Source of the DNA: Clostridia bacterium
GTDB taxonomy: Bacteria; Bacillota; Clostridia; DUPQ01
Direction: 5' to 3'
Assembly (NCBI GenBank): GCA_016935835.1
Contig: JAFGQE010000024.1
Span: 12,338 to 76,337, forward strand
DNA length: 64,000 nucleotides
Positions within the stretch are counted from its first letter, which is position 1, and every line of letters starts with the position of its first letter. This document shows, piece by piece, positions 1 through 64,000 of this stretch. The notes below the pieces were generated by a model. It searched no databases. It was not told the DNA's origin and was given only the letters and a program-made list of their open reading frames with translations. The position numbers were made by a program, and so were the translations under genes.

Positions 1-201
1 GCCAATGCATTCCGCGGCTGTATTTCAGGCATCCACGAAGTGCTGCGACGGCAGGGTCTCATGGCCAATATACTTTGTCTTTCTGAAAATGAACGGCTTT
101 CGCCGGGCCAGCTCGATGAAATAGACAGGGTATACCGTGATTATCCTGATTTGAACGATGATTCTTTCGTAAGGGAAAACCTCGAAAAATGGCTTAGGTA
201 A
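1..201 (+). CDS. 3' fragment of a gene that begins upstream of the window (C-terminal ~66 aa, ...GIHEVLRRQGLMANILCLSENERLSPGQLDEIDRVYRDYPDLNDDSFVRENLEKWLR*); function not recognised
   Basis: Frame 1 is open from the window edge to a TAA stop at 199-201. I recognise no motif in it. Confidence 0.4.
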   Translation, partial: ANAFRGCISGIHEVLRRQGLMANILCLSENERLSPGQLDEIDRVYRDYPDLNDDSFVRENLEKWLR

Positions 202-643
202 TATCCCTGTCCGAGCCGGACTTTTCTGCGAACACCAGATATATCAGGCCGATCATTATAAGAAGGCCTCCGATTGTCCTGCCGATGGAAACATCCCCTG
301 TACGAACCGCGTCAATAATGGCTCCTGTTCCTATCTGCCCGATGAAAAGGAGTATGGTAACAAATATTATCCCGATTCTGGGGGTTATGTGATTGTTCAG
401 TATGACCACGAAGTATCCTATTGCTCCTCCTGTAAGTGCAATCAGGTCTCCCGGTTCAAAAGCATATGAGCCGATTGAACCTCGCCCGAACGCAAGTGCG
501 ATGGGAATTGCAAGAACCAGGCCTGCCGCATAGTTTATGAATGCCCCTTTGTTCAAACCCCTTAGCGCACCGAGACGGGCGTTCATAAGAATTGCAGCTG
601 CCACTATCCCTCCCGATAATAATGCGAGGAATGAATAAAGCAT
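194..643 (-). CDS. DUF606/YdcZ-like small DMT-superfamily membrane protein (half-transporter)
   Basis: 149 aa and very hydrophobic with 4-5 predicted TM helices. It is paired with a paralogous neighbour, which is typical of DUF606 pairs. Confidence 0.6.
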   Translation of the reverse strand: MLYSFLALLSGGIVAAAILMNARLGALRGLNKGAFINYAAGLVLAIPIALAFGRGSIGSYAFEPGDLIALTGGAIGYFVVILNNHITPRIGIIFVTILLFIGQIGTGAIIDAVRTGDVSIGRTIGGLLIMIGLIYLVFAEKSGSDRDIT

Positions 644-646
644 AAT

Positions 647-1090
647 TCAGGACCAGATTATCATTATGGCTGCGCCTGCCGTCATAATGAGATATGCGGG
701 TGCTTTTCTCAATGTGATTTTCTTTTTTACCATCCCAAGCAACCCCAGATGCTCCGCTGCGGCCGAAGCGATTATCTGGCCGACAAGCGCAAGCCCAAGT
801 GTCATAGACACGCCGATATTATTGACGCACATATTGTTCAATAATATTGTGAAAACTCCGAGTATTCCCCCCATCATATATTTCACCGGGACTCCTCCCG
901 TTATGTCTTTCAGTGATTTTTTGAATATCAGCACTGCCGCCGCCGTTATAAGTCCGATCAAATGGATAATGACAAGCGCAACCCAATTGCCCAGCCTTGC
1001 CGCAAGCACTCCGTTGACGGTGACCATAAGTGCGATCATTATTCCGCCGGAAAGCGCCAGGCCCGAATTTTTGATGAAGGTTTTATTCAT
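647..1090 (-). CDS. DUF606/YdcZ-like small DMT-superfamily membrane protein (paralog of 194..643)
   Basis: Hydrophobic, about 148 aa, tandem with its paralog. The ORF track uses a GTG at 1108; the ATG at 1090 (MNKTF) is an alternative start. Confidence 0.55.
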   Translation of the reverse strand: MNKTFIKNSGLALSGGIMIALMVTVNGVLAARLGNWVALVIIHLIGLITAAAVLIFKKSLKDITGGVPVKYMMGGILGVFTILLNNMCVNNIGVSMTLGLALVGQIIASAAAEHLGLLGMVKKKITLRKAPAYLIMTAGAAIMIIWS

Positions 1091-1320
1091 TTGTATATTA
1101 TACACCACTCGCTCTCATTTTCGATGAATTTGAAAGCATTGCGGGTCCGGATTGATATTCAATATAAATTTTTATTGATAATGTTGTTTTTCAGACAGGC
1201 TCCTGTCCATATGCATTTGTTAAATTATCATTAAAGCCGCTTTTTCAGTTGATTATTCAAATATCCGTGTATATACTTCCCATATGAATTTCATTATGTG
1301 TATGAAAGGAAACCTGGCTC

Positions 1321-1737
1321 ATGGATAAAAAGACAATTGCCTTCGTATGCGTCCACAACTCCTGCCGGAGCCAGATAGCGGAAGGTTGGGCCGGTCATCT
1401 CGGTGGTGATGTCATCGTTCCATATTCAGCCGGAACGGAAAAATACCACGAGGTGAAGCCCTTTGCAGTTAAGGTTATGAAAGAGGCGGGGGTTGATATC
1501 TCCTCCCATCATCCAAAGCTCCTTGATGACATTCCTTTCAAGGTAGACATTCTTATAAGCATGGGATGCGGTGTTTCATGCCCCTTTGTTTTATGCGATT
1601 ATGAAGAAGACTGGGGTATCGAGGATCCTTCCGGCGGGTCGTTGGATGATTTTCGAAGAACCCGTGATATTCTCAGGACCAAAGTGGAAAAACTCATAGC
1701 CGACATCAAGGCCGGCAAATATGAGAAACATTCCTAA
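1321..1737 (+). CDS. arsC: arsenate reductase, low-molecular-weight phosphatase (LMW-PTP) / thioredoxin-coupled type
   Basis: CX5R P-loop 'CVHNSCRSQ' at the N-terminus and an LMW-PTP fold signature. About 138 aa. Confidence 0.75.
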   Translation: MDKKTIAFVCVHNSCRSQIAEGWAGHLGGDVIVPYSAGTEKYHEVKPFAVKVMKEAGVDISSHHPKLLDDIPFKVDILISMGCGVSCPFVLCDYEEDWGIEDPSGGSLDDFRRTRDILRTKVEKLIADIKAGKYEKHS

Positions 1738-2840
1738 ACAGGCATTGCCTCCGCTGTTTTAATTTTAAACGCAGCCTTGTATTCCTCCATTATGGTCGCA
1801 ATCAGCTCTTTTACAGATATTATCCCTTTGGCTCTGTATGCATTTGATCCGGCAAAGGCAAACCCTTTTGACATTCTCCCGTCCTTTGCATTTGTAAGGG
1901 CCAATGCTATGCAATATGGACTCTTCTCCAATGCACAGGTCTTTATACAGTGGAAAGGGCATTTGACCGGCTGCCGCAGTCCTTTTTGAATGTCTGATAT
2001 AAACATGTTTTTGATTGCTCTTCCCGGAAGCCCCACCGGACTGTCGATAATTACGATATCCTCTTTCTTGCAGTCTATATATGTGTTCTTGAATTCTATG
2101 CCGGCATCACACTCGTTGGTTGTAACAAACCTGGTCCCCATCTGAACTCCCGATGCCCCCATATCAAGGAATCTTTTAACGTCCCCTCCGTTGTAGATTC
2201 CACCCGCCGCGATGACAGGTATCTTTTTATTTTGCCTGTCTTCAAAAAACCTTAGCTTATCGATAACATCCCTGACTATGTTTTCGAGGGAGAATTCCTC
2301 TTTGTCGAGCTGCTCCCTTGAAAATCCCAGATGACCCCCGGCTTTTGGTCCCTCAACCACAAATGCATCCGGGGTGTAATTGTATTTTTCAATCCATCTT
2401 TTTGATATCAGGCTTGCAGCCCTTCCCGATGAAACTATCGGAACAAGCTTTGTCTTTTTGCTTCCCCCGAGTAATTCAGGAAGGGCAAGGGGAAGCCCGG
2501 CTCCGGAAAATATTATGTCAATGCCTTCTTCAATGGCCGTCTTCGCCATGTCGATGAAATCTGACAGCGCAGTCATGATGTTTACCCCCAGTATCCCGTT
2601 GCTCTTTTGCCTGGCGCTCCTGATTTCGTTCCTCAGCGCGACAATGTTCGCCTCTTTTATATTCATTCCGCCTTTGTCTTTCAAGGTCATTCCTATTCCC
2701 GCCGCCGCAATGACACCTATTCCTCCCTCGTTCGCAACTGATGAGGCAAGCGACGACAGGGATATCCCCACACCCATGCCTCCTTGGATTATCGGTATCC
2801 GCGCCGTGAGGTTTCCTATTCTGAGTTTCTTTATATTCAT
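1734..2840 (-). CDS. nitronate monooxygenase / FabK-like flavin mononucleotide (FMN) oxidoreductase (NPD family)
   Basis: 'IPIIQGGMGVGIS...GGIGVIAAAG' TIM-barrel flavoprotein motif. An RBS AGGGAGA precedes the ATG at 2840. Confidence 0.7.
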   Translation of the reverse strand: MNIKKLRIGNLTARIPIIQGGMGVGISLSSLASSVANEGGIGVIAAAGIGMTLKDKGGMNIKEANIVALRNEIRSARQKSNGILGVNIMTALSDFIDMAKTAIEEGIDIIFSGAGLPLALPELLGGSKKTKLVPIVSSGRAASLISKRWIEKYNYTPDAFVVEGPKAGGHLGFSREQLDKEEFSLENIVRDVIDKLRFFEDRQNKKIPVIAAGGIYNGGDVKRFLDMGASGVQMGTRFVTTNECDAGIEFKNTYIDCKKEDIVIIDSPVGLPGRAIKNMFISDIQKGLRQPVKCPFHCIKTCALEKSPYCIALALTNAKDGRMSKGFAFAGSNAYRAKGIISVKELIATIMEEYKAAFKIKTAEAMPV

Positions 2841-3017
2841 GATTTCTCCCTTGCCGAAATGCATTTGCCAGGATTTGGTTTAGTCGATATTATCACCGCA
2901 GCCGGATCAAGGCAATCATCATTGCGGGTGATGAAAGGGGTGATTGGCATTCACCGCAGGCCGTGCTTTTTTCCCCTAGTTAATATAAAATGTATTCAGG
3001 CGGACAGGAAGGTTTAA

Positions 3018-3770
3018 ATGAAATTTATTGAATTGATTATAATTCTTTTTACAGGGCTTGCAGCGGGCTTTATCAATGTAAATGCCGGAGGCGGTTCTTT
3101 TCTTACCATACCCGTACTGATATTCACCGGGCTCCCTCCGGCAATGGCAAACGGCACCAACCGTGTTGCTCTTGCCGCCGCCAACATAATCGCCGTCCTG
3201 AATTTCAGAAAGAGCGGCTACTTTGACTGGAAACTGGCACTGCTGCTCGCGCTTCCCGCCGCGGCAGGTGCAATCGCAGGGTCGTTTATATCAATAAACC
3301 TGCCTGATGAACTTTATAATACCATTCTGGCTGTCGTCATAATCATCGTCCTGCTGGTAATCGTGATAAACCCCCGGCGTTTCATCAAAACCCCGGTCAG
3401 GGGTATAAATGCAAAAACCATTGTAATCGGGTCTTTTGTTTTCTTTATTCTTGGAGTTTATGGAGGAGTTGTACAGGCGGGCGCCGGTTTTCTTATCATA
3501 ACCTCACTCGTTTTTCTTACGGGTTATTCACTGGTAAGAATAAATGGCATAAAAGTTCTGATTGTCCTTGTCTACATGACATTTTCCCTTGTCATATTCA
3601 TTATATCGGGAAATGTAAACTGGCTTTATGCGCTTGTGCTGTCAATAGGCAATGGGACGGGGGCTTATCTCGGCAGCCTTTTTGCGGTAAGGCACGGGGA
3701 CAAATGGATAAAGGCCATTCTGGTTATAGCCTCCCTGATCATGGCGCTGAAATTGATTGATGTTATATAG
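3018..3770 (+). CDS. TauE/SafE (DUF81) family sulfite/anion exporter
   Basis: 250 aa, about 8 TM helices, with the Gly-rich 'GGGSFLTIPVLIF' motif repeated in both halves. RBS GGAAGG. Confidence 0.7.
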   Translation: MKFIELIIILFTGLAAGFINVNAGGGSFLTIPVLIFTGLPPAMANGTNRVALAAANIIAVLNFRKSGYFDWKLALLLALPAAAGAIAGSFISINLPDELYNTILAVVIIIVLLVIVINPRRFIKTPVRGINAKTIVIGSFVFFILGVYGGVVQAGAGFLIITSLVFLTGYSLVRINGIKVLIVLVYMTFSLVIFIISGNVNWLYALVLSIGNGTGAYLGSLFAVRHGDKWIKAILVIASLIMALKLIDVI

Positions 3771-3836
3771 ATGTTTGATTTTCAATTGGTTTATAATATA
3801 AAATACAAATAAAATATAACTACCGGAGGTTTTACC

Positions 3837-4571
3837 ATGGAAGTCATCGCATCCCGTGATTTCAACCAGCTTTACATTTACCTTGACATACTTTTTCTCG
3901 CAGGCCTTGCCTCCTTGCTGTTTTATTCAAAAAGGTATATGACTCTAATCTTCGGTCTTTTCGGAGGAGTTGTTTATTTTCTTGTCGATTATGGCATTTT
4001 TTATTTGCTTTTAGGCACAAGGGCGGTACATGGCGCCGACCCCCTTGTTTTTTTACTTTGGCTGAGCATGAGTTATGGTTTTACAAATTTCACCTGGATA
4101 TGGCTTTTTCTAAACCGAGATAAAAGATTCCTGGAATGGTCGGTCCTTATTGTAGCCGGCTGGCTCGCGGTTGCTCTTCTTAGCCAGAATCTCGGTGCCT
4201 CCTTCGGTGAAATATCAATCAGCCGTGGGACATCATCCTACCATGGCGCGATGGCCCTTGTTTTGTTTGCAGGCTATGCCTTTCTTATAGTCCTTAATTT
4301 AAGGAGTGAAAAGGAAGGGAAGCCCCGTATTGACATTGCCCGTCTATTATTCATGGGTATACTCGTGCAGTTTTCGTGGGAAGCCGTCCTTCTTATAACG
4401 GGAATCCGTGCCCCGGGAATTTATCCCCTTGTAATAAATTCTCTTCTTGAGACAAATCTGGGCATGCCTATCATTTATTTCATTCATAAAGCCGCAACCG
4501 GAATTTATTCCGAGGAACTTGGCCATGCCCGTGTCGCAGATGAACGGCCAAAACTAAGAATGATAGATTAG
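3837..4571 (+). CDS. hypothetical integral membrane protein
   Basis: 244 aa with 6-7 hydrophobic helices and an RBS GGAGG. It is immediately downstream of the TauE gene. I recognise no family. Confidence 0.5.
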   Translation: MEVIASRDFNQLYIYLDILFLAGLASLLFYSKRYMTLIFGLFGGVVYFLVDYGIFYLLLGTRAVHGADPLVFLLWLSMSYGFTNFTWIWLFLNRDKRFLEWSVLIVAGWLAVALLSQNLGASFGEISISRGTSSYHGAMALVLFAGYAFLIVLNLRSEKEGKPRIDIARLLFMGILVQFSWEAVLLITGIRAPGIYPLVINSLLETNLGMPIIYFIHKAATGIYSEELGHARVADERPKLRMID

Positions 4572-6550
4572 TCCACTGCGATTATTTCATGTATATCAAC
4601 GGTTGGAATGAAAACACCAAGGGTTTTCTCTTCTTCGTCCCATGTTGTTTCGGGAATATACCCCTTGGGTTCCACCACAATTCTTCCAGGCTTCTTTTCA
4701 AGTCTTACTTTTAACCGAAACGGTCCCGTAGAGGCAATTTCATCATATGTGAATACATCCGGGTCTTCATGCGGCCCCGAGGTGTTCACGAGATTTATCC
4801 TCATGCCGCCTTCCTTTTTCATGACGGTCAGGTCAATCGAACTGTTTCCAATCACTAAAACGACAGGATCATACAAAGTCAACGCAATTTCCCTGACAAG
4901 GTTTCTGTGGACATGGCTTTTCCTGGTCATGTAAATATCCCCGATATTGACAGGCATCAGGCATATCAGTCCCCTCCCGTATGGTACGGTCTTCGAAGCC
5001 GGGGAGAAGAACCCTGCGTCAATGTTCCCGGATACCGCAAGCTTACCCCTGGAACTTCCGTCGAAAGGAAGCATTACCGTCCGGCCGTGGTTATATGCCC
5101 ATGTCAATCCATCCGCCGACAGAAGATACTCGTCCTCGGAAACCTCTCCTTCATAACCAAGCCTTTCCTTGAAACTTGCGAATGGTTCCGTTCCAATCAG
5201 CCAGAGCGAGCCTCCGTTTTTCGCATACCCAAGCAGGTCATCCACAAGATCGCCATGAATATTCCGGGTCTCCGGGACGATGATCAAGGGGAACTCACCC
5301 ATCCGCTTTTTCAAATGATGCTCGGAAACGATCTCAAAAGACTGCCCTGCGTCGCACAGGCATCTCACTATGCCCTGCAATGCGGTATCCTCACCGTCGC
5401 ACTGGAACAAATATTTGCTGGTCGTATATCTGCTGTATGTTGAATTCAAAACCGCAATCTGCGGAATGAATGCGGCCTTGTGACAAAATGGCTCCCTTTC
5501 CCTGCAGAATTCCGATACCTCCTTCATCAGCCGAACCTGCCACATATGTATTCCGCCGTCCTTCCTCTGGGGGTAATAGCTCTGGAAACCGCCGCCCATC
5601 GCCATCACAACCGCTGCTTCTTGTTTCAGCTGCTCCGGATGCTTTGGACAACGCTCATATTTATCCCCGTGCAAGTAACGGAATCCCCATGCCATAAGGT
5701 CCCATGGCTTTCCCTGCGCGGCAAGGCATCTTCCTTCATATCTCGCCGAGTTCACGGAATCCGCCCAAAGATAATCACCGGAAAGAAAATCAACGCCTGC
5801 AGCCGGCTCCTCGGGCATTTTGCTTGAGTACGCCCAGTTGCTCGCTATCTGGAACCTTGGATACACGGCATGGACCTTATCTACATATCTTTTCATATAT
5901 TTGCGGTACTGCTCCCTGCAGTAATCCGAATACTCCTGCCAGTTTGCATCACCCGGTTTCCTTGGAATTGCTTCGTCAAGGATTATTCCTGTCTTCTTCG
6001 CAAATCCTTCAACCGCCTTTTCACAATAATCAATCTGCGTGCCCCAGCATTCCCCGTCAATCCATACGCCGTCGACCTCATACACACCCGCAAGCTCCAT
6101 GAGCTGCGGAATGAGTATCTCATCGACATAGGGACCGAATGTAGAGGTTATGCCCTTTGGTATCCATTCGGGAACCGCTTCTCCTTCGATTCCCTTTCTT
6201 TCCCATTCGGGGTGTTCCTCGCATTGATAAACATCAATAACCCCGGAGTAGTGCATGAAAAGGGCCACTCCGCGTTCGGCGGTTGCCTTTCTCCAGACTG
6301 CCAGGGGATCTCCCTTTATCCTTGGATATGGGTTCCCGGCTTTCGAAGGGTATGAAGACCATCCGGGATGCCCCTTGCAGTCAATCTGAATATAATCCGG
6401 CTTGACCAAATCGATGATGCCGTGGATCATATCTTCGGAGGCACCTTCTATCAGGATTATCCCGCCTTGATCCGCCGGTTTTGCATGGAAATCAAAATGA
6501 AGTCCAAAAAAACAATCTTCTCTTCTTTTTCTTGCAGGCATGCTTTTCAT
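4568..6550 (-). CDS. putative glycoside hydrolase, alpha-L-fucosidase-like TIM barrel (GH29-related, possibly GH151) with a C-terminal beta-sandwich
   Basis: 660 aa. The N-terminal 'FGLHFDFHA' and 'GVWIDGECWG' resemble the GH29 'GLFIHWG' / 'WFDGGW' motifs. RBS GGAGGAAG. The family assignment is tentative. Confidence 0.35.
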   Translation of the reverse strand: MKSMPARKRREDCFFGLHFDFHAKPADQGGIILIEGASEDMIHGIIDLVKPDYIQIDCKGHPGWSSYPSKAGNPYPRIKGDPLAVWRKATAERGVALFMHYSGVIDVYQCEEHPEWERKGIEGEAVPEWIPKGITSTFGPYVDEILIPQLMELAGVYEVDGVWIDGECWGTQIDYCEKAVEGFAKKTGIILDEAIPRKPGDANWQEYSDYCREQYRKYMKRYVDKVHAVYPRFQIASNWAYSSKMPEEPAAGVDFLSGDYLWADSVNSARYEGRCLAAQGKPWDLMAWGFRYLHGDKYERCPKHPEQLKQEAAVVMAMGGGFQSYYPQRKDGGIHMWQVRLMKEVSEFCREREPFCHKAAFIPQIAVLNSTYSRYTTSKYLFQCDGEDTALQGIVRCLCDAGQSFEIVSEHHLKKRMGEFPLIIVPETRNIHGDLVDDLLGYAKNGGSLWLIGTEPFASFKERLGYEGEVSEDEYLLSADGLTWAYNHGRTVMLPFDGSSRGKLAVSGNIDAGFFSPASKTVPYGRGLICLMPVNIGDIYMTRKSHVHRNLVREIALTLYDPVVLVIGNSSIDLTVMKKEGGMRINLVNTSGPHEDPDVFTYDEIASTGPFRLKVRLEKKPGRIVVEPKGYIPETTWDEEEKTLGVFIPTVDIHEIIAVD

Positions 6551-6838
6551 TGGCTTCCTCCGTAGATTAGTTCCCTGATAAACAGGATTTTTAAATGAAT
6601 TGACAGCTCCCTGTTCAATGGGGTTTTCTTTGCGTCCCCTTTGTCATCATACTATTACCGGGCAATGGCTCGGAAAATCGATGCTGTTCTCACTACCTGA
6701 TTATACTATATCCGGGATTGTACAACGCCTTGAAAAAATAAAAAGCTTTAAATGAACATGCTTTTCTCCCCCGCTGATTGATCATAACCCCGCGCTCTCC
6801 AACAGTCTCTCTGCTACAGCTTTTATTCAAGTAAAAAA

Positions 6839-6876
6839 ACCCCGGATATCCAGTATTTACTTTGATTCACCGGGGT
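6839..6876 (-). terminator. weak candidate rho-independent terminator downstream of the OsmC gene
   Basis: ACCCCGG...CCGGGGT inverted repeat followed on the minus strand by T7. The loop is long, so the call is weak. Confidence 0.3.
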
Positions 6877-6900
6877 CTTGCCGATTATTGTTACCTTGTC

Positions 6901-7326
6901 CTAGCCTATCTCTACATTGAACGGGGTTCTATTGGTTATATTGTCGGTTACGGGGCACCTGTCCTCGACAGCCAGAGCCCATTTCTCCAGTGTTTCCTTG
7001 TCTGCCGACGAATCAGGTAAAAGCTTAATGTTGATATTCTTGAAGCCGGCGCGCTCATCGGATGATTTCCCTGCGAATCTCGCCGGATTCATCTCGCCTT
7101 CAATCTTCATGTTCAATCCGTTAAGATCAAAGCCCATTTCCCGCGCAACCAGATTGCCGACCACCGTATAGCATCCGGCCAGCGCAGCCAGCACAAGTTC
7201 AAGGGGATTGGCCCCTTCATCGGTTCCACCTAGATTTTTGGGTTCATCGATGATTATCTCGAACTTTCCCGCTTTTACTACGGTTTTCATTCCACCCGTG
7301 CTGACGGCATCTATTTTAAATTTCAT
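6901..7326 (-). CDS. OsmC/Ohr family peroxiredoxin-like protein
   Basis: About 141 aa with the OsmC fold motif '...LVLAALAGCYTVV...'. An RBS AAAGGAG precedes the ATG at 7326. Confidence 0.7.
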   Translation of the reverse strand: MKFKIDAVSTGGMKTVVKAGKFEIIIDEPKNLGGTDEGANPLELVLAALAGCYTVVGNLVAREMGFDLNGLNMKIEGEMNPARFAGKSSDERAGFKNINIKLLPDSSADKETLEKWALAVEDRCPVTDNITNRTPFNVEIG

Positions 7327-7413
7327 TGCAAAACTCCTTTCATGCATACGCATAAAGAGTAATTACCCCAAAATCAACTCTTTTTAACCGAAATACGATG
7401 ATCTCAACGGGCT

Positions 7414-8610
7414 CTAAAATCTATCCCATATGAAGCATGGTTTTTTTACGAACAGCTTTCCAAGGACCTCTTCATTGCTTTTTACTGAAATATCCGACCT
7501 GACCATCATGGAGCCCAGCGGGAGATATCCGGTGACAAGCTGTGAAAGCGAAGCGGCTTCACACACGATGTCCGCCTCTTCCCCTGTCTTGGAGACCCCG
7601 CAGTCTCCGCCATTCCATTCCACGGCCCAATTTTCTGTATTCCACGGCGCATATTCATCAATGACGCCTATTACGGCCCGCCCCGGCTCAGATGGTTTCC
7701 TTATTGTCTCCAGGGCTTTTTCAATGTTGATTATCCTGCTCATCCCTGTCCGCCGCCTTGATATCTCGAGCGACCAGTTTTCCTTTACCAACAGCTCGAT
7801 AGGAAAATCCCCGGGCACATCCATCTCCAGTTTCCTCAGGTCCCCGGAATATCCTTGCACTATTGCCAGCAAACCCAATATGCCCTCTGCTCCGCTCCAT
7901 GCCGCCTCAATGACAACCAGATCATGGGTATAAGCGGCAACCTGATTCGCCTGCATCCTTAGATATGCAATCGGTTTTTTATCTTCATTATATCTTACGA
8001 ATATTCTCTCCTTTGTCTTGTATGGATCATTTGAGAACAGCTGTTTCCATCGCCACTCATCCCTTGCGATGCAGCAGTTGTAATTTCGGGCGAAATCCGC
8101 ATACACCGACTTGATGTCATCCATGCATTCGCCCGGGAAATACTGTTTTGTGTATCCTGGGATCCTGACTTCCTTCAGCTGCTTGATATCGACCTTTGCC
8201 AGGTTGCTGAAACTTCCCTGTTCATAGCCGTATTTCCTGTAATACTCATGTGAAAATGGATAAAGGTATGACATTACGTCACCTTTTTCATACATCTCCT
8301 TATATGCATTCTTCAGAAGCGTTTTTACCGCCCCGCCGCGCCTGTGTTCAAGCAAAGCCGCCACCCCGGCAATGCCGGACGAGCCCACTGCTTTTCCGTC
8401 AAGATATGCTTTGAACGGGATTATTTCCATAACTGCCGCCAACTTTCCCTCATCGGTGAACGCCCCCCTCGAGGACTCCCATCGCAGTTCGTCCAACCAG
8501 GCGGATGACGCTTCCTCTTTTTCATCATACTTCATGAAATACACTATGGACTGAAGCTTCTTCAGCTCATTCAATTCTTCCCTGGCCAGCCTTCTGTATT
8601 GCATAATCAA
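7414..8610 (-). CDS. acetyltransferase (GNAT family) with a C-terminal sterol-carrier-like domain (Eis-like)
   Basis: 398 aa. The N-terminal GNAT (acetyl-CoA site 'RRGGAVKTLL') plus a long C-terminal domain is typical of Eis-family enzymes. Confidence 0.6.
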   Translation of the reverse strand: MIMQYRRLAREELNELKKLQSIVYFMKYDEKEEASSAWLDELRWESSRGAFTDEGKLAAVMEIIPFKAYLDGKAVGSSGIAGVAALLEHRRGGAVKTLLKNAYKEMYEKGDVMSYLYPFSHEYYRKYGYEQGSFSNLAKVDIKQLKEVRIPGYTKQYFPGECMDDIKSVYADFARNYNCCIARDEWRWKQLFSNDPYKTKERIFVRYNEDKKPIAYLRMQANQVAAYTHDLVVIEAAWSGAEGILGLLAIVQGYSGDLRKLEMDVPGDFPIELLVKENWSLEISRRRTGMSRIINIEKALETIRKPSEPGRAVIGVIDEYAPWNTENWAVEWNGGDCGVSKTGEEADIVCEAASLSQLVTGYLPLGSMMVRSDISVKSNEEVLGKLFVKKPCFIWDRF

Positions 8611-8700
8611 ACACCCCGCTGTTTTTTACTTTTTCATGATATTGCACGTTTATTTTTCTGTCAAATCAAAGGCATGGCGCGCAAGGCCATGGGAATATCG

Positions 8701-8737
8701 AAAAACCGCCGGTTTCAACTCTGTTCCGGCGGTTTTT
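8701..8737 (-). terminator. rho-independent terminator, bidirectional, just downstream of the hydA-like gene
   Basis: AAAAACCGCCGG-tttcaactctgtt-CCGGCGGTTTTT. A 7-bp GC stem is flanked by an A-run and a T-run. Confidence 0.7.
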
Positions 8738-8761
8738 AATAAATTAAATCAGTCAGAATCG

Positions 8762-10594
8762 TCAGTTTGCCGCGCCATGCCTGCCGCGCACGGTGTACGT
8801 GGTATGGAGCAACTCATGGGACGTGTGCCCGAGCGGTTTTCCGAGGAATTCCTCATATATTTTAACTATGTCAGGATTCTCGTGGGATTTTCTGATTTTC
8901 TTTCCCTCATCCTCCCGGTACAATGCAGCCATTCGCTTTTCCTTTGCCTTCTCATCCCTGGGCCTTGGCTGACCACCACCGTTTATGCAGCCCCCCGGGC
9001 ATCCCATTACTTCTATGAATAGATACAGGCTCTCTCCATCCTTGATTTCATTCATAAGAATCCCCGCCCCCACAAGCCCGCTCGTTACGGCTACTTTCAC
9101 GGCGACTCCATTGAGGAAAGCCCATTCCTCCTTTGCATTCTCAATCACAAGCTCCGCGGTCTTGATTCTTTCGAAGCCCGCGATAGGGGCAACATGCAAC
9201 TTGTCAAAAGGCAATTGCCTTCCGGTGACCAGCTCATAGACAGTTCTGAGCGCCGCCTCCATGACGCCCCCTGTTGACCCGAATATATCTGCCGCTCCTG
9301 AAGACAGCCCAAGGGGACTGTCAAATCCGCCATCGGCGAGTTTCTCAAAATTTATTCCGGCTTCCTTGATCATCCTTGCCAGTTCCCTTGTCGTCAGTAC
9401 GGCGTCGACATTCGCAACTCCTCCGTTGACCATTTCAGGTCTGGTTATCTCATACTTTTTTGCAGTGCACGGCATTATGGATACCACATACATATCCTCC
9501 GGCCTTACCCCGATTTTTTCGGCGAAATATGATTTTGCAAGGGCGCCCAGCATCATATGGGGGGACTTGCAGGATGAAACGTTGCCGAGCTGTCCGGGAT
9601 AGTAATGCTCTATGAATTTTATCCAGCCCGGGCTGCAGCTTGTTATCATTGGAATTGTTGCATTGACATTCCTGTGAAGTCCCAGTTCATCAATTTTTTT
9701 TGCAGAAATCGCTCCCTTTTGATAAAGCATCCCGACAATTCTATTTAGGAACTCAGTTCCTTCCTCGATTATAGTAAGGTCGGCCGCGAAGTTTGTGTCG
9801 AATACATGGTCAAAACCCATATCCCTTAGGGCGGAGGCCATTTTCCCCGTGACAAGCGTACCCGCCTCATACCCGAATTCTTCACCCAGCGCCGCCCGTA
9901 TCGCGGGGGCGGTCTGAACAACCACCGTCTTAGCGGGATTTGCCAGCGCAGCCCAGACATCCTGGGTCGAGTCCTTTTCATGAAGTGCGTTCACAGGGCA
10001 TACAACAGTACACTGTCCGCAGTTTGTGCACGCCGCTTGCCCAAGCAGGGTTTTGCCCCCGGCGCTTATAGCCGATGCGAATCCCCTGTCCTGTGCGTTA
10101 AGAATTCCCACCCCCTGCACCTCATTGCATATCGTGACGCATCTCCTGCAAAGAATGCACTTCGCGGCATCCCTTACTATGGAAGGACTGCTTTCATCTA
10201 TATATTCCTTCGATTTCTCTCCTTCATAGCTGCTTTCATCGGCCTGTATTATTTCACCGACAGCCTGCAATTCGCAGCTCTTGTTCCTTGAGCAGCTAAG
10301 ACAGTCCTTGGGGTGGTCGGAAAGGATGAGCTCATACATTATCTTCCTTGATTCGCGAACCCTTTCAGTGTTCGTCCTAACCACCATGCCCTCCGATGCA
10401 GGTGTTACGCATGAGGCCTGCAGAGTCCTGGCTCCCTCGACTTCAACCATGCATATTCTGCACGAACCGGTTTTATGAATATTTTCAAGATGACATAAGG
10501 TCGGTATTTTGACATTAAGTTTCCTGGCGGCATCCAGGATAGTAGCCCCTTCCGGGACGCTTACAGATTTTCCGTTGACAGTCAGATTTATCAT
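8762..10594 (-). CDS. hydA: [FeFe]-hydrogenase-like catalytic subunit (HydA / StnC-like) with N-terminal [2Fe-2S], His-ligated and 2x[4Fe-4S] ferredoxin domains
   Basis: H-domain motifs L2 'MPCTAKKYE' and L3 'EVMGCPGGCINGGGQP' are present. L1 reads 'TSCSPGW' instead of TSCCPxW. The N-terminus has CxxC clusters and 'HPKDCLSCSRNKSC'. ATG at 10594 with an RBS GGAAGG. Confidence 0.8.
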   Translation of the reverse strand: MINLTVNGKSVSVPEGATILDAARKLNVKIPTLCHLENIHKTGSCRICMVEVEGARTLQASCVTPASEGMVVRTNTERVRESRKIMYELILSDHPKDCLSCSRNKSCELQAVGEIIQADESSYEGEKSKEYIDESSPSIVRDAAKCILCRRCVTICNEVQGVGILNAQDRGFASAISAGGKTLLGQAACTNCGQCTVVCPVNALHEKDSTQDVWAALANPAKTVVVQTAPAIRAALGEEFGYEAGTLVTGKMASALRDMGFDHVFDTNFAADLTIIEEGTEFLNRIVGMLYQKGAISAKKIDELGLHRNVNATIPMITSCSPGWIKFIEHYYPGQLGNVSSCKSPHMMLGALAKSYFAEKIGVRPEDMYVVSIMPCTAKKYEITRPEMVNGGVANVDAVLTTRELARMIKEAGINFEKLADGGFDSPLGLSSGAADIFGSTGGVMEAALRTVYELVTGRQLPFDKLHVAPIAGFERIKTAELVIENAKEEWAFLNGVAVKVAVTSGLVGAGILMNEIKDGESLYLFIEVMGCPGGCINGGGQPRPRDEKAKEKRMAALYREDEGKKIRKSHENPDIVKIYEEFLGKPLGHTSHELLHTTYTVRGRHGAAN

Positions 10595-10602
10595 ATCTTC
10601 GC

Positions 10603-13600
10603 CTAACCTTCCCGCCTGTCGCAACGCAGGCACCTCATTGCTTCGGCAGTAGCATTCAGCTTGTGAAATCCCAGTGAAACCTCATTGAAATTACCTTTCC
10701 TGTCCTTTGGATCAAGCCATTTCATCTCGAATCTCTCATGCTCCACCAATTCCGATTCATCGAAATTCATCGGTATTTCAATTTCCCTGCCCTTGTTCAG
10801 AATACCGGTGCCGCCTAGGAATCTATCTATTGCGGATGCGGCTTTCTTTCCATCGGCTATGGCAGTTATTACGGCATCGGATCCCCTGACCACGTCGCCT
10901 CCGGCAAAAATTCCTTCCATGGTTGTCATCTGTGTATCCCTGTCGACGACAAATGTCCCCCATTTCGTTATCTGAACCTCTTCCTTGCTCACAAACGGCA
11001 AATCCGAGTACTGGCTGACCGCCGGAATTATCATGTCGGCTTCTATCCTTACGGTTTCCCCGCTGCATTCCCTCGGAATCTTTCTTCCTCCCGAATCAAA
11101 TCCACGCAGTTCCATTTTTTGGCATTCGACAAATTCAATCTTTCCGTTTCCCCTGAATGCCACCGGCGACATCAACTGGTGAATCCTGACGCCCTCTTCC
11201 ATTGCGTCATTTATTTCCCTGGCATCCGCCGGCATGTCTTTTTTAGTTCTTCTGTACAATATATGAACTTCATCGGCTCCAAGCCTGAGCGCAACCCTTG
11301 CCGCGTCAATCGCCGTGTTGCCACCTCCGATGACAATGACCCTGCCGCTGACTTCAGTAAGCCTGCCAAGATGAACATCCTTCAAAAAGTCGAGCCCATG
11401 GTATACGCCGGGCATGTTTTCCCCTTCAATCCCGATTTCCTTTGAAACCTGTGCACCGGTCGCAATATATATCGAATCATGCCTGTCCTTTATTTCTTTG
11501 AAGGTTATATTCTTTCCCACTTCAGTTTCCGTCAGTATTTTTATGCCTATTTGCTTTAGTGTATTTATTTCCTTTTGCAGTATCTCCTTGGGCAGCCTGT
11601 ACTCGGGTATTGCATAGGCCAGCATCCCGCCCGCTATTTTCTCGGCTTCGTAGACCGTCACATCATACCCAAGCCTGCCAAGATAATATGCGCATGTAAG
11701 TCCCGAAGGCCCGGCTCCGATTATACCGACCGATTTATCCCTTTTTCTTGAAATGATATCAGAGAACGGGCTAGTGTCCTTCATGGCCTCATCGGCCGCA
11801 TATCTCTTCAAATCCATGATTGCAATCGGATCATCCAGCTGAGCCCTTCTGCACCTGCTTTCACAAGGATGCGTGCAAACCCTTCCGCAAACCGACGGGA
11901 ACGGATTCTCCCTTCGGATGAGATTATATGCGTCCTTCACCCTTCCTGCCGCGATAAGCGCTATATAACCCGGAACATTGACTCCCGCCGGGCATGCGTT
12001 TTCACACGGGGATATGAAAAGATCAGAACAAACGCCCGCCCTGCAGTATTTGTCCCTGATATGCTCTTCATATTCCTCCCTGAAGTATTTTATTGTGCTC
12101 AATACGGGATTGGGTGCAGTTTGCCCGAGGCCGCACAAGGCTGTGTCCTTTATCGCCTTTCCAAGCTTCTCAAGCTTCTCGATGTCGCCTTCCTTTCCCT
12201 TTCCCTTTGTAATCCTTTCAAGGATTTCCAGCATTCTTTTCGTTCCAAGCCTGCATGCCACGCATTTGCCACATGATTCATCCTGTACGAACTCCATGAA
12301 GAATCTCGCCACATCAACCATGCAGGTGTCCTCATCCATGCATATCAAACCTCCGGACCCCATGATTGCGCCAAGCTCCACCAAGGAGTCATAATCCACC
12401 GGGACATTAAGATGCTCTCCCGTAAGGCATCCGCCGGACGGGCCCCCGGTTTGCGCCACTTTGAATTTCTTGCCTCTTGGTATTCCGCCGCCAACATCAA
12501 AAATGACTTCACCCAGCGTAATTCCCATCGGAACCTCAATTATTCCGGTATTGTTTATATCCCCTGCAAGCGCAAAGACCTTTGTCCCCTTGCTTTTTTC
12601 CGTTCCTATTTGCGAAAACCAGTCCGCCCCGTTGAGTATGATGCTCCTTACGTTTCCAAAGGTCTCCACATTGTTTATTATGGTCGGTTTTCCGAACAGT
12701 CCCTTTTCAGAAGGATACGGCGGCTTTTGCCTCGGTTCCCCCCTCTGCCCTTCAACTGATGCAATCAGGGCGGTTTCCTCGCCGCATACAAAAGCACCCG
12801 CCCCTATTCTTATTTCAATATCAAAGTCAAGGCCTTTTTCAAAGATATTCTTTCCAAGTAAATTCGCTTTTTTTGCCTGCCCAAGGGCATTCTCAAGTCT
12901 CTCGACCGCAAGCGGATATTCAGCCCTGACATACACATATCCCTTGTTCGCACCGATTGCATATGCGGCTATTGCCATTCCTTCTATCAGGCTGTGCGCA
13001 TCCCCTTCCAAAAGACTTCTGTCCATGAATGCACCAGGGTCCCCTTCGTCTGCGTTGCATATGACATATTTTTCATTCCCCGGGCTCTTGTTGGCAAGCT
13101 TCCACTTCAGTCCGGTAGGGAAACCCCCGCCGCCCCTTCCCCTCAGACCGGACCGGGTCATCTCGGAAATAACATCATCGGGGGTCATTTCCGAAAGAAC
13201 TTTGTACAAACCCATGTATCCATCATTCACAACATATTCCTCAAGCGACAGGCAATCAATGCTCCCGCAGTTCTTCAGCACTATCTTCTGCTGGCTTTTG
13301 AAAAAATCTATGTCCTTGATAAATGGAACCGGTTCGCCCGTTTCCTTGTCCTTAATGCAGAATTCCGTTGCTATCCCGCCTTCGATTATGTCCTTGCGCA
13401 CAATTGTTTCCATGTCCTGTGGCCCAAGGTTGCAATAGAAGACATCCCCCGGTTTTACTATCATCGCAGGGCCGATGTTGCATGTTCCCATGCATCCAGT
13501 CAGTTTCAAGTCTATTTTCTTATCCGGGCAAAGTCTGGCCAGCGCCTTTACAAGGGCATCCTTGACCGCCCCGCAGTTCGATGAAATGCATCCGGCGCCC

Positions 13601-13701
13601 GAACATATCAGTATGGTATAGTCATATTGCCTTTGTCTCTCCAGATAGCCCGCCTTTATTTCTTCAAGGTTCTTTCTTCCATTGATTGGTTTTGAACTCA
13701 T
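10603..13701 (-). CDS. hydB: NuoF-like FMN/NAD(H) subunit (HydB-like), fused at the C-terminus to a GltD/NfnB-like FAD/NAD(P)H oxidoreductase domain
   Basis: 1032 aa. The N-terminus is a thioredoxin-like [2Fe-2S] domain, followed by the NuoF motifs ('GRGGGGFPTGLKW', 'ESCGKCVACRLG'). Then come a GltD-type 2x[4Fe-4S] region and an 'IIGAGPSGL' Rossmann fold. RBS AGGAGG. Confidence 0.8.
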   Translation of the reverse strand: MSSKPINGRKNLEEIKAGYLERQRQYDYTILICSGAGCISSNCGAVKDALVKALARLCPDKKIDLKLTGCMGTCNIGPAMIVKPGDVFYCNLGPQDMETIVRKDIIEGGIATEFCIKDKETGEPVPFIKDIDFFKSQQKIVLKNCGSIDCLSLEEYVVNDGYMGLYKVLSEMTPDDVISEMTRSGLRGRGGGGFPTGLKWKLANKSPGNEKYVICNADEGDPGAFMDRSLLEGDAHSLIEGMAIAAYAIGANKGYVYVRAEYPLAVERLENALGQAKKANLLGKNIFEKGLDFDIEIRIGAGAFVCGEETALIASVEGQRGEPRQKPPYPSEKGLFGKPTIINNVETFGNVRSIILNGADWFSQIGTEKSKGTKVFALAGDINNTGIIEVPMGITLGEVIFDVGGGIPRGKKFKVAQTGGPSGGCLTGEHLNVPVDYDSLVELGAIMGSGGLICMDEDTCMVDVARFFMEFVQDESCGKCVACRLGTKRMLEILERITKGKGKEGDIEKLEKLGKAIKDTALCGLGQTAPNPVLSTIKYFREEYEEHIRDKYCRAGVCSDLFISPCENACPAGVNVPGYIALIAAGRVKDAYNLIRRENPFPSVCGRVCTHPCESRCRRAQLDDPIAIMDLKRYAADEAMKDTSPFSDIISRKRDKSVGIIGAGPSGLTCAYYLGRLGYDVTVYEAEKIAGGMLAYAIPEYRLPKEILQKEINTLKQIGIKILTETEVGKNITFKEIKDRHDSIYIATGAQVSKEIGIEGENMPGVYHGLDFLKDVHLGRLTEVSGRVIVIGGGNTAIDAARVALRLGADEVHILYRRTKKDMPADAREINDAMEEGVRIHQLMSPVAFRGNGKIEFVECQKMELRGFDSGGRKIPRECSGETVRIEADMIIPAVSQYSDLPFVSKEEVQITKWGTFVVDRDTQMTTMEGIFAGGDVVRGSDAVITAIADGKKAASAIDRFLGGTGILNKGREIEIPMNFDESELVEHERFEMKWLDPKDRKGNFNEVSLGFHKLNATAEAMRCLRCDRREG

Positions 13702-13713
13702 ACAGCAATCCTC

Positions 13714-14214
13714 CTATTCATACTGCGCAAGGATCTGACGAAGTTTATTCGGATTTACACGTTTATAAACTGTATCGTCTATCGCAATTGCGGGAGCCAG
13801 TCCGCAGGCGCCGATGCATCTCATGACTTCAAGTGAAAAAGTCATGTCCTTGGTCGTTTCCCCTACATCAATCTCCAGCAATTCCTTTATTCTTTCCACT
13901 ATCTTGCTTCCGCCCCTTACATAACAGGCGGTTCCAAGGCAGACTTTTATGGTATGCTTCCCCTTGGGTTGCGTTGAGAACAGGGAATAAAAGGAAACGA
14001 CTCCCTGGATCCTTGACATGGAAAGATTCATCTCGTCCGCTATTGTAATCAAGACGTTTTCCGGCAGGTAGCCAAAGATCGCCTGCGCCATGTGGAGAAT
14101 TTGAATCAGATTGCTTTCCTTTGCCTCATACTTTTCTATGGTTTGCCTAAGAAGTGAAAATTTCTCATTTTCATTGATTTCGCAGCATCCGCACTGCGTC
14201 TCATTGTTTGACAT
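13714..14214 (-). CDS. hydC: NuoE-like thioredoxin-fold [2Fe-2S] subunit (HydC-like)
   Basis: 166 aa with 'CLGTACYVRGG...CIGACGLAP' NuoE cysteine motifs. RBS GGGGGTG. First gene of the three-gene operon. Confidence 0.8.
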   Translation of the reverse strand: MSNNETQCGCCEINENEKFSLLRQTIEKYEAKESNLIQILHMAQAIFGYLPENVLITIADEMNLSMSRIQGVVSFYSLFSTQPKGKHTIKVCLGTACYVRGGSKIVERIKELLEIDVGETTKDMTFSLEVMRCIGACGLAPAIAIDDTVYKRVNPNKLRQILAQYE

Positions 14215-14470
14215 TGATGCACCCCCGTTATTTTTTCATAATCCCCGCAGAATCAGAGTCATGTGTTTGATTCATTCGGCAATGCCCTCCGTCATGCGGT
14301 TTCGTGCAGTCTCCGGATGTGGGCTGCACGGCAATTCATATGACCCGGACCAAGCTTACTCTTCATTGGAATCCCCAAATTTCCTATGAAAAAACGGATG
14401 CCGCCAAGTCCCTGATAATTAATGATCAACTTGGATGGCCGGGTCTGCAGTGGCAACCGCATTCAAAAGA

Positions 14471-14554
14471 TTGTCAAATATTTATCAATCTTTAATAAAT
14501 ATTATACAATTGTAAATACTGTTTGCGCAAGTACTTTTGTGAATTATTTATCAA
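14471..14554. promoter_or_regulatory. two copies of an 18-bp Rex-like operator (TTGTCAAATATTTATCAA at 14471-14488; TTGTGAATTATTTATCAA at 14537-14554) flanking a candidate minus-strand promoter (-10 TATAAT = complement of 14501-14506)
   Basis: The repeated motif is close to the Rex consensus TTGTGAA-N4-TTCACAA. It lies in the upstream region of the hydC-hydB-hydA operon. Confidence 0.4.
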
Positions 14555-14625
14555 TGTTTCGGGTTATTTTTTGCGCAATAAAATAAAAGGGCAAGGTTTA
14601 AAACATATGTTTTTTATTCGTTGGT

Positions 14626-15660
14626 TTAACCCCTGCTTTGTACGAATGATTTCAATGTTTCCACAATGCGCAGAACATCCTCGCCGGAAACTCCGAAATT
14701 TGTGACAAACCGAAAAACCCCTTGGTCCGGCGGATACACCTTTATGCCATTTTTAAAGAAATATTCTTTGAAATCACTGGAATCGATTGCGAAATCCAGC
14801 CTGAAGAAAACCATGTTTATATCCCGCCTGTCCTCAAATACGCTGACCCCGGCAATTTTTCCAAGTCCTTTTGCAAGAGTGTCCGCGTTTGCATGATCTT
14901 CATCAAGCCTTGCTGCCATCTTTTTCAATGCTATCAGTCCGGGCGCGGCCAGAACCCCCGCCTGTCTCATTCCTCCGCCCATGATTTTTCTTTTATACCG
15001 GGCCCGTTCAATGAAATCCCCGGTTCCGGCTAAAATTGACCCGACCGGCGCACCCAGGCCTTTTGACAGGCAGAACATAACGGAATCACAATGCTTTGTT
15101 ATATCCTCTGCTTCCGTTCCCATGGAAACCGCCGCATTGAACAGCCTTGCTCCGTCAAGATGAACAGGTATGCCAAATCTATGCGCAACATCATATACAT
15201 CCTTCATCTTTTCGGGGGCTATGGCCCTTCCGCTTGAATGGGCGTTCTCAACGCAGACAAGCCCTGTTTCGGGAAAATGGATATCCCTTTCCTTCCTGAT
15301 TCTCTTTTCAAGTTCCCCGGGGTCAAGGATACCCAAAGGGCAATTGACGGCGCGCAACTGGACCCCGGCAATTATAGAAGCGGCGCCGGCCTCATGCTCG
15401 ACTATATGGCAGCTTTCATCCAAAATAACCTCATTGCCCCTGGAACAATGTGTAAAAAGCGAAAGCTGGTTTCCGAACGTTCCGCTTGGAACAAAAATCG
15501 CAGCTTCCTTTCCCGCGACTCTCGCTGATTCCTTTTCAAGCTCGATTACCGTGGGATCATCCCCGCAGACATCGTCCCCGACCTCCGCATTATACATGGC
15601 CAGCCTCATCTCTTCCGTGGGTTTTGTTACGGTATCACTCCGAATATCAATCATCCTCAT
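14626..15660 (-). CDS. ltaE: low-specificity L-threonine aldolase
   Basis: 'IDLRSDTVTKPT' N-terminus, a PLP-lysine region, and the beta-eliminating-lyase family signature throughout. Confidence 0.8.
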   Translation of the reverse strand: MRMIDIRSDTVTKPTEEMRLAMYNAEVGDDVCGDDPTVIELEKESARVAGKEAAIFVPSGTFGNQLSLFTHCSRGNEVILDESCHIVEHEAGAASIIAGVQLRAVNCPLGILDPGELEKRIRKERDIHFPETGLVCVENAHSSGRAIAPEKMKDVYDVAHRFGIPVHLDGARLFNAAVSMGTEAEDITKHCDSVMFCLSKGLGAPVGSILAGTGDFIERARYKRKIMGGGMRQAGVLAAPGLIALKKMAARLDEDHANADTLAKGLGKIAGVSVFEDRRDINMVFFRLDFAIDSSDFKEYFFKNGIKVYPPDQGVFRFVTNFGVSGEDVLRIVETLKSFVQSRG

Positions 15661-16034
15661 ACAATTCTTCCTTTCACCCGGGTTTCAACCGGCATTGTGT
15701 CAGAGTGTTCTAACAATGAAATTATAGTCGGTTGCCTGTTCGCTTCATAATTTATAATATAAAATACCGGGGGTTTTCACAAGTATGCTTCTATCCGGAC
15801 CCAGTATATTTTTGCTGCCCTTATATCAGCATGCCCAACCCGATTATACTGCGGGTCACGACGGCCGCTTTGACTATCCGGCTTATTCCGGTTTTCCTGT
15901 ATGCCGGAAATCTTATCCTCCCGCTTCTGTCAAAAACCTTGTTTATTAAAAAACCGGCAACTATCACTATATAGAAATGGATTTAACCTTCGATTTATAT
16001 TAAAATGTGTTTAAATATTTACAGGAGGCACTTC

Positions 16035-16382
16035 ATGGACAAAATGACAAGAATCGATATCATAACCAGACCTTCGAAATTTGATGAGCTAAAGGAAGCC
16101 CTCAATTCAATCGGGGTTACGGGAATGACCGTAAGCCAGGTGATGGGATGTGGAATGCAAAAAGGCTCCCGGGAGATGTACCGCGGGACCCCTGTTGAAA
16201 TAACGCTTCTCCCAAAGATTAAAATTGAAACCGTTGTCTGCGAAGTCCCTGTTGACCTTGTGATTGAAACCGCAAAAAAGGTTCTCTATACCGGGGAGAT
16301 AGGCGACGGGAAAATTTTTGTATATACCGTTGATAATGCAATAAAGATCCGCACCGGTGAAGAGGGCGTAAAGGCGCTGTAG
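16035..16382 (+). CDS. glnB: nitrogen regulatory protein P-II (GlnB/GlnK family)
   Basis: 112-115 aa with a T-loop 'GMQKGSREMYRG' and the C-terminal 'GDGKIFV' motif. An RBS AGGAGG precedes the ATG at 16035. Confidence 0.8.
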   Translation: MDKMTRIDIITRPSKFDELKEALNSIGVTGMTVSQVMGCGMQKGSREMYRGTPVEITLLPKIKIETVVCEVPVDLVIETAKKVLYTGEIGDGKIFVYTVDNAIKIRTGEEGVKAL

Positions 16383-16408
16383 AGCTTGTTTTCTGTACTT
16401 AGCTTCTT

Positions 16409-16867
16409 TTATTTGCCCAATGCTTCAAGGATTTGCGCCGCATGCTCATTTGGCGAAACCTTCGGGAACACATGTGAAATCAACCGGTCCTCTCCAATTA
16501 TGAAGGTAGACCGCACTATTCCCATGTATTTTTTCCCATACATGCTTTTTTCGCCCCATGCTCCGTATGCCCCGGCCGTCAAATGGTCTTCGTCCGAAAG
16601 CAGATGGAAGGGTAGTCCAAGCTTTTCCCTGAAGTTATCATGTGAGGTTTGTCCATCCGGGCTAATTCCGACAATCACCGCGCCGGCATCCATGATGTCA
16701 TCATAAACATCCCTGAATCCCTCCGCCTCTATGGTGCAACCGGATGTGTTATCCTTGGGGTAAAAATACAGGACCACCTTTTTCCCCTCGAAATTTTTCA
16801 GTGAAATCTCTTTTCCCTCATGGTTTTTCAATATGAAATCAACTGCCCTGTCTCCTGGTTTAAGCAT
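16409..16867 (-). CDS. bcp: thiol peroxidase, bacterioferritin-comigratory-protein (Bcp)-type peroxiredoxin
   Basis: 'FYPKDNTSGCT' peroxidatic-Cys motif. RBS AGGAGG. Confidence 0.8.
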   Translation of the reverse strand: MLKPGDRAVDFILKNHEGKEISLKNFEGKKVVLYFYPKDNTSGCTIEAEGFRDVYDDIMDAGAVIVGISPDGQTSHDNFREKLGLPFHLLSDEDHLTAGAYGAWGEKSMYGKKYMGIVRSTFIIGEDRLISHVFPKVSPNEHAAQILEALGK

Positions 16868-17009
16868 TTCTTCGTCCTCCTGTCAGGTATTATTAATATT
16901 CATACCCCTCTCCAAAGGCGGATAACAGGGCAAAAACAGCTGTTTTTTGCGGATTTGAAGAAAAAAGGCCGCCAATTTGATATATTTTTCAACTAAAAAA
17001 ATAATTCTC

Positions 17010-17038
17010 TTGTGTTAAATATGTTTATACTATATAAT
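17010..17038 (+). promoter_or_regulatory. sigma-A-type promoter (TTGTGT-N17-TATAAT) about 200 nt upstream of the zinc-ribbon (zf-trcl) gene
   Basis: -35 at 17010-17015 and -10 at 17033-17038, with an exact 17-nt spacer. Confidence 0.5.
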
Positions 17039-17245
17039 ACTGTCCGTGAGGGGAAAATTCCCTTGCCCGGTAAAAGCACTTTTGTTTGAATCGGTTGGTT
17101 TGAATAATTGTTGCGGAGATTCGCTTGGTGGAATCAAATGCTCATGGGATAATGTCGGTTTCTCGGTTACCCTGGAGAAAGTTTTCTACACTTCGTCTAT
17201 ACCACAGCAATTAAAAAAAGTTTGTACAGAGAAAGAGGTAGGAAT

Positions 17246-17527
17246 ATGTACGAGGATAAGACATTGACATGTGCTGATTGCGGTGAAGAATTTCAATTCA
17301 CAGTATCGGAACAGGAATTTTACGCAGAAAAAGGGTTCTCAAATGAACCTAAAAGATGCCCTGATTGCAGATCTAATCGCAAAAGAACGCGTTTTAGCGG
17401 CGAACGTCAGATGCATGATGCAGTATGCGCAGGATGCGGGAAAAAGACACAGGTTCCCTTCAAGCCTACGGGTGAACGCCCTGTTTACTGCAGCGATTGC
17501 TTCAAAGCAAAAAGAAGTAGTTATTAA
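17246..17527 (+). CDS. tandem zinc-ribbon protein (zf-trcl-like, 'probable zinc-ribbon domain' repeated)
   Basis: 93 aa with two repeats of 'CxDCGxxFxFTxxEQEFYxEKGFxNxPKRCxxCR'. Confidence 0.6.
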   Translation: MYEDKTLTCADCGEEFQFTVSEQEFYAEKGFSNEPKRCPDCRSNRKRTRFSGERQMHDAVCAGCGKKTQVPFKPTGERPVYCSDCFKAKRSSY

Positions 17528-17562
17528 TAACAAATCTTTAGTCTAAGAGCAACGAATGAAAC

Positions 17563-17588
17563 GGCCCCGCCATGCGGGGCCTTTTTTA
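17563..17588 (+). terminator. rho-independent terminator of the zinc-ribbon gene (convergent with the crp-family gene)
   Basis: GGCCCCGC-cat-GCGGGGCC followed by TTTTTT. Confidence 0.8.
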
Positions 17589-18290
17589 CATCCTGTCGCC
17601 TTCTATTATTTTTTTCATGCCCCCGGGATCAAGAATTTCAATTTGCCGTCCGTTGAATGACAGGACACCTGCATCCCTTAGTTTTATCATCTCCCTTGAT
17701 AATGATGGTCTTTCAACGTTGAAAAATTCAGCAAGCTCATATCTTTTCATGGGTAAGTCTATGATACTTTTGCCTTTTTCCAAATAAATATTGTAAATAT
17801 ATGTACAAATTTTTGTTTTCAATCCCTTTATCGCCATGTATTCGATCCGTTTTGTGAGATTGACAGCCTTCCATGATAATATGCCAAGCATGTTTTGCTG
17901 AATTATGCGGTGTGCCTCGCATGCATTTGAGCACTGCCGCACTATGCTGCCCGGGATAATGTACATCACCGTGGAGTCGGTCAGACTTTCTACCGTGGCC
18001 GGCCACAGTCTCTCAAAGGCAAACGCCGCCGTTTCACCAAACAAGTCTCCTTTTCCAACGGATCCCAGTATAACCCTGTTTCCGGTAATCCCTGTCTTGA
18101 AAATTCCCATGGTTCCGCAAAGAACAAGACCGATTCCAAACAGGTCCCTTCCTTCAACTGCAGCAACATCGCCTTTTTTGTATTTTCTTATTACCGGATT
18201 CATGCATCCCAGCAAATGCTCCATTTCGCCCGATTTTATTCCCAGGAACAACTTGCTCTCCGCCAATGTTTTTATATATGTTCTGTACAT
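17586..18290 (-). CDS. Crp/Fnr-family transcriptional regulator (cNMP-binding domain + C-terminal helix-turn-helix (HTH)); possibly HcpR-like
   Basis: About 234 aa. The N-terminus is a cNMP/effector beta-roll ('GDLFGE...A') and the C-terminus is an HTH 'RYELAEFFNVERPSLSREM'. An RBS AGGAGA precedes the ATG at 18290. Confidence 0.75.
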   Translation of the reverse strand: MYRTYIKTLAESKLFLGIKSGEMEHLLGCMNPVIRKYKKGDVAAVEGRDLFGIGLVLCGTMGIFKTGITGNRVILGSVGKGDLFGETAAFAFERLWPATVESLTDSTVMYIIPGSIVRQCSNACEAHRIIQQNMLGILSWKAVNLTKRIEYMAIKGLKTKICTYIYNIYLEKGKSIIDLPMKRYELAEFFNVERPSLSREMIKLRDAGVLSFNGRQIEILDPGGMKKIIEGDRM

Positions 18291-18303
18291 ATTTCTCCTA
18301 CGT

Positions 18304-18317
18304 GTAACATATGTTAC
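18304..18317. promoter_or_regulatory. perfect 14-bp palindrome GTAACATATGTTAC (GTAAC-N4-GTTAC), a candidate Crp/Fnr(HcpR)-type operator
   Basis: It sits 14-28 nt upstream of the crp-family start codon, in the divergent region shared with the ferredoxin-like gene. Confidence 0.5.
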
Positions 18318-18512
18318 CAATATTATGAGTGAATTATATTATATTTACATTGTCTGTGCAATGGCACGGATAAGCGTGGAAGGTGCAGGGGTTTATACGC
18401 TTTTACCGGGAAATTCCCGGGCCCGGGATGCTTTAAAATGTAAAACAAGGCTATAAACAAGGCATTTTTACATTATCCGGCAAACCCTGGTTACATAAAG
18501 GAGATTAATTTT

Positions 18513-19232
18513 TTGAAAAGAGCAATAATACATATCGACGAGGAAAAATGCAATGGATGCGGGCTTTGCATAAGCGCCCGCCACGAAGGAGCCCTTCAGT
18601 TGGTTGATGGAAAGGCACGCTTGATTCTTGAATCATATTGCGATGGATTGGGAGACTGTCTTCCCGAATGTCCAAAGGGTGCGATAACGCTGGAGGAACG
18701 CGATGCCGCCGAATATGACGAAGAGGCCGTCAAGGCAAGAACAGTTGAAACGCCTTGCCATTCCTCAGAAACACTGGAGTGCGGTTGTCCCGGCTCACAG
18801 ACCCGAACAATCCATCATGAATCCACAAACAGCAAGGATCAGGGAAATACGTCTTTTTCTATTCCGTCCCAACTGCGGCAATGGCCGGTTCAGATCAAGC
18901 TGGTTCCAACAAGGGCACCATTCTTCAACAACGCACGGCTTCTTGTCGCTGCAGATTGCACCGCCTATGCCTATGCCGGTATCCATACTGACTTTATCAG
19001 GGATCGTATAACAATAATCGGATGTCCCAAGCTCGATATGACGGACTACACTGAAAAACTTTCCGCAATAATCAAGAACAATGATATACGCAGCATTACC
19101 GTTCTTAAAATGGAGGTTCCCTGTTGCAGCGGTCTCTCGAACTCTGTCAGGAATGCGATGGTTGACAGCGGCAAATACCTGCCCTGGAATGTTGTAACCG
19201 TTACAACGGACGGACAGCTGATAGAATCGTAG
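18513..19232 (+). CDS. ferredoxin-like iron-sulfur protein (2x[4Fe-4S] N-terminal domain plus a Cys-rich C-terminal domain; FrdX-like)
   Basis: 'CNGCGLC...CPKGAI' and 'CCSGLSN'. TTG start with a strong RBS AAGGAG 9 nt upstream. Confidence 0.6.
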   Translation: MKRAIIHIDEEKCNGCGLCISARHEGALQLVDGKARLILESYCDGLGDCLPECPKGAITLEERDAAEYDEEAVKARTVETPCHSSETLECGCPGSQTRTIHHESTNSKDQGNTSFSIPSQLRQWPVQIKLVPTRAPFFNNARLLVAADCTAYAYAGIHTDFIRDRITIIGCPKLDMTDYTEKLSAIIKNNDIRSITVLKMEVPCCSGLSNSVRNAMVDSGKYLPWNVVTVTTDGQLIES

Positions 19233-19424
19233 GCATTTGTATTAATCCACTGTCTGAACGCGAGCTGCCGCCGGGCTGTATTTTAGGCTGTCTTTCTCCC
19301 TTTGTTTTTGTGGTAAAATATCCTTGGATGGTTAAGCCGCACTTATTGTATGCAAACGCATCGGAATGACGGTTCGAGTTGTTTCCGAAAAGGGCAAGGG
19401 TGGCTGCGGCGGCGTAAGGGAAAG

Positions 19425-21317
19425 ATGAAAAAAACAGTTATTGCCCTGATAATAATAATTCTGCTATGTTCAGCTGTTTTTGCAGCCTTTTATCTTGTGA
19501 CTCAACGGGGTGCACTGGCTTTTGACGCTTGCTTCTATGCAGACGGCGATTTTACCGGACCAGCTGTGTGCTACGATGCGGCCTTGTATAAAAGCAATGC
19601 ATTGCTTGATGCCGTCCGGTCGTCTGAAAAATCAGCGCTTACCGATTTCAATGGTTATTACAAGGGCACCCTGCAAGTTACATACAAGCCGGATATAACA
19701 ATGGATTATACGGTCTTGATAAATCCCTGGTCCGGAATCGGACTGATAGAAAAAGGATTGCTGTCAAAAAAGTATTTTTTGCTTGAACCTTCCGTCATGG
19801 AGTTTCTCCTTGAGCCCATATCCCTTGGAATTGTATCGCCCGGCGACGGGGAGCCCGAGCCAATAAATTGCACCGGCGCCATCACCGCAATACCGTCAAG
19901 CCTTGTTTTTCAAGGCGGCAGGCCCGAAATGTCAAAGAGCACCCGCGAATACAAACTTCATGCCCTGCTGACCGCCGGCTTCACCCTTGAGTATGACCTT
20001 TTCCTTGACATGGAATCAGGAAATGCGTTTGCCAGAACCCCATCAGGATATTATTCAATCCCGGAGGAATGCGCAGAAGTTTTGTTTTCACTTGATTCCG
20101 TTTTCCCCGAGTATATTAGCATAAATCAGCCAATCCCTATGATTTCGCTGACCGCCCCCCATGTTCTTATCCCCCTGTCAACCGAATCTTCCTGGACTCA
20201 TGTAAAACCTTCGGGCGATGAATATATAAGCAATCCTTCCCACCTTGAGTCCAATGTTTCCCAGACCATCGAGGCGGGAACCCAAATCAAGGCTGTTTTT
20301 GAAGATGAAAACGCCCCGGACCGTCTTTCCCTGGTGGAAATCAGGGACGGAGAAATTCACAAAACCTTTGATTTGCTTTCACAGAACGCTTTTGTGCCGT
20401 CTTTCGAGGGACTGATCGAATACCGTCTGGAAGCTTTTTATGACGCGAATAACTATCCGGGGTCGCACGGGACGGTGGTTCAACGTTACATATTCGACAT
20501 GAACCTTCCATCGGAAGCAAAGATGCTTTACAGTGCGGTGCATCCGGGGGACGTGCTTGCATTTTTCGTGGATTATGCGGATGAAGGGGAGTCATACTCA
20601 ATAAAATCAAACCTCAAGGGCTTTACCGGTGAGCTGATGCCATATAATGATAGTCTGATCATTTATATTCCTGTAAACTGGTGGACTTCTCCGGGGACAT
20701 ATTATGCGGAACTATACAAGACTGTGCCGGGTGAAACCGAACTTTTTGAAAAATACTCAATAACCGTACTTCCCGACAATTTTGAGACAACCAACCAGCA
20801 GCTGGTTGTCTCGGATGAACTTGCGGACAAGGCAAGTGCAGATGCATCCGCATATGATGCAATGAGGGTCGCTGCCGCAAAGGCCCGCAGCAATCCGACA
20901 TCGTACCTTGAAGGCGCCTTCGTCATGCCTCTTGACGGTGAGCTTGGAACCAGCTTTGGCCGAACGAGGTATATCAACGGGGCGAATCCATACAGGCACT
21001 CCGGACTTGACATCGACGGGGAAACCGGGGATCCCATAGTCGCGGGAAACAGCGGTGTCGTCGTCATGGCGGAAGAGCTGATAAGATGCGGAAACACGGT
21101 TATAATCGACCATGGCATGAACCTTTTCACGAGCTACCTTCATATGAGCGCATTCGATGTGTCGGTAGGGGATTTTGTTGAAAAGGGAGATTTAATCGGA
21201 AAAGTTGGCTCAACGGGTTTTTCCACCGGCTCGCATCTCCATTGGGCCGCCACATTGAACGGGAATTATATCAGTCCCCTGTGGCTTGTGGAAAATCCCA
21301 TCGTACCCATGGAATAA
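19425..21317 (+). CDS. membrane-anchored M23 (LytM) family metallopeptidase with a large N-terminal extracellular domain
   Basis: N-terminal TM anchor. The C-terminus has M23 motifs 'HSGLDID...' and 'GSHLHW'. Confidence 0.7.
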   Translation: MKKTVIALIIIILLCSAVFAAFYLVTQRGALAFDACFYADGDFTGPAVCYDAALYKSNALLDAVRSSEKSALTDFNGYYKGTLQVTYKPDITMDYTVLINPWSGIGLIEKGLLSKKYFLLEPSVMEFLLEPISLGIVSPGDGEPEPINCTGAITAIPSSLVFQGGRPEMSKSTREYKLHALLTAGFTLEYDLFLDMESGNAFARTPSGYYSIPEECAEVLFSLDSVFPEYISINQPIPMISLTAPHVLIPLSTESSWTHVKPSGDEYISNPSHLESNVSQTIEAGTQIKAVFEDENAPDRLSLVEIRDGEIHKTFDLLSQNAFVPSFEGLIEYRLEAFYDANNYPGSHGTVVQRYIFDMNLPSEAKMLYSAVHPGDVLAFFVDYADEGESYSIKSNLKGFTGELMPYNDSLIIYIPVNWWTSPGTYYAELYKTVPGETELFEKYSITVLPDNFETTNQQLVVSDELADKASADASAYDAMRVAAAKARSNPTSYLEGAFVMPLDGELGTSFGRTRYINGANPYRHSGLDIDGETGDPIVAGNSGVVVMAEELIRCGNTVIIDHGMNLFTSYLHMSAFDVSVGDFVEKGDLIGKVGSTGFSTGSHLHWAATLNGNYISPLWLVENPIVPME

Positions 21318-21333
21318 TCGTATGAGGGGTCAT

Positions 21334-23037
21334 ATGAATCTTTCAATACTTAATTCAGTTCCTTTGGCGGCGCAGGCAAAGAGAATACTTTTGAGCCGTT
21401 TCTATGAAGCCTTCCCTCATTCATTGGAAAATGCAAAAACTTTCATAGTTTCATTTGAAACACGTGAAGCCGGGGGTTATGGACTTTATGTAAAGAACGG
21501 CCATATAATCATATCCGCGGGGAGCGTTTCGGAATTCATCGCGGGAGCCGGGACATTGCTAAACCTCATCAGGATGTCCGTTGTCAACAAAACGGCCCTG
21601 TCGGAAATGCATATTGAGGATGTTCCGGAGTTTTCAATCAGGACTCATTATATGCCGGCCCATTTTGGGAACTCTTTCGAAGCGGCATGGCCAAATGAAA
21701 TGAAACGGTATCTTGAGGATGCTGTCCTGGCCGGCGCGAATGGCTATGGCGACTGGTTCGATCCCAACGACATGCCGGATCCCTACAGTCCCCATGTGTA
21801 TTGCAGCAAATCAATGTCCCTTTGGGAAAAGAAAAAGGAAAACCTCAGGACCGCCAAAACGCTCGGGATGGGCACCATGCTTGTCGTCACGCATAACGTT
21901 GCTTTTACAGACCAGCTTCGCCCTGAATGGCTTGGGAAAAGGAGCCGTCGGCTTCGCGTTCAGGGTCAGGTGCTTTGTCCTTCCAATCCCGCGGCACGTT
22001 CAGTTTGCCTGAAGAACCATGACAATCTTTTTAAGGATCTTCTTGCATCCGGTGTGTTGCTGGACCGCATCGCCCTTTGCCCATACGACGACGGGGGCTG
22101 CGCCTGTGAAAAATGCCAGCCGTATTATCCTGTCTTTTTATCAATGGCTGTCGAAATCCTTGCAATTGCACAGAAATATTTTCCTGCAATCAGGCTTGAC
22201 ATAATCGGCTGGTGGACCTCGGAAGAAGAGATGGGTTTGCTCAGGAATTTTATCCGTTCGATAGGAGAGGAAGTATTCGGTCATTTTCAATTCAACCCCC
22301 CGTATTCCAGAAGTCATGATATTCCTGGGAATATCCGTGAATTCACAGGGGACATTCCTTTAAGCACCTTTGTTCACATAGGTTATTCGGACACCAGGGA
22401 GGATGTCTATAATCGATATGGCGTGCACTCCGCCCCGGATCGGTTGAAATCCTTGATTTCGACTTTCAGGAATGTGGACTGTTCCGGACTCAATACATAC
22501 AATGAGGGATTCGGGGATCACCTTAACATGCATCTTTCCTCCCGGCTTGCCCGCAATCCGGAAACATCCGTGCGGGAAATCATCCTTGATTATTGCGCGG
22601 CTATGTTCGGATGCCTGAAGGAACCAATGGAATCCATCGCCTCGATACTCGGGGAAATGCAATATTCTGATTTTTCAAAGGCAGGGGAATGGTATGCGAA
22701 ACTGGATGGACTTAAAGCTTTAATCAAAACTCCTCCCCGGCAATCCTGGGCATTCGACCATATCATTATAAAAGCCCGGCTCATGGAACTGGATTACCGC
22801 ATAGGAAACCGCATTGACTGGAAGACTCCTGCGGATATCGGCCCCGCAATGAATTTAATTGAAGAAAGACTTGAATTAAGTGAACTATTGTGGAGGGATG
22901 TATACGGTCTAGGGGTTCTTTCCCATGCTTTCATACCGGGCAGGATGTATCCTGAATGGTATGGGAAATATGCATCGATCATGGAAAAGGATAAAAGCCT
23001 GATCGTTCCGGGTTCTGTAATTGGCAAAGATGTCTGA
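21334..23037 (+). CDS. putative glycoside hydrolase (DUF4838-like / GH20-related TIM barrel), function uncertain
   Basis: 567 aa with a Cys cluster 'CPYDDGGCACEKC'. An RBS GAGGGG precedes the ATG at 21334, 17 nt after the upstream stop. Confidence 0.35.
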   Translation: MNLSILNSVPLAAQAKRILLSRFYEAFPHSLENAKTFIVSFETREAGGYGLYVKNGHIIISAGSVSEFIAGAGTLLNLIRMSVVNKTALSEMHIEDVPEFSIRTHYMPAHFGNSFEAAWPNEMKRYLEDAVLAGANGYGDWFDPNDMPDPYSPHVYCSKSMSLWEKKKENLRTAKTLGMGTMLVVTHNVAFTDQLRPEWLGKRSRRLRVQGQVLCPSNPAARSVCLKNHDNLFKDLLASGVLLDRIALCPYDDGGCACEKCQPYYPVFLSMAVEILAIAQKYFPAIRLDIIGWWTSEEEMGLLRNFIRSIGEEVFGHFQFNPPYSRSHDIPGNIREFTGDIPLSTFVHIGYSDTREDVYNRYGVHSAPDRLKSLISTFRNVDCSGLNTYNEGFGDHLNMHLSSRLARNPETSVREIILDYCAAMFGCLKEPMESIASILGEMQYSDFSKAGEWYAKLDGLKALIKTPPRQSWAFDHIIIKARLMELDYRIGNRIDWKTPADIGPAMNLIEERLELSELLWRDVYGLGVLSHAFIPGRMYPEWYGKYASIMEKDKSLIVPGSVIGKDV

Positions 23038-23107
23038 CCATCCATGTCTTTCCGGACGCATCGCACATTGACCGGTTGCATTCATCTGCCGATTCAAAGG
23101 TTGCCTT

Positions 23108-25312
23108 TCATTCCAACTCCGGTTCCTTGTCCGTCATTTGAAGCACAAGGGTTCCCCCGCCTGCAAGATCGTCATGATATATCCTTGAGTCAACGAGATG
23201 TTTTCCATTGAACATGGCTGAATCCACATATGGCCTGTCCGGCGAATTGTTCTTCATAATAATCCTAAACTCATCTCCGGTATAATATTTTTGATCAAGG
23301 CTTATGATAATTTCATCAAATATCGGCGAACCTATTTCATATAAAGGCTTTTCATACGCCCCTCCTTTCAAATCAAACAGACCGATGGCAAGAAGTATGC
23401 TCGTACCAGCAGAAAGTCCACAGTCGTCATCCTCACAAAACCCGCATAGCCCCGTTGATGAAAAAAGGGCCTGTCTGACCTTTCTGCTCCATTTTTGGGA
23501 GAGGCCGCACGCACCTGCATGATTGAAAAGCGACACAGTAAACCTTGTGTTTTCATTGCCATAATTAATGAATGCCCTGTCCCTATGCAATTCGGGCTTA
23601 CCGGCATAATAATTCATTTCACCTGCCATTTGAAAGGCATGATTCAACTTATCGATAAAAGCCCGCCTTCCGCCCATCAGCTCAATCAAACCGGGGATAT
23701 CGTGCGGCACATAGAAAGTATATCCCCATCCGTTTCCCTCGCAGAATCCCTTCAATGACAGCGGATCATATGGTTCGATAAAACTTCCATCCTCATTTCT
23801 AGGCCTCATGAACCCCGTGCCTGAATCAAAAAGATTCCTGTAATTCCCTGATCTTTCCAAAAATAGCTCGTGGTCCCCGTATTTGCCCAGGCTTTTTGCA
23901 AGCATGGCAATGCACCAGTGGTCATATGAGTATTCAAGTGTCTGCGCTGCTCCATCACAATGGTATCCCGGTGATTTTCTTTCTCTCTCCGGGATATATC
24001 CTCTTTCTATAAAAAATTCTATTCCTCCGTCCAGGCAGCTGCCGTGCTCATATCCCGACTTGCTCATAAGCCCCCCCGGGAATGCGTTCTTTCTAATGCC
24101 TTCATAGGCAGCCTCTATGTCAAAATTCCGTATTCCCTTCATGTATGCCGAAGAAATAAAAGCACCGGAGTGCGCTGCAATCATTACAAAGGTATAGTTT
24201 CCTCCCGATGGACCCCTGGGTATCAATCCGCCGTTCCTGTACATCTCTACAAGCGACCGGCAGTAATCGTTCTTGATATCGGGGTAAGCAATATCCCATA
24301 GCAGGCCCAGGCTCCAGTGGGCTCCCCAGAATATATCTGCGTTTGATAAAAATTGATGTTCCGGATTTCCGTTTTCATCAATGGGAATCTGCCTGATTAC
24401 AGGCTTGCCGCCGGTCATATCGCAGTATTTTCCGTCTATGTCATTTATGATATGTCCCCCGAAGGAAGTTCTCCATAAATCCGTGTAAAATTTTATTTTT
24501 TCTTGCTCTTTTCCTCCCCTGACCTCTATCCTCCCAAGAAATTTATCCCATTCGATCCTCGACTCGGAAACAACCCTGTCAAAATCCCAGTGGCAGACTT
24601 CGGCCATCATGTTTTTTGCAGCCTGTTCAGCACTTACAAACGACAATGCAGTTTTAACTATGACTTCCCGTGAGTTATGGTCTTCAAAATAAAGTGAAAA
24701 GCAATTTCCTTCCTTTTCAACCATTTCCTTAATTTGAGCGCTGAATTCCATGTGGTAATATATCCTGCATTCCCTCGGTCTTCTTATCGTCGGCGCGTTT
24801 TCCGTAAAGCCTTCAATGGCTGACCCTGAAACCATTTCAAGTTTTCCGGCGCTCATGCTGCTAGGTCCGAGTGTTTTTCCCAGGTCAATCATCAATGCCC
24901 TGCCGTGCCCGGGTTGAAACGTATACCTGTGGATACCAACCCGCTTGGTTGCGGTAAGTTCAGCGGTTATACCACATTCTTCAAGAATAATTTTGTGATA
25001 TCCGGGCCGGACCGACTCCGACTCGTGGGAATAAAAGTACCCGTCTTTGATTCCTTCATTGAATTCACCGCTGAATGGGAGAACCGGTATTGCGCCCAGC
25101 TGCCAGGAATGCATATGTGAAAAACACTTGATTCTTGGAGAGTTATACCTATAGCCCACTCCCCAGGTACCATCGGTATCTGTATCGGGGCTCAGTTGGA
25201 CCATTCCAAAAGGCATGCTTGCGGATTGGAAGAAAACCCACCTTGGATTTGGTTTAGCTGTGTCAATCAGAGGATTTACATAATCATATGGGCTTTTTGA
25301 TTGGCCGGGCAT
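23108..25312 (-). CDS. GH92 alpha-1,2-mannosidase
   Basis: 734 aa. N-terminal 'VNPLIDT...RWVFF...GMVQLSPDT' is diagnostic of GH92. RBS AAAGGAG. Confidence 0.8.
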   Translation of the reverse strand: MPGQSKSPYDYVNPLIDTAKPNPRWVFFQSASMPFGMVQLSPDTDTDGTWGVGYRYNSPRIKCFSHMHSWQLGAIPVLPFSGEFNEGIKDGYFYSHESESVRPGYHKIILEECGITAELTATKRVGIHRYTFQPGHGRALMIDLGKTLGPSSMSAGKLEMVSGSAIEGFTENAPTIRRPRECRIYYHMEFSAQIKEMVEKEGNCFSLYFEDHNSREVIVKTALSFVSAEQAAKNMMAEVCHWDFDRVVSESRIEWDKFLGRIEVRGGKEQEKIKFYTDLWRTSFGGHIINDIDGKYCDMTGGKPVIRQIPIDENGNPEHQFLSNADIFWGAHWSLGLLWDIAYPDIKNDYCRSLVEMYRNGGLIPRGPSGGNYTFVMIAAHSGAFISSAYMKGIRNFDIEAAYEGIRKNAFPGGLMSKSGYEHGSCLDGGIEFFIERGYIPERERKSPGYHCDGAAQTLEYSYDHWCIAMLAKSLGKYGDHELFLERSGNYRNLFDSGTGFMRPRNEDGSFIEPYDPLSLKGFCEGNGWGYTFYVPHDIPGLIELMGGRRAFIDKLNHAFQMAGEMNYYAGKPELHRDRAFINYGNENTRFTVSLFNHAGACGLSQKWSRKVRQALFSSTGLCGFCEDDDCGLSAGTSILLAIGLFDLKGGAYEKPLYEIGSPIFDEIIISLDQKYYTGDEFRIIMKNNSPDRPYVDSAMFNGKHLVDSRIYHDDLAGGGTLVLQMTDKEPELE

Positions 25313-25367
25313 GATTTATTCTCCTTTTTGAACTCCGCCCTGCATTCGTCTTCTATAAAAAAGCAGC

Positions 25368-26747
25368 CTATCTCCTTCTGCCGGTTCTCTTGCGGATATT
25401 TGCAAAAAGTTCCTTCTCCTTCTCAAGCCCGGTTTCTTTTTTGCTTTTCAAAAGCAGTGTGATGTTCAGTCCCATCAAGGAAATGAAAGTAAGGAAGAAC
25501 AGTATCTTGAACTCCATATATGGTATGAAGGAAATCCCATTCTCGAGCACGGAGCCCCTTATCAGATTGGCAATCGTAGGGGCAATAAGTACAAGTATTG
25601 CAATGGTCGTCGTGAAGAATCCATCGTATATCGTCCTTCCTTCCCTCGGTACATGTGAAAACCTTTCATTGAATGTGGACAAACCCCATGCCGGATTAAG
25701 GATGGCTCCGTTTATATTGAGAAAGAATATCAACAGATGAGCATTTGTCCTGAACATTATCAAATACAAGGCCGCATGTATCATGAAAAACACCATTGCA
25801 AGCCGCATGACCAGGTTTGAACCGTATTTGTCCATGAATTTTCCCCAAAGGGGATATAAAAGCATTTGTATCACTGCGCTCATCGAACCCATGACGGTAA
25901 GATAAGTATAGGATATCTCCATGTACTTGATTTCATATACAGCCGCGAATGTCATGGAAAGAAACCAGAACATGTGGAAGACTACCTGTATTATCAAAAA
26001 ACCCCGGAACTTTTTATTTTTCATCGGAATGCTGAACAGCTCGCCGAATTTGATTTTCCTACGGGTTCCTTCATGGGCAGGGGGATTGGTTATCTTATAA
26101 AAGGCATAAGATTCAAACAGTGAAAAAATCCATGCCGCGGAATATATTATGCAAAACGCAAGATACTTGTCTACACTGGAATCAAGGAAGTTCCCCGATA
26201 TGACGGGAAGTATGGCTGAGACAACAAGCGAAAAAACGGACCTGACGCCCATGTAGCGGCCCCTGATGGACGAATCTATGGTGTCTACGAACCAGCTGTT
26301 GATCAATATTGACATTACGGCATTGACCGTAAGCCCGAAGAATGTGAACGGAAGCATCACAAATGGGGCTATTTCCCGCGAAACAATAAGAGGAACCCAG
26401 ACCGCGGCGAAAATAAACGTCTTGCCTATGAAGTTAAGTATTATAACAAGTCTTCTGACATTCTTCACCCTCTCGGTCAGGGATCCCATGAATACAAGGA
26501 ATATTCCCGCAAGGTTAGGCAATATCGGAATATAGGCCATTATCGTGTCGGAAGCACCCATGTATATGTATAGGCCCGTCAGGAAGACTCCCAGGAACAA
26601 TGAGATTGTCATGGTCCCGAAAACAGACTGCAATATGAAGAAGTCCCTGTCTTTTTTCCCGGGGAATGTAAGCAGCTGCATATCGTTTCTGTAAAAAAGC
26701 AATATGAATGTTTTATATAATGCTGTTTTCAGCTTTGATTTTCTCAT
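25368..26747 (-). CDS. MFS/GPH-family glycoside:cation symporter
   Basis: 459 aa, 12 TM helices, sugar-symporter-like. Immediately upstream of GH92 on the same strand. Confidence 0.65.
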   Translation of the reverse strand: MRKSKLKTALYKTFILLFYRNDMQLLTFPGKKDRDFFILQSVFGTMTISLFLGVFLTGLYIYMGASDTIMAYIPILPNLAGIFLVFMGSLTERVKNVRRLVIILNFIGKTFIFAAVWVPLIVSREIAPFVMLPFTFFGLTVNAVMSILINSWFVDTIDSSIRGRYMGVRSVFSLVVSAILPVISGNFLDSSVDKYLAFCIIYSAAWIFSLFESYAFYKITNPPAHEGTRRKIKFGELFSIPMKNKKFRGFLIIQVVFHMFWFLSMTFAAVYEIKYMEISYTYLTVMGSMSAVIQMLLYPLWGKFMDKYGSNLVMRLAMVFFMIHAALYLIMFRTNAHLLIFFLNINGAILNPAWGLSTFNERFSHVPREGRTIYDGFFTTTIAILVLIAPTIANLIRGSVLENGISFIPYMEFKILFFLTFISLMGLNITLLLKSKKETGLEKEKELFANIRKRTGRRR

Positions 26748-26966
26748 CCCCGGTGCTCATTCCTTTTACACTAAATATAACATGAACACAATAGCACGAT
26801 ATCAAAAATATTAACAGTACCCGCTGCCATTTTAAGGTTAAAGTTTAATTCTGCGAAAAGCCTGGCGGCTACACTTAGTATGATCTTTCCCGCCCGGACC
26901 AATCCTTGGTCCCCGGCCCATCATATTGTTCCCGTAAAAGTTTCACCTTGAAATACATCATCGCCT

Positions 26967-27746
26967 TTAGGATGAGGCAAGGAAGGAAATCGCATCATAC
27001 ACATTATATACACACAGCAGGATTACGATGACAACGGTTGCGTCGAAAACAAGACTCAATTTCTTTTCGCTAATTCTTGAATGAATCAGCATCCCTGCTA
27101 TGCCGCCAACTATACCGGCCGGTATCATATACCAAAGCATAGTAAGGTTATATTGTGAAAACCCCATATCAACTGCAACCGCCGCCAGCTTTGACGATTG
27201 GGCCAGCAGAATGATGAAGATAGAGCTTACCGCCGAGTCCTTCATGTTCATATTCAAAAGAATATAAAGAACCGCTACATTAACCGGTCCTCCGCCTATA
27301 CCCAGAAATGACGATATCATCCCCAGAACAGCGCCGACAATGAAAACAATCGGAATCCTGTCCAGGCAAACCCTTGGTATCCTGTTCTTGAACAATATGA
27401 TGATCATCAGGATAATTATGAAGATTGATTGAATTATTTTTAAGGCGGAATCCCCCGCAACCCCTACAAGAAGGTAAAACAGTTCTTTTCCCGCAATTCC
27501 GCCGGCAATGGCGCCAAGGGATAAAACAATAACCTTTTTGCTTATCTTCAAGCCTCCCGATACTCTTTTTACGGTTGTTACGACTGCCATTGACAGGACT
27601 GATGCAGATGAAAGAATCCCAATGGTTTCAATGTCAAAATGACCAAGGGCATCAAGCGCCGGCTTGATGATAACCCCTCCGCCCACACCCGCAAGCGCAC
27701 CCGCAGTGGTTGCCACCAGGACAATTATAAAATATACCGCCGCCAT
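26967..27746 (-). CDS. TauE/SafE (DUF81) family anion exporter (second copy in the window)
   Basis: 259 aa with a 'GVGGGVIIKPAL' motif and hydrophobic repeats. Confidence 0.65.
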   Translation of the reverse strand: MAAVYFIIVLVATTAGALAGVGGGVIIKPALDALGHFDIETIGILSSASVLSMAVVTTVKRVSGGLKISKKVIVLSLGAIAGGIAGKELFYLLVGVAGDSALKIIQSIFIIILMIIILFKNRIPRVCLDRIPIVFIVGAVLGMISSFLGIGGGPVNVAVLYILLNMNMKDSAVSSIFIILLAQSSKLAAVAVDMGFSQYNLTMLWYMIPAGIVGGIAGMLIHSRISEKKLSLVFDATVVIVILLCVYNVYDAISFLASS

Positions 27747-27931
27747 TGTTACTGTTCCACCTTTATCGATTTATTATACATAAGCTGGGGTTCATTTTCA
27801 AATCCTCTTTTTATTATCTGGTTATATACCCTGTTAATATTATATGGTATTATTAAGCAAGTCCCCGGAGATTTATTCAATTCGGCAGGATTAATCCGGA
27901 AATGATTATTCTATTGTCTGGAGGTTATGAA

Positions 27932-28504
27932 ATGGCTGAGAGAAGATACCTTACGGTTCCCAATTTTTTGTCGGTGTCAAGGGCGGTGTTCCTGCCTTTG
28001 CTGTATTTATTTGTACTCAACGGAATGGAAACAGCGTTTCTCATCGGATACATTCTATTGGGCTCAACCGATTTCTTCGACGGGCTTATTGCCAGGAGGT
28101 TCAACCAAAAAACCGAGATAGGCAAAGCCCTTGATTCAATCGCAGACCTTTTCTTCTATATTTCATCGGCATATTTTCTTTCCGTCCTTTATCCCGAGTA
28201 TCTGGTCCCGAACACGGTTTTGCTGGTTGTGTTTTTCTCGCTGCTTTTCCTGTCTTTCGTGGTTTCCGGTATATTGTGCAAAAAGCCCATAATGATGCAC
28301 ACAACCCTGCTTCGTCTTGGAGGAGTGCTTGTTTACGCTGCAATCATAATGTCATACTTCATTGATACATCCTGGTTCATAGCACTGGTTCTGATCAATT
28401 ACCTCGTTGCCTTTTCGGAGGAAATCCTGATATTCATAAAGCATGGGGAAGTTGATGCGGATACTACCTCGATATTCAGGATTATCCCAAAGACAAAAAC
28501 CTGA
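27932..28504 (+). CDS. CDP-alcohol phosphatidyltransferase family protein
   Basis: 'DFFDGLIARRFNQKTEIGKALDSIADL' matches D-G-x2-A-R-x8-G-x3-D-x3-D. Confidence 0.7.
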   Translation: MAERRYLTVPNFLSVSRAVFLPLLYLFVLNGMETAFLIGYILLGSTDFFDGLIARRFNQKTEIGKALDSIADLFFYISSAYFLSVLYPEYLVPNTVLLVVFFSLLFLSFVVSGILCKKPIMMHTTLLRLGGVLVYAAIIMSYFIDTSWFIALVLINYLVAFSEEILIFIKHGEVDADTTSIFRIIPKTKT

Positions 28505-28529
28505 TACATAAACAATGGTATCCGGCGCT

Positions 28530-29723
28530 TTAATCGGCGGCTTTTGCGCTTTTTATTTTTTCCAGGACCTGTATTCCCTTCAAATAGAACCTTGGCACAT
28601 GAAACGGGCCTTTCCAGACAGAGCCCTTTACCGATGAGGCCAGGCTTCCGTCCCTGTGCAGATAACCAAACCACTCGCCGTATTCCTCATCGTTGAACCT
28701 GGCGAACGACCAATCGTGAACCTTTTCATACCATTCGCTGTATTTTGGATTTCCCGTCGCATGAAAGGCCAGCAACAATGCGTATAAAGCCTCATTATGA
28801 GGCCACCACAGCTTCATGTCCCATTCAAGCGCATACGGGGGCTTTCCCTCCGAGTCAACAAAATAAAGCAATCCGCCGAATTCCCTGTCCCATCCAATTT
28901 CAAGCGAATCATCAAGTATGCCAAGCGCCGCTTCCTGTAATTCCATATTATTCTGTTCCATGGCCTCTTCGAGTATGAACCATGCGCTTTCAATGGCATG
29001 GCCCGGATTTACGCATCTCCCTTCAGGAATATGGCTCATATATTCACCAAAAGGCCCGGTATTCTCAAGCAGGCAGCCAAGCTCCGGCTTATAAAAGCTT
29101 TTTGTTATAAGCCTGCATGAATCATTGATTATCCCGGTGTAATCAAATGTGTCGTCAACGGCCCGCATGGTCTTGCAGAGGTCGATTATTATCATTGACG
29201 GGGAATGCGCCTTGAAGTTCATCATTTCACCCTGATATTTAGGGGGTATGGCTCCCGGGACATTGAATGCGTCATATACCGTGCGAAAGGATTTTTTGGC
29301 AAGCTCCAGTGCTTCTTCATCTTCGGTGGCACGGTAATATTCGGCAAACCCCGCGGCCGCAAAAACATCTGAAAACACATATCGCCTCTTCATCACAGGA
29401 TTTCCTTCGCGATTCATCCTGAAGAACATCCTTCCGTCCGAGTCCTTGCAGTAATTTTTCAGAAACCGATAGCCCTGCACTGCGGCCTCAAGGTATTCGT
29501 CATTTTTTCCGAACTCATTGAACAGGCGCGAGAATGTCCAGACTCCCCGCCCCTGCATCCACACCGGCTTATCAGTGCTAATGATCTTCCCGTCCCTGTC
29601 GAGCCATGTCATGTATCCGCCGTATTCATGGTCGATTGCGTTATTAATCCAAAACGGCATGACCTTGTCAAACAAATCCCTTTTATAAAGGGCAGTCAGA
29701 TTCTTTGCATTCAATGTTTTCAT
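28530..29723 (-). CDS. N-acylglucosamine 2-epimerase (AGE) superfamily protein (GlcNAc 2-epimerase / cellobiose- or mannobiose-2-epimerase-like)
   Basis: 397 aa (alpha/alpha)6-barrel signature with 'WMQGRGVW' and 'HNEALYALL'. RBS AGGGGGTG. Confidence 0.65.
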   Translation of the reverse strand: MKTLNAKNLTALYKRDLFDKVMPFWINNAIDHEYGGYMTWLDRDGKIISTDKPVWMQGRGVWTFSRLFNEFGKNDEYLEAAVQGYRFLKNYCKDSDGRMFFRMNREGNPVMKRRYVFSDVFAAAGFAEYYRATEDEEALELAKKSFRTVYDAFNVPGAIPPKYQGEMMNFKAHSPSMIIIDLCKTMRAVDDTFDYTGIINDSCRLITKSFYKPELGCLLENTGPFGEYMSHIPEGRCVNPGHAIESAWFILEEAMEQNNMELQEAALGILDDSLEIGWDREFGGLLYFVDSEGKPPYALEWDMKLWWPHNEALYALLLAFHATGNPKYSEWYEKVHDWSFARFNDEEYGEWFGYLHRDGSLASSVKGSVWKGPFHVPRFYLKGIQVLEKIKSAKAAD

Positions 29724-29824
29724 ACGGCACCCCCTGGTTTATAGAATGATTATACAACAAAGCCTGCCATGGGTTTGACCGCGCAGCATAAAAATATGAA
29801 TATTATCATCATGGTTGATATTCT

Positions 29825-31018
29825 TCAGCCAAGGGCTGCCTTGAATTCCTTTATCAACAGAGGCAGGATTTCCATTGCATCGCCGACTATGCCAAAGGTG
29901 GCAACCTTGAAGATGGGAGCGTCGGGATTCTTGTTAATGGCGACTATGATGTCAGATGATGACATACCCGCAAGATGCTGCACGGCCCCGGAAATTCCAC
30001 AGGCAAAATAAACATGGGGTCCGACGGTCTGCCCCGTCTGTCCGACCTGGTGGTTGTATTCTATCCAGCCCGCATCCACGGTAGCCCTTGATGCCCCCAC
30101 CGCACCGCCCAGCACTTCGGCGAGCTCGTTTATCAATTTGAAATTCTCAGGGGCCCCGAGTCCCCTTCCTCCCGAAACTATGACATCGGCTTCCGCCAGC
30201 GAAACCATTTCAAATATCGTCTTTACAACTTCCCTGACCTTGACCGATGTCTCCCGGGGGATACTGACCTCCGGCCTTGTCACGAGGCCCTTCCTGCTGT
30301 AGTCAGGTTCGAGCGGCTTCATTACCTTGTGCCTGACGGTTGCCATCTGGGGCCTGTGGTTGGGGCATATTATGGTTGCCATCAGATTGCCGCCGAACGC
30401 CGGCCTGGTCTGAAGAAGCTTGCCGTCCGCCGGGTCTATCTCAAGCCTTGTGCAATCCGCAGTCAGGCCTGTGTTTATTCTTGACGCTATCCTTGGTGCA
30501 AGAGATCTTCCATATGTAGTCGCCCCCATAAGAAGTATCTCCGGCCTTCCTTTTCTTATCATCTGCACAAATATGTCCGAATAGGATTCATCATTATACA
30601 CTGCAAGTGACCCGTCCTCGACTGCCATTACTTCATCCGCCCCGTATGCTATGAGCTTTTCACATGCATCCGAAAGCTTGTCGCCGATGACCACCGCAGT
30701 CAGCCGCGTTTTCCTGTCGTCGGCCAGTTTCCTGCCGGCTCCGAGCAATTCGTATGAAATGGGCTCGGGCACCCCGTTCTTTTGTTCTGCAAAAATCCAA
30801 ACCCCGCTGTATTTTGTTATGTCAACAGCATTTGATACCGGCCCTTTTTCATAATCAATCGCATTGAATTTGCATGCGGGCACACATATTCCGCACAAAG
30901 TGCAGTTATCAAGTATCACCGCTTTTCGTCCGTCCATCCTGATTGCCCCGAAAGGGCATGCCTTGACACATAGCCTGCATCCTATGCAGCTTTCTTCGAT
31001 TATTCTTATTCCTGACAT
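29825..31018 (-). CDS. etfA: electron transfer flavoprotein alpha subunit with an N-terminal 2x[4Fe-4S] ferredoxin domain (CarE/FixB-like)
   Basis: N-terminal 'CIGCRLCVKACP...CTLCGICVPACK', then the EtfA fold and FAD-binding C-terminus. RBS GGGAG. Confidence 0.8.
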   Translation of the reverse strand: MSGIRIIEESCIGCRLCVKACPFGAIRMDGRKAVILDNCTLCGICVPACKFNAIDYEKGPVSNAVDITKYSGVWIFAEQKNGVPEPISYELLGAGRKLADDRKTRLTAVVIGDKLSDACEKLIAYGADEVMAVEDGSLAVYNDESYSDIFVQMIRKGRPEILLMGATTYGRSLAPRIASRINTGLTADCTRLEIDPADGKLLQTRPAFGGNLMATIICPNHRPQMATVRHKVMKPLEPDYSRKGLVTRPEVSIPRETSVKVREVVKTIFEMVSLAEADVIVSGGRGLGAPENFKLINELAEVLGGAVGASRATVDAGWIEYNHQVGQTGQTVGPHVYFACGISGAVQHLAGMSSSDIIVAINKNPDAPIFKVATFGIVGDAMEILPLLIKEFKAALG

Positions 31019-31030
31019 TTGTATCTCCCG

Positions 31031-31825
31031 TTATTTGACTGTCATGAATTTCATTGACAGCAATTTTTCCGCCAGCCGTTTTACCTGTTCCCCGGGGGTT
31101 CCCTCTATCATTTCGCTATTGACATCATGCACCGGCACAAATGTTTCAACCACCTGTGTCGGCGAGCCCTTAAGACCGCACAAATCCTTGTCCGCCCCTA
31201 TATCGTCGGCCGTCATTATCCTGATTTCCGCTTTTTTCGCCTTCATCATTCCCTTGAGAGAGGGAAGCCTTGGTTCATTTATTTCCTTGACAACCGTAAT
31301 GACCGCAGGCAGCGGCATCTCTATAACCTCATACCCGTCCTCGGTCATCCGCTGGCACCTTATATAGCCTTTGCGGATTTCCTCTATTTTCCTGACATAT
31401 GTCGTATGGGGTATGCCAAGTTTTTCGGCAAGTCCCGGGCCCACCTGGGCGGTATCCCCGTCCATTGCCTGCTTGCCGCAAATGACCAGGTCGAAATCGC
31501 CGATTTTGTTTATCCCCTTTGACAGGGCATATGAAGTCGCCAATGAATCGGAGCCTGCAAAAGCCCTGTCGCTGAGCAAAACCGCCTCATCTATGCCAAC
31601 CGCAATAGTTTGCCTGAGCAGCTCAGCGACGCTGGGGATTCCCATGCTTATGACCGTGGCCTTGCCGCCTGTCTGTTCCTTGATCCTGACACCTTCCTCA
31701 ACGGCATATGTATCAAAGGGATTTATTATCGCTTCCGCTCCTTCGCGTATTATCGTATTTGTTTCCTTGTTCATCTTTACTTCATTGGTTCCGGGAACCT
31801 GCTTCACGCAGACTATTACATTCAT
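31031..31825 (-). CDS. etfB: electron transfer flavoprotein beta subunit
   Basis: 'MNVIVCVKQVPGT...' EtfB N-terminus. RBS AAAGGAG. Confidence 0.8.
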   Translation of the reverse strand: MNVIVCVKQVPGTNEVKMNKETNTIIREGAEAIINPFDTYAVEEGVRIKEQTGGKATVISMGIPSVAELLRQTIAVGIDEAVLLSDRAFAGSDSLATSYALSKGINKIGDFDLVICGKQAMDGDTAQVGPGLAEKLGIPHTTYVRKIEEIRKGYIRCQRMTEDGYEVIEMPLPAVITVVKEINEPRLPSLKGMMKAKKAEIRIMTADDIGADKDLCGLKGSPTQVVETFVPVHDVNSEMIEGTPGEQVKRLAEKLLSMKFMTVK

Positions 31826-31843
31826 CTTTGCTCCTTTGCCATC

Positions 31844-33001
31844 CTATTTAGAAACCTTCTGGCTCTTAATCAATTCAAGCGCGATTACATTTCTCTGAAT
31901 CTGGTTCGTGCCTTCGTAAATCTGTGTTATCTTGGCGTCCCTCATCATTTTCTCAACGGGATATTCCTTCATGTACCCATATCCGCCCATTACCTGAACG
32001 GCGTCGACCGTGACCTTCATCGCCGTATCTGATGCAAAGACCTTTGATATCGCCGATTCCTTCGATATGGATTTTGCACCGCCGTCAATGTGCCTGCAGG
32101 TCTGATATACAAGGCACCTTGCGGCTTCTATCTGAATAGCCATGTCGGCAAGCATGTGCTGTATGGCCTGGAAGGATGATATCGGTTTGTCAAACTGAAC
32201 GCGCTCGCCGGAGTATTTAAGCGCCTCGTCAAAAGCCCCCTGTGCAATTCCCAGTGCTTGCGAGGCAACGCCCGGCCGTGTCCTGTCCAGCGTCTTCATT
32301 GCAACCAGGAATCCCATTCCTTCCCTTGCAAGAAGATTTTCCCTTGGAATCCTGCAGTCTTCAAAGACAAGCTCGCTGGTTACGGACGCCCTGATTCCCA
32401 TCTTGTTTTCCTTTTTGCCAAAGGAAAACCCAGGCGTGCCCTTTTCAACTATGAATGCGCTGAAGCCCCTTGCACCCTTGGATCTGTCGGTGCACGCTAT
32501 TACTGTATATACCTCGGCCTCTCCCCCGTTTGTTATCCATTGCTTGGTGCCGTTAAGGATATATTCATCCCCGTCGGCCTTTGCAGTTGTTTGTATCCCC
32601 GCGGCATCGCTGCCCGCGTTTGCCTCGGTGAGCCCGAATGCGGCAAGCTTCTTGCCTTGGGCTATGTCGGGCAGATATTTTGCCTTCTGTTCCTCTGTTC
32701 CGAAAAGTATTATCGGGTATGTACCCAGGCCGGTTCCTGCATATGCAAGCGCTATTCCCCCGCAAGCCCGGCTCAACTCCTCTACGACCAGCGCCATTTC
32801 AAAAATTCCACCCCCGAAACCGCCGTACTCCTCAGGTATGTATACTCCGAAAAGGTCGGAGTCGGCAAGCACCTTCACTATATCCCTTGGGAAAATTCCC
32901 TCTTCGTCGTATTTCAATGCCACCGGTTTTATCTTTTCGTCGGCGATCTTTGCAGCCAGGTCTTTTATCATCTGCTGTTCTTCGGTTAAAAAATAATTCA
33001 T
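31844..33001 (-). CDS. bcd: acyl-CoA dehydrogenase (butyryl-CoA dehydrogenase / CarC-like)
   Basis: 385 aa with the acyl-CoA dehydrogenase signatures 'GLTEANAGSD' and 'QWITNG', and a C-terminal catalytic Glu region. RBS GGGAGAG. Confidence 0.8.
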   Translation of the reverse strand: MNYFLTEEQQMIKDLAAKIADEKIKPVALKYDEEGIFPRDIVKVLADSDLFGVYIPEEYGGFGGGIFEMALVVEELSRACGGIALAYAGTGLGTYPIILFGTEEQKAKYLPDIAQGKKLAAFGLTEANAGSDAAGIQTTAKADGDEYILNGTKQWITNGGEAEVYTVIACTDRSKGARGFSAFIVEKGTPGFSFGKKENKMGIRASVTSELVFEDCRIPRENLLAREGMGFLVAMKTLDRTRPGVASQALGIAQGAFDEALKYSGERVQFDKPISSFQAIQHMLADMAIQIEAARCLVYQTCRHIDGGAKSISKESAISKVFASDTAMKVTVDAVQVMGGYGYMKEYPVEKMMRDAKITQIYEGTNQIQRNVIALELIKSQKVSK

Positions 33002-33082
33002 ATGTTCTCTCCCATAAGTTATCCTGCCACGGCAGTATTTATCAGTTGATATTATTATCAGGTAACAACTTAGCTGTTCTAT

Positions 33083-33111
33083 ATTATATATTAGGGAATG
33101 CTGAATAACAA
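33083..33111 (-). promoter_or_regulatory. sigma-A-type promoter of the bcd-etfBA operon (TTGTTA-N17-TATAAT on the minus strand)
   Basis: -35 is the complement of 33106-33111 and -10 is the complement of 33083-33088. The predicted leader to the ATG at 33001 is about 75 nt. Confidence 0.5.
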
Positions 33112-33610
33112 GGGATTTTAGATATTCAGCACCGGCGGCAGCCGGATGGATTGAAAACAGTTAATATTACGGCTTTTCAATCCATTTCCCTAATATCCGG
33201 CGAACCGAATAAGGCAAAGCAAGGTCTTAAGGCCTGTGAAGGCGCAGGGTTTTTACACATATATTAAGAAAAGCCTGTGCCTGAACCGCTTGAAAATGCA
33301 AAGCAAGATTATAGGCAGGGCATTTTCAAGTTATTCGGCAAGCCCTATATCGGGAATGCGAAATAACAAGGGATTTTAGATATTCAGCACCGGCGGCAGC
33401 CGGATGGATTGAAAACATTTGGTATTACGGCTTTTCAATCCATTTCCCTAATATCCGGCGAACCGAATAAGGCAAAGCAAGGTCTTAAGGCCTATGAAGG
33501 TACAGGGCTTTTACATATATATTAAGAAAAGCCCGCGCCTGAACCGATTGAAAATGTTAAGCCGGAATGCAAGCAAAGTATTTTCAAGTTATTCGGCAAG
33601 CCCTATATAA
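33094..33610. repeat. tandem direct repeat: two copies (~33106-33363 and ~33364-33621), period 258 bp, about 90% identical. Each copy has about five internal hairpins / inverted repeats.
   Basis: The copies align directly. The arms are GCTGAATA/TATTCAGC, CCGGC/GCCGG, ATGGATTGAAAA/TTTTCAATCCAT, GGGCTTTT/AAAAGCCC and CTTGAAAATGC/GCATTTTCAAG. Confidence 0.85.
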
Positions 33611-33708
33611 ACCATGCGCAAAGCACAAGATTAAAATATTCCACTGATAATCCTAATCTTTTTGATGATTTCCTGTTATTGCTTTTCAATCCAACGGCTG
33701 ATGTCCAT

Positions 33709-33741
33709 AAAAAAATGGATCCGTTCCATGAACGGATCCAT
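33709..33741 (-). terminator. rho-independent terminator of the subtilisin gene
   Basis: ATGGATCCGTTC-cat-GAACGGATCCAT. A 12-bp stem is followed on the minus strand by T7. Confidence 0.8.
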
Positions 33742-33754
33742 CTGATAAAATTTT

Positions 33755-34924
33755 CTATGGTGCAAGAAGCATGGCCGGGACATCTACCAGTCCATAACCG
33801 TAAGATGTGTCGTATCCAAGCGCCCCCAAATCCTCTACCGTTTCGGTGATTATACCATATACATCCTCTGGTATAAGCGCACCGTTGGTTGTCAGGAGCA
33901 CCGCCACCGCGCCGGTCACATGGGGAGCCGCCATTGAGGTTCCGCTCATGTATGCATAAACGCCGCCTTTGTAAGTCGAATAAATGTAACCACCCGGGGC
34001 CGCAACATCCACCTCGGGTCCGATTGAGGAAAACGATGAAATCGTGTCATTGCTGTCAATGGATGATACCGCGATGACCTGTGGATATGCCGCGGGATAA
34101 CCGACGCTTCCGCCATAGCTGTTGCCGGCCGAAGCCACCAAAACGATTCCCGCATTGTAAGCTTTTACCACCGCTTCTTCCAAAGATGAGCTCCCCGCTC
34201 CCCCGAGGCTCATGTTTATGACATCCATGCCGTTCGCTATCGCCCATTCGATTCCTGCGATTACCGTGGATATCGTTCCGCTTCCCCTTCTGTCAAGTAC
34301 TTTCACGGCATAAAGGTTCAACGTGGGACCCACGCCCACAACACCAAAGTCATTGTCGACCGCCGCAATGATTCCTGCGACATGCGTTCCGTGGCCGTTG
34401 TCATCGTCGGCTGTCTTTCTCGGTGAAATAAGGTTGTATCCGCCCTTGATGTTTGCAGCAAGGTCCGGATGGTCGAGGTCTATCCCGGTGTCAATAACAG
34501 CCACCTTCACCCCGGTGTTAACAACCTGCTCCCATACCTCATCAGCTCCTATCCTGTCCACTCCCCACGGCAGCACCTCGCTTGGCGCCGGCGGCGGGGT
34601 TTCGGTGGGTACCGGAACCGGTTTCTTGTCCATCGTCACAATAGAGTCGTTTTCGATGCGCTTGATATTTTTTTCCGTCGCCAGCCTTTTCAATGCCGCG
34701 TCCGGCAGATAAGCGGAGACGGCGTTGATTATGGAAAGATGCCTTTCAACGGTACCCCCCGCGGCATTTACGAGCGCATCCATTTCATCCTCATCCGAGA
34801 AGCTCTCCTCGAATACTATTATTTTTTTATTGTTGTTTGCCGCAGATGAAGGATGCGAATATGCGTTTGAAAATACCAGCGCCAAAACCATTATGATTAC
34901 CAGTAATAATTTCAGCTTTTTCAT
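33755..34924 (-). CDS. secreted subtilisin-like serine protease (peptidase S8) with an N-terminal inhibitor (I9) propeptide
   Basis: Signal peptide, then catalytic-triad motifs 'DTGID', 'HGTHVAG' and 'GTSMAAPHV'. RBS GGGGGAGG. Confidence 0.85.
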   Translation of the reverse strand: MKKLKLLLVIIMVLALVFSNAYSHPSSAANNNKKIIVFEESFSDEDEMDALVNAAGGTVERHLSIINAVSAYLPDAALKRLATEKNIKRIENDSIVTMDKKPVPVPTETPPPAPSEVLPWGVDRIGADEVWEQVVNTGVKVAVIDTGIDLDHPDLAANIKGGYNLISPRKTADDDNGHGTHVAGIIAAVDNDFGVVGVGPTLNLYAVKVLDRRGSGTISTVIAGIEWAIANGMDVINMSLGGAGSSSLEEAVVKAYNAGIVLVASAGNSYGGSVGYPAAYPQVIAVSSIDSNDTISSFSSIGPEVDVAAPGGYIYSTYKGGVYAYMSGTSMAAPHVTGAVAVLLTTNGALIPEDVYGIITETVEDLGALGYDTSYGYGLVDVPAMLLAP

Positions 34925-34985
34925 TTTTATCCTCCCCCACTCCCATGGCTTTGAAAGCCGAGGGAATACGCCTTCCGGCGCAACT

Positions 34986-35120
34986 TTATTTATTTTTTTC
35001 CTCTTTATTTTCTTCTTCCTTTGCTTTTTCTGCCTCAGTTCCCTTGTCCTTCTTGACTTTTGCCTGCTCTTTCTTCTTCTGTATCCTATCCCATCTGTTT
35101 TCCTGGAATATGTTCTTCAT
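34986..35120 (-). CDS. small (44 aa) Lys/Glu-rich hypothetical protein, MKNIFQENRWDRIQKKKEQAKVKKDKGTEAEKAKEEENKEEKNK
   Basis: Not in the ORF track (below 60 aa). An RBS GGGGTG lies 8 nt upstream. Its own promoter is TTGTAT-N17-TATAAT (complement of 35152-35180). Confidence 0.45.
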   Translation of the reverse strand: MKNIFQENRWDRIQKKKEQAKVKKDKGTEAEKAKEEENKEEKNK

Positions 35121-35200
35121 TTATATTCACCCCTATATAATTTATATGCATATTATACTCCCAATTTAGCCTGTATACAAAATCGGGAATGAACGGAAAT

Positions 35201-35821
35201 TTATAAATCTGTCAGAATTACCCGCGCAGGAGCTCCGTCACCCCCCTTTATTTTAAGCGGAAGGGCATGCATCATATAAGTGCCCCCGGGAACATCCCTG
35301 AGCCTGAGTCCCTCAATGATTATGCAGCCTGCGTTCATCAGTGCAAGATGCGTTTCGTGCCCCGGCTGTCCCCTTTCAATTCCCAGCGCGTCTATTCCAA
35401 CCCCGGGCACTCTTTTTTCAGCCAGGAAATCAGCGCCGCTTTTCTCCAGATATACGAAGTTGCCGTCGAATTCATCAGTAAACGAATTCCGGGTCTTCAT
35501 TATTACAAAATCATCCGGGTCAATCCTTTCCTTTAGCAGCCTGGCGGCGGTTATGCCATCCTCCACGTCAGTCAGGTCGATGACCACGGCCCTGGAAATC
35601 AGCTTTGCCAGGTCGACCGATTCGATGGTTGCGCCGTTCTTGAGCATATGAAAAGGTGCATCAATATGGGTTCCGGTATGCAAACCGATCGTCATCTTTG
35701 ATTCATTTATGCCCTTTTCCCCAAACTCATGAATCATCTCTTTTTTCAGCCTTTTTGAGTCACTATTATTATAAGCCATCATGTTTTCATGAATTTCCAT
35801 TGATATATCATATATTCTCAT
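35201..35821 (-). CDS. cyclase family protein (kynurenine formamidase-like)
   Basis: 'HTGTHIDAPFH' metal-binding motif of the cyclase family (PF04199). An RBS AGGAGGG precedes the ATG at 35821, and this start overlaps the zwf stop by 14 nt. Confidence 0.7.
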   Translation of the reverse strand: MRIYDISMEIHENMMAYNNSDSKRLKKEMIHEFGEKGINESKMTIGLHTGTHIDAPFHMLKNGATIESVDLAKLISRAVVIDLTDVEDGITAARLLKERIDPDDFVIMKTRNSFTDEFDGNFVYLEKSGADFLAEKRVPGVGIDALGIERGQPGHETHLALMNAGCIIIEGLRLRDVPGGTYMMHALPLKIKGGDGAPARVILTDL

Positions 35822-37346
35822 TTTTTCCCTCCTTTTCGTGCCACCAGGCCCTTCCGTCTCTTTCAATCATTTCGTATGCTTCCGTCGGGCCCTTTGTCCC
35901 GGTTGCATAATTGGGGTAATCGCGTCTGCCTTCGGATGCCATCCTGTCAATGCTTTCTATAAATCTCCATGAAAGCTCCAGTTCATCCCACCTTGTGAAC
36001 AGGGATGCATCATTGTTGACGGCTCCCATTATCAACTTTTCATATGCCTCGGGCGAATTGTCCTCATACAGGCAGCTGTGGCAGTAATTCATGTCCACCG
36101 GTCCGAAATTAAATCCGTCGCCCGGTTTTTTTGCATTGATTCTGAAAAAAACGCCTTCCTCGGGCTGTATCCTGATAACCAGGACATTCTGTTGTATATG
36201 TCCTGCACTCCCCGGGAACATGGGGACTGTTTTGTCTTTAAAATATATTATGACACACGTGGCCTTTTTATGCAGTCTCTTGCCTGCGAATATGTAAAAC
36301 GGGACGCCTCTCCATCTGCGGTTGTCGATGCGAGTTTTCAGCGCTATGAAAGTTTCTGTTTCAGAATCCGGGGGAATTCCTTCTTCCTGCCTGTATCCCG
36401 GCGCCCCGGCCCCTTCGGTGAATCCTTCCCCGTACTGGCCCCTGACGATATTTTTGCCCGGGTCGCTTCCATCATACAGCCTGATGTTTTTCAGAACCTT
36501 CACTTTCTCATCCCTGATGGCCTCGGGGCCCAATGATGCGGGCGGTTCCATCGCAATCAGGGAAAGCATCTGGAGAATATGGCTCTGAAGCATATCCCTT
36601 ACTATTCCGGTCTTGTCATAATACCGTCCCCTGCTCCCCACTCCAAGCGTCTCGCTTGAAACAATCTGTACATTGTCTATGTATTTTTCATTCCAGATTG
36701 GTTCAAAAATTGAATTTCCAAAGCGAAGCGAAAGTATATTCTGGATCATTTCCTTTCCCAGATAGTGGTCTATCCTGAATATCTTGTCCTCGGGCAGCAT
36801 CTTCGATATGCTCTGATTCAGTCTCCAGGCTGTTTCAAGGTCGGATCCAAATGGTTTTTCAATCATTACCCTCTGCCACGAATCCTTGTTATCAAGCATC
36901 CGGTGCTCATAAAGTTTTTTGATTATCATTTCAAAGAACTCGGGGGCAACCGCCAGATAATACATTCTATTTCCCTTGGTTTTTCTCCCAGGATCCATTT
37001 CCGAGTAAGCTTTTTGCAGTTCTTCATATCCTTCGTCCTTATTGAAATCAATGTTTTTATAAACAACCCTTTTCCTGAAAGTTTCCCAATCCCTTTCATT
37101 AATTGTCTTTTTTAATTCATTTTCAATGAAATTCTTCATTTCACCCATATAGGACTCATTGCTCTTGTCGCGGCGGCCGACCGCGACAATGAAAAAGTCT
37201 TCAGGCAGCCTGTTTTGGCCATGCAGGGTGAACAAGGCAGGAATCAGCTTTCGTTTTGTCAGGTCCCCCGTTGCGCCGAATATTGTAAAGATGCAGCTTT
37301 CAGATATTTTCATTGCCGTACTCGCTTTCAGTTTCATATTCATCAC
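35808..37346 (-). CDS. zwf: glucose-6-phosphate 1-dehydrogenase
   Basis: 'FGATGDLTKRKL' NADP site and the 'DHYLGKE' active-site motif. The start is ambiguous between the ORF-track start at 37346 and the ATG at 37310. Confidence 0.85.
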   Translation of the reverse strand: MMNMKLKASTAMKISESCIFTIFGATGDLTKRKLIPALFTLHGQNRLPEDFFIVAVGRRDKSNESYMGEMKNFIENELKKTINERDWETFRKRVVYKNIDFNKDEGYEELQKAYSEMDPGRKTKGNRMYYLAVAPEFFEMIIKKLYEHRMLDNKDSWQRVMIEKPFGSDLETAWRLNQSISKMLPEDKIFRIDHYLGKEMIQNILSLRFGNSIFEPIWNEKYIDNVQIVSSETLGVGSRGRYYDKTGIVRDMLQSHILQMLSLIAMEPPASLGPEAIRDEKVKVLKNIRLYDGSDPGKNIVRGQYGEGFTEGAGAPGYRQEEGIPPDSETETFIALKTRIDNRRWRGVPFYIFAGKRLHKKATCVIIYFKDKTVPMFPGSAGHIQQNVLVIRIQPEEGVFFRINAKKPGDGFNFGPVDMNYCHSCLYEDNSPEAYEKLIMGAVNNDASLFTRWDELELSWRFIESIDRMASEGRRDYPNYATGTKGPTEAYEMIERDGRAWWHEKEGKNENI

Positions 37347-37468
37347 GTTGCCGTGCTATTTTATTTTATACCCCTGTGCGGCGATTGCAACACCATGGTC
37401 AGCCACTGGTTTGATTGTTGTGTTTCCATTAAAAATCTGGGTAAGAATAAAAAAAGGACCTTTAATAT

Positions 37469-37945
37469 ATGAAAAAAACAAAAATTCTGACATTGGCATC
37501 CATACTGTTGATTATATTCGCTCTTGCGGCATGCTCAAAAGCTGTTGAAGCACCATCCGAAGGAACAATCTTATCCCCGGAGCCCTCTTCTTCACCATCT
37601 TCCACCCAGGGTGAATCACCGGATGCGTCCGTCTCCGCTCCTCCGACGGCGGTTGACGGCAGCGGGTCTCCATCGGATTCAGAAAACGCAAATGTTCCCG
37701 CCGACTATGGAGAAACAGTCTTTACCCTGGCCGAGCTTGCCAGATATGACGGAACCAACGGAATGCCTGCATACATTGCAGTGGACGGGGTTGTTTACGA
37801 TGTGTCAAATGTGAGCGCATGGCGAAACGGAAGGCACAATGGATTTACGGCAGGCAAGGATCTTACCGAGGAGATAAAAAACATATCTCCCCATGGTACA
37901 AGCACCCTTTCCGGGCTGCCAGTGGCAGGCACTCTTTCCGAATAA
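37469..37945 (+). CDS. lipoprotein with a low-complexity Ser/Pro linker and a C-terminal cytochrome-b5-like heme/steroid-binding domain
   Basis: Signal peptide with lipobox 'LAAC'. The C-terminal 'LAELARYDGTNGMPAYIAVDGVVYDVS' resembles the cytochrome-b5 / PGRMC (progesterone receptor membrane component) fold. Confidence 0.55.
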   Translation: MKKTKILTLASILLIIFALAACSKAVEAPSEGTILSPEPSSSPSSTQGESPDASVSAPPTAVDGSGSPSDSENANVPADYGETVFTLAELARYDGTNGMPAYIAVDGVVYDVSNVSAWRNGRHNGFTAGKDLTEEIKNISPHGTSTLSGLPVAGTLSE

Positions 37946-37981
37946 CTGCGAAAAACGGCGGTTCGCCGATTGGCATAATAT

Positions 37982-38012
37982 GTGCCGGGTATTTTTGCCC
38001 GGCACATTTTCA
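37982..38012 (+). terminator. rho-independent terminator after the lipoprotein gene
   Basis: GTGCCGGG-tatttttg-CCCGGCAC followed by ATTTTCATCTTT. Confidence 0.6.
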
Positions 38013-39074
38013 TCTTTGTCTTTGGCCGAGTTTTTTGCAGGAATCGAAATACTGTTCAATGTTTTCCAGGGGAATGTTGTGGGGAAGATCGCCTGCGGCG
38101 CGTATGAAGTAACCCGGATACTTTTTGCCAAGGTCCATGCAACGGCCCACTTCCCTGCGCACATCCTCCCTTGTTCCGCAGGTAAGTATGCGCGAATCCA
38201 CATTGCCGCATATCACCTTTGATTTTCCATATTTTTCAAGAACCGGTCCAAGATCAACGTAATTGTCAACGATCAGTCCGTCGACGCCGACCGCGAACAG
38301 GTCGTCTATCAATTCGGTATAGTTGCCGTCCGATACAAAAATGAGTTTTTTCCCGGCTTTCCTGATGGGTTCAAATATTCTTTCATATCCGGGGAATATG
38401 TTATCCCTGTACCATTCCTTCGGGAAGACAAGCCCCCTGGTCAGGGCCAGGTCGTCGTGGCAGAATATGACCTCGGAGCCCGAGACAACCCATTCCTTTA
38501 TATTCCTTACGGAAAATTCAGTGAACAGCTCAATTTTCCTCCTGAACCTTTCAGGCTCGGTTCGTGCGGTTACAAGAAACATTTCCCATCCAAAGGCCAT
38601 TATGAAACATTGGAACAACGTGGTATAGTACAATCCCGTAACCAATGCCGAATCCCCTGCCAGCCTTGATCCCCTTATACATTCATCGAGGCGGTTTTTA
38701 CGGTATTCCTCCGAAACTATCCTTACTCTTCCCGTGTTGTCCTCCAATGGATTGTATTCAAGGATCTCATCCTCGTCCCTGAAGACCCCGTCCTCCTCCC
38801 ACTGGCTTCCCGTAAAGCCCCATTCGGTATAATGCACCCCATCCTCTATTCGCGAAGATTCCCCGGCGGAAAACTTATGTGATTTTTCCGGAATCGCCAC
38901 ATACCAGTCGATGTCAAGCTTTTTAATCAGCTCAATGATGGCTTTTTCCGGTTGTTCGAAAGGATCCAGCCCGGTTGTCTTCCTGATGAATTCAGGATGG
39001 TCCACCCATTCCTGGGCCGGAACCCGGTCTGTCGTTTCGAGGTTCATGGCCTTGACCGCGCGTTCTCTTGACAT
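38010..39074 (-). CDS. URO-D-like (uroporphyrinogen decarboxylase family) protein, function unknown
   Basis: About 354 aa. The N-terminal 'SRERAVKAMNLETTDRVP' is typical of URO-D/MtaA-like TIM barrels. RBS GGAGGT. Confidence 0.55.
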   Translation of the reverse strand: MSRERAVKAMNLETTDRVPAQEWVDHPEFIRKTTGLDPFEQPEKAIIELIKKLDIDWYVAIPEKSHKFSAGESSRIEDGVHYTEWGFTGSQWEEDGVFRDEDEILEYNPLEDNTGRVRIVSEEYRKNRLDECIRGSRLAGDSALVTGLYYTTLFQCFIMAFGWEMFLVTARTEPERFRRKIELFTEFSVRNIKEWVVSGSEVIFCHDDLALTRGLVFPKEWYRDNIFPGYERIFEPIRKAGKKLIFVSDGNYTELIDDLFAVGVDGLIVDNYVDLGPVLEKYGKSKVICGNVDSRILTCGTREDVRREVGRCMDLGKKYPGYFIRAAGDLPHNIPLENIEQYFDSCKKLGQRQR

Positions 39075-39179
39075 TTGGTACCTCCGCAAAAATATGGTTC
39101 ACTAACAAATTATAACATGCGGGCATGCGCATATTGAAGGATAAGCAAATAAAAAAGGCGGGCACACCCGCCGTTTTAA

Positions 39180-40142
39180 TTATTCGCTTTTTATATCGTC
39201 AAGGAATATTTCGCCGCCCCCCTGGCGTCGGCTTTTTATTCCTCCCGCTATTATTTTCATGCATTCTACCGTTTCACTGAAATCAAACGGAGCCTCGCCC
39301 GTCCTCAGGTAAGATATAAATGCCTCCAACTGCGCCCTGAAAGAATGATATGTGCCGCCGGATTCAGCGAATTCAAACGATTTGTCCCCGGCAAACATGG
39401 CTTTCCCAAACGACCCGAACATATCGTATATGGCGGCTATCACTATGTCCGCACCGCACGAATGCTTGAGGTGAACAATGTTCCTCTTCTCGTCCCCGGT
39501 GTTCCGCACGGATATGAAGCCGGGTCCCAGAATGGGATATATACCTTCAAGTGCATGTATTCCATATCTTTCCCAGGTCTTTGGGGTGGTTATCGTAACG
39601 TATTTCAGTTTGCCCAGATGATCGGCGGACCTTCTCAGCTTCTCAAAACCGGGGCTGTATCTCATTGAGCTTGATGACATGAATTTCCCGCCTTCCCTAT
39701 GCCACTTGACAAAGGTCCGAAGGTCTTCCTCATTGTCGCACATGGGTTTGTCAATGAAAACCGGAATTCCCGCCTCGATGAAAGGCCTTGCTCTGTCGAC
39801 ATGCTCCCATCCCCTGTCCGTTGCTATTATTACCGCGTCAACTTTTCCGATTACATCCTCCGCCCGGGCAACCGGATTAGGTATGAGCGATGCCGCGGCG
39901 ACTTTTTGCGTATCCTCCGGATCGTCGCACCACACATGCGTTACATTCACATCTGGAATTCTGAGGGTTTCCTTCGGTTGCTCACCCAGATAGTCCGGTA
40001 TTGTCGGATATGGGCAAAGAGCCATTTTCCCTTCATCGTATCCATTGCAAATCGCGCTCCATGAATACGGATGCCCGTTGCCGTCAACCATTCCCAGCAT
40101 AGCCAGGTTGATTTGCCTTTTATTCACTATTGGTTTTGCCAT
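39180..40142 (-). CDS. Gfo/Idh/MocA-family oxidoreductase (atypical)
   Basis: 320 aa with an N-terminal Rossmann fold 'LAMLGMV..' and a C-terminal alpha/beta domain. RBS GGAGG. Confidence 0.55.
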   Translation of the reverse strand: MAKPIVNKRQINLAMLGMVDGNGHPYSWSAICNGYDEGKMALCPYPTIPDYLGEQPKETLRIPDVNVTHVWCDDPEDTQKVAAASLIPNPVARAEDVIGKVDAVIIATDRGWEHVDRARPFIEAGIPVFIDKPMCDNEEDLRTFVKWHREGGKFMSSSSMRYSPGFEKLRRSADHLGKLKYVTITTPKTWERYGIHALEGIYPILGPGFISVRNTGDEKRNIVHLKHSCGADIVIAAIYDMFGSFGKAMFAGDKSFEFAESGGTYHSFRAQLEAFISYLRTGEAPFDFSETVECMKIIAGGIKSRRQGGGEIFLDDIKSE

Positions 40143-40160
40143 CTGCCTGCCTCCGTAATC

Positions 40161-40946
40161 TTATTTCGCGGTCAGTCCGCCGTCAACCGGGATGTTTGCT
40201 CCCGTTATGTACGAAGATGCATCTGAAGCAAGGAAAACAATGATTCCCATCATGTCCGTATCATTCGCCATGCGCTTCAAGAACGTCTTGTCAATATAGT
40301 TCTCCTTGAAATCAGCGGGTGTGGCCGGTGTTTCATATCCCCCCGGATGAATGCAGTTGAACCTTACCTTCGAGGAGCCATAGTATCCCGCGAAAAACCT
40401 TGTCGCGTTGGCCATTCCCCCTTTATTGTAATAATATGCGGCTCCCCCGGTTTTCTGCAGGCCCGTTCCCTCATACAACCAGTTGTCATAGCCTACCAGG
40501 CCATATATGGATCCGATATTTATGACAGAGCCTCCGCCGGAATCCGCCATTGCCTTTGCGAATTCCCTGCACATCAATATCAGGCCGGTTGCATTTACAT
40601 TGAAATCCTCATCAAGTTTTTCAGCCGTCAGATCATCAATGTGGCCGGACCTCGCGACTGAATTATTCACCAGAACATCTATTTTCCCGTCCTGTCTTAG
40701 TATGTCGTCCAACAGCCCCTTGATTGAATCCTCATCGCCCTGGTCATATGCGATTGGAAACACATCAAGGCCTTCCTCTTTTAAAGCCCCGGCAAATTCA
40801 GCAAGCTTATCCAGATTCCTGGAAGCCATATATGTCTTCGCCCCCGCCTGTGCAAGGGCCCTTACCATCTGGCGCCCGTACAGTCCGGACCCTCCCGTGA
40901 CCAACGCAACCTTTCCCTTCAAACTGAAACTGTCCAATATGTTCAT
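40161..40946 (-). CDS. SDR-family oxidoreductase
   Basis: 'ALVTGGSGLYG' cofactor motif and a 'YGSSK' catalytic YxxxK. Confidence 0.75.
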   Translation of the reverse strand: MNILDSFSLKGKVALVTGGSGLYGRQMVRALAQAGAKTYMASRNLDKLAEFAGALKEEGLDVFPIAYDQGDEDSIKGLLDDILRQDGKIDVLVNNSVARSGHIDDLTAEKLDEDFNVNATGLILMCREFAKAMADSGGGSVINIGSIYGLVGYDNWLYEGTGLQKTGGAAYYYNKGGMANATRFFAGYYGSSKVRFNCIHPGGYETPATPADFKENYIDKTFLKRMANDTDMMGIIVFLASDASSYITGANIPVDGGLTAK

Positions 40947-40950
40947 AACA

Positions 40951-41871
40951 TCATCCTTTCACCTTGTCCCAGAGCCATGGATAGAAAAGCCAGTCAGGCG
41001 CACCCCTCAGCCCCTCCCTTACCTCCTCCATCCTGGCCTCATCAAGCGAAGATTCCCCGACCATCCGGGCGTTTTCCAAAACCTGCCGGGGGTTGTCCGC
41101 ACCTATTACCAGCGACGTCACATATTCAAGGCTGTTCACATAGCCGATTGCCAGCCGGGCCGCAGACATCCCGTATCCGGATGCCAGTTCCCGGATTTTC
41201 ACAATATAGCCGCCGATTTGCGATAGATTACCCTTCAATTCCCCCGGTTCCATGAAAAACAGTCCCTGAAGATAGATGCTTCTGGCAAAAACCGTCCTTC
41301 CCCAAAGCCTTTCCTTCATTTTTGAATCTGAATTCCTTTGGTCGAGCATATTGACCGGCATCTGGAAGGCATCATACATGCTGTTTTCCAGAAGCGGCTC
41401 TATTTCCTGCAGCGAGTAACCCGATGCACCGGCTTTTTTTATCATTCCAAGATCCTTCAATTTTCTTATCGATGAATCTATCTGTACTTTGTATTTTAAA
41501 TATTCCTTCGCATCATGCATAAGGATGAAATCAACATAATCAGTCTTCAGATTCACAAGCGACTTTTCAACCGATTCAATCAGTACATGCTGCGCCTCAT
41601 CCTCCTTGACGTCGCCAAGCTTGAATTTGGTTGAGATGAAAATCGAACCCCTTGAAATGCCGTTGCCCTTCAAATACTCTCCGATGACTTTTTCAGAATC
41701 GCCGTATGCGGCGGCCGTGTCAAGGCAATTGACCCCGCATTCAAGCGCTTTGTCCAAAATGGAAAACGCCTTTTTTAAATCCGGCTTTCCCTCTTTGTTT
41801 GCAATCCCGTAGTCAAGGCCAAGCTGTACCGTGCCGAGCGTCATTCGGGATATAACCTTGGAATCCATCAT
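40951..41871 (-). CDS. aldo/keto reductase
   Basis: 'LGTVQLGLDYG', 'DTAAAYGDSE' and 'ISTK' AKR signatures. Confidence 0.75.
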   Translation of the reverse strand: MMDSKVISRMTLGTVQLGLDYGIANKEGKPDLKKAFSILDKALECGVNCLDTAAAYGDSEKVIGEYLKGNGISRGSIFISTKFKLGDVKEDEAQHVLIESVEKSLVNLKTDYVDFILMHDAKEYLKYKVQIDSSIRKLKDLGMIKKAGASGYSLQEIEPLLENSMYDAFQMPVNMLDQRNSDSKMKERLWGRTVFARSIYLQGLFFMEPGELKGNLSQIGGYIVKIRELASGYGMSAARLAIGYVNSLEYVTSLVIGADNPRQVLENARMVGESSLDEARMEEVREGLRGAPDWLFYPWLWDKVKG

Positions 41872-42743
41872 ATCTCTCCTGTTTCCTTCATGCATTCATA
41901 TACCTTCCGCCTGACGCTCTCCCCGGCCGGCGCATGATAATCCGGCTGATACTCGCCCGGCATCCCCAGAAGTTCCATTGCATGGGAATAAGCGGAAAAA
42001 ACCGACCCCCTTACAAACTCGTCCCTCAACCTCACTATGTTGGCCAGATGAACCGAAACCCCCGGATAATCCCCGTTCCTTGCGCACAGGTACATGCTTT
42101 TCGTGTTTTTGGGCATGCAGGTGAACATTCCGTCAAGGTTCTTTGCCAATCCGTTTTGAATCGCCTTGTCAAAAACGTCAAGCCCACTGAAAAGCACCTC
42201 GAAACCTTTTCTGAACCTGTTTTCATCCATGAATGACTTAAGGAGATCATAATTCGCCGATTTTATTCCCGCGATGTTTTCATTCCCGGCCAAAGCTCCC
42301 AGCGAAATGGCATCCAGCGGCGATTGCGTCACCGACGGGAGGTCATAGACATACACCGGGTAGTATGATTCAGAAGCCAGCTTTTCAAAGAAGCTTATTA
42401 TTTGTTCAGGGGAAGATTTATAATAGTAAGGCGTAGTGGCCACCACTCCTTCTATTTCAATATCACCAAGGGCGTATATCCTGTCCATTACCCTGGAAAC
42501 CGAGTTGTCCATGACCCCCACCATAACCGGCACTCTTCCGGCTGCGGCGTTGACGCAGGCTTCGGCGATGTCCGGGTAATCCTGGTCGCGTATGGAAACC
42601 ATGTTCCCCATGGACCCCATGCACAAAAGTCCCGAGGCGCCTGCATCAATCATTTTTTCTATCTGCATCCCGAAGCTTGCTCTCTCCAGGCTTCCTTCCC
42701 GGTCCAGGGGAGTTCCAAGCGCCGGGAAAAATCCATCCTTCAT
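41868..42743 (-). CDS. DapA-family (dihydrodipicolinate synthase / N-acetylneuraminate lyase-like) class I aldolase
   Basis: 'FPALGTPLDREGSL' N-terminus and a Schiff-base Lys region 'GIKSANYD'. Confidence 0.65.
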   Translation of the reverse strand: MKDGFFPALGTPLDREGSLERASFGMQIEKMIDAGASGLLCMGSMGNMVSIRDQDYPDIAEACVNAAAGRVPVMVGVMDNSVSRVMDRIYALGDIEIEGVVATTPYYYKSSPEQIISFFEKLASESYYPVYVYDLPSVTQSPLDAISLGALAGNENIAGIKSANYDLLKSFMDENRFRKGFEVLFSGLDVFDKAIQNGLAKNLDGMFTCMPKNTKSMYLCARNGDYPGVSVHLANIVRLRDEFVRGSVFSAYSHAMELLGMPGEYQPDYHAPAGESVRRKVYECMKETGEI

Positions 42744-42744
42744 T

Positions 42745-43788
42745 TTAAAACCTCTCATATCTTTCTTCAGACGAGGTCCTGTACGCTGATTGTATTACTC
42801 TCTGAACCTGCACCGCATCCTCAGCCGGAACCTCTATATCCGTTTTGTTGATTATTGAATTGGAAAAAGACTCAATTTCCTTGGTATACATATTGCCGAA
42901 TTCGACTTTTACATCAATGGGCTCGACCCGGTTCCTGTCCTGTGCGGCATCATACCCGAGCGTGTCGTCGGATAGCATGACCTCAAGCTTTCCGCCCTCC
43001 GCCTGGCTGATGGTCCCCTCCGCAAGCATGCTGCCTTTTGTCCCGTAGATCTCAAGCCGCCCCCTTGCCGCGGCGTCGGGTATGTTGAAATTTGCCTCTA
43101 TGTGGCACAGGGCCCCGTTCTCAAGTTCGACAAGCAATGCCCCGCTGTCCTCCACCTCATAACCAAATGTCAGTGTTTTAGCCATTCCCGCGGCTCTTTT
43201 CGCCCTGGACCCGGTTATATGCTGTATAAGGTCAAGGCAATGAACGCCCATGTCCATCAATGCGCCTCCGCCGGAAGATGCGAACGATTGCCTCCAGCTT
43301 CCGGGAATATCGGGATACCAGCATGTCAGCTGAGCCCTGCAGGAAACTATCTGGCCCAGTTTTCCTTCCTCAACAAGCCTCTTCATCGCCACGTGGTATG
43401 CATGAAAGCGCATCATGAAGCCCGTTGCAAGAAGAACGCCTTTCCTTTTGCAGTACTCTATTACTTCCTGGCCTTCCCCGACCGTAAGCGCTATGGGTTT
43501 TTCCAGCAATATATGTTTCCCGTAATCAGCCGCCATCATCGCCTGCTCCTTGTGAAACACAACCGGAGATGCTATATAAACGGCTTCCGTCCCTGGGTCC
43601 GACAGAAGGTCCCTTGCATTCGTGAAAGCTTTGTCCGCCCCGTACTTTGCCCTGAGATTTTCCGAAACATCCGGGTCTATCTCCATGACAGAGCGTATGC
43701 GCGCATTCCCTGCAAGCATCATGCCCGGCATTGTCCTTCTGTCCGCGATGCCTCCCGCGCCCAAAACACCCCAATTAACCTTTCTCAT
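42745..43788 (-). CDS. Gfo/Idh/MocA-family NAD(P)-dependent oxidoreductase
   Basis: 'VNWGVLGAGGIA' Rossmann fold, 'EKP' motif and a C-terminal dimerisation domain. RBS AAGGAG. Confidence 0.7.
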   Translation of the reverse strand: MRKVNWGVLGAGGIADRRTMPGMMLAGNARIRSVMEIDPDVSENLRAKYGADKAFTNARDLLSDPGTEAVYIASPVVFHKEQAMMAADYGKHILLEKPIALTVGEGQEVIEYCKRKGVLLATGFMMRFHAYHVAMKRLVEEGKLGQIVSCRAQLTCWYPDIPGSWRQSFASSGGGALMDMGVHCLDLIQHITGSRAKRAAGMAKTLTFGYEVEDSGALLVELENGALCHIEANFNIPDAAARGRLEIYGTKGSMLAEGTISQAEGGKLEVMLSDDTLGYDAAQDRNRVEPIDVKVEFGNMYTKEIESFSNSIINKTDIEVPAEDAVQVQRVIQSAYRTSSEERYERF

Positions 43789-44869
43789 CGGTTATTCTCC
43801 TTCCGCCTGATATGACTTCATAAACATTTGCTTCCTCATCCATTATTACAATATCCGCTTTTTTACCCGGTTTTATACTTCCGGTCTTACTATCTATGCC
43901 AAGAAGCCTCGCCGGATTCAGCGAGCCCATCCTTACCGCTCCGGACCAGCCTATTCCAGTGTGCCTTTTCATGTTTGCAACAGCCCTGCCTACGCTAAGC
44001 AATGATCCGGAGAGTTCCCCGGCTTCATTGTAATTCAGGTCTCCTTCGACGCCCGCTTCCGGCGTCGATACCGCGTCGGAAATAAGGATCAGCCTGTCGC
44101 CCATGATTTTATATGCAATAACAAGCAGCTCCCGCGGAACATGCACTCCGTTGGAGTCAGCTATTATCTCTGCATAAAGATTGCCGTCCGCAAGCACTGC
44201 CTCCGCTGTTCCATTTTCATGTATCGCCGCACATTCCCTGCTTTTTGGTCCCATTGCGTCAAACAGGTGGCATACCAGCCTGATTCCTCCCAGTTTGTCC
44301 GCCTTGCATCCGGTATGTCCCGCGCATGGGATTATCTCTTCCTTAGAAGCGAGGAATGCCTTGAATTCGTCCGCTCCTTCGAGCTCGGGAGAAAATGTCC
44401 AGATTCTTATCCTTCCCTTGCCCGCACTGTAAATATCTTCATATATGCCCTGTTCAATGTCGCTGGCATATCTTGTGTCTGCACCATATTCCTGATTGAT
44501 GAACGGGCCTTCGCAGTTGATGCCCAGGATTTCATTTTCCTCCATGGATGCAATCCCGGAAACAGCCAAAAGGAATTCCGGCATTGTCATGTTGTAACCG
44601 ATGGTGGGAAGAATGCCCAGCGTTCCCCTGGTCCTGTGAGCCCGAAGCGCAACCCCGGGATCCTGTGAGAACAGCCTGCCTCCTCCCCCATGGCAATGTA
44701 TGTCGATGAATCCCGGGACTACAAGCCTTCCCTCCGCATCGATGCTTTCTTCCGGCATAAAAGCGGGAAATCCCGGGGCCATTTCGGCAATGATTCCGTT
44801 TTCAATGCCAATGAAGCCATCGAATATTTCATTTTCCGCCACTATCCTGCCATTTACGACATACAGCAT
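43775..44869 (-). CDS. nagA: N-acetylglucosamine-6-phosphate deacetylase
   Basis: 'PGFIDIHCHGGGG' amidohydrolase metal site, and NagA family features throughout. Confidence 0.8.
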   Translation of the reverse strand: MLYVVNGRIVAENEIFDGFIGIENGIIAEMAPGFPAFMPEESIDAEGRLVVPGFIDIHCHGGGGRLFSQDPGVALRAHRTRGTLGILPTIGYNMTMPEFLLAVSGIASMEENEILGINCEGPFINQEYGADTRYASDIEQGIYEDIYSAGKGRIRIWTFSPELEGADEFKAFLASKEEIIPCAGHTGCKADKLGGIRLVCHLFDAMGPKSRECAAIHENGTAEAVLADGNLYAEIIADSNGVHVPRELLVIAYKIMGDRLILISDAVSTPEAGVEGDLNYNEAGELSGSLLSVGRAVANMKRHTGIGWSGAVRMGSLNPARLLGIDSKTGSIKPGKKADIVIMDEEANVYEVISGGRRITDEKG

Positions 44870-44885
44870 GAGTCAACCTGTCCCC

Positions 44886-45836
44886 TCAATTGCAATCCGC
44901 TTCGAGAGGCCCGGCAAGTTCCTTCAGGAAGAATAGCTTTCCCGGAAGGGTTGGCATAAACGAAGAAGGAACCCACATATCGGGACCATATCTAAGGGTC
45001 ATCCACAGCGACATGCCCTGCCATTGCATTCCCCTGCCCAGCGCACCGTCGCAACCGCCTATGATCTTGTCGGATTTCAGGAACAATCCGGGTCCGACGG
45101 TGTTCGCCCTGCACGGCACGAGGGTCGTCCTGCTTTTGAAACTGGTTATGGCATTTTGTTCTATTGTAAGAGGATGCAAAAGGGCCCCGGTTCTGTGAGT
45201 TTGTTTCTTCCATTCGTCAACCGATGAAAACTCTCCTGCAAATTGTGGTTCCCAGAATGCTATGTGGCACATCCTGCCGATACCGAATACGGTTACAAGC
45301 CGGGCTCCCTCTTCCTTCAGTGCCGCTATTTTACCGACATATGTCGGGAGGTTTTCTTTCGTTGCAAAATTCCTTTGTCCGGGCGGAACCGTCAGTTCTC
45401 CCAGCGGACCATAGAAAGCCTGTTCCATGGCATTCTGAAAAGACCCGGGATCATCCGGCGCAAGGGTGTTCCCATCCCCGTCGCTCCACTCGTCCATGTT
45501 GAATCCATGAACATGCGCGGCGCCAGTTCCCCATTCCTTCAGAAAGTAAACGGCCCATCGGTACATCCCCATCGGACCCACCGGAAGAATCATTGCGAGC
45601 TTTCTTTTTTCATCCGCTGTCTTCCTGATCTCCATCGCTATTTCATGGCCCATCATCATGTCGAAGTCATTAATGTTGCCACACTCCACCGGAATGAAAT
45701 CCCTGTTCCAGAATGGCTGTCTTTTCAATATGTCCCCGGGTGAATTTGAACAGCACCCATCGATTTTACCAAAGTCCCATCCGGCGGGATAAAAGCCTTC
45801 GAGCAGGGACCCTTTTATTGTGTCCATAAAGTTCAT
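44886..45836 (-). CDS. nagB: glucosamine-6-phosphate deaminase/isomerase (NagB family)
   Basis: NagB/6-phosphogluconolactonase fold with 'ILPVGPMG' and 'HIAFWEP'. The likely start is the ATG at 45836 (MNFMDT), which has an RBS GAAAGGA. Confidence 0.65.
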
Positions 45837-45875
45837 AATGATCATCCTTTCAGTCTTTGCCTTCTTTTCGGCGTT

Positions 45876-46583
45876 CTACGGAAGCAGTCTTTCGGTCGAC
45901 TGCCGCGGCCATGTCCTGCAAAAGCGGAATCCCTCGGCATACTCCACTCCGCACTGAAGTCCCCTGAATTTTGAAACAGTCCTCACAAAATCAAGGAAAT
46001 CAATGCCGTCGTGGTCCCTCATCCACTTGACCTGGCTTTCATGTTTTTCAAGCGCCTTCAGCTTTGTTTGCAGTGTTTCCGTTATGTCGACATATTCCTC
46101 GGGAAGAAATCCCACGCCGGCCAGGGTATCCATATAATATATAGGGACTATTTTGCCAAAAGCCCCTCCGTTGGCGCCATAATGCGGAACACTTGATGAA
46201 AATGATGCGTCGAACACCATCCTTCCGGTCTCGACATGGTCCTTCATATAGTCTTCAGGCGAATGGGTTATGATCAGATCCGGCCTGACATCACGTATTA
46301 CCTCAATTAACTTTTTGACCGTGCCCTCATCCCGCGAATCCACTGTGAGGTCGGGAACATCAATGTTGAAAACCCGGCCGGCACCCAGGATTCTTCCGGA
46401 TTCCTCCGCCTCCGCGGTTCTGATCTCCCTCAGTTCCTCCGGCATGATCACGGCATGCCCCATGTTGCCGTTGGCAACATGGCACGTGAACACATCATGT
46501 TTTTTCAGCGCGAACTTTGCAAGCGTTCCCCCGCAGCCTATCTCAAGGTCGTCGGGATGGCATCCCACAGCTAAAACTCTCAT
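45876..46583 (-). CDS. PIG-L/LmbE-family N-acetylglucosaminyl deacetylase
   Basis: 'LAVGCHPDDLEIGCGGT' zinc-binding motif. Confidence 0.75.
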   Translation of the reverse strand: MRVLAVGCHPDDLEIGCGGTLAKFALKKHDVFTCHVANGNMGHAVIMPEELREIRTAEAEESGRILGAGRVFNIDVPDLTVDSRDEGTVKKLIEVIRDVRPDLIITHSPEDYMKDHVETGRMVFDASFSSSVPHYGANGGAFGKIVPIYYMDTLAGVGFLPEEYVDITETLQTKLKALEKHESQVKWMRDHDGIDFLDFVRTVSKFRGLQCGVEYAEGFRFCRTWPRQSTERLLP

Positions 46584-46593
46584 TTCATCCCCT

Positions 46594-47865
46594 CTACTTT
46601 ATATGCTTTCTGCAAACTTCCAGAAAAGCATCTATGCATCTCTTTATATGCTCGTCCTCCCAGCTTGGATGCAGGAACAGGCTCACCGTCCTCGACCTCA
46701 GGGAGTTTGCCATCGGACAGAAGACCTCATCATATCTTACGCTCTTTTTATCCGTGTATTCCCTTGACTTGAACGGAAACTTGTGCGCGCCGAATCCATT
46801 GTGCTCCCTGTAGGCTCTTTCGCGATAGGCTTCGGGCCATTGTATCCCGTAGCAGGGTATTCCCATATCGTGCAGTTCCTTGGTGAATTCCACCGCATCT
46901 ATATCCAGGACATCCGTATTAAGCACTATCGGGTACCACCAGTATGCATTCCTTCTCTCATCAGTGTTCACCGGGAGCTTGCCTATGCCCCTTTGGTTCC
47001 GAAACGCCTCATCGTACATACCCGCATACCTGTATCTTCTTGCCAGATTCCATTTATCCAATCTTTTCAGCTCATTGATTCCTATGATGGACTGTATTTC
47101 AGTCATCCTGTAATTAAATCCCACACGGTTGTGTATGTACGGCAGCTTCTCCTCAAGCGCAAGCATGTTCATCCTTTCCCTGACATCGTATCCATGGTCC
47201 CTGAATGAACGGAATTCCCATGCAAGGTCCTCGTCGTTTGTAACAACCATTCCTCCTTCGCCGCCCGTCGTGAAGTGCTTGCTCTGGCAGAAGCTGAAGC
47301 ATCCCGCATCACCGATCACCCCTGCCTTGACGCCCTTGAATTCGCCCCCGAAGCACTGCGCGCAGTCCTCAATGACCTTCAGTTTGTGCTTTTTGGCTAG
47401 GTACAATATCGGCGCCATGTCCGCCATGACACCGTAAAGATGCACGACTACTATTCCTTTGGTCCTGCGGGTTATAAGGTCTTCTATTCCATCGGGGTCT
47501 ATCGTATGGTCTTCCGTCACATCGCAGAAAACAGGTATGGCCCCCGCCTGCACGATTGCAAAGGATGATGCTATGAATGAATATGACGGAACTATAACTT
47601 CATCCCCCGGCCCGATGCCAAGTCCCGCCAGCGCTATATGAAGGGCCGCCGTTCCATTGGTACATGACACCGCGTATTTCGCGCCGTTCCATTCAGCCCA
47701 TTTTTTCTCAAACTCCATGCCTTTTTGACCCGTCCAGTAGTTCACCTTTCCGCTTTTCAAGGGTTCCTGGATGTCTGCCAGTGTTTCCGGTGCAAACTGC
47801 GGCCACATCGGGAATCCCAGGTCTTTTATCCCCGCGCCGTTCATTACCTTTTTTTCTTCTTCCAT
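46594..47865 (-). CDS. DegT/DnrJ/EryC1/StrS-family PLP-dependent (amino)sugar aminotransferase
   Basis: 423 aa with a 'SFCQSKHFTTGGEGG' PLP-lysine motif. RBS GGGAGG. Confidence 0.75.
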   Translation of the reverse strand: MEEEKKVMNGAGIKDLGFPMWPQFAPETLADIQEPLKSGKVNYWTGQKGMEFEKKWAEWNGAKYAVSCTNGTAALHIALAGLGIGPGDEVIVPSYSFIASSFAIVQAGAIPVFCDVTEDHTIDPDGIEDLITRRTKGIVVVHLYGVMADMAPILYLAKKHKLKVIEDCAQCFGGEFKGVKAGVIGDAGCFSFCQSKHFTTGGEGGMVVTNDEDLAWEFRSFRDHGYDVRERMNMLALEEKLPYIHNRVGFNYRMTEIQSIIGINELKRLDKWNLARRYRYAGMYDEAFRNQRGIGKLPVNTDERRNAYWWYPIVLNTDVLDIDAVEFTKELHDMGIPCYGIQWPEAYRERAYREHNGFGAHKFPFKSREYTDKKSVRYDEVFCPMANSLRSRTVSLFLHPSWEDEHIKRCIDAFLEVCRKHIK

Positions 47866-47886
47866 TTGAATCTACCTCCCGATTTT

Positions 47887-48321
47887 TTATTTCTTTGTTA
47901 CCGTTGCACTGCATCTGGCCATGCCGGTCATGCTAAGGTCCATCGAGTACTCATAGCCAAGCGGTTCAAGCACCCTGCTGTATATCGCCGGGCAATGCCC
48001 GCAGTATTCTTCATAGGGTTCCATGTAATCCAATTCGATCAACATGGCTTTTGACGGGCACTTATGCATTTCTATGCGAAACTCGTTTTTCCCCTCATCA
48101 AGAGTCATCCTGAAATCCGCGGCTTCTTCATTCAGGGCTTTCTCCCAATACATGAAGCATCCCCTAATGCCATGTTCCGACACAAGCTTCCTCAGGCTGT
48201 CCCTTAGATAATTATCTGATAAATAATCCCAGAAACGCCCGACCTCGGCCCGGCCGCCTTTTTTTTCAATGAAGCGAAACCCCTCGCTGTAGGCTGGTAT
48301 GAATTCGGTGCATGATATCAT
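47887..48321 (-). CDS. hypothetical Cys-containing protein, paralog A (about 144 aa)
   Basis: The ATG at 48321 has an RBS AGGAGG 8 nt upstream. Conserved 'HKCP...YCGHCP...C' positions are shared with the upstream paralog. Confidence 0.5.
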   Translation of the reverse strand: MISCTEFIPAYSEGFRFIEKKGGRAEVGRFWDYLSDNYLRDSLRKLVSEHGIRGCFMYWEKALNEEAADFRMTLDEGKNEFRIEMHKCPSKAMLIELDYMEPYEEYCGHCPAIYSRVLEPLGYEYSMDLSMTGMARCSATVTKK

Positions 48322-48783
48322 GGCATGTTCCTCCTGAAAAACCTCTGTCTGCATGCGCCTTTTTCATCGTCAAAGTATTCCAGCCTGTATTCATACGGAG
48401 TCCCCGCGCACATAGCTTCATATACGGTTCCATATGTCTCGCGGTACTGTTTTATTGGTTCAAGGCCGGCTTTCCTGATATGCGAAATGCCCGGGCACGA
48501 CTCCTGTGTTATAACAAGTTCTTTATCTTCCATCAATATTTCAACGGGCCATTCCTCCTTCTTGTAAATCTCCCTGAAGTATGACTCCAGTGAAGCAAGG
48601 TCGTCTGCAATCAGAAACTCTTTTCTGGGGGCGTGAAACGCCGAGGAGAATTCAACAAGGTATTCAATAAGCGCATTCTCGCCGAAAACCGAGCAAATAT
48701 AATCCATAAGCATATTCATCGATATGTGGAAGTCCCGGTGCAGATATTTGTTATCGGAAGCTTTTCTCTCAATAACTTTCATT
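48318..48783 (-). CDS. hypothetical Cys-containing protein, paralog B (about 155 aa)
   Basis: 'ESCPGISHIRKAG...MCAGTPYEY...GACRQRF' aligns with paralog A. ATG at 48783. Confidence 0.5.
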
Positions 48784-50121
48784 TTGCAATTCCTTTTTAT
48801 TTGCCAGTGGTCTAAGGATCTTGCCGTCGACCATCTCCACGAGAATATCGCCGGCGTTATATACAAGCTGGCTCGACCATGCCGTCCTTACTTCATATCC
48901 CCCTTGTAAAAAAGCTTCTTCCTTCGGGATATATCCCGACTGGCTGTTGGCAAGTCCGATTACCATCGTATATTCAAATGCCGATCTTTTCTTTACTTCC
49001 AGACCGAACTCAACATAAACTTCCCCGGGGAAAGTTACAAATGCAAATTCACCTACAGCCATACCCTGCATCACGGTCTCGAACTCTTTGTCCGGCCTTT
49101 CGAGCATTCCCTTTATCATCTTTGCATAGGTCTTGTCGGGTATTCCGTCGAACATGTCCTCCACTTTGTCCCTGTCCCTTTCGAGAACCATGTCGGCCCA
49201 TTCCCTTTCCTGTAGTGTTATTTCGCGAAGCGGTATTGCGACGGTCTTGGATTCATATGATACCGGGCCTTCGATTGGATGTGATAATTCGATGCATTCC
49301 TTAGAATGACGGCCAAGCTTACGCCCTATTCGCCTGGTCTCCCGAAAATCCCTCCATTGATTTGTTTTTTTGAAATTCAGGTGGTTTATATTGCCTTCGG
49401 CGCCGTTTGCAAAAAGCACGACGGCATCCCTTCCATATGAATCCAGCAGATATTCGTCAAGATAGTGTATGAAATCCCTTGATATGAGCCATTTGTAGCC
49501 GACAAGAATGGCCGGGTGAAGGGTGAAGTTAACCAGACATGCAAGCAGTTCACCCGTCTTTTTCCAAACGGAAAGAACAAGAAGCTCCGGGTCTGTCGGC
49601 CCGGTCGCCCCGACAATGTCTTCAGCTTCAAATTCCTCAAAATTCATGACCACCGTGCCGTCCTTTTTGACAAGCCGCCTGTTGAAACTAAGGTCACTGA
49701 TTTCCTTCCGGCCTATCCTCAGGTCCGCCTCTATATACCTTTTATGTATTTCCCCGGCTCCATCCGCAACTTTGACTGCCGTTTCACCCAAATATTCGCC
49801 GATGATTTCATCTATCCCATGGTACATCCGCATGCACGTGTCCGGCCCCGAATGCGTGTGTGTTCCCCAGATCGTTATATTCGAAGCCGCAATCCCGGTT
49901 GATTTGGAAACCTTCTTCCTGATGTCGTTGCAAGTTTCGTATTTGAGTCCGACGAAATCAAATCCCATCAGGCACACTTCGGTCTTTCCATCATCAAGCA
50001 TCAGTATATTGCAGAACAAATCGTCATGAACTCCCCTGGATTTATTGTCAATCCTTACGTTTCCACCCATCGGGATGCCGTTCCCGGGCGTTATCTTAAC
50101 TCTTCCGGCTGCTGCTTTCAT
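48769..50121 (-). CDS. neutral/alkaline ceramidase-family hydrolase
   Basis: 'GRVKITP' N-terminus and the 'IWGTHTHSGP' zinc-site motif of the neutral ceramidase N-terminal domain. RBS AGGAGA. Confidence 0.65.
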   Translation of the reverse strand: MKAAAGRVKITPGNGIPMGGNVRIDNKSRGVHDDLFCNILMLDDGKTEVCLMGFDFVGLKYETCNDIRKKVSKSTGIAASNITIWGTHTHSGPDTCMRMYHGIDEIIGEYLGETAVKVADGAGEIHKRYIEADLRIGRKEISDLSFNRRLVKKDGTVVMNFEEFEAEDIVGATGPTDPELLVLSVWKKTGELLACLVNFTLHPAILVGYKWLISRDFIHYLDEYLLDSYGRDAVVLFANGAEGNINHLNFKKTNQWRDFRETRRIGRKLGRHSKECIELSHPIEGPVSYESKTVAIPLREITLQEREWADMVLERDRDKVEDMFDGIPDKTYAKMIKGMLERPDKEFETVMQGMAVGEFAFVTFPGEVYVEFGLEVKKRSAFEYTMVIGLANSQSGYIPKEEAFLQGGYEVRTAWSSQLVYNAGDILVEMVDGKILRPLANKKELQNESY

Positions 50122-50129
50122 CTCGTCTC

Positions 50130-51326
50130 CTAAAATATTTTATTGAATATATATCTCGCCCCGCCTGCTGTAACAGGGTTCCCTTCGAATTCCGACATAA
50201 TGATCTTTGTTCTGCGATTTCTGTCAAGGCCTATCCTTCTCTGAACTTCCACAACCTTCTTCAAAAACCCGCTGCCCATGGCGGTTATTTTGCCCCCTAT
50301 TACAACAGCCCCCGGGTTAATCAGGTTGATGGCGTTATTGATTCCGTACGCTATATATTCCGCCGTCTTGTCAATTTGCCCGGAATACCTTTTTTTGCCG
50401 ATGTATTCCATTGCGATTATCCTCAGCTTCTCATCTTCCGTCCTTGTCTCCGGATGTTCTTTTAAAAAATCCGTTTCGCTTTCAATGTTTGCCACAAGGG
50501 CGGGGATGCTTGCAAGAATTTCAAGGCAGCCCCTGCTCCCGCATTTGCACACGGGCCCGTTGAGGTCGATCGATATGTGCCCGAACTCACCCGCAAGCTC
50601 ACCAGAGCCTTCATATATGCTTCCGTTTATTATTATTCCGGCTCCTATACCGGCATGAATGTCAATGTAAAGCAGATTGTCCGTATGTCTTCCGATTGCC
50701 CCGTACTGCGATTCCGCGTAAGCACATAAACCGGATTCGTTCATTATTTCCACCGTAACATCCGGAAAAGCTTTTTTCAATTTTTCATAAAACAGGTTTG
50801 ATGTTTCCAGTGGTATTATGGTGGAAGACACCACCCTCCCCTTCTTTCTGTCGATTATACCGGGCGCACCGACGCATATGCCAAGCAATCGATCGACTCC
50901 ATAACCGCATTTTTCAAGAAGAATCGCCGTATTTTCAACTATTGACGAACCCAGCGCTTCATAATCTTTCAATGGTATGAACACCTCGTCCAGTGATTGG
51001 CATTTCAAATTGAAGATTCCAAGATAATACCCGTTCTTTTGAAGGTCAGCCGCTATTATTGCCCCTCCGCCGGGATTGACTTCCAGCATAATGGGTTTTC
51101 TTCCGCTTGTTGCCAATTCACCAGCCCCGGTCTCGATTACCAGGCCCGATGAAATCAATCCGTCCGCAAGAGTTGACACAGTAGTGGGGCTCAATCCTGT
51201 ACTGGCTGCTATCCCTGCCCTTGAAATCCCTTCGTTAATGCAAATCAATGCAAAGATACGCCTCATATTGGCTTCTTTTATAAGCTGCTGGCTTGATGTC
51301 TTTTTAGGTCCGACGTCAGTAAACAA
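50130..51326 (-). CDS. ROK-family transcriptional regulator (NagC/XylR-like)
   Basis: N-terminal HTH ('QQLIKEANMRRIFALI...ISRAGIA') followed by a ROK sugar-kinase-like domain with a 'CKCGSRGCLE' zinc motif. TTG start with an RBS GGAG. Confidence 0.75.
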   Translation of the reverse strand: MFTDVGPKKTSSQQLIKEANMRRIFALICINEGISRAGIAASTGLSPTTVSTLADGLISSGLVIETGAGELATSGRKPIMLEVNPGGGAIIAADLQKNGYYLGIFNLKCQSLDEVFIPLKDYEALGSSIVENTAILLEKCGYGVDRLLGICVGAPGIIDRKKGRVVSSTIIPLETSNLFYEKLKKAFPDVTVEIMNESGLCAYAESQYGAIGRHTDNLLYIDIHAGIGAGIIINGSIYEGSGELAGEFGHISIDLNGPVCKCGSRGCLEILASIPALVANIESETDFLKEHPETRTEDEKLRIIAMEYIGKKRYSGQIDKTAEYIAYGINNAINLINPGAVVIGGKITAMGSGFLKKVVEVQRRIGLDRNRRTKIIMSEFEGNPVTAGGARYIFNKIF

Positions 51327-51529
51327 TTAATTTCTCCAGTGGCTTTATTAATTGTATGTTATCACTGTTTCATCAGGGCGTCAACCGCTCCCGCCGCACA
51401 TTCCTTTTGTTTTTCCATGCTCGCACCGTCAGCTGAATGCAACCGCATGCGGTTCGCCTATCCCGGCCTTTCAAGAACCGGTACAGGCGGATATATTGGT
51501 TTGTTTTATCCCGTCGACGGCAACCCGGA

Positions 51530-52792
51530 TCACCACATCCTGTCGATGAGTTCCCTTACTATCTTCACGGCCTTGCCTGCTTTTTTAAAATCATCGGTAA
51601 GAGTGTATACATCCCTGAATATAATCTCCATATGGCATCCTTTGCCTGCCTTCAATGTCCTTTCGATATGCTTTCTGAAGGCTTCCTCGTCGAAGCTGCC
51701 GACTCCAAGGAAATTCGGACTGGGTTTCCTTGAATATATGACGTTGCCGCCCCTTAAAGCCTCTCCCATGAGTTCTTCATTACACCAGGGTGAGATTGAT
51801 ACTTTTCTAAGATTTTTCAACTTGCTTACGCATGTTTCCCATATTTCGTGGACCGGCTCGCAGCAACCGTAATAAACAAGCCCGAACCTTTCGGCGGCTT
51901 TTCTAAAAATAGGAAATACAAACTCCTCATACATCGAAGGGGATAATCCAACGCTTTCCTGGGAATTCATGTTTCCCCAGATGTCCCTTGTGGTAATCCT
52001 TCCCGTTTTTTTATAATCCTCGGATGGAAGTTCATCGGTAAACCCGTAACTGCCCGCCCCCGCCCTGATATTCCCGTTGTCCAGTGCAAGCAGTCCGTTC
52101 TGTTCCTGCCAGTCCATGTATTCGAAGGAATCCTCGAGTATGAAGTCAAAAAGCTCCCTTGTCTCGTCGGGGTAGTCCATTATTGAATACATAAGGGTCT
52201 CAAGCCCCATCATATTGACCGCCCTGGCTGTAAACGACATGAACCAAAGCAAAGAATTGTTCACAAGCTGTATTTTCAGAATATCGCCAAGCAGATCCTG
52301 CATGAATTCAAAATGGCTTTGAGTCCCCTTGGCGTCATAATTGTAAACGGATTTTTTAAGCATCCCGAAATCCCTTGCCAGGTCCTTGATCGGATGTTCG
52401 CTGCTGTATCCCAGGTTCCTGCCCTTGGAATCAGCCGCCCGGTGAATTACCCTGTCGGCATCAAGCTCCCTCATATTGATTCTCATCCCGACGGGGAAAA
52501 AATCAGGAACCACCTTGTCGTCATCCACCAGTTCATGGCTGCTTATATTTGACAAGAGCTCATTCTCAACCGCAACCGCTGCCTCGGAAACACAAAACCT
52601 TTCCGGAAACAGCTCCTCCCGGAATGGCCCGGTCTCGACGACGACCATCGGTTTTTCACCCCTCAGACCGTTGTTGTCATACCAGTTCTTTCTTCGCGCC
52701 TCCATTACGGGGAGCCTTGAAATATCCAGTTGCTTCTTCGCCAGATCCCTTAGATATTCTTTTTCTTTTTTTAGTATAAAATAATCAGCCAT
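51530..52792 (-). CDS. hypothetical TIM-barrel protein, possibly URO-D/methyltransferase-like; first gene of the long minus-strand locus
   Basis: 420 aa with an RBS GGAG. I cannot assign a family with confidence. Confidence 0.4.
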   Translation of the reverse strand: MADYFILKKEKEYLRDLAKKQLDISRLPVMEARRKNWYDNNGLRGEKPMVVVETGPFREELFPERFCVSEAAVAVENELLSNISSHELVDDDKVVPDFFPVGMRINMRELDADRVIHRAADSKGRNLGYSSEHPIKDLARDFGMLKKSVYNYDAKGTQSHFEFMQDLLGDILKIQLVNNSLLWFMSFTARAVNMMGLETLMYSIMDYPDETRELFDFILEDSFEYMDWQEQNGLLALDNGNIRAGAGSYGFTDELPSEDYKKTGRITTRDIWGNMNSQESVGLSPSMYEEFVFPIFRKAAERFGLVYYGCCEPVHEIWETCVSKLKNLRKVSISPWCNEELMGEALRGGNVIYSRKPSPNFLGVGSFDEEAFRKHIERTLKAGKGCHMEIIFRDVYTLTDDFKKAGKAVKIVRELIDRMW

Positions 52793-52942
52793 ATTACACT
52801 CCGTTTGTTTTTTTCATTATACTATATGTGAATTTGGTTTGACATACACCGCTTCCTTGCAACAAAAATTATACCGTATTTGAAATTATCAATTCCATGC
52901 AATATACTGTAAGAGGATAATAATTATTAAAGGAGATGCCTT

Positions 52943-53401
52943 ATGTTTTGTGAACAATGCGGTAAGGAAATACCTGAAAACTCCAAGTTCTGTTCCGGAT
53001 GCGGAGCGAAAATCGAACCTACGGAAAACATCCTTGAAGAGTCCATGTCTGAACCCACGGCAGCGGAAGCCTCTTATTTTGAAGAACCTCCCCGGGCAGA
53101 ACCCGCCAAGCCGGTTCCCCCTCCTGCGCCCGTAGTGCAAAAAGCACAGTACAACGATAAGAACAACCTTGTAAAGCCGCTGAGCATAGGCGCCTATGTC
53201 GGCATGCTCATCCTGCTGTGGATACCTATCGTCAACATCATAATGCTGCTTGTCTGGAGTTTCAGCGATACCGTAAACGTAAACAAGAAGCATCTGGCAA
53301 TCGCAATACTCATACTGGCTTTGATAGGAATCGTACTGGGAATCATATTCGGCGTCCTGACCGCAATCCTCGGAGCCGGTTTTTACCGTTATTATTTTTA
53401 G
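52943..53401 (+). CDS. zinc-ribbon domain membrane protein
   Basis: N-terminal 'CEQCGKEI...CSGCGAKI', a Pro-rich linker and two C-terminal TM helices. RBS AAGGAG. Confidence 0.65.
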   Translation: MFCEQCGKEIPENSKFCSGCGAKIEPTENILEESMSEPTAAEASYFEEPPRAEPAKPVPPPAPVVQKAQYNDKNNLVKPLSIGAYVGMLILLWIPIVNIIMLLVWSFSDTVNVNKKHLAIAILILALIGIVLGIIFGVLTAILGAGFYRYYF

Positions 53402-53425
53402 AATCAGCAATCAAGGAGATGAACA

Positions 53426-54043
53426 ATGGGAAATAATTTTTGCGGCAATTGCGGCGCGGCATTGAAGCAAGGCGTGAAATTCTGCGGCAAATGCGGACAT
53501 GCGGTTCCCGGTGTCCCTGTTACCGGCCCAAACCCGGCTGCTCCCGCAGGTAAAAGCATGTCTTATCGCCTGATGATTCCGGCGTCATACAAAAAAAACC
53601 TGATTTCCATTAAGGGCTGTACACTGATTTTTTCCGACTCGCAGATATTAATCGCCTTTTTCAATCAGAAACTTATGAATCAACACATAAACGAGGTCCG
53701 GAACGAGGCAAGGGACGAGGGTTTCTTTAAAAGAGCCGCGGCGGTCATGTCCGCCGGATTCTCCTACTCGGAAAGATACCGGACAATGCTTCCCGATGCG
53801 ATACTCGCAGAATCACCCGACAACTTTTCGATACTGAACAATTCGGTTGAGTTAGTCAAATTCAAGCATTCCCGGACCAGTTACAATTCCGATGAAACGA
53901 CTCACACATACCCGCCCGAGCTGACCATAAAATGTCCGGGGGGAAAATACAATTTCTCGCTCAACCTGTCTTCCGACAGCGGTAACCTGGTCAGGGTCCT
54001 GCACGAATTATTCCCTGAAAGATACAAAGGCCCGAAAAGATAG
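53426..54043 (+). CDS. zinc-ribbon domain protein with an uncharacterised C-terminal domain
   Basis: N-terminal 'CGNCGAAL...CGKCGHAV'. RBS AAGGAG. Confidence 0.6.
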   Translation: MGNNFCGNCGAALKQGVKFCGKCGHAVPGVPVTGPNPAAPAGKSMSYRLMIPASYKKNLISIKGCTLIFSDSQILIAFFNQKLMNQHINEVRNEARDEGFFKRAAAVMSAGFSYSERYRTMLPDAILAESPDNFSILNNSVELVKFKHSRTSYNSDETTHTYPPELTIKCPGGKYNFSLNLSSDSGNLVRVLHELFPERYKGPKR

Positions 54044-54070
54044 CCTGTCGTTGACCGGCAAAAAGAAAAG

Positions 54071-54106
54071 AGCGGCATGTCGTTTTATGACAGCCGCTTA
54101 TTTTTA
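54071..54106. terminator. bidirectional rho-independent terminator between the zinc-ribbon gene and the convergent M29 aminopeptidase
   Basis: AAAAGAAAAG-AGCGGCATGTC-gttttat-GACAGCCGCT-TATTTTTATT. Confidence 0.55.
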
Positions 54107-54152
54107 TTGCCTGTGATTGTCCTTGATCACAACTTGGCCTGGCTGCTTTTCT

Positions 54153-55262
54153 CTATTTTAGATTTTCAGGATTCAGGCACAGCAATTCGTCTGTCACAAA
54201 GATGCCGTCTTTTCTCACAAGGACATCATCAAAATAAATATTCCCCCCGCCGTATTCCGGTGTCTGTATAAGGACAAGATCCCAGTGTATTGCGGAATCG
54301 TTCCCGTTCGGAGCTTCCTCATAGCACTGCCCCGGCGTCAGGTGAATGCTTCCGGCAATTTTCTCGTCAAAAAGCGTGTCCTTCATCGGATCCGTTATAA
54401 ATGGATTCACTCCTATCGCAAACTCACCGACATATCTGGCGCCTTCATCAGTATCAAGCCTTTTGTTTGTCTTTTCAGTATTTGATGATACCGCCTTTGT
54501 AATTTTACCGTTTACGAATGTAAAGCTGATGTTCTCAATTGCTTCCCCTTCGCTCATCGCAGGCGCATTGAAGGTTATCCTCCCGTTGATGCTGTCCCTG
54601 ACCGGCGCCGTGAATACTTCCCCGTCAGGTATATTCATTTCACCTGCGCACTTTATGGCAGGGATTCCCTTGATTGAAAATTCAAGGTCGGTGCCCGGGC
54701 CTTCAATCCTGACCTTGTCGGTTTTGTTCATCAGGTTCACCAGATTATCCATTGCCGCGGACATTTTTGAATAATCCAGGTTGCAGACGTCAAAAAAGAA
54801 CTCCTCGAATTCGTCCGTTGGTTTTTGGGCAAGCTGAGCCATCGAATCGTTGGGATATCTCAGGACACACCACCTCGTGTTATTTACCCGCTCGTCAAAT
54901 GCCGGCTTCATAATTCTGGAAAACATGGCTGTCTTTTCCGGCGGTATTATACTTGATTCAAATATATTGTCCATTGCCCTTATAGCAATGTAAGCGTCCA
55001 TATGCTTCATCATTGAAAGCTGGCCGTCGTTCATTATTTCCAGCTGCTCTTGCGTTATATCCTTGAGCAGCAGGCATTTTATCTGGTTGTCTGTATAATT
55101 TACAAACGGAAGTCCGCCGGCTTCATATGCTTTTGAAACAAGCTCTTTTATAAGGGCATTGTCCTTCCCGGAAAACTCAATCAGGAGCTTTTCCCCGGTC
55201 TTAATCTTCACGGAATAATTTATAAGGTTGTCCGCCAGTTTTTCATATCTTGCGTCTTTCAT
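54153..55262 (-). CDS. M29-family aminopeptidase (AmpS/PepS-like)
   Basis: 369 aa with M29 thermophilic-metalloprotease signatures ('GEFAIGVNP', 'HWDLV'). RBS AGGAGG. Confidence 0.75.
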   Translation of the reverse strand: MKDARYEKLADNLINYSVKIKTGEKLLIEFSGKDNALIKELVSKAYEAGGLPFVNYTDNQIKCLLLKDITQEQLEIMNDGQLSMMKHMDAYIAIRAMDNIFESSIIPPEKTAMFSRIMKPAFDERVNNTRWCVLRYPNDSMAQLAQKPTDEFEEFFFDVCNLDYSKMSAAMDNLVNLMNKTDKVRIEGPGTDLEFSIKGIPAIKCAGEMNIPDGEVFTAPVRDSINGRITFNAPAMSEGEAIENISFTFVNGKITKAVSSNTEKTNKRLDTDEGARYVGEFAIGVNPFITDPMKDTLFDEKIAGSIHLTPGQCYEEAPNGNDSAIHWDLVLIQTPEYGGGNIYFDDVLVRKDGIFVTDELLCLNPENLK

Positions 55263-55587
55263 TTTTCCTCCTGTTTTACAGGCTTATGGCCTTATTATAT
55301 TTTGGTCCGAATGCCTGCCTGCAGGCACTTGCTTTCCACTCCCTGCCTTTTAAAGCATCCTTGAACAAATGCCATTATACCACAGCATATTATTTAAACG
55401 CAGGGAACACCCGCTACTGTCTATATTGACCGCAAGCAATCAGTATGAATTAAATGCTTCTTGTAATCAGCCTTTCCTTTCCCCTGTTACCGCAAATGAT
55501 ATTGCCTGTTGATTCAAACAGTCAGTGAAAAAGTGTATAATTACAAAAGTGGAATCAAAATACCCGGTTCCCGCCAAAGGACAGAAA

Positions 55588-58587
55588 ATGATTTTTCGAA
55601 ACAGTGTAAAAAATATAATCCGTTCAGGAAAGAAAACAGCGTTGTTTATAATCCTGATAACAATCCTGACCTCAACCCTTTGCCTTGGCCTGAGCATTTG
55701 GATATCCGCGGACCAGTTCCTTTTGGAATGCAATGCCAATTATATGACCATCGGTCTTCTTGAATACATGGGTCCCGAGTATCCCGACGAATCCGTTTTT
55801 GATGAAGGAATGAGCAATGCGATCTCAGATTTTGATTTTTCATTGATATCCGGGAATGAAAATGTTTTATTATGGGAAAGGTCCGCCCGGGCGCTTGGCT
55901 ACATCGAGGGCCTTGTACGCACGGATGTTTACGCCCCGCTCAGAGAATCCGGGGTTGTCATTGTAAGCAATATAGGAAATTTCAATAATTACTCCCCCAA
56001 AATCGCGGTGATTGAAAAATCACTTTTTTCCACAAGGAATCCTGACGGGAAAATGGTGCTGATAGAACCGGACGGATTTGAATTAAAGCCCGGGCGTTCA
56101 TATGTGCTCAACGGGAGCTTCACAACGGGCAAAACATCCTATATGTACTTCGTGGTCACCCCTTTTGTCAATAAAGCCGCTTCCAACGGCGGATTTATAG
56201 GCGAAGATTCCATTAAGGCGGATGATATAACCGGTAAAATCCCTTTCAGCCTTTCGGACGAAAGTAATATTTTTAATAAAATCGCTCGAACATACAGTGT
56301 CATCAACAACAGTGTTTCGGTGCATTCCACGCGGAATCTGAACTCCTTGCCGGATTTTCATCAGCAGCGGCTTTTCATTGAAAAGGGAAGGGACTTCACA
56401 ACTGAGGAGTACGAATCAGGTGCTAAGGTCTGCATAGTATCGGAACTTGTCGCCGCTTCCCTGGGAAAAGGGATCGGAGACAGTATCGAACTATCCATTG
56501 CCATATCGGAAGATACACCGTTTTTTGAAAGCTATTGGGTAGATTCGGGGTTTACCCACAGCGGGACGTATGAAATAACAGGCATATGCAATTCAACCGG
56601 CAAAATGTCATATGATGTATTTATTCCCGCTAACAGCGATGTTGACTTTACGGTTAATCAGATTGGCTACACACTGGGTCAGGCTGTGATTGCCAATGAC
56701 AGGGCCGGTCTTTTTTATGATGAAATCAATCCATTGCTCCCTGACAGGATGAGGCTGACAATATATGACCAGGGTTATGCCTCCGTTGCGGAACCATTTG
56801 AAAAGGTAAGGCGGATTGCCTTTATAATCACGCTGGCATGCGTAATTGTCAGTCTTGCCGTTCTAGCGCTCTTTGGATTTTTATTCGTGTACAGGCAGCG
56901 CGATACAGCCGATATCATGATTAAGCTGGGAACTGGCAAAAGACGCGTATACAGATATTTTTTATACGGCTCAGGCCTTATATCTTTATTTGCGGCGGCC
57001 TTGGGTTCCGCGGCCGGTTTCTATCTGTCTGGATTTGCAACCGGGCTTGTTAATTCCACTGCCTTGAATTACAGCGTATCCGACACCAGGTACAGCATCG
57101 GCAGCCTTTCCATCCAAAAACCCCTTGAGTGGATACCGGACATTGAATACGGTGTGTTCGGGTTAACCGCGCTGTGCCTGCTGCTTGTCTCCCTGATAAG
57201 CTGCCTTTCATTTGCCACGGTTATCCTTGCCCGCAAAAATAAAAAACCAAGGGGTAAGAAGAGAAAGCCCCCATTGCCGTCAGTCAAAGGCCTTGCCCTG
57301 TCCGGGATTTCCGGAGGCCCTTTCAAATATTCGTTAGTCTCCATCTTCCGCGGTGGACAGCGCAGCATAATAACCATTTGTGTCGCCCTCTCGTCCGTTA
57401 TATTCCTTAACCAGCTTGCCCATACATCCGGGGGATACAATGCCCGGCTTTTGGAAATATATGAGGATTCTGTGATAACCGGCCAGTTCATGGACTCCGG
57501 CGGAATCTATCACAACAAGCTCTCCCTGGAAGCTTTCCAATTGAATGATCTATATAACTCCGGATACGTTGACAGCCTTCATCTTTCCCGGGAAGTCCCA
57601 TATTATTATCTTGGAAGACCGGATCCGAAGGGCGAAGATGAAAATCCGCTTACGTTTGTTCTTCCCAAGGAATTTGCACTGGAAACCTTCCTCGACAAGC
57701 TTACGGCCGGTCCTAAGATCATATATACCAACAGTATCTCGGCATCGCCTGAATTCATATACAGCACTGGGCTTTCCGTCGAATATCTGCAAGGCTTTGA
57801 CGAATCATTTCTCGCTCAAAAACCTGACGGGATTCCAAACTGCCTGGTTTCCACTGATTTCATGGAGGAAACCGGATCCCGGCCGGGTGATGTAATCAGG
57901 GTTTTAATATGGACTTACAAGGGCATCGAGCATGATATGAAGATTGTCGGAAGTTATGTAAAGGAAGGAAAAAAGGACAATATATACTGTCAGCTCGGTG
58001 TGTATGTCGACCTTGATTTGCTTTATAGCAGCGACCCCGGGGCAAACGAGGATCTGTATAGTTATTATTTTGACAGTGCAAATTTCGTCATTTCGGATGC
58101 ATCGAAAATTGACGATTTCAAAACATATCTGTATGATTACGGCTATTCTGAGGTTAACAATTTCCGTTCAATCCGGCAATTCATCGTATTGGACGACAAG
58201 AGCTTCAACAGCATGAAAAACGGCATTTATCAGAAGATCCGGCACACTAAGGTACTGCACCCCTTCCTTTATACATTGACCGGCATTATCGCATTTGTTC
58301 TGTCCTATCTTCTTATTGCAAGCCGCAAGAAAGAGCTGGCTTTGATGCGCGGCCTCGGCGCCGGTAAATTTACGATATTCCTGTCGTTTTTTATTGAGCA
58401 GGCGCTGCTGTGCCTGATTGGCTGTGCCCTGGGAATAGCCGGATGGACATTGTTTGCCGGCAGGTTGGATGAATTGCAGCAATTACTGGCCCTGGGATAT
58501 ATCGCATGCTATTTCCTGGGCACTGCGACCGCAATTGTGATTATGAACCATACCGTCGTTCTTTCAATATTGAACGAAGAGGATTAG
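55588..58587 (+). CDS. large MacB-like ABC transporter permease with two FtsX modules and large extracytoplasmic domains
   Basis: About 1000 aa. Two repeats of TM + large loop + 3 TM, which is the FtsX/MacB architecture. An ATPase gene follows directly. Confidence 0.7.
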   Translation: MIFRNSVKNIIRSGKKTALFIILITILTSTLCLGLSIWISADQFLLECNANYMTIGLLEYMGPEYPDESVFDEGMSNAISDFDFSLISGNENVLLWERSARALGYIEGLVRTDVYAPLRESGVVIVSNIGNFNNYSPKIAVIEKSLFSTRNPDGKMVLIEPDGFELKPGRSYVLNGSFTTGKTSYMYFVVTPFVNKAASNGGFIGEDSIKADDITGKIPFSLSDESNIFNKIARTYSVINNSVSVHSTRNLNSLPDFHQQRLFIEKGRDFTTEEYESGAKVCIVSELVAASLGKGIGDSIELSIAISEDTPFFESYWVDSGFTHSGTYEITGICNSTGKMSYDVFIPANSDVDFTVNQIGYTLGQAVIANDRAGLFYDEINPLLPDRMRLTIYDQGYASVAEPFEKVRRIAFIITLACVIVSLAVLALFGFLFVYRQRDTADIMIKLGTGKRRVYRYFLYGSGLISLFAAALGSAAGFYLSGFATGLVNSTALNYSVSDTRYSIGSLSIQKPLEWIPDIEYGVFGLTALCLLLVSLISCLSFATVILARKNKKPRGKKRKPPLPSVKGLALSGISGGPFKYSLVSIFRGGQRSIITICVALSSVIFLNQLAHTSGGYNARLLEIYEDSVITGQFMDSGGIYHNKLSLEAFQLNDLYNSGYVDSLHLSREVPYYYLGRPDPKGEDENPLTFVLPKEFALETFLDKLTAGPKIIYTNSISASPEFIYSTGLSVEYLQGFDESFLAQKPDGIPNCLVSTDFMEETGSRPGDVIRVLIWTYKGIEHDMKIVGSYVKEGKKDNIYCQLGVYVDLDLLYSSDPGANEDLYSYYFDSANFVISDASKIDDFKTYLYDYGYSEVNNFRSIRQFIVLDDKSFNSMKNGIYQKIRHTKVLHPFLYTLTGIIAFVLSYLLIASRKKELALMRGLGAGKFTIFLSFFIEQALLCLIGCALGIAGWTLFAGRLDELQQLLALGYIACYFLGTATAIVIMNHTVVLSILNEED

Positions 58588-58599
58588 AAAGGATTTATC

Positions 58600-59271
58600 A
58601 TGGCAATACTTGAATTAAAAAATGTAAGCTACAGCTATAACAACCTTCACCATCCCGTCGAGGCAATCAAGGATATGAGTCATTCATTTGAACGCGGAAA
58701 GGTTTACGCAATCGTTGGAAAATCCGGCAGCGGGAAGAGTACCCTGCTGTCGCTGCTTGCCGGCCTTGACACCCCCCATTCGGGAAAGATTTTCTTTGAA
58801 GGCATCGCAACAGCCGACATGGACCTTGATGAATACCGGCGGACTTGCACAGCCGTCATTTATCAGAATTTCCGTCTCTTCCCTCTTCTTACGGCATTGG
58901 AGAATGTAATGTACCCGATGGAATTATGCAATCTGAAAGGCAGAAAAGCCGAGAATACCGCCATTGGCCTTTTGGAAAAAGTCGCCCTGCCCGTCAATGC
59001 CCGGGACCGTTTTCCGGGTATGCTCAGCGGCGGCGAGCAACAACGGGTTGCGATTGCACGGGCTCTTTCCATGAACAGGCGTGTGATACTTGCCGATGAA
59101 CCGACCGGAAACCTGGACACGGAAAATGGAGACAATATAATTGAAATTCTGATAAATCTGGCCCATGAGGATAATTACTGTGTCCTGATAGCCACCCATG
59201 ACCTTAACATAATCCAAAAAACAGACGAAGTCCTTTATATCTCCGATGGAAAAATCGCAGGGCATGAATAG
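58600..59271 (+). CDS. ABC transporter ATP-binding protein (MacB/LolD-type)
   Basis: Walker A 'GKSGSGKST', signature 'LSGGEQQR' and Walker B '[11 protein letters not shown]'. Confidence 0.85.
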
Positions 59272-59324
59272 AAATTAACTATACATGGGTTTGCGGTTTC
59301 GTTGTTGTCGACCAATATAGACTT

Positions 59325-59897
59325 TTATTTGAAATCCGCGATCTTATCCGACTTGACACCCTTGTTGTCAATATAATAAATTTGTATATTGTATGGTTCC
59401 GAAACATTGAACCATGTGATTATTGAACCGATTAGATTTTCGACCGAACCGCTTCCGCCAAGGGAATACTCCGGGTTACCCGTCAGGAACACCGCGGGAT
59501 TCCTTCCTTCAGCTATGCTCCCTCCCGAAGGGGTGTCCGCAGCCAGGATCTTTTTGCTCCTTGAAACCGGATTCAATATGGAGTCCTTGTTGCTGTTGAC
59601 CTGCCAGTTTTCGAGTTCTTTTTCAAGGAAATTATTAAGACTGTCCTCGTTATAGTCAAAATCCCCTCCGCTTCTTTCCGAATACCTGTTTTCACCGTCA
59701 TATTTATATATATTGAAAGCTATAAGCTTCACGATATATGTGCTGTTGTATTTAAGGACGGCATGCCTCGCGTTGTCGGTTACATCCACGAAAAGGGGAA
59801 CGGCTATGGCCACCAGGATAGCCAGTATAACCACCACGATCAGAACTTCTACAAGCGTAAATCCCTTTTTGTCCGGCGAGCATAATATTCGCTTCAT
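59325..59897 (-). CDS. prepilin-type N-terminal cleavage/methylation domain protein (type IV pilin / pseudopilin-like)
   Basis: 'KKGFTLVEVLIVVVILAILVAIAVP' class-III signal with E at +5. RBS GGAGGA. Confidence 0.7.
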   Translation of the reverse strand: MKRILCSPDKKGFTLVEVLIVVVILAILVAIAVPLFVDVTDNARHAVLKYNSTYIVKLIAFNIYKYDGENRYSERSGGDFDYNEDSLNNFLEKELENWQVNSNKDSILNPVSRSKKILAADTPSGGSIAEGRNPAVFLTGNPEYSLGGSGSVENLIGSIITWFNVSEPYNIQIYYIDNKGVKSDKIADFK

Positions 59898-60014
59898 CCT
59901 GTCCTCCGAATCAAAAATGTTTTTTTACTGCAGATAGCAAAGAAAAAACTGCCACTGCAATTATATCACGACTCAGTTGGATTACAAACATAGATTCCCG
60001 TGATTCGTCCTGTT

Positions 60015-61256
60015 TTAATCATAAGTGCCCGAAAAATCCATCCTTACCACCATAACCTCACCCGGGAATTCATCAACGGGAAGGTTGTGAAGCCTAAGGA
60101 ACGGTCCGTCCTCATCGAATGTGGACGGGGTGGTTTCCACCAGGGCATCAATTTTTTTCATGTTATTGAGGAGGATGGCGTTTTTTGGGGCTTTTTTCAT
60201 GGGTTTCAGCCAGACCACCGAGCTTTTTGGGAATCTATACATATGAACATAGACGAATCCGTCCTTTTTTGTTAAAAGAACATCCCTGTTTGCTGTGAGT
60301 CCCGGAACAGGTTGCGCACCCTCAAAGGCTTCCTTTGTCCTTGAATACCATTCCCCCAGCTTTTCCAATATTTTTTTTGCCTCCCGGGGGAAATTCCCAT
60401 CGGAGTCGGGGCCGGCATTAAGAAGATAATTCCCGCCTTTTGCAAGTATCTTGTCTATGCTTTCAATCAGATACCTTATGCTGTAATAATCCTCATCCTT
60501 CCGGTATCCCCAGCTCTCGGTCCCCGTAGACTGGCATGCTTCCGTCGGGAACCCAAAACTTTGGTCGCTGTCCACATATTCATACCAATCCCTTTCCGGC
60601 GTCCTGAAATCCCCTTCGCCAAAGCCCCTGCCGTTGATCAGTATCCCGGGTTGCATTTGTCTTATCATTTCATTCAAGGAGTCGTCCTTATAATCAAGTA
60701 CATGCCCCGAATCCCACCAGAATTCGTAAATTTTGCCGTAATTTGTGCAAAGCTCCTTTATCTGCCGCTTCATGAAACCGATATATTCATCCAGATCCGG
60801 TTTGTCACCTTCCTCCGCCTCCTTCAATTCATACGGGTGTCCGTAAAAAGGATAGTTGCGCTGGTTTCTGTCAATTGTTGAATAATATACTGCAAGCGGG
60901 AATTTGCGTCTTTGGCATTCATCGGCAAGCTGCTTTAAAATATCCTTTCCATATGGAGTATTCATTATATTGAATTTTGTTGCCTGTGTATCGAACATGC
61001 AAAACCCGTCAATATGCTTGGCAGTAAAACATATATAACTCATTCCGGCGGCAACCGCCATATCAACCCACTCCGACGGATCAAATTCACGCGGATTGAA
61101 TTTTTCAGCCAGTTTTGCATATTCATTTCTCTTCATGTTTTTCCGATATCCGTGCTGCTCATGCCAGGCCTCCACGGAATATATGCCCCAGTGAATGAAC
61201 AGCCCCAGCCTGTTGTCAAAAAACCTGTCCCGGCTATCATTGAAATATGCTTTCAT
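60015..61256 (-). CDS. GH29 alpha-L-fucosidase
   Basis: 'GLFIHWGIYS', 'AKHIDGFCMFDT' and 'WWDSGH' GH29 signatures. RBS GGAGGT. Confidence 0.8.
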   Translation of the reverse strand: MKAYFNDSRDRFFDNRLGLFIHWGIYSVEAWHEQHGYRKNMKRNEYAKLAEKFNPREFDPSEWVDMAVAAGMSYICFTAKHIDGFCMFDTQATKFNIMNTPYGKDILKQLADECQRRKFPLAVYYSTIDRNQRNYPFYGHPYELKEAEEGDKPDLDEYIGFMKRQIKELCTNYGKIYEFWWDSGHVLDYKDDSLNEMIRQMQPGILINGRGFGEGDFRTPERDWYEYVDSDQSFGFPTEACQSTGTESWGYRKDEDYYSIRYLIESIDKILAKGGNYLLNAGPDSDGNFPREAKKILEKLGEWYSRTKEAFEGAQPVPGLTANRDVLLTKKDGFVYVHMYRFPKSSVVWLKPMKKAPKNAILLNNMKKIDALVETTPSTFDEDGPFLRLHNLPVDEFPGEVMVVRMDFSGTYD

Positions 61257-61396
61257 AGTAACCTCCGCATGTTCTCATTCTACCACATTGACCCGCCTGC
61301 GCATTTGTTCACATTATGTTTTTGGGATCCCGACCCTTGCCGCCGCCTGTTTTTCATGTTACTGTTCTTTCAAAGTATACTATTCCGGAGGAACAG

Positions 61397-62491
61397 ATGA
61401 ATTCGCGCGAACGTTTCATTGCCACATTTGATTTTCGAAAAACCGACAGGCCCTTCCGCTGGGAAACCCCCGGGGCCTGGGCGGCGACAATACAGCGATG
61501 GACAAGGGAAGGCTTTGAAAAACCGGCGGGGGTAAGATTTTCAGATTTTTTCGGAATGGATTCCATGGAATGGCTTCCGTTCAAGGGCGGATGGGTCGGA
61601 AACCCATACCACCCCATGTTTGAAAAACAATTCCTTTCTGACGATGGTGAAAACATCATACTTGTAGACAACTATGGGATAACAAAGAAAGAACGCAAGG
61701 AGAACCCGGAGACATCAATGCCCCAGTTCCTCGATTTCCCCGTAAAATCCAGGAGGGATTTTACCGAAAAAATCCTTCCGAGGCTGAATCCCGAAAGCGA
61801 CGGAAGATTTCCAAAAAACTGGAAGGAACTTGTCAAAAAATACAATGAACGGACTTTTGTACTTGGGATGTATGTAATCGGACCCTTCGGATATCTGAGA
61901 AATCTCATGGGCGACGAGGGGCTGATGTACGCCTTGCATGACGACCCGGAATTTATTCATCTGATGATGTCTTCCTGGCAGTCATTCTATACCGGTTTTA
62001 TAAACAGAGTCTGCGTTCATACAGTTTTTGATTTTGCAATGATATGGGAAGACATATGTTACTCAAACGGCCCGCTCGTCTCCCCTGCGTCGTTCAATGA
62101 ATTCATGGCGCCTTATCTGAAAAATGTTGTTTCGGTCCTTAAAAATAATGGCATCAGGGGGGTTGTGGTCGACACCGACGGGGACTGCTCCAAGATGCTG
62201 CCGATCTATATTGAATGCGGGGCAAATGGTTTTTATCCTTTCGAAGTACAGGCCGGCATGGATATCGTCGAAATACGAAAGAAATACGGCGAATCCTTTG
62301 TCATCATTGGCGGACTGGATAAGAAAACCCTCGCAATCGGGAGCGAGGCCATTAAACAGGAACTTGACCTTAAGGTTCCTTTCATGCTTTCACAAAAAGG
62401 GTATATCCCGATGCTCGACCACACGGTGCCCCCGGATGTTCCCTATGACAATTTCAGATGCTTTTTGAATTATGTGAGAACCTTCGAATAA
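61397..62491 (+). CDS. URO-D-like (uroporphyrinogen decarboxylase family) protein, function unknown
   Basis: 'NSRERFIATFDFRKTDRP' N-terminus and a URO-D-like length. RBS GGAGG. Confidence 0.55.
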   Translation: MNSRERFIATFDFRKTDRPFRWETPGAWAATIQRWTREGFEKPAGVRFSDFFGMDSMEWLPFKGGWVGNPYHPMFEKQFLSDDGENIILVDNYGITKKERKENPETSMPQFLDFPVKSRRDFTEKILPRLNPESDGRFPKNWKELVKKYNERTFVLGMYVIGPFGYLRNLMGDEGLMYALHDDPEFIHLMMSSWQSFYTGFINRVCVHTVFDFAMIWEDICYSNGPLVSPASFNEFMAPYLKNVVSVLKNNGIRGVVVDTDGDCSKMLPIYIECGANGFYPFEVQAGMDIVEIRKKYGESFVIIGGLDKKTLAIGSEAIKQELDLKVPFMLSQKGYIPMLDHTVPPDVPYDNFRCFLNYVRTFE

Positions 62492-62606
62492 GGCCCGGGT
62501 ACCGCGGTACCAGAAATCCCGGCACCGGTCGCCATTGGAAATGAAAAGAACCCGCCTGTCCATTGCTTGCTTGACAACTTGAGAAAACCGTGTGATTCAG
62601 CATTAT

Positions 62607-63227
62607 TTACTTATTGTTTTTCCTGTTCTTTATTACCTTGAGCCGGGAGAAATCCTCCCTTTCTTTTTCCTCTATATATTCCTGTATGTATTTTACGATT
62701 TCCCTGTATTTGGGAATTACGATGTTCTTGAGGGCATTCGCTCTTTTTTTTGTCTTTATTACATTTACGGCCAGCCTGTATACGGCATTTTCCACTTCCG
62801 CAAGCTCCGCCGTAAGCGCCTTCACCTCGTTGAATTTTTCATATGCCTCATCAAGGGCGGAACTCGTTCTTGAGAAACCGTACTTGGGTTCGAGCCTGGG
62901 CTTTACAAAATCAACCATCGGTATTTCGACCCCCATGATGCTTCGGAACCTTATCGAGACCGAGTCATCTTCCGGGAACGTATATCCCAGCTGCTCCACA
63001 TTGCTTATGCCCAGGGTTATATTGGCCGACTGCAGGGCGTAATATGCATCCTTGAACGTCGAATCGATTCTCGACTGAACCACCTGGGCTTTATCGATTA
63101 GGGACATCATCTCCATGGTCAGGATGTTTCTTTTTTTATCAAGAAGCTCATAACCCTGGCTTGAAAGCGAAAGGGTGTTCTTTGCCTTTATCAGGTTTCC
63201 CTTCGTTGGAGAGATTCCGGGTTCCAT
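62607..63227 (-). CDS. ntpD: V-type ATP synthase subunit D
   Basis: 206 aa coiled-coil protein 'PTKGNLIKAKNTLSL...'. It follows subunit B with abutting stop and start codons. RBS GGAGGAGG. Confidence 0.8.
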   Translation of the reverse strand: MEPGISPTKGNLIKAKNTLSLSSQGYELLDKKRNILTMEMMSLIDKAQVVQSRIDSTFKDAYYALQSANITLGISNVEQLGYTFPEDDSVSIRFRSIMGVEIPMVDFVKPRLEPKYGFSRTSSALDEAYEKFNEVKALTAELAEVENAVYRLAVNVIKTKKRANALKNIVIPKYREIVKYIQEYIEEKEREDFSRLKVIKNRKNNK

Positions 63228-64000
63228 CAGATTACCCCTCCTCCCGATTCATCGTAATATTTTTCAAACAGTTCAGGTGAAAGCCTGTCCAGCTCCTCCC
63301 TGGGAAGGCTTGATATTATTTTCCATCCGAGATCCAGTGTCTTTTCCATGTCCCGGTTCTCGTCATGAAGCTGTTTTAGGAATTTTTCCTCGAACATTCT
63401 TCCGAATTTCATGTACTTCCTGTCCGTTTCACTCAGCTCATCCTCGCCTATTACTGTTGCCAGTGCACGTACTTCCTGGACCTTTGCATATGATGCGAAC
63501 AGCTGATTAGATATGCCGGGATGGTCTTCCCTGGTCAGGCCCCCGCCTATGCTGTCTTTCATCAGCCTTGACAGCGACATCAGAATGCTTACCGGCGGAT
63601 ATATTCCCCTTTGAGACAAGTCCCTTTCGAGGACAACCTGCCCCTCGGTAATATATGCGGTAAGGTCCGGCACCGGATGGGTTATGTCATCATTCGGCAT
63701 TGTAAGTATGGGAATCTGGGTAATCGAGCCCTTCCGCCCCTCGATTATGCCGGCCCTCTCATACATTGAGGCCAGATCGCTGTACAGGTACCCGGGGAAC
63801 CCTTTCCTGCTGGGTATTTCCTCCATGGATGAGGATATTTCCCTTAGTGCTTCAGCATATGAAGTCATGTCCGTCATTATTACAAGCACATGCATTCCTT
63901 TTTCAAACGCAAGGTACTCCGCGGCGGTCAGCGCGCATCTTGGAGTCGTTATTCTTTCTACAACAGGATCATTTGCAAGATTAAGAAACATGACAACCTT
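63227..64000 (-). CDS. ntpB: V-type ATP synthase subunit B (partial; 5' end lies beyond the window)
   Basis: '...[29 protein letters not shown]...' nucleotide-binding beta-like subunit C-terminal half. Confidence 0.85.

Follow-up and report, generated by a model that had tools for sequence, protein, structure and literature searches.

Sialic acid loci of the Bacteroidetes type, which encode a NanL lyase, an AGE-type NanE epimerase, the MFS transporter NanT, a sialidase and an esterase, and the nanATEK-nagBA system of E. coli are among the described systems closest to the gene cluster analysed here. A DHDPS/NAL-family aldolase and a ROK-family protein are common to these systems and the cluster, as is the succession of an N-acetyl deacetylase and a NagB-fold deaminase, and in one locus (L005) the core module of the cluster lies inside a sialic acid locus of the Bacteroidetes type. 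However, the cluster aldolase is without the canonical NanA signature, NanK and NanE are missing, the NagA- and NagB-like proteins have no phosphate sites, and an amidase complex, a DegT transaminase and four oxidoreductases are added.

The biosynthetic trios WbpB/WbpE/WbpD, PseB/PseC/PseH and GnnA/GnnB consist of a dehydrogenase, an aminotransferase and an N-acetyltransferase. The cluster draws on the same superfamilies (Gfo/Idh/MocA and DegT) for the same reactions on a single carbon of the sugar, but apparently in the opposite direction, a deacylase replacing the acyltransferase, in a catabolic context and presumably on free rather than nucleotide-linked sugars. Neutral/alkaline ceramidases (P. 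aeruginosa 2zws, human 4wgk) share the N-terminal catalytic fold and the THTHSGP, xHP and NxGxxN motifs with the third gene product, g3, which is about 200 residues shorter, lacks the C-terminal domain, is cytoplasmic by prediction, scores only 40-50 bits and is partnered or fused with Bet3/V4R-fold proteins in a sugar-metabolic gene context. Those partners, g4 and g5, have no detectable sequence similarity to proteins of the V4R/Bet3/H-NOX/BcsD fold (the PoxR and DmpR sensor domains, the TRAPP Bet3-Tpc6 heterodimer); they carry a Cys/His pattern of their own and are attached to an amidase instead of a regulator or trafficking complex. Finally, NCBIfam NF002557 describes a fused “glucosamine-6-phosphate deaminase-like protein” of 653 positions; g7 and g8 align to different parts of it, but here are separate genes inside a much larger pathway. 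We found no published description of the cluster itself.

Organisation and conservation of the locus

The ORF listing of the window (the whole 64,000-nucleotide stretch analysed) contains 15 consecutive minus-strand ORFs, g1 to g15, running from 52792 down to 38010, so that the co-directional locus claimed in an earlier note is real. Neighbouring genes mostly overlap or lie at most 30 nt apart, with two exceptions. The gap of 203 nt between g1 and g2 has a promoter-like site inside, and g1 has a promoter-like site of its own at 52845-52816. Between g14 and g15, about 105 nt accommodate a clean intrinsic terminator (39151..39172, minus strand; GGCGGGTGTGCCCGCC followed by T6), a promoter-like site (TTCAAT-18-TATAAT) and a ribosome-binding site (GGAGG) ahead of the g15 ATG at 39074, and g15 is therefore probably its own transcription unit. 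Judging from these signals, the locus is probably better divided into g1, g2-g14 and g15 than read as one 15-gene operon. The single unit proposed earlier stands as a conserved co-directional amino-sugar catabolic unit, but probably without g15.

From the ROK gene g2 to the second Gfo-like gene g14, the order is the same in approximately 10 Clostridia MAGs, at 45-90% identity. Its core is also found in Bacteroidales, Rikenellaceae and Prolixibacteraceae, where g3, g4, g5, g6, g7, g8, g11 and g12 lie within SusC/SusD loci of Bacteroidota that include AraC regulators, MFS, APC or SSF transporters and, nearby, BNR_2 (sialidase-superfamily) genes; the amidase, DegT and Gfo trio is also seen in Lentisphaeria, Acetothermia and Clostridiaceae. 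Scattering in relatives, which the earlier note had named as the observation that would undermine a single pathway, is not what synteny reveals: the genes stay together. The cluster is real and conserved across bacterial phyla, in an arrangement far beyond chance. L005, a bona fide nanL/AGE/MFS/sialidase/esterase locus, has a g3-g4, g5, g11, g12 module inserted and lacks DegT and PIG-L. BNR_2 genes occur within 10 kb in 6/12 non-Clostridia loci versus 2/45 control loci (Fisher p = 6e-4), a difference confounded by taxonomy, and the BNR proteins are distant from solved sialidases (36 bits). Neither in the window nor in any of the Clostridia loci does a transporter, glycosidase or BNR gene lie in or beside the cluster.

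Tested against Pfam and NCBIfam models, nearly all family assignments of the earlier note hold. At the head of the locus, g1 (51530..52792, minus, as are all genes below) is a divergent URO-D-like protein of 420 aa in which the motif YYGCCEP is invariant. Alone it has no Pfam match, but the profile of its family (58 members) matches a URO-D-like profile with 96.8% probability (E 2.5e-10), and 27 of the 58 members match PF01208. The family numbers 1396 representatives; next to the cluster, g1 is found in the closest relatives alone (L001, L007, L011 and L012). The regulator g2 (50130..51326, TTG start) is a NagC/Mlc-like ROK protein (PF00480, 139 bits) with an N-terminal HTH, and also weakly matches MarR_2 of Pfam; its 154 bits to the NCBIfam NagC model are far under the 650-bit cut-off, and it heads the block in 20 Firmicute loci. 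At the other end, g15 (38010..39074) is URO-D/MtaA-like (PF01208, 88 bits) without the HxC zinc motif, and L018, L041 and L087 have distant URO-D-like genes (22% identity) next to the cluster. The parts played in the pathway by g1, g14, g15 and the g4/g5 pair are guesses.

The ceramidase-fold protein and its partners

The g3 product (48769..50121) is a predicted zinc amidase of 450 aa, compared with approximately 650-690 aa in solved ceramidases. It matches PF04734 (Ceramidase_alk) above the model cut-off, at 40 bits, over residues 13-216, i.e. the N-terminal half only. Its profile matches the P. aeruginosa ceramidase 2zws (E 1.7e-12) with THTHSGP, LHP and NGAEGN aligned, and H88, H90, H202, E367 and Y409 are invariant. 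No C-terminal domain or signal peptide was found in g3, and neither g3 nor the fused g3-g4 forms of Bacteroidota, in which g4 is joined to the amidase C-terminus, have a signal peptide or membrane anchor. By its sequence, g3 is a truncated, cytoplasmic, distant relative of neutral ceramidase that keeps the zinc-site motifs. The earlier claim that such a protein is unusual in an anaerobic Firmicute is not supported, since anaerobic environmental MAGs commonly carry the family (618 matches); the carriers come from sediment, digesters and groundwater.

The small proteins g4 (sA, 154 aa, 48318..48782) and g5 (sB, 144 aa, 47887..48321; true start MISCTEF, with an ATGA overlap onto g4, and a conserved Cys/His cluster) share, in their predicted structures, the Bet3/V4R/H-NOX ligand-binding fold. 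Described earlier as paralogues, they have this predicted fold in common, but their sequence similarity is not significant (E 0.22).

The Bet3 fold includes a member that binds an acyl chain, which, with the PF04734 match and sialidase-like neighbours in Bacteroidota that could suit gangliosides, would agree with the host glycosphingolipid pathway suggested earlier, where g3 would be a true ceramidase freeing sphingosine and a fatty acid. This we regard as extremely improbable, given the length of g3, an alignment confined to its N-terminal half, the missing export signal, C-terminal domain and anchor, the environmental origin of the carriers, nearby uptake genes of soluble-solute type (MFS, APC, SSF, SusCD), and a cluster of soluble sugar enzymes without any lipid- or sphingoid-metabolising enzyme.

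NagA- and NagB-like proteins

The NagB-fold deaminase/isomerase g8 (316 aa, 44886..45836) has no Pfam match and scores 34 bits to TIGR00502, with FNMDE and GHIAFxEP motifs that align. Counterparts of D72, H143 and E148 are present, but the phosphate site is missing: D141 is replaced by M, R172 by A and K208 by G, and the phosphate loop is shortened by 2 residues. There are 6873 homologues; identity across phyla is 79-85%, and relatives are labelled “glucosamine-6-phosphate isomerase” by NCBI. The NagA-like amidohydrolase g9 (43775..44869), confined to Clostridia versions of the cluster, reaches 162 bits to TIGR00221, under the cut-off of 225.65 bits; it keeps E131, H195, H216, D273 and the HxH motif, but has lost the phosphate-binding Arg (R227 to H) and carries D for H143. 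Canonical NagA and NagB, as first assigned, are thus not supported, both proteins falling under equivalog cut-offs and lacking phosphate-binding residues. Pfam and NCBIfam calls on the cluster genes include no kinase and no PTS.

Read as a standard nag/nan operon for GlcNAc or sialic acid that has taken up several passenger genes, the cluster would agree with the NCBI name of the g8 relatives, and NagA and NagC are the nearest families to g9 and g2. That reading is nevertheless very improbable, as every score is far under the equivalog cut-offs, the phosphate-binding residues of g8 and g9 are replaced, kinase, PTS, NanE and canonical NanA are missing from the cluster, and the supposed passengers are its most tightly conserved genes.

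Aminotransferase, deacetylase, oxidoreductases and aldolase

The PLP aminotransferase g6 (DegT/DnrJ/EryC1 family, 46594..47865; PF01041, 311 bits) keeps its Lys in SKHFTTGGEGG and is 74-88% identical across phyla. Its top NCBIfam models are PseC (231) and the LegC family (208), both under cut-off, and its top PDB matches are 7l7x (252 bits), which we take to be a UDP-GlcNAc3N-uronate aminotransferase, perosamine synthases (218) and DOI aminotransferases (187). The score of 116 bits to H. pylori PseC, against 252 for the C3 uronate aminotransferase, would allow more than one regiochemistry for g6. The PIG-L/LmbE zinc N-deacetylase g7 (45876..46583; PF02585, 96 bits; 124 bits to the BshB1 model, under its cut-off of 182.5) is always paired with g8 or g6 in the loci compared, and g7/g8 are an obligate pair in many genomes and a recurrent one in Paenibacillus-type loci. 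With both N- and C-terminal Pfam domains of the Gfo/Idh/MocA family, g10 (42745..43788) is probably a keto-sugar reductase, its top PDB match being 1,5-anhydro-D-fructose reductase (121 bits); it occurs together with DegT and the amidase in distant phyla too.

The cluster might instead serve the biosynthesis of an aminocyclitol, an aminoglycoside or an unusual surface sugar, a reading in which we include an inosamine-type catabolic variant: pathways to aminoglycosides and rare sugars typically use DegT, Gfo/Idh/MocA and PIG-L proteins, and g6 scores 185-188 bits to DOI/scyllo-inosose aminotransferases and g10 149 bits to the IolG model. We consider it very improbable all the same: the cluster has no glycosyltransferase, nucleotidyltransferase, cyclase or exporter, IolB/C/D/E homologues are not seen by Pfam among its genes, it contains an aldolase and NagA/NagB-like enzymes under sugar-responsive regulators (ROK, AraC), and its core sits in SusCD uptake loci.

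The class I (Schiff-base) aldolase g11 (41868..42758; PF00701, 123 bits) is an atypical DHDPS/NAL-family member. It keeps K165, Y137 and Y110, has GSMGN for GSTGE and thus not the usual Thr, lacks E192, has G for S208 and is without NAL signature residues. It adjoins amidase-sA-sB even in the DegT-less loci L005, L022 and L024, and is followed in 13 loci by the aldo-keto reductase g12 (40951..41895; PF00248, 132 bits), which by family probably reduces an aldehyde product. The SDR g13 (40161..40946; PF13561, PF00106) resembles gluconate-5-dehydrogenase and KduD (PRK08213, 188 bits, under cut-off), with 71-77% identity in Clostridia loci. A divergent Gfo/Idh/MocA-like protein, g14 (39180..40142), matches PF01408 weakly (37 bits) and has inositol 2-dehydrogenase as its sole PDB match (E 2e-4); it is 55% identical in L084, and in Bacteroidales is paired with SDR, URO-D-like and HpcH genes.

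Proposed pathway and substrate

We think it fairly likely that g2-g14, with g1 and g15 associated, constitute a ROK-regulated cytoplasmic pathway for the non-phosphorylative catabolism of a small amino sugar or sugar acid that is N-acylated and has more than one nitrogen function. This reading is suggested by the conserved gene order, the core inside SusC/SusD loci, the g3-g4 fusion, the ATGA-type overlaps, the recurring amidase/DegT/Gfo trio and PIG-L/g8 pair, the NF002557 model spanning both domains of that pair, the retained zinc-site motifs of g3 and Lys of DegT, and the likeness of g10 to a keto-sugar reductase. That the pathway is non-phosphorylative is suggested by the catalytic but not phosphate-binding residues kept in g8 and g9 and by the lack of a kinase or PTS. 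The steps are proposed from families, residues and synteny. The amidase g3, assisted by g4 and g5 (probably a heterodimer binding substrate or metal), would take off an N-acyl group, g6 would convert the freed amine to a ketone and g10 would reduce the ketone to an alcohol, reversing the biosynthetic logic of dehydrogenase, aminotransferase and N-acyltransferase. PIG-L (g7) and/or g9 would then remove a 2-N-acetyl group, g8 would deaminate and isomerise the unphosphorylated amino sugar, g11 would free pyruvate, and g12-g14 would process aldehyde or keto products.

As substrate class we tentatively favour multiply N-acylated sugars of the nonulosonic (sialic-acid-like) type, for example 5,7-diacylamido nonulosonates or modified sialic acids, a preference that is itself doubtful. 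It derives from the nanL/AGE locus of L005, the BNR_2 enrichment, PseC and LegC as top NCBIfam models for g6, and the wide occurrence of bacterial nonulosonates in environmental biomass (PMC8053191). Against it are the absent NAL signature in g11, the Clostridia loci without transporter, glycosidase or BNR gene, the low PseC score and the distance of the BNR proteins.

The same logic of deacylation, transamination, reduction and deamination could serve another N-acetylated amino sugar, for instance free GlcNAc, ManNAc or GalNAc, a bacillosamine-type diamino sugar with two N-acetyl groups, a 2,3-diacetamido uronic acid, or an N-acetylated amino-uronate or amino-aldonate of the kind that oxidised chitin yields. 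This is a possible though rather unlikely account, consistent with the 7l7x match and WbpE score (160 bits) of g6, matches of g10 to UDP-GlcNAc 3-dehydrogenase models, the resemblance of g13 to KduD and mannonate oxidoreductases, a locus (L089) in which Mannitol_dh and PfkB go with PIG-L and g8, a GH20 hexosaminidase in L017, and a Paenibacillaceae-type locus where the amidase family occurs with M20-like deacylase, RidA-like, D-Ser-dehydratase-like and RraA-like aldolase proteins (families assigned by eye from sequence). It leaves the recurrent BNR_2 and nanL/AGE neighbourhoods unexplained, and no uronate isomerase or dehydratase is recognised in the cluster.

The other option of the earlier note, an N-acylated amino-sugar compound with a pathway undescribed as a unit, fits the evidence. 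As L005 lacks DegT and PIG-L, one substrate may not fit all variants of the cluster. The substrate is, from the sequence evidence, most likely an amino sugar or sialic-acid-like sugar acid that is N-acylated, not phosphorylated, and derived from glycans of microbes or of a host, and if it has a 9-deoxy end, the missing phosphate sites would also be explained.

Gene content and transcription units

ORF listing of the window gives 15 consecutive minus-strand ORFs from 52792 to 38010, here numbered g1 to g15 in order of transcription. Most of the family calls of the earlier note, made from the sequence alone, are upheld by Pfam and NCBIfam searches, with matches confirmed for ROK with an HTH, PIG-L, Gfo/Idh/MocA, DHDPS, AKR, SDR and URO-D/MtaA-like proteins. 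The g9 product is an amidohydrolase with NagA as its nearest family, and the match of g14 as a second Gfo-like protein (Gfo2) is weak. NCBIfam equivalog scores of the cluster proteins all lie far under the curated cut-offs, and therefore none of the cluster proteins is orthologous to a named enzyme. Their superfamilies are all known, and the cluster is probably an amino-sugar catabolic operon.

Gene junctions within the cluster mostly overlap or are very short, with two exceptions, g1/g2 and g14/g15. The URO-D-like gene g1 has a promoter-like site of its own and is separated by 203 nt from the ROK gene g2, while a clean intrinsic terminator lies 3' of g14, followed by a -35/-10 pair, a GGAGG and an ATG at 39074, which is the start of g15. 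The predicted transcription units are therefore g1, g2-g14 and g15; the remaining minus-strand terminator-like matches are intragenic and weak. The co-directional locus of 15 genes described in the earlier note thus stands as regards strand, but as a single unit it is divided by predicted signals that split off g1 and g15. Directly 3' of g15, a bidirectional terminator-like hairpin with a 12-bp stem (37956-38007) precedes a convergent ORF of 158 aa (37469-37945, plus strand) and forms the distal boundary of the locus. Rfam and tRNA scans found no Rfam families and no tRNAs in the window.

Upstream of g1 are two divergent small-protein genes (52889-54043) and an M29 aminopeptidase gene (54153-55262). 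Of the small-protein genes, that at 53426-54043 (plus strand) has a zinc-ribbon match; that at 52889-53410 (minus strand) has no match, but its counterpart in the homologous locus L001 has one. These genes are probably unrelated to the pathway. On the other side, at 23108-29723 (minus strand), are genes for a GH92 alpha-mannosidase, an MFS transporter, a TauE-like exporter and an AGE-family (GlcNAc 2-epimerase) protein; the AGE and MFS genes, about 9 kb from the cluster, could be an uptake/epimerase pair of sialic-acid or mannose type. Between these and the cluster, 29825-33001 (minus strand) encodes an acyl-CoA dehydrogenase, EtfB and a ferredoxin-domain-fused EtfA, arranged as in electron-bifurcating butyryl-CoA dehydrogenase complexes.

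Conservation across genomes

The 15 proteins were compared by tblastn with 85 loci fetched from other genomes, alongside ORF clustering and gene tables. The genes that the earlier note had read as one pathway are kept together in relatives and are not scattered. About ten Clostridia MAGs, at 45-90% identity, have in common the order ROK, amidase (g3), sA (g4), sB (g5), DegT (g6), PIG-L (g7), g8, NagA-like (g9), Gfo (g10), (GNAT), DHDPS (g11), AKR (g12), SDR (g13) and Gfo2 (g14). In the nearest relatives only, the block is accompanied by g1 and by the M29 peptidase and zinc-ribbon genes in the same arrangement. In one Clostridia sub-lineage (L006, L019, L020 and L021) the gene between Gfo and DHDPS encodes a 364-aa GNAT protein (Acetyltransf_1/7/9), which we take to be Eis-like, and upstream of the cluster in L006 and L020 is an Opp-type ABC transporter whose SBP_bac_5 protein is unusually long (~830 aa), together with an M32 carboxypeptidase.

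In Bacteroidales, Rikenellaceae and Prolixibacteraceae the core consists of an amidase::sA fusion, sB, DegT, PIG-L, (g8), DHDPS and AKR. It adjoins SusC/SusD, AraC and MFS/APC/SSF transporters, and is often divergent from a unit of URO-D-like, HpcH aldolase, Gfo2 and SDR genes. The window, which comes from a Clostridia MAG, has no SusC/SusD pair; in L003 and L005 such a pair adjoins the homologous core. A biosynthetic role for the cluster is disfavoured by this uptake-locus context and by the lack of glycosyl- or nucleotidyl-transferases.

Identity across phyla is 74-88% for DegT and g8 and 44-75% for the amidase. When the window is compared with L003, L016, L017 and L087, DegT (46594-47865) and g8 (44886-45836) are ~80% identical and the neighbouring genes 40-65%, suggesting that DegT and g8 are under very strong constraint or were recently transferred across phyla. 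The families are large, with ~600 homologues of the amidase, ~1900 of sB and ~6900 of g8.

In Lentisphaeria, Acetothermia and Clostridiaceae, amidase homologues that are more distant still have DegT and Gfo as neighbours. In the cultured Firmicutes Aneurinibacillus, Ammoniphilus, Paenibacillus naphthalenovorans and Bacillus sp., and in a Paenibacillaceae MAG (L033, L034 and L036-L038), an amidase of 40-43% identity belongs to a different conserved cluster, whose neighbours, read by eye, are SDR, M20-like deacylase, RidA-like, D-Ser-dehydratase-like, aldose-epimerase-like, RraA-like aldolase and ROK genes and a sugar ABC transporter; the cultured strains lend themselves to experimental work on this enzyme family. 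A very distant version on a 7.9-Mb high-GC chromosome (L084, OW818658.1) has, by tblastn, an amidase (27%), an sA-like protein (28%), Gfo2 (55%) and a NagA-like protein, and, by eye, GntR, a class III aminotransferase replacing DegT and an FGGY-type kinase. From these comparisons the association of amidase and sA appears to be ancient, with a kinase apparently added in some lineages.

A putative ceramidase-fold amidase and its proposed partner proteins

The g3 product matches PF04734 with 40.4 bits (cut-off 32.1), covering model positions 14-217 of 509, i.e. the N-terminal half, and the g3-family profile matches the neutral ceramidase of P. aeruginosa (2zws) with an E-value of 1.7e-12. The zinc-ligand and catalytic motifs THTHSGPD, LHPA and NGAEGNxNH are invariant in the g3 family and align with the ceramidase motifs THTHSGP, xHP and NxGxxN. 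However, solved neutral ceramidases have 646 and 688 aa and g3 has 450 aa, with no C-terminal ceramidase domain and no second Pfam domain. Inspection of its N-terminus (MKAAAGRVKITP) shows neither a signal peptide nor a TM segment, and an exact-sequence look-up of g3 gave no match. From the presence of this gene the earlier note had suggested a pathway for a host glycosphingolipid, or for an N-acylated amino-sugar or aminocyclitol compound. Despite the shared fold and motifs, catabolism of ceramide or glycosphingolipid is disfavoured, since the enzyme is truncated and cytoplasmic, the transporters found in relatives are of the soluble-solute type, and the locus has no lipid enzyme.

In Bacteroidota the amidase carries a g4 homologue fused at its C-terminus, and for this reason the start of g4 (sA) was set at MKVIERK. 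Its conserved residues are H15, D17, H19, C96 and C125; those of g5 (sB), which starts at MISCTEF, are C4, C55, C88, C107, H109, C110 and C137. Pairwise BLAST between g4 and g5 is not significant; from their predicted fold they are structural paralogues that share a ligand-binding fold. Heterodimerisation is known for this fold (Bet3/V4R), and we infer that the amidase, sA and sB form a complex. On a Ratteibacteria contig (L091, 9537-11519) an sA and sB pair occurs without a ceramidase-like gene; a creatininase-family amidohydrolase adjoins the pair on the opposite strand, with BNR_2 and Amidohydro_2 genes nearby. This neighbourhood suggests that the pair may serve amidases of other kinds.

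Sugar enzymes and the loss of phosphate-binding residues

The products of g8, g9 and g11 were aligned to NagB, NagA and NanA of E. coli K-12, respectively. For g8 there are no Pfam matches, the score against TIGR00502 is 34.3 bits (cut-off 236.9), and NagB in the PDB is matched with E ~0.03. The protein and its relatives keep the catalytic Asp72, His143 and Glu148, with Asp141 replaced by Met; the phosphate loop is two residues shorter, R172 is replaced by A and K208 by G, the C-terminal part of this alignment being less secure. The g9 product scores 161.9 bits against TIGR00221, under the cut-off of 225.65, and keeps the HxH motif and equivalents of E131, H195, H216 and D273 (metal ligands and catalytic Asp). 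Its phosphate-binding Arg227 is replaced by His, as in all cluster orthologues, and is Arg in the canonical NagA of L033. In g11 and 20 orthologues the Schiff-base Lys165 and Tyr137 are conserved; in g11 GSTGE is replaced by GSMGN, Glu192 is missing and S208 is G, so that the NAL sugar-binding Glu192 and Ser208 are absent, and scores against the NAL models are 48-68 bits (cut-offs 281-382).

A canonical nag/nan operon is therefore excluded by the sub-cut-off scores and the replaced residues of g8, g9 and g11, and with it the earlier reading of g8 and g9 as NagB and NagA proper. The Pfam scan found no kinase or PTS in the cluster. Together, the altered residues and the lack of a kinase or PTS point to unphosphorylated substrates for the cluster enzymes.

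The g7 and g8 products correspond to different stretches of one NCBIfam model, NF002557, and their genes are also found paired in Paenibacillus-type loci. In Paenibacillus hemerocallicola (L088) and on a metagenome contig (L089) they form a small operon, in which g8 shares 76% identity with its window counterpart, in the company of AraC, a xylose-isomerase-like (AP_endonuc_2) TIM barrel and either Gfo or PfkB and Mannitol_dh; this looks like a separate, simpler pathway of deacetylation and deamination.

The DegT protein g6 matches PF01041 with 311 bits and, by inspection, has the PLP-binding Lys in the motif FCQSKHFTTGGEGG. A dehydratase role was rejected, since this Lys is retained. Its closest relatives of solved structure act on C3, C4 or cyclitol substrates.

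URO-D-like proteins

Searched alone, g1 (51530-52792) matches no family. It belongs to a family of 1396 representatives at 50% clustering, and a profile of 58 members aligns with a URO-D-like profile at 96.8% (hhalign), with 27 of the 58 members matching PF01208, so that the earlier URO-D-like call is borne out through the family profile. A shallow profile gave 14.7%; only the deep profile resolved g1, PDB profile searches with g1 gave nothing useful, and pairwise BLAST between g1 and g15 is not significant. The second URO-D-like protein of the cluster, g15, matches PF01208 with 88.5 bits. In the g1 family D92, C310, C311 and K356 are invariant, within a YYGCCEP motif, and look like a metal or catalytic site atypical of uroporphyrinogen decarboxylase.

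The MtaA-type zinc motif HxC...C is not present in g15, which has no HxC, nor does any of the ORFs scanned within or near the cluster encode a corrinoid protein; a role of the URO-D-like genes in corrinoid O-demethylation was rejected on these two grounds. Head-to-head at 61316-62491 (plus strand) and 60015-61256 (minus strand) are another URO-D-like gene, the third (PF01208, 67 bits), and one for a GH29 alpha-L-fucosidase, so that at least three URO-D-like genes in this MAG adjoin genes for glycan degradation.

Candidate substrates

On balance we favour non-phosphorylative catabolism of an N-acylated amino sugar as the general mechanism. That the sugar is of nonulosonate (sialic-acid-like) type is a tentative proposal, to which several associations in relatives lend weight. 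L005 has the classic make-up of a Bacteroidetes sialic-acid locus, with SusCD, three BNR_2 genes, a GDSL esterase, an AGE epimerase, an MFS transporter and a lyase that is 31% identical to NanA and has the NAL motifs; inserted in it is a module of amidase::sA, sB, g11 and g12. In 6 of 12 non-redundant non-Clostridia loci a BNR_2 gene is found within 10 kb, compared with 2 of 45 loci that have only a distant amidase (Fisher p = 6e-4). Nonulosonic acids occur widely in environmental biomass (PMC8053191). For g6, PseC and LegC rank highest among the NCBIfam models. The loss of phosphate sites would be explained by the 6-deoxy intermediates expected from 9-deoxy nonulosonates.

Against a nonulosonate, g11 is, by its predicted active site, not a canonical NAL lyase, L005 lacks DegT and PIG-L, and among solved proteins the best relative of g6 is 7l7x, not PseC. 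No BNR gene, transporter or glycosidase adjoins any of the Clostridia copies, the window included, and the BNR protein beside cluster relatives has only distant sialidase matches in a PDB search. The MFS transporters of Bacteroidota were set aside as a substrate clue, their likeness to E. coli NanT being generic only. In L017 a GH20 hexosaminidase stands in place of BNR, which speaks for some other N-acetylated amino, diamino or amino-uronate sugar, a reading only slightly less probable than a nonulosonate. A de-N-acetyl-neuraminate cyclic-imine route for the module of amidase and g11, and an oxidative glucosaminate route, are each compatible with parts of the data.

In its most specific form the nonulosonate proposal, of low but realistic probability, would make the cluster the first, hitherto missing, route of breakdown for bacterial nonulosonic acids of the 5,7-diamino kind (pseudaminic or legionaminic type), or for a similar sugar acid with several N-acyl groups. 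Such a pathway would open with a new heteromeric N-deacylase, composed of the ceramidase-fold zinc enzyme and two Bet3/V4R-fold subunits; it would continue by "reverse biosynthesis" through DegT and a ketoreductase, after which the phosphate-independent NagA/NagB-like enzymes would act on 6-deoxy intermediates.

Novelty and significance

Full-text literature searches, among them searches on the catabolism of nonulosonates and diacetamido-sugars and on ceramidase and PIG-L/NagB catabolism, gave no published description of the cluster, of the partnership of amidase and Bet3-fold proteins or of a phosphate-independent pair of PIG-L and NagB-like proteins, and no account of anaerobic recycling of rare N-acetylated amino sugars or nonulosonic acids. 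In the cluster the ceramidase fold is apparently put to a new use alongside partner proteins of its own, and a NagA/NagB-like pair seems to work without phosphate. The annotations "neutral ceramidase" and "glucosamine-6-phosphate isomerase", which now mislead metabolic reconstructions of MAGs from sediment, digesters and gut, would be corrected. Microbial envelopes and extracellular polymers are rich in rare N-acetylated amino sugars and nonulosonic acids, and the cluster is a concrete and widely distributed candidate gene set for the recycling of such sugars.

Follow-up and report, generated by a model that had tools for sequence, protein, structure and literature searches.

An obligate pair of anciently duplicated Bet3/V4R-fold proteins travels with enzymes predicted to break down sialic-acid-like sugars

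We analysed a 64,000-nucleotide stretch of a contig of a Clostridia bacterium (JAFGQE010000024.1; this whole stretch is hereafter the window), in which two small adjacent genes, here called A and B, lie on the minus strand within a putative operon. The genes and sites referred to below are as follows.

38010 to 51326, minus strand: putative operon of 14 genes, which overlap or are separated by gaps of at most 30 nt, except for 90 nt before the last gene
48769 to 50121, minus strand: ceramidase-like amidohydrolase (450 aa), its stop overlapping the start of B by 14 nt
48318 to 48782, minus strand: gene B (154 aa), Bet3/V4R fold, the more divergent of the two
48330 to 48335, minus strand: AGGAGG ribosome-binding site of A, 8 nt upstream of its start codon and still inside the 3' end of B
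48318 to 48321, minus strand: ATGA overlap of the B stop and the A start, as read from the sequence
47887 to 48321, minus strand: gene A (144 aa), Bet3/V4R fold, the more conserved member of the pair
41868 to 42758, minus strand: DHDPS/NAL-family class I aldolase-like protein (296 aa; Pfam DHDPS, E = 1.4e-35)

Gene A starts at an ATG (48321) that is internal to a longer ORF of 155 aa, and its homologues all begin with M-I-S-C; the ATG of B is at 48782–48780. The TGA of B (48320–48318) and the ATG of A (48321–48319) have the bases ATGA in common, and this overlap of stop and start implies that the translation of the two genes is coupled. The sequence thus agreed with a first-pass annotation of the window, which had described two abutting ORFs, A having its own AGGAGG, and had quoted stretches of both peptides correctly, though its end for B (48783) was off by one base. 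The same four-base overlap was found in 45 of the related loci where the limits of both ORFs could be set; in most others the spacing was −1 to 60 nt, and the junction sequences of most related loci have GGAGG-like motifs at the equivalent place. Searches of a collection of 5.8 billion proteins identified 1926 homologous clusters for A and 148 for B, so both ORFs are well beyond chance, and the AlphaFold models of both were confident (pLDDT 94 and 90).

A direct BlastP comparison of A with B gave no significant match (E = 0.2; 13% identity), and their homology was visible at the profile level alone: hhalign searches with broad alignments gave a probability of 94.5% (E = 7.5e-8 over 128 columns), and those with narrow alignments 52.7%, so that wide alignments are needed for the higher value. 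The secondary-structure elements follow one another in identical order in the two AlphaFold models, which together with the profile match bears out the earlier suggestion that the proteins are paralogous. The same annotation had called them recently duplicated, and here it erred: the pair is present in Bacillota, Bacteroidota, Planctomycetota, Kiritimatiellota, Acidobacteriota and Ratteibacteria, and because it already occurs in these six lineages and A and B share so little identity, the duplication is ancient. Across phyla, A retains 44–74% identity, with about one third of its positions conserved in at least 90% of the sequences; B retains 31–40% where A keeps 44–60%, and this faster divergence explains why fewer homologous clusters were found for B. 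The difference in cluster numbers had raised the alternative that A also occurs without B, which we rejected, as each of the 66 A-seeded metagenome loci with room for it had B directly upstream.

The reciprocal, B-seeded genome loci gave a matching result, with A on the same strand in 76 of 80 loci from at least five phyla; in 72 of these A was directly downstream, and in four it was upstream of B or fused to it. A and B are therefore an obligate pair, and very probably work as a two-part protein. Natural fusions take several forms. Single A-B proteins of 321–336 residues make up at least 120 protein clusters; in 12 Bacteroidota loci B is joined to the ceramidase-like protein in one gene (601 aa); in three protein clusters A is fused to YhcH (DUF386), with B still directly upstream; and an A-like protein occurs with an additional C-terminal region that we could not assign. 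We considered whether the ceramidase-B ORF might be a frameshift artefact, and rejected this, because 12 independent assemblies give the same product of 601–604 residues and the fusion is thus genuine. The fusions seen included none to a helix-turn-helix domain, an AAA+ domain or a regulator. Taken with the ATGA coupling and the constant adjacency of the genes, the natural A-B fusions point to a heterodimer, this prediction being drawn from genomics.

Both AlphaFold models have the Bet3/TRAPP–BcsD–V4R–H-NOX fold and match solved V4R domains as well as Bet3 proteins. The closest solved folds were Bet3-Trs33, Bet3-TPC6B and BcsD, i.e., scaffold subunits that form hetero- or homodimers, and solved structures match A and B at the level of the fold, none being closer. 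Sequence-profile searches of the PDB with A and B returned chance matches alone (a tyrosine phosphatase and a topoisomerase, partial, E ≥ 0.0015), and no NCBIfam model was found for either protein. Judged by sequence, A and B are at the fringe of the Pfam family ATC_hydrolase (PF14196), for which the gathering cut-off is 28.1 bits. The A protein of the window scored 15.8 bits (E = 0.025), below this cut-off and over residues 56–107 alone; 23 of 55 members of the A family matched at E ≤ 0.1 (best 3.5e-7), one A cluster (P0085) carries a precomputed match, and the A consensus reached the cut-off exactly (28.1 bits; HMM positions 8–134 of 145). The B protein of the window had no match to PF14196, while 4 of 49 B family members did (best E = 0.0029) and the B consensus had PF14196 as its top match, below the gathering cut-off (21.5 bits, E = 4.4e-4). 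The ATC-hydrolase family, which had been floated on first reading, is thus the right lead as the nearest sequence family. A search for Pfam V4R (PF02830) identified no match in the window proteins, 104 family members or the consensus sequences, even at E ≤ 10.

Among proteins of this fold, the Bet3-family subunits of TRAPP (Bet3, Trs33/TPC6 and Trs31, PDB 2cfh, 2j3t and 2c0j; Asgard TRAPPC3, 7yh2) offer a parallel, in that diverged paralogues form heterodimers. However, those subunits belong to eukaryotic and Asgard vesicle-tethering complexes, while A and B share the fold only (5–15% identity), are carried by bacteria beside catabolic enzymes, and are not parts of a vesicle-tethering or Rab-GEF apparatus. 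We know of no TRAPP subunit with a Cys/His cluster of the kind seen in A.

In A, C4, C88, H109, C110 and C137 are invariant in 79 of 79 sequences and C107 is kept in 77; further invariant residues are the C88-P-S motif, Y11, E13, W31, Y58-W59, E65-E66, Y106 and Y114. In B the invariant residues are an N-terminal D10-N-K-Y-L-H15-x-D17-F-H19, E76, C96-P97 and G142, and its cysteines C96, C125 and C144 are kept in 78, 48 and 44 of 82 sequences, respectively. The first-pass annotation had seen a C-terminal Cys/His pattern common to the two proteins and had suggested a small metal- or Fe-S-binding accessory protein. What they do have in common is the cysteine of a CP[SG] motif (C88 in A, C96 in B) and an aligned last cysteine, invariant in A alone (C137 vs C144), whereas C107-x-H109-C110 of A has no counterpart in B; likewise, metal binding is plausible for A, but in B C125 and C144 are unconserved.

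V4R sensor domains dimerise and bind small molecules between their helical and sheet halves. HNOB, V4R and ATC_hydrolase are related, and the latter two share a cluster of three conserved cysteines (PMC5847659), which A has (C88, C110 and C137, with C107) and B, with C96 alone conserved, has not. Related V4R domains bind Zn through three cysteines (PMC9556785, PMC5847659); in MopR these are C155, C181 and C189, and the site was described as structural rather than catalytic (PMC9556785). In spacing and secondary-structure position, C88...C107-x-x-C110 of A fits C155...E178-x-x-C181 of MopR, and C96 and C125 of B fit the first and last MopR ligand positions. We take E178 of MopR to be its fourth Zn ligand. 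Cysteines of A lie where strand 2 ends and the long helix begins, and by analogy the cluster as a whole (C4, C88, C107, H109, C110 and C137) probably binds Zn in the manner of the V4R sensors. While A has a MopR-like cysteine spacing, A and B differ from the sensor domains of PoxR, MopR and DmpR (PDB 5fru, 6iy8) and from the stand-alone V4R protein MJ1460 (2oso) in matching no Pfam V4R model, in having no AAA+ or DNA-binding output, in being a hetero-pair rather than a homodimer, and in lying among enzyme genes and being fused to enzymes.

The operon of the window encodes, in order, a ROK regulator, the ceramidase-like protein, B, A, a DegT aminotransferase, a PIG-L deacetylase, NagB-like and NagA-like proteins, a GFO/IDH/MocA protein, the DHDPS-like protein, an AKR, an SDR, a GFO-like and a URO-D-like protein, and the same gene order recurs in four other loci (L003, L006, L008 and L085). 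The ceramidase-like protein matched Pfam Ceramidase_alk (E = 1.9e-10) and the neutral ceramidase in the PDB (2zws, E = 8.9e-6). We considered whether the DHDPS-like neighbour might be an orthologue of NanA or DapA and rejected this, as it scored far under the cut-offs of all NCBIfam equivalog models and its PDB matches were equally distant from DapA, YagE and NAL. It accompanies the pair more often than any other gene, being present in 47 of 81 loci and within 3.5 kb in 22 of 46; the ceramidase-like gene is this close in 18 of 46 genome loci and 8 of 19 metagenome loci, and one or the other is in 30 of 46 and 11 of 19, respectively.

The Bacteroidota loci of the pair also contain sialidase-like, NanM, GDSL and SusC/D genes, e.g., in Massilibacteroides the order is SusC, SusD, GDSL, NanM, BNR_2, B, A, DHDPS, MFS, AKR, SDR, NagA-like, NagB-like and ceramidase-like, and in minimal operons a DHDPS gene directly adjoins an A-B fusion gene beside AraC and YhcH genes. 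Genes for a sialidase, NanM and YhcH are absent from the operon of the window, where we also identified no transporter. Some Bacillota carry the pair among apparently unrelated genes, and none of the named neighbours was within 3.5 kb in 8 of 46 genome loci and 5 of 19 metagenome loci. That the pair is tied to the ceramidase-like gene, as had been proposed from the window, is upheld by the gene overlap there and by the 12 Bacteroidota fusions; that it is specific to the pathway of this locus, in the narrow sense of ceramidase and DegT genes, is not supported, since DegT is near the pair in just 8 of 46 well-flanked genome loci, the aldolase is the more frequent partner, and the loci with none of these neighbours also count against it. 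On the whole, the pair appears to accompany enzymes that degrade sialic-acid-like sugars. YhcH (NanQ), which contains Zn, provides NanA with Neu5Ac in its open-chain form (PMC8141875). Like A and B as predicted here, it is a small cytoplasmic, Zn-binding accessory protein of sialic-acid-type operons that serves a DHDPS/NAL-family aldolase, and it is found next to the pair; however, it is a single subunit of an unrelated family, and because A and B co-occur with YhcH rather than replacing it, they probably do something else.

Based on these observations we favour, with moderate confidence, a model in which A and B form a heterodimeric, probably Zn-binding, substrate-handling module that would act at the deacylation or aldolase step in the catabolism of N-acylated keto-deoxy sugar acids. 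As ancient paralogues on an outlying branch of ATC_hydrolase within the Bet3/V4R/H-NOX fold, A and B would be made in equal amounts through translational coupling and assemble as an obligate 1:1 heterodimer, which in some lineages would be a fused pseudo-dimer. A would be the conserved, cofactor-bearing subunit, its Zn most likely held by C88, C107 and C110 with H109 and/or C137, at the position of the site in the V4R phenol sensors and next to a predicted pocket whose walls are invariant aromatic and acidic residues; B would be a degenerate partner that lost the site and contributes its invariant DNKYLHxDFH motif. This cytoplasmic heterodimer would act physically with the ceramidase-like N-deacylase, a YhcH-type ring "openase" and the DHDPS/NAL-family aldolase on N-acylated 2-keto-3-deoxy (sialic-acid-like) sugar acids. 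As to the chemical step, we speculate that A and B most likely bind, and probably process, the deacylated sugar acid in a ring or cyclic-imine form, e.g., by ring opening or isomerisation, giving the aldolase a usable open-chain form. To our knowledge, a single ATC_hydrolase has been characterised; it opens a five-membered C=N ring with a carboxylate, in converting L-2-amino-thiazoline-4-carboxylate to N-carbamoyl-L-cysteine. A bolder form of the proposal, which we put forward as a tentative one, is that A and B are a new two-subunit Zn-dependent enzyme, e.g., a ring-opening hydrolase or isomerase that acts on a de-N-acylated nonulosonic acid in its cyclic-imine or some other cyclic form. If so, they would be the missing step of an undescribed route (deacylate, open, cleave), distinct from NanA-NanK-NanE, that would run in environmental and gut anaerobes.

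Other readings of the pair deserve comparison. A and B might be a non-catalytic adaptor, i.e., only a scaffold, on which amidase, YhcH openase and aldolase come together as a metabolon, with the cysteine cluster as a purely structural Zn site; the nearest solved folds are dimer-forming scaffold subunits, the enzymes to which A and B are fused differ by lineage, and the homologous MopR site was called structural (PMC9556785). Yet A is unusually conserved for a scaffold, down to many polar and aromatic residues and its N-terminus, the pair is also found with no partner enzyme nearby, and the name of its nearest sequence family is that of an enzyme, so that we think an adaptor rather unlikely, while taking it seriously. 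It is improbable, in our estimate, that the pair is a V4R-type ligand sensor that lacks its own output domain, binds the pathway substrate and controls a neighbouring ROK or AraC regulator or an enzyme by protein contact. ROK or AraC regulators do adjoin it in several loci, and one source labels an A homologue (P0066) a "predicted ArsR family transcriptional regulator"; but no DNA-binding or signalling domain was present in A, B or any fusion seen, nearby regulators vary by locus and many loci have none, all fusions found join enzymes or the paralogues to each other, and the pair sits inside a run of enzyme genes rather than beside the regulator.

Two further readings start from the cysteines and from the family name. 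In an Fe-S or redox protein, which the first-pass annotation had raised as an alternative, the four to five invariant cysteines of A would ligate a cluster or form redox-active disulfides, and the pair would carry out or support a redox step. Five cysteines of A are kept in 77–79 of 79 sequences beside one invariant histidine, most carriers are anaerobes (Clostridia, Bacteroidales) and several oxidoreductases are encoded in the operon. We give this little chance, however, as some carriers (Arenibacter, Maribellus and members of Solibacteraceae) are presumably aerobic or facultative, the spacing of the A cysteines is unlike classical ferredoxin and radical-SAM motifs, A and B match no Pfam Fe-S family, and related V4R domains use conserved cysteines for Zn (PMC9556785). 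Least credible, and in our view very improbable, is that the pair is a genuine L-2-amino-thiazoline-4-carboxylate hydrolase or another cysteine or thiazoline enzyme that is in the operon by chance. In Pfam, both proteins match PF14196 best; but the matches are at or under the family threshold, A and B are a conserved two-subunit architecture of diverged paralogues rather than one protein, and the conserved neighbours and fusion partners point to sugar-acid and amino-sugar catabolism, not to the conversion of ATC to cysteine or to hydantoin-type enzymes.

The pair is a conserved component without a characterised function. All sources that name homologues of A or B call them hypothetical proteins, save for the automated ArsR-family label above, and the B family has no Pfam family of its own; our literature searches on PF14196 or ATC hydrolase returned annotation mentions and one domain-census paper only, and those on pseudaminic, legionaminic or nonulosonic acid catabolism and on ceramidase-like genes in sialic-acid operons found no description of the pair. 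In Bacteroidota, Clostridia and several other phyla, the loci with the pair at their core look like ones for catabolism of sialic or nonulosonic acids by a non-canonical route, and three independent kinds of fusion (with an N-deacylase, with the YhcH openase, and of the two paralogues to each other) lead us to predict a multi-enzyme assembly around a DHDPS/NAL aldolase. Establishing the role of A and B would assign a function to two families, of which A alone has ~2000 clusters at 90% identity, would for the first time open the ATC_hydrolase-like branch of the Bet3/V4R/H-NOX fold to functional study in carbohydrate metabolism, and could explain the bacterial breakdown of N-acylated keto-deoxy sugar acids besides Neu5Ac.

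A mechanical ORF list gave two minus-strand frames, 47887..48354 (155 aa) and 48318..48866 (182 aa, with a TTG start), for which alignment with homologues placed the true starts at internal ATGs. The small Cys-containing pair and the amidohydrolase gene 5' of it are:

47887..48321, minus strand: A, 144 aa, start at 48321, beginning M-I-S-C-T-E-F
48318..48782, minus strand: B, 154 aa, start at 48782, beginning M-K-V-I-E-R-K-A-S-D-N-K-Y-L-H
48769..50121, minus strand: ceramidase-like protein, 450 aa

The TGA of B and the ATG of A form an ATGA overlap (48321-48318), with an AGGAGG within B 8 nt 5' of A's ATG; the 3' end of the ceramidase-like gene reaches 14 nt into B (48769-48782), and a DegT gene starts 21 nt past A. 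The first-pass annotation had described this gene pair correctly, except that its 5' end of B was off by one base. Identical copies of both proteins are recorded as 'hypothetical protein' in a Clostridia MAG (JXB33_02095 and JXB33_02100).

A scan for the B motif in one genome per GTDB species identified 168 relatives, and among the 80 loci kept A was present on the same strand in 76; in two inspected exceptions (L018 and L044) the match lay near a contig end. A was directly downstream of B in 72 of the 76 and upstream in four, with intervening genes in L051 and L077 and as A-B fusions in L076 and L078. The identical ATGA overlap occurred in 45 loci and gaps of -1 to 60 nt in most others. The reverse test, with 80 metagenome loci seeded by A, found B directly upstream on the same strand in all 66 that had upstream room, and four more A-seeded look-ups agreed. 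Besides these two loci, A-B fusions (321–336 aa, A at the N-terminal side) were present in MAGs of Oscillospiraceae/Ruminococcaceae and further Clostridia, in no fewer than 120 protein clusters (60–99% identity, 98% coverage). Together with the translational coupling they give strong indirect support for a 1:1 complex, for which the heterodimers formed by diverged Bet3-family paralogs (Bet3-Trs33, Bet3-TPC6B), among the best structural matches of the pair, are a precedent. From these sequence data we consider it very likely that A and B form a heterodimer. In L075, a Lachnospiraceae-type MAG, a crude ORF map showed the order A-B-A with duplicated flanking gene sets, which points to tandem duplication of the module at this locus.

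Two other kinds of fusion were identified. In 12 independent Bacteroidota loci (L009, L010, L011, L019, L020, L022, L025, L058, L097, L099, L152 and L159) a single in-frame ORF of 601–604 aa joins a ceramidase-like protein to B, residues 1–445 having 55–65% identity to the window's ceramidase-like protein and residues 447–597 having 51–58% identity to B. Three 50%-identity clusters fuse A to DUF386 (YhcH/YjgK/YiaL; Pfam E-values of 1e-22 to 1e-24, above threshold), with B still directly upstream. In addition, four proteins with distant A-like domains (P0466, P0486, P0467 and P0469) keep the entire Cys/His cluster (M-L-G-C..., CPSKG, YCDHC, GQCW) followed by a C-terminal region of ~200–250 residues without family assignment, P0467 having an additional ATC_hydrolase-like domain ahead of the A-like one; these may be a sister family whose members carry their own partner domain.

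A direct BlastP comparison of A with B gave no significant match (50 residues at 22% identity, E = 0.2), and profile-profile comparison of the first, narrow alignments gave 52.7% probability. With broader alignments of 79 A and 82 B sequences, all distinct and drawn from the related loci, hhalign matched the two in register over their full length (94.5% probability, E = 7.5e-8, 128 columns, 13% identity). The AlphaFold models (pLDDT 94.0 and pTM 0.87 for A; 90.0 and 0.81 for B) have the same element order, four helices and then beta-beta-alpha-alpha-beta-beta, and on both grounds A and B are homologous. Thus the first-pass view of the pair as paralogs was borne out, but not its view that they were recently duplicated: separate adjacent A and B genes already occur in Bacillota, Bacteroidota, Planctomycetota, Kiritimatiellota, Acidobacteriota (Solibacteraceae) and Ratteibacteria, and as judged from this distribution the duplication is old. 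B diverges faster, having 31–40% identity where A retains 44–60%, and because of this a word-indexed search recovered 148 B clusters against 1926 of A.

In sequence comparisons Pfam PF14196 (ATC_hydrolase) was the closest family. The window's A scored 15.8 bits (cut-off 28.1), while 23 of 55 members of its family matched (best E-value 3.5e-7) and its consensus reached 28.1 bits over almost the entire model; only 4 of 49 B family members matched, the B consensus having PF14196 as its top match at 21.5 bits. On these scores A stands at the margin of the family and B is a relative that falls below its threshold, and the ATC-hydrolase-like affinity considered but left unverified in the first-pass annotation was the right neighborhood. 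Structural matches, typically aligned over 105–130 residues, were to BcsD (8.4 / 7.0) and the V4R phenol-sensor domains of PoxR and DmpR (7.3 and 6.8 / 6.2 and 5.9), as well as to YslB, H-NOX proteins and the V4R protein MJ1460. A Foldseek comparison, proposed at first pass, again gave TRAPP/Bet3, BcsD and H-NOX as best fold matches (TM 0.5–0.6) but no solved structure at E ≤ 0.001. A domain census found HNOB, V4R and ATC_hydrolase domains to be related, with a conserved three-Cys cluster common to the latter two (PMC5847659), and we are highly confident of the fold and superfamily assignment.

The 79 A sequences, the most divergent at 38% identity, all have C4, C88, H109, C110 and C137; 77 have C107 and 71 have C55, and T5, F7, Y11, E13, F15, W31, G51, Y58, W59, L63, E65, E66, A67, P89, S90, L94, Y106 and Y114 are (near-)invariant. 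The invariant set of B (82 sequences) is unlike that of A: N11-K-Y-L-H15-x-D17-F-H19, Y28, G34, L42, E76, C96 (78/82), P97 and G142. The Cys/His pattern first attributed to both proteins therefore holds for A, but C125 (48/82) and C144 (44/82) of B are unconserved. In MopR, Zn is bound by C155, C181 and C189 ~10 Å from the phenol pocket, a site described as structural (PMC9556785). In A, C88 comes right after strand 2 and C107-x-x-C110 lies where the long helix begins. The C88 / C107-x-x-C110 spacing matches that of C155 / E178-x-x-C181 in MopR, where E178 is taken as the fourth ligand; B retains only the first MopR-like Cys position and, in part, the last. From this spacing and secondary-structure position we infer that A has a predicted Zn site to which H109 or C137 would add the last ligand, and that B has a degenerate equivalent.

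The pair lies within a tight putative 14-gene minus-strand operon:

gene 1: ROK (NagC-like) regulator
gene 2: ceramidase-like amidase
genes 3 and 4: B, then A
gene 5: DegT-family aminotransferase (best NCBIfam matches PseC and LegC, far below cut-offs)
gene 6: PIG-L deacetylase
gene 7: NagB-like protein, 44886-45845, minus strand, 319 aa
gene 8: NagA-like protein
gene 9: GFO/IDH/MocA oxidoreductase
gene 10: DHDPS-family protein
gene 11: aldo-keto reductase (AKR)
gene 12: SDR
gene 13: GFO-like protein
gene 14: URO-D-like protein

When the ORFs flanking the pair were clustered for 81 loci, its neighbors were DHDPS-family (47), ceramidase-like (37), AKR (24), NagA-like (19), NagB-like (15), BNR_2 sialidase-like (15), SDR (14), DegT (13), PIG-L (12) and MFS transporter (12) genes, and more rarely NanM-type Kelch mutarotase, GDSL esterase, YhcH/DUF386, FGGY kinase, HpcH aldolase and SusC/SusD; of the two associations raised at first pass, that with ceramidase is thus common and that with DegT much less so. 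The Massilibacteroides vaginae locus reads SusC-SusD-GDSL-NanM-BNR_2-B-A-DHDPS-MFS-AKR-SDR-NagA-like-NagB-like-CerLike (CerLike being the ceramidase-like gene), and in the A-B-fusion lineage the operon is reduced to DHDPS and the fusion, with AraC regulators beside it and YhcH in one case. Among 46 well-flanked genome loci and 19 metagenome loci, 30 and 11, respectively, had a DHDPS-like or ceramidase-like gene no more than 3.5 kb from the pair, and 8 and 5 had no member of any named family in that interval. In five loci from Christensenellaceae and other Bacillota (L046, L048, L050, L053 and L079) the pair sits, as judged by eye, amid housekeeping-like genes (seryl-tRNA synthetase-, alanine dehydrogenase-, homoserine dehydrogenase- and type III pantothenate kinase-like) with no sugar-acid enzyme nearby, so its function may not depend on its neighbors.

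We rejected DapA and NanA as identities for the DHDPS-like protein, every equivalog model being far below cut-off. The ceramidase-like protein is remotely related to the neutral ceramidase of Pseudomonas. Its match to the Pfam model of the N-terminal (catalytic) domain is confined to the first 217 of 509 positions, and it presumably lacks the separate C-terminal domain of neutral ceramidases, for which B may therefore stand in. The NagB-like protein has no Pfam match and a weak nagB match (34 bits, cut-off 237); it and the adjoining PIG-L protein match two halves (positions 41–228 and 372–424) of NCBIfam NF002557, a 653-position model named 'glucosamine-6-phosphate deaminase-like protein', which hints at another functional pair. 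Two URO-D-family proteins in the window (38010-39089, minus strand; 61316-62491, plus strand) are MtaA-like but far below cut-offs, and some Bacteroidota loci, e.g., L020, have an additional URO-D-like gene near the pair. A 420-aa protein (51530-52792, minus strand) without Pfam or NCBIfam match is conserved directly upstream of the ROK gene in seven related loci. In gut Clostridia contigs a 471-aa protein, likewise without match in either database, directly follows the A-B fusion gene (L166 9996-11411; L167 1850-3265) and could be a further unrecognized module member. Two adjacent small plus-strand genes (52943-53401, which overlaps a 173-aa opposite-strand ORF, and 53426-54043), each encoding an N-terminal zinc ribbon (Pfam Zn_Ribbon_1), have no apparent connection with the operon.

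The Zn protein YhcH opens the Neu5Ac pyranose ring, so that the NanA aldolase gets its preferred open-chain substrate (PMC8141875). Based on the fusions of the pair to YhcH and to an N-deacylase, the adjacent NAL/DHDPS-type aldolase, and the sialidase-like, NanM and esterase genes of the Bacteroidota loci, A and B, most simply read, would form a heterodimer, probably with bound Zn, that handles the substrate after N-deacylation and before aldol cleavage of a sialic-acid-like sugar acid. A role in the catabolism of such sugar acids is, in our judgment, somewhat probable. ATC hydrolase opens a five-membered C=N heterocycle bearing a carboxylate, and a de-N-acylated neuraminic-type acid cyclizes to a cyclic imine of just this kind; this makes ring opening or isomerization of the imine attractive as a guess by analogy, although any specific chemical step is at best unlikely to be the right one.

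A and B could instead be a pure scaffold like Bet3-family subunits; however, the conservation of A is high and polar and its nearest sequence family carries an enzyme's name, so an enzyme or specific ligand binder is more likely, and we consider a pure scaffold unlikely. A V4R-type sensor without an output domain is improbable; an Fe-S or redox protein, in line with part of the first-pass suggestion, is quite improbable, and we give almost no credence to a true ATC hydrolase.

Our literature search found no description of A or B proteins. No Pfam family exists for B, and solved structures resemble the two proteins at fold level at best. The fold and superfamily are already known, and the pair is not a categorically new system; what is new is the obligate two-paralog architecture, the way it is fused to an amidase and to YhcH, and its location in apparently non-canonical sialic-acid-like catabolic loci of several phyla. 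The pair is a well-defined, widespread unknown that is open to experiment, and it stands beside a recently discovered type of 'substrate-preparing' enzyme.
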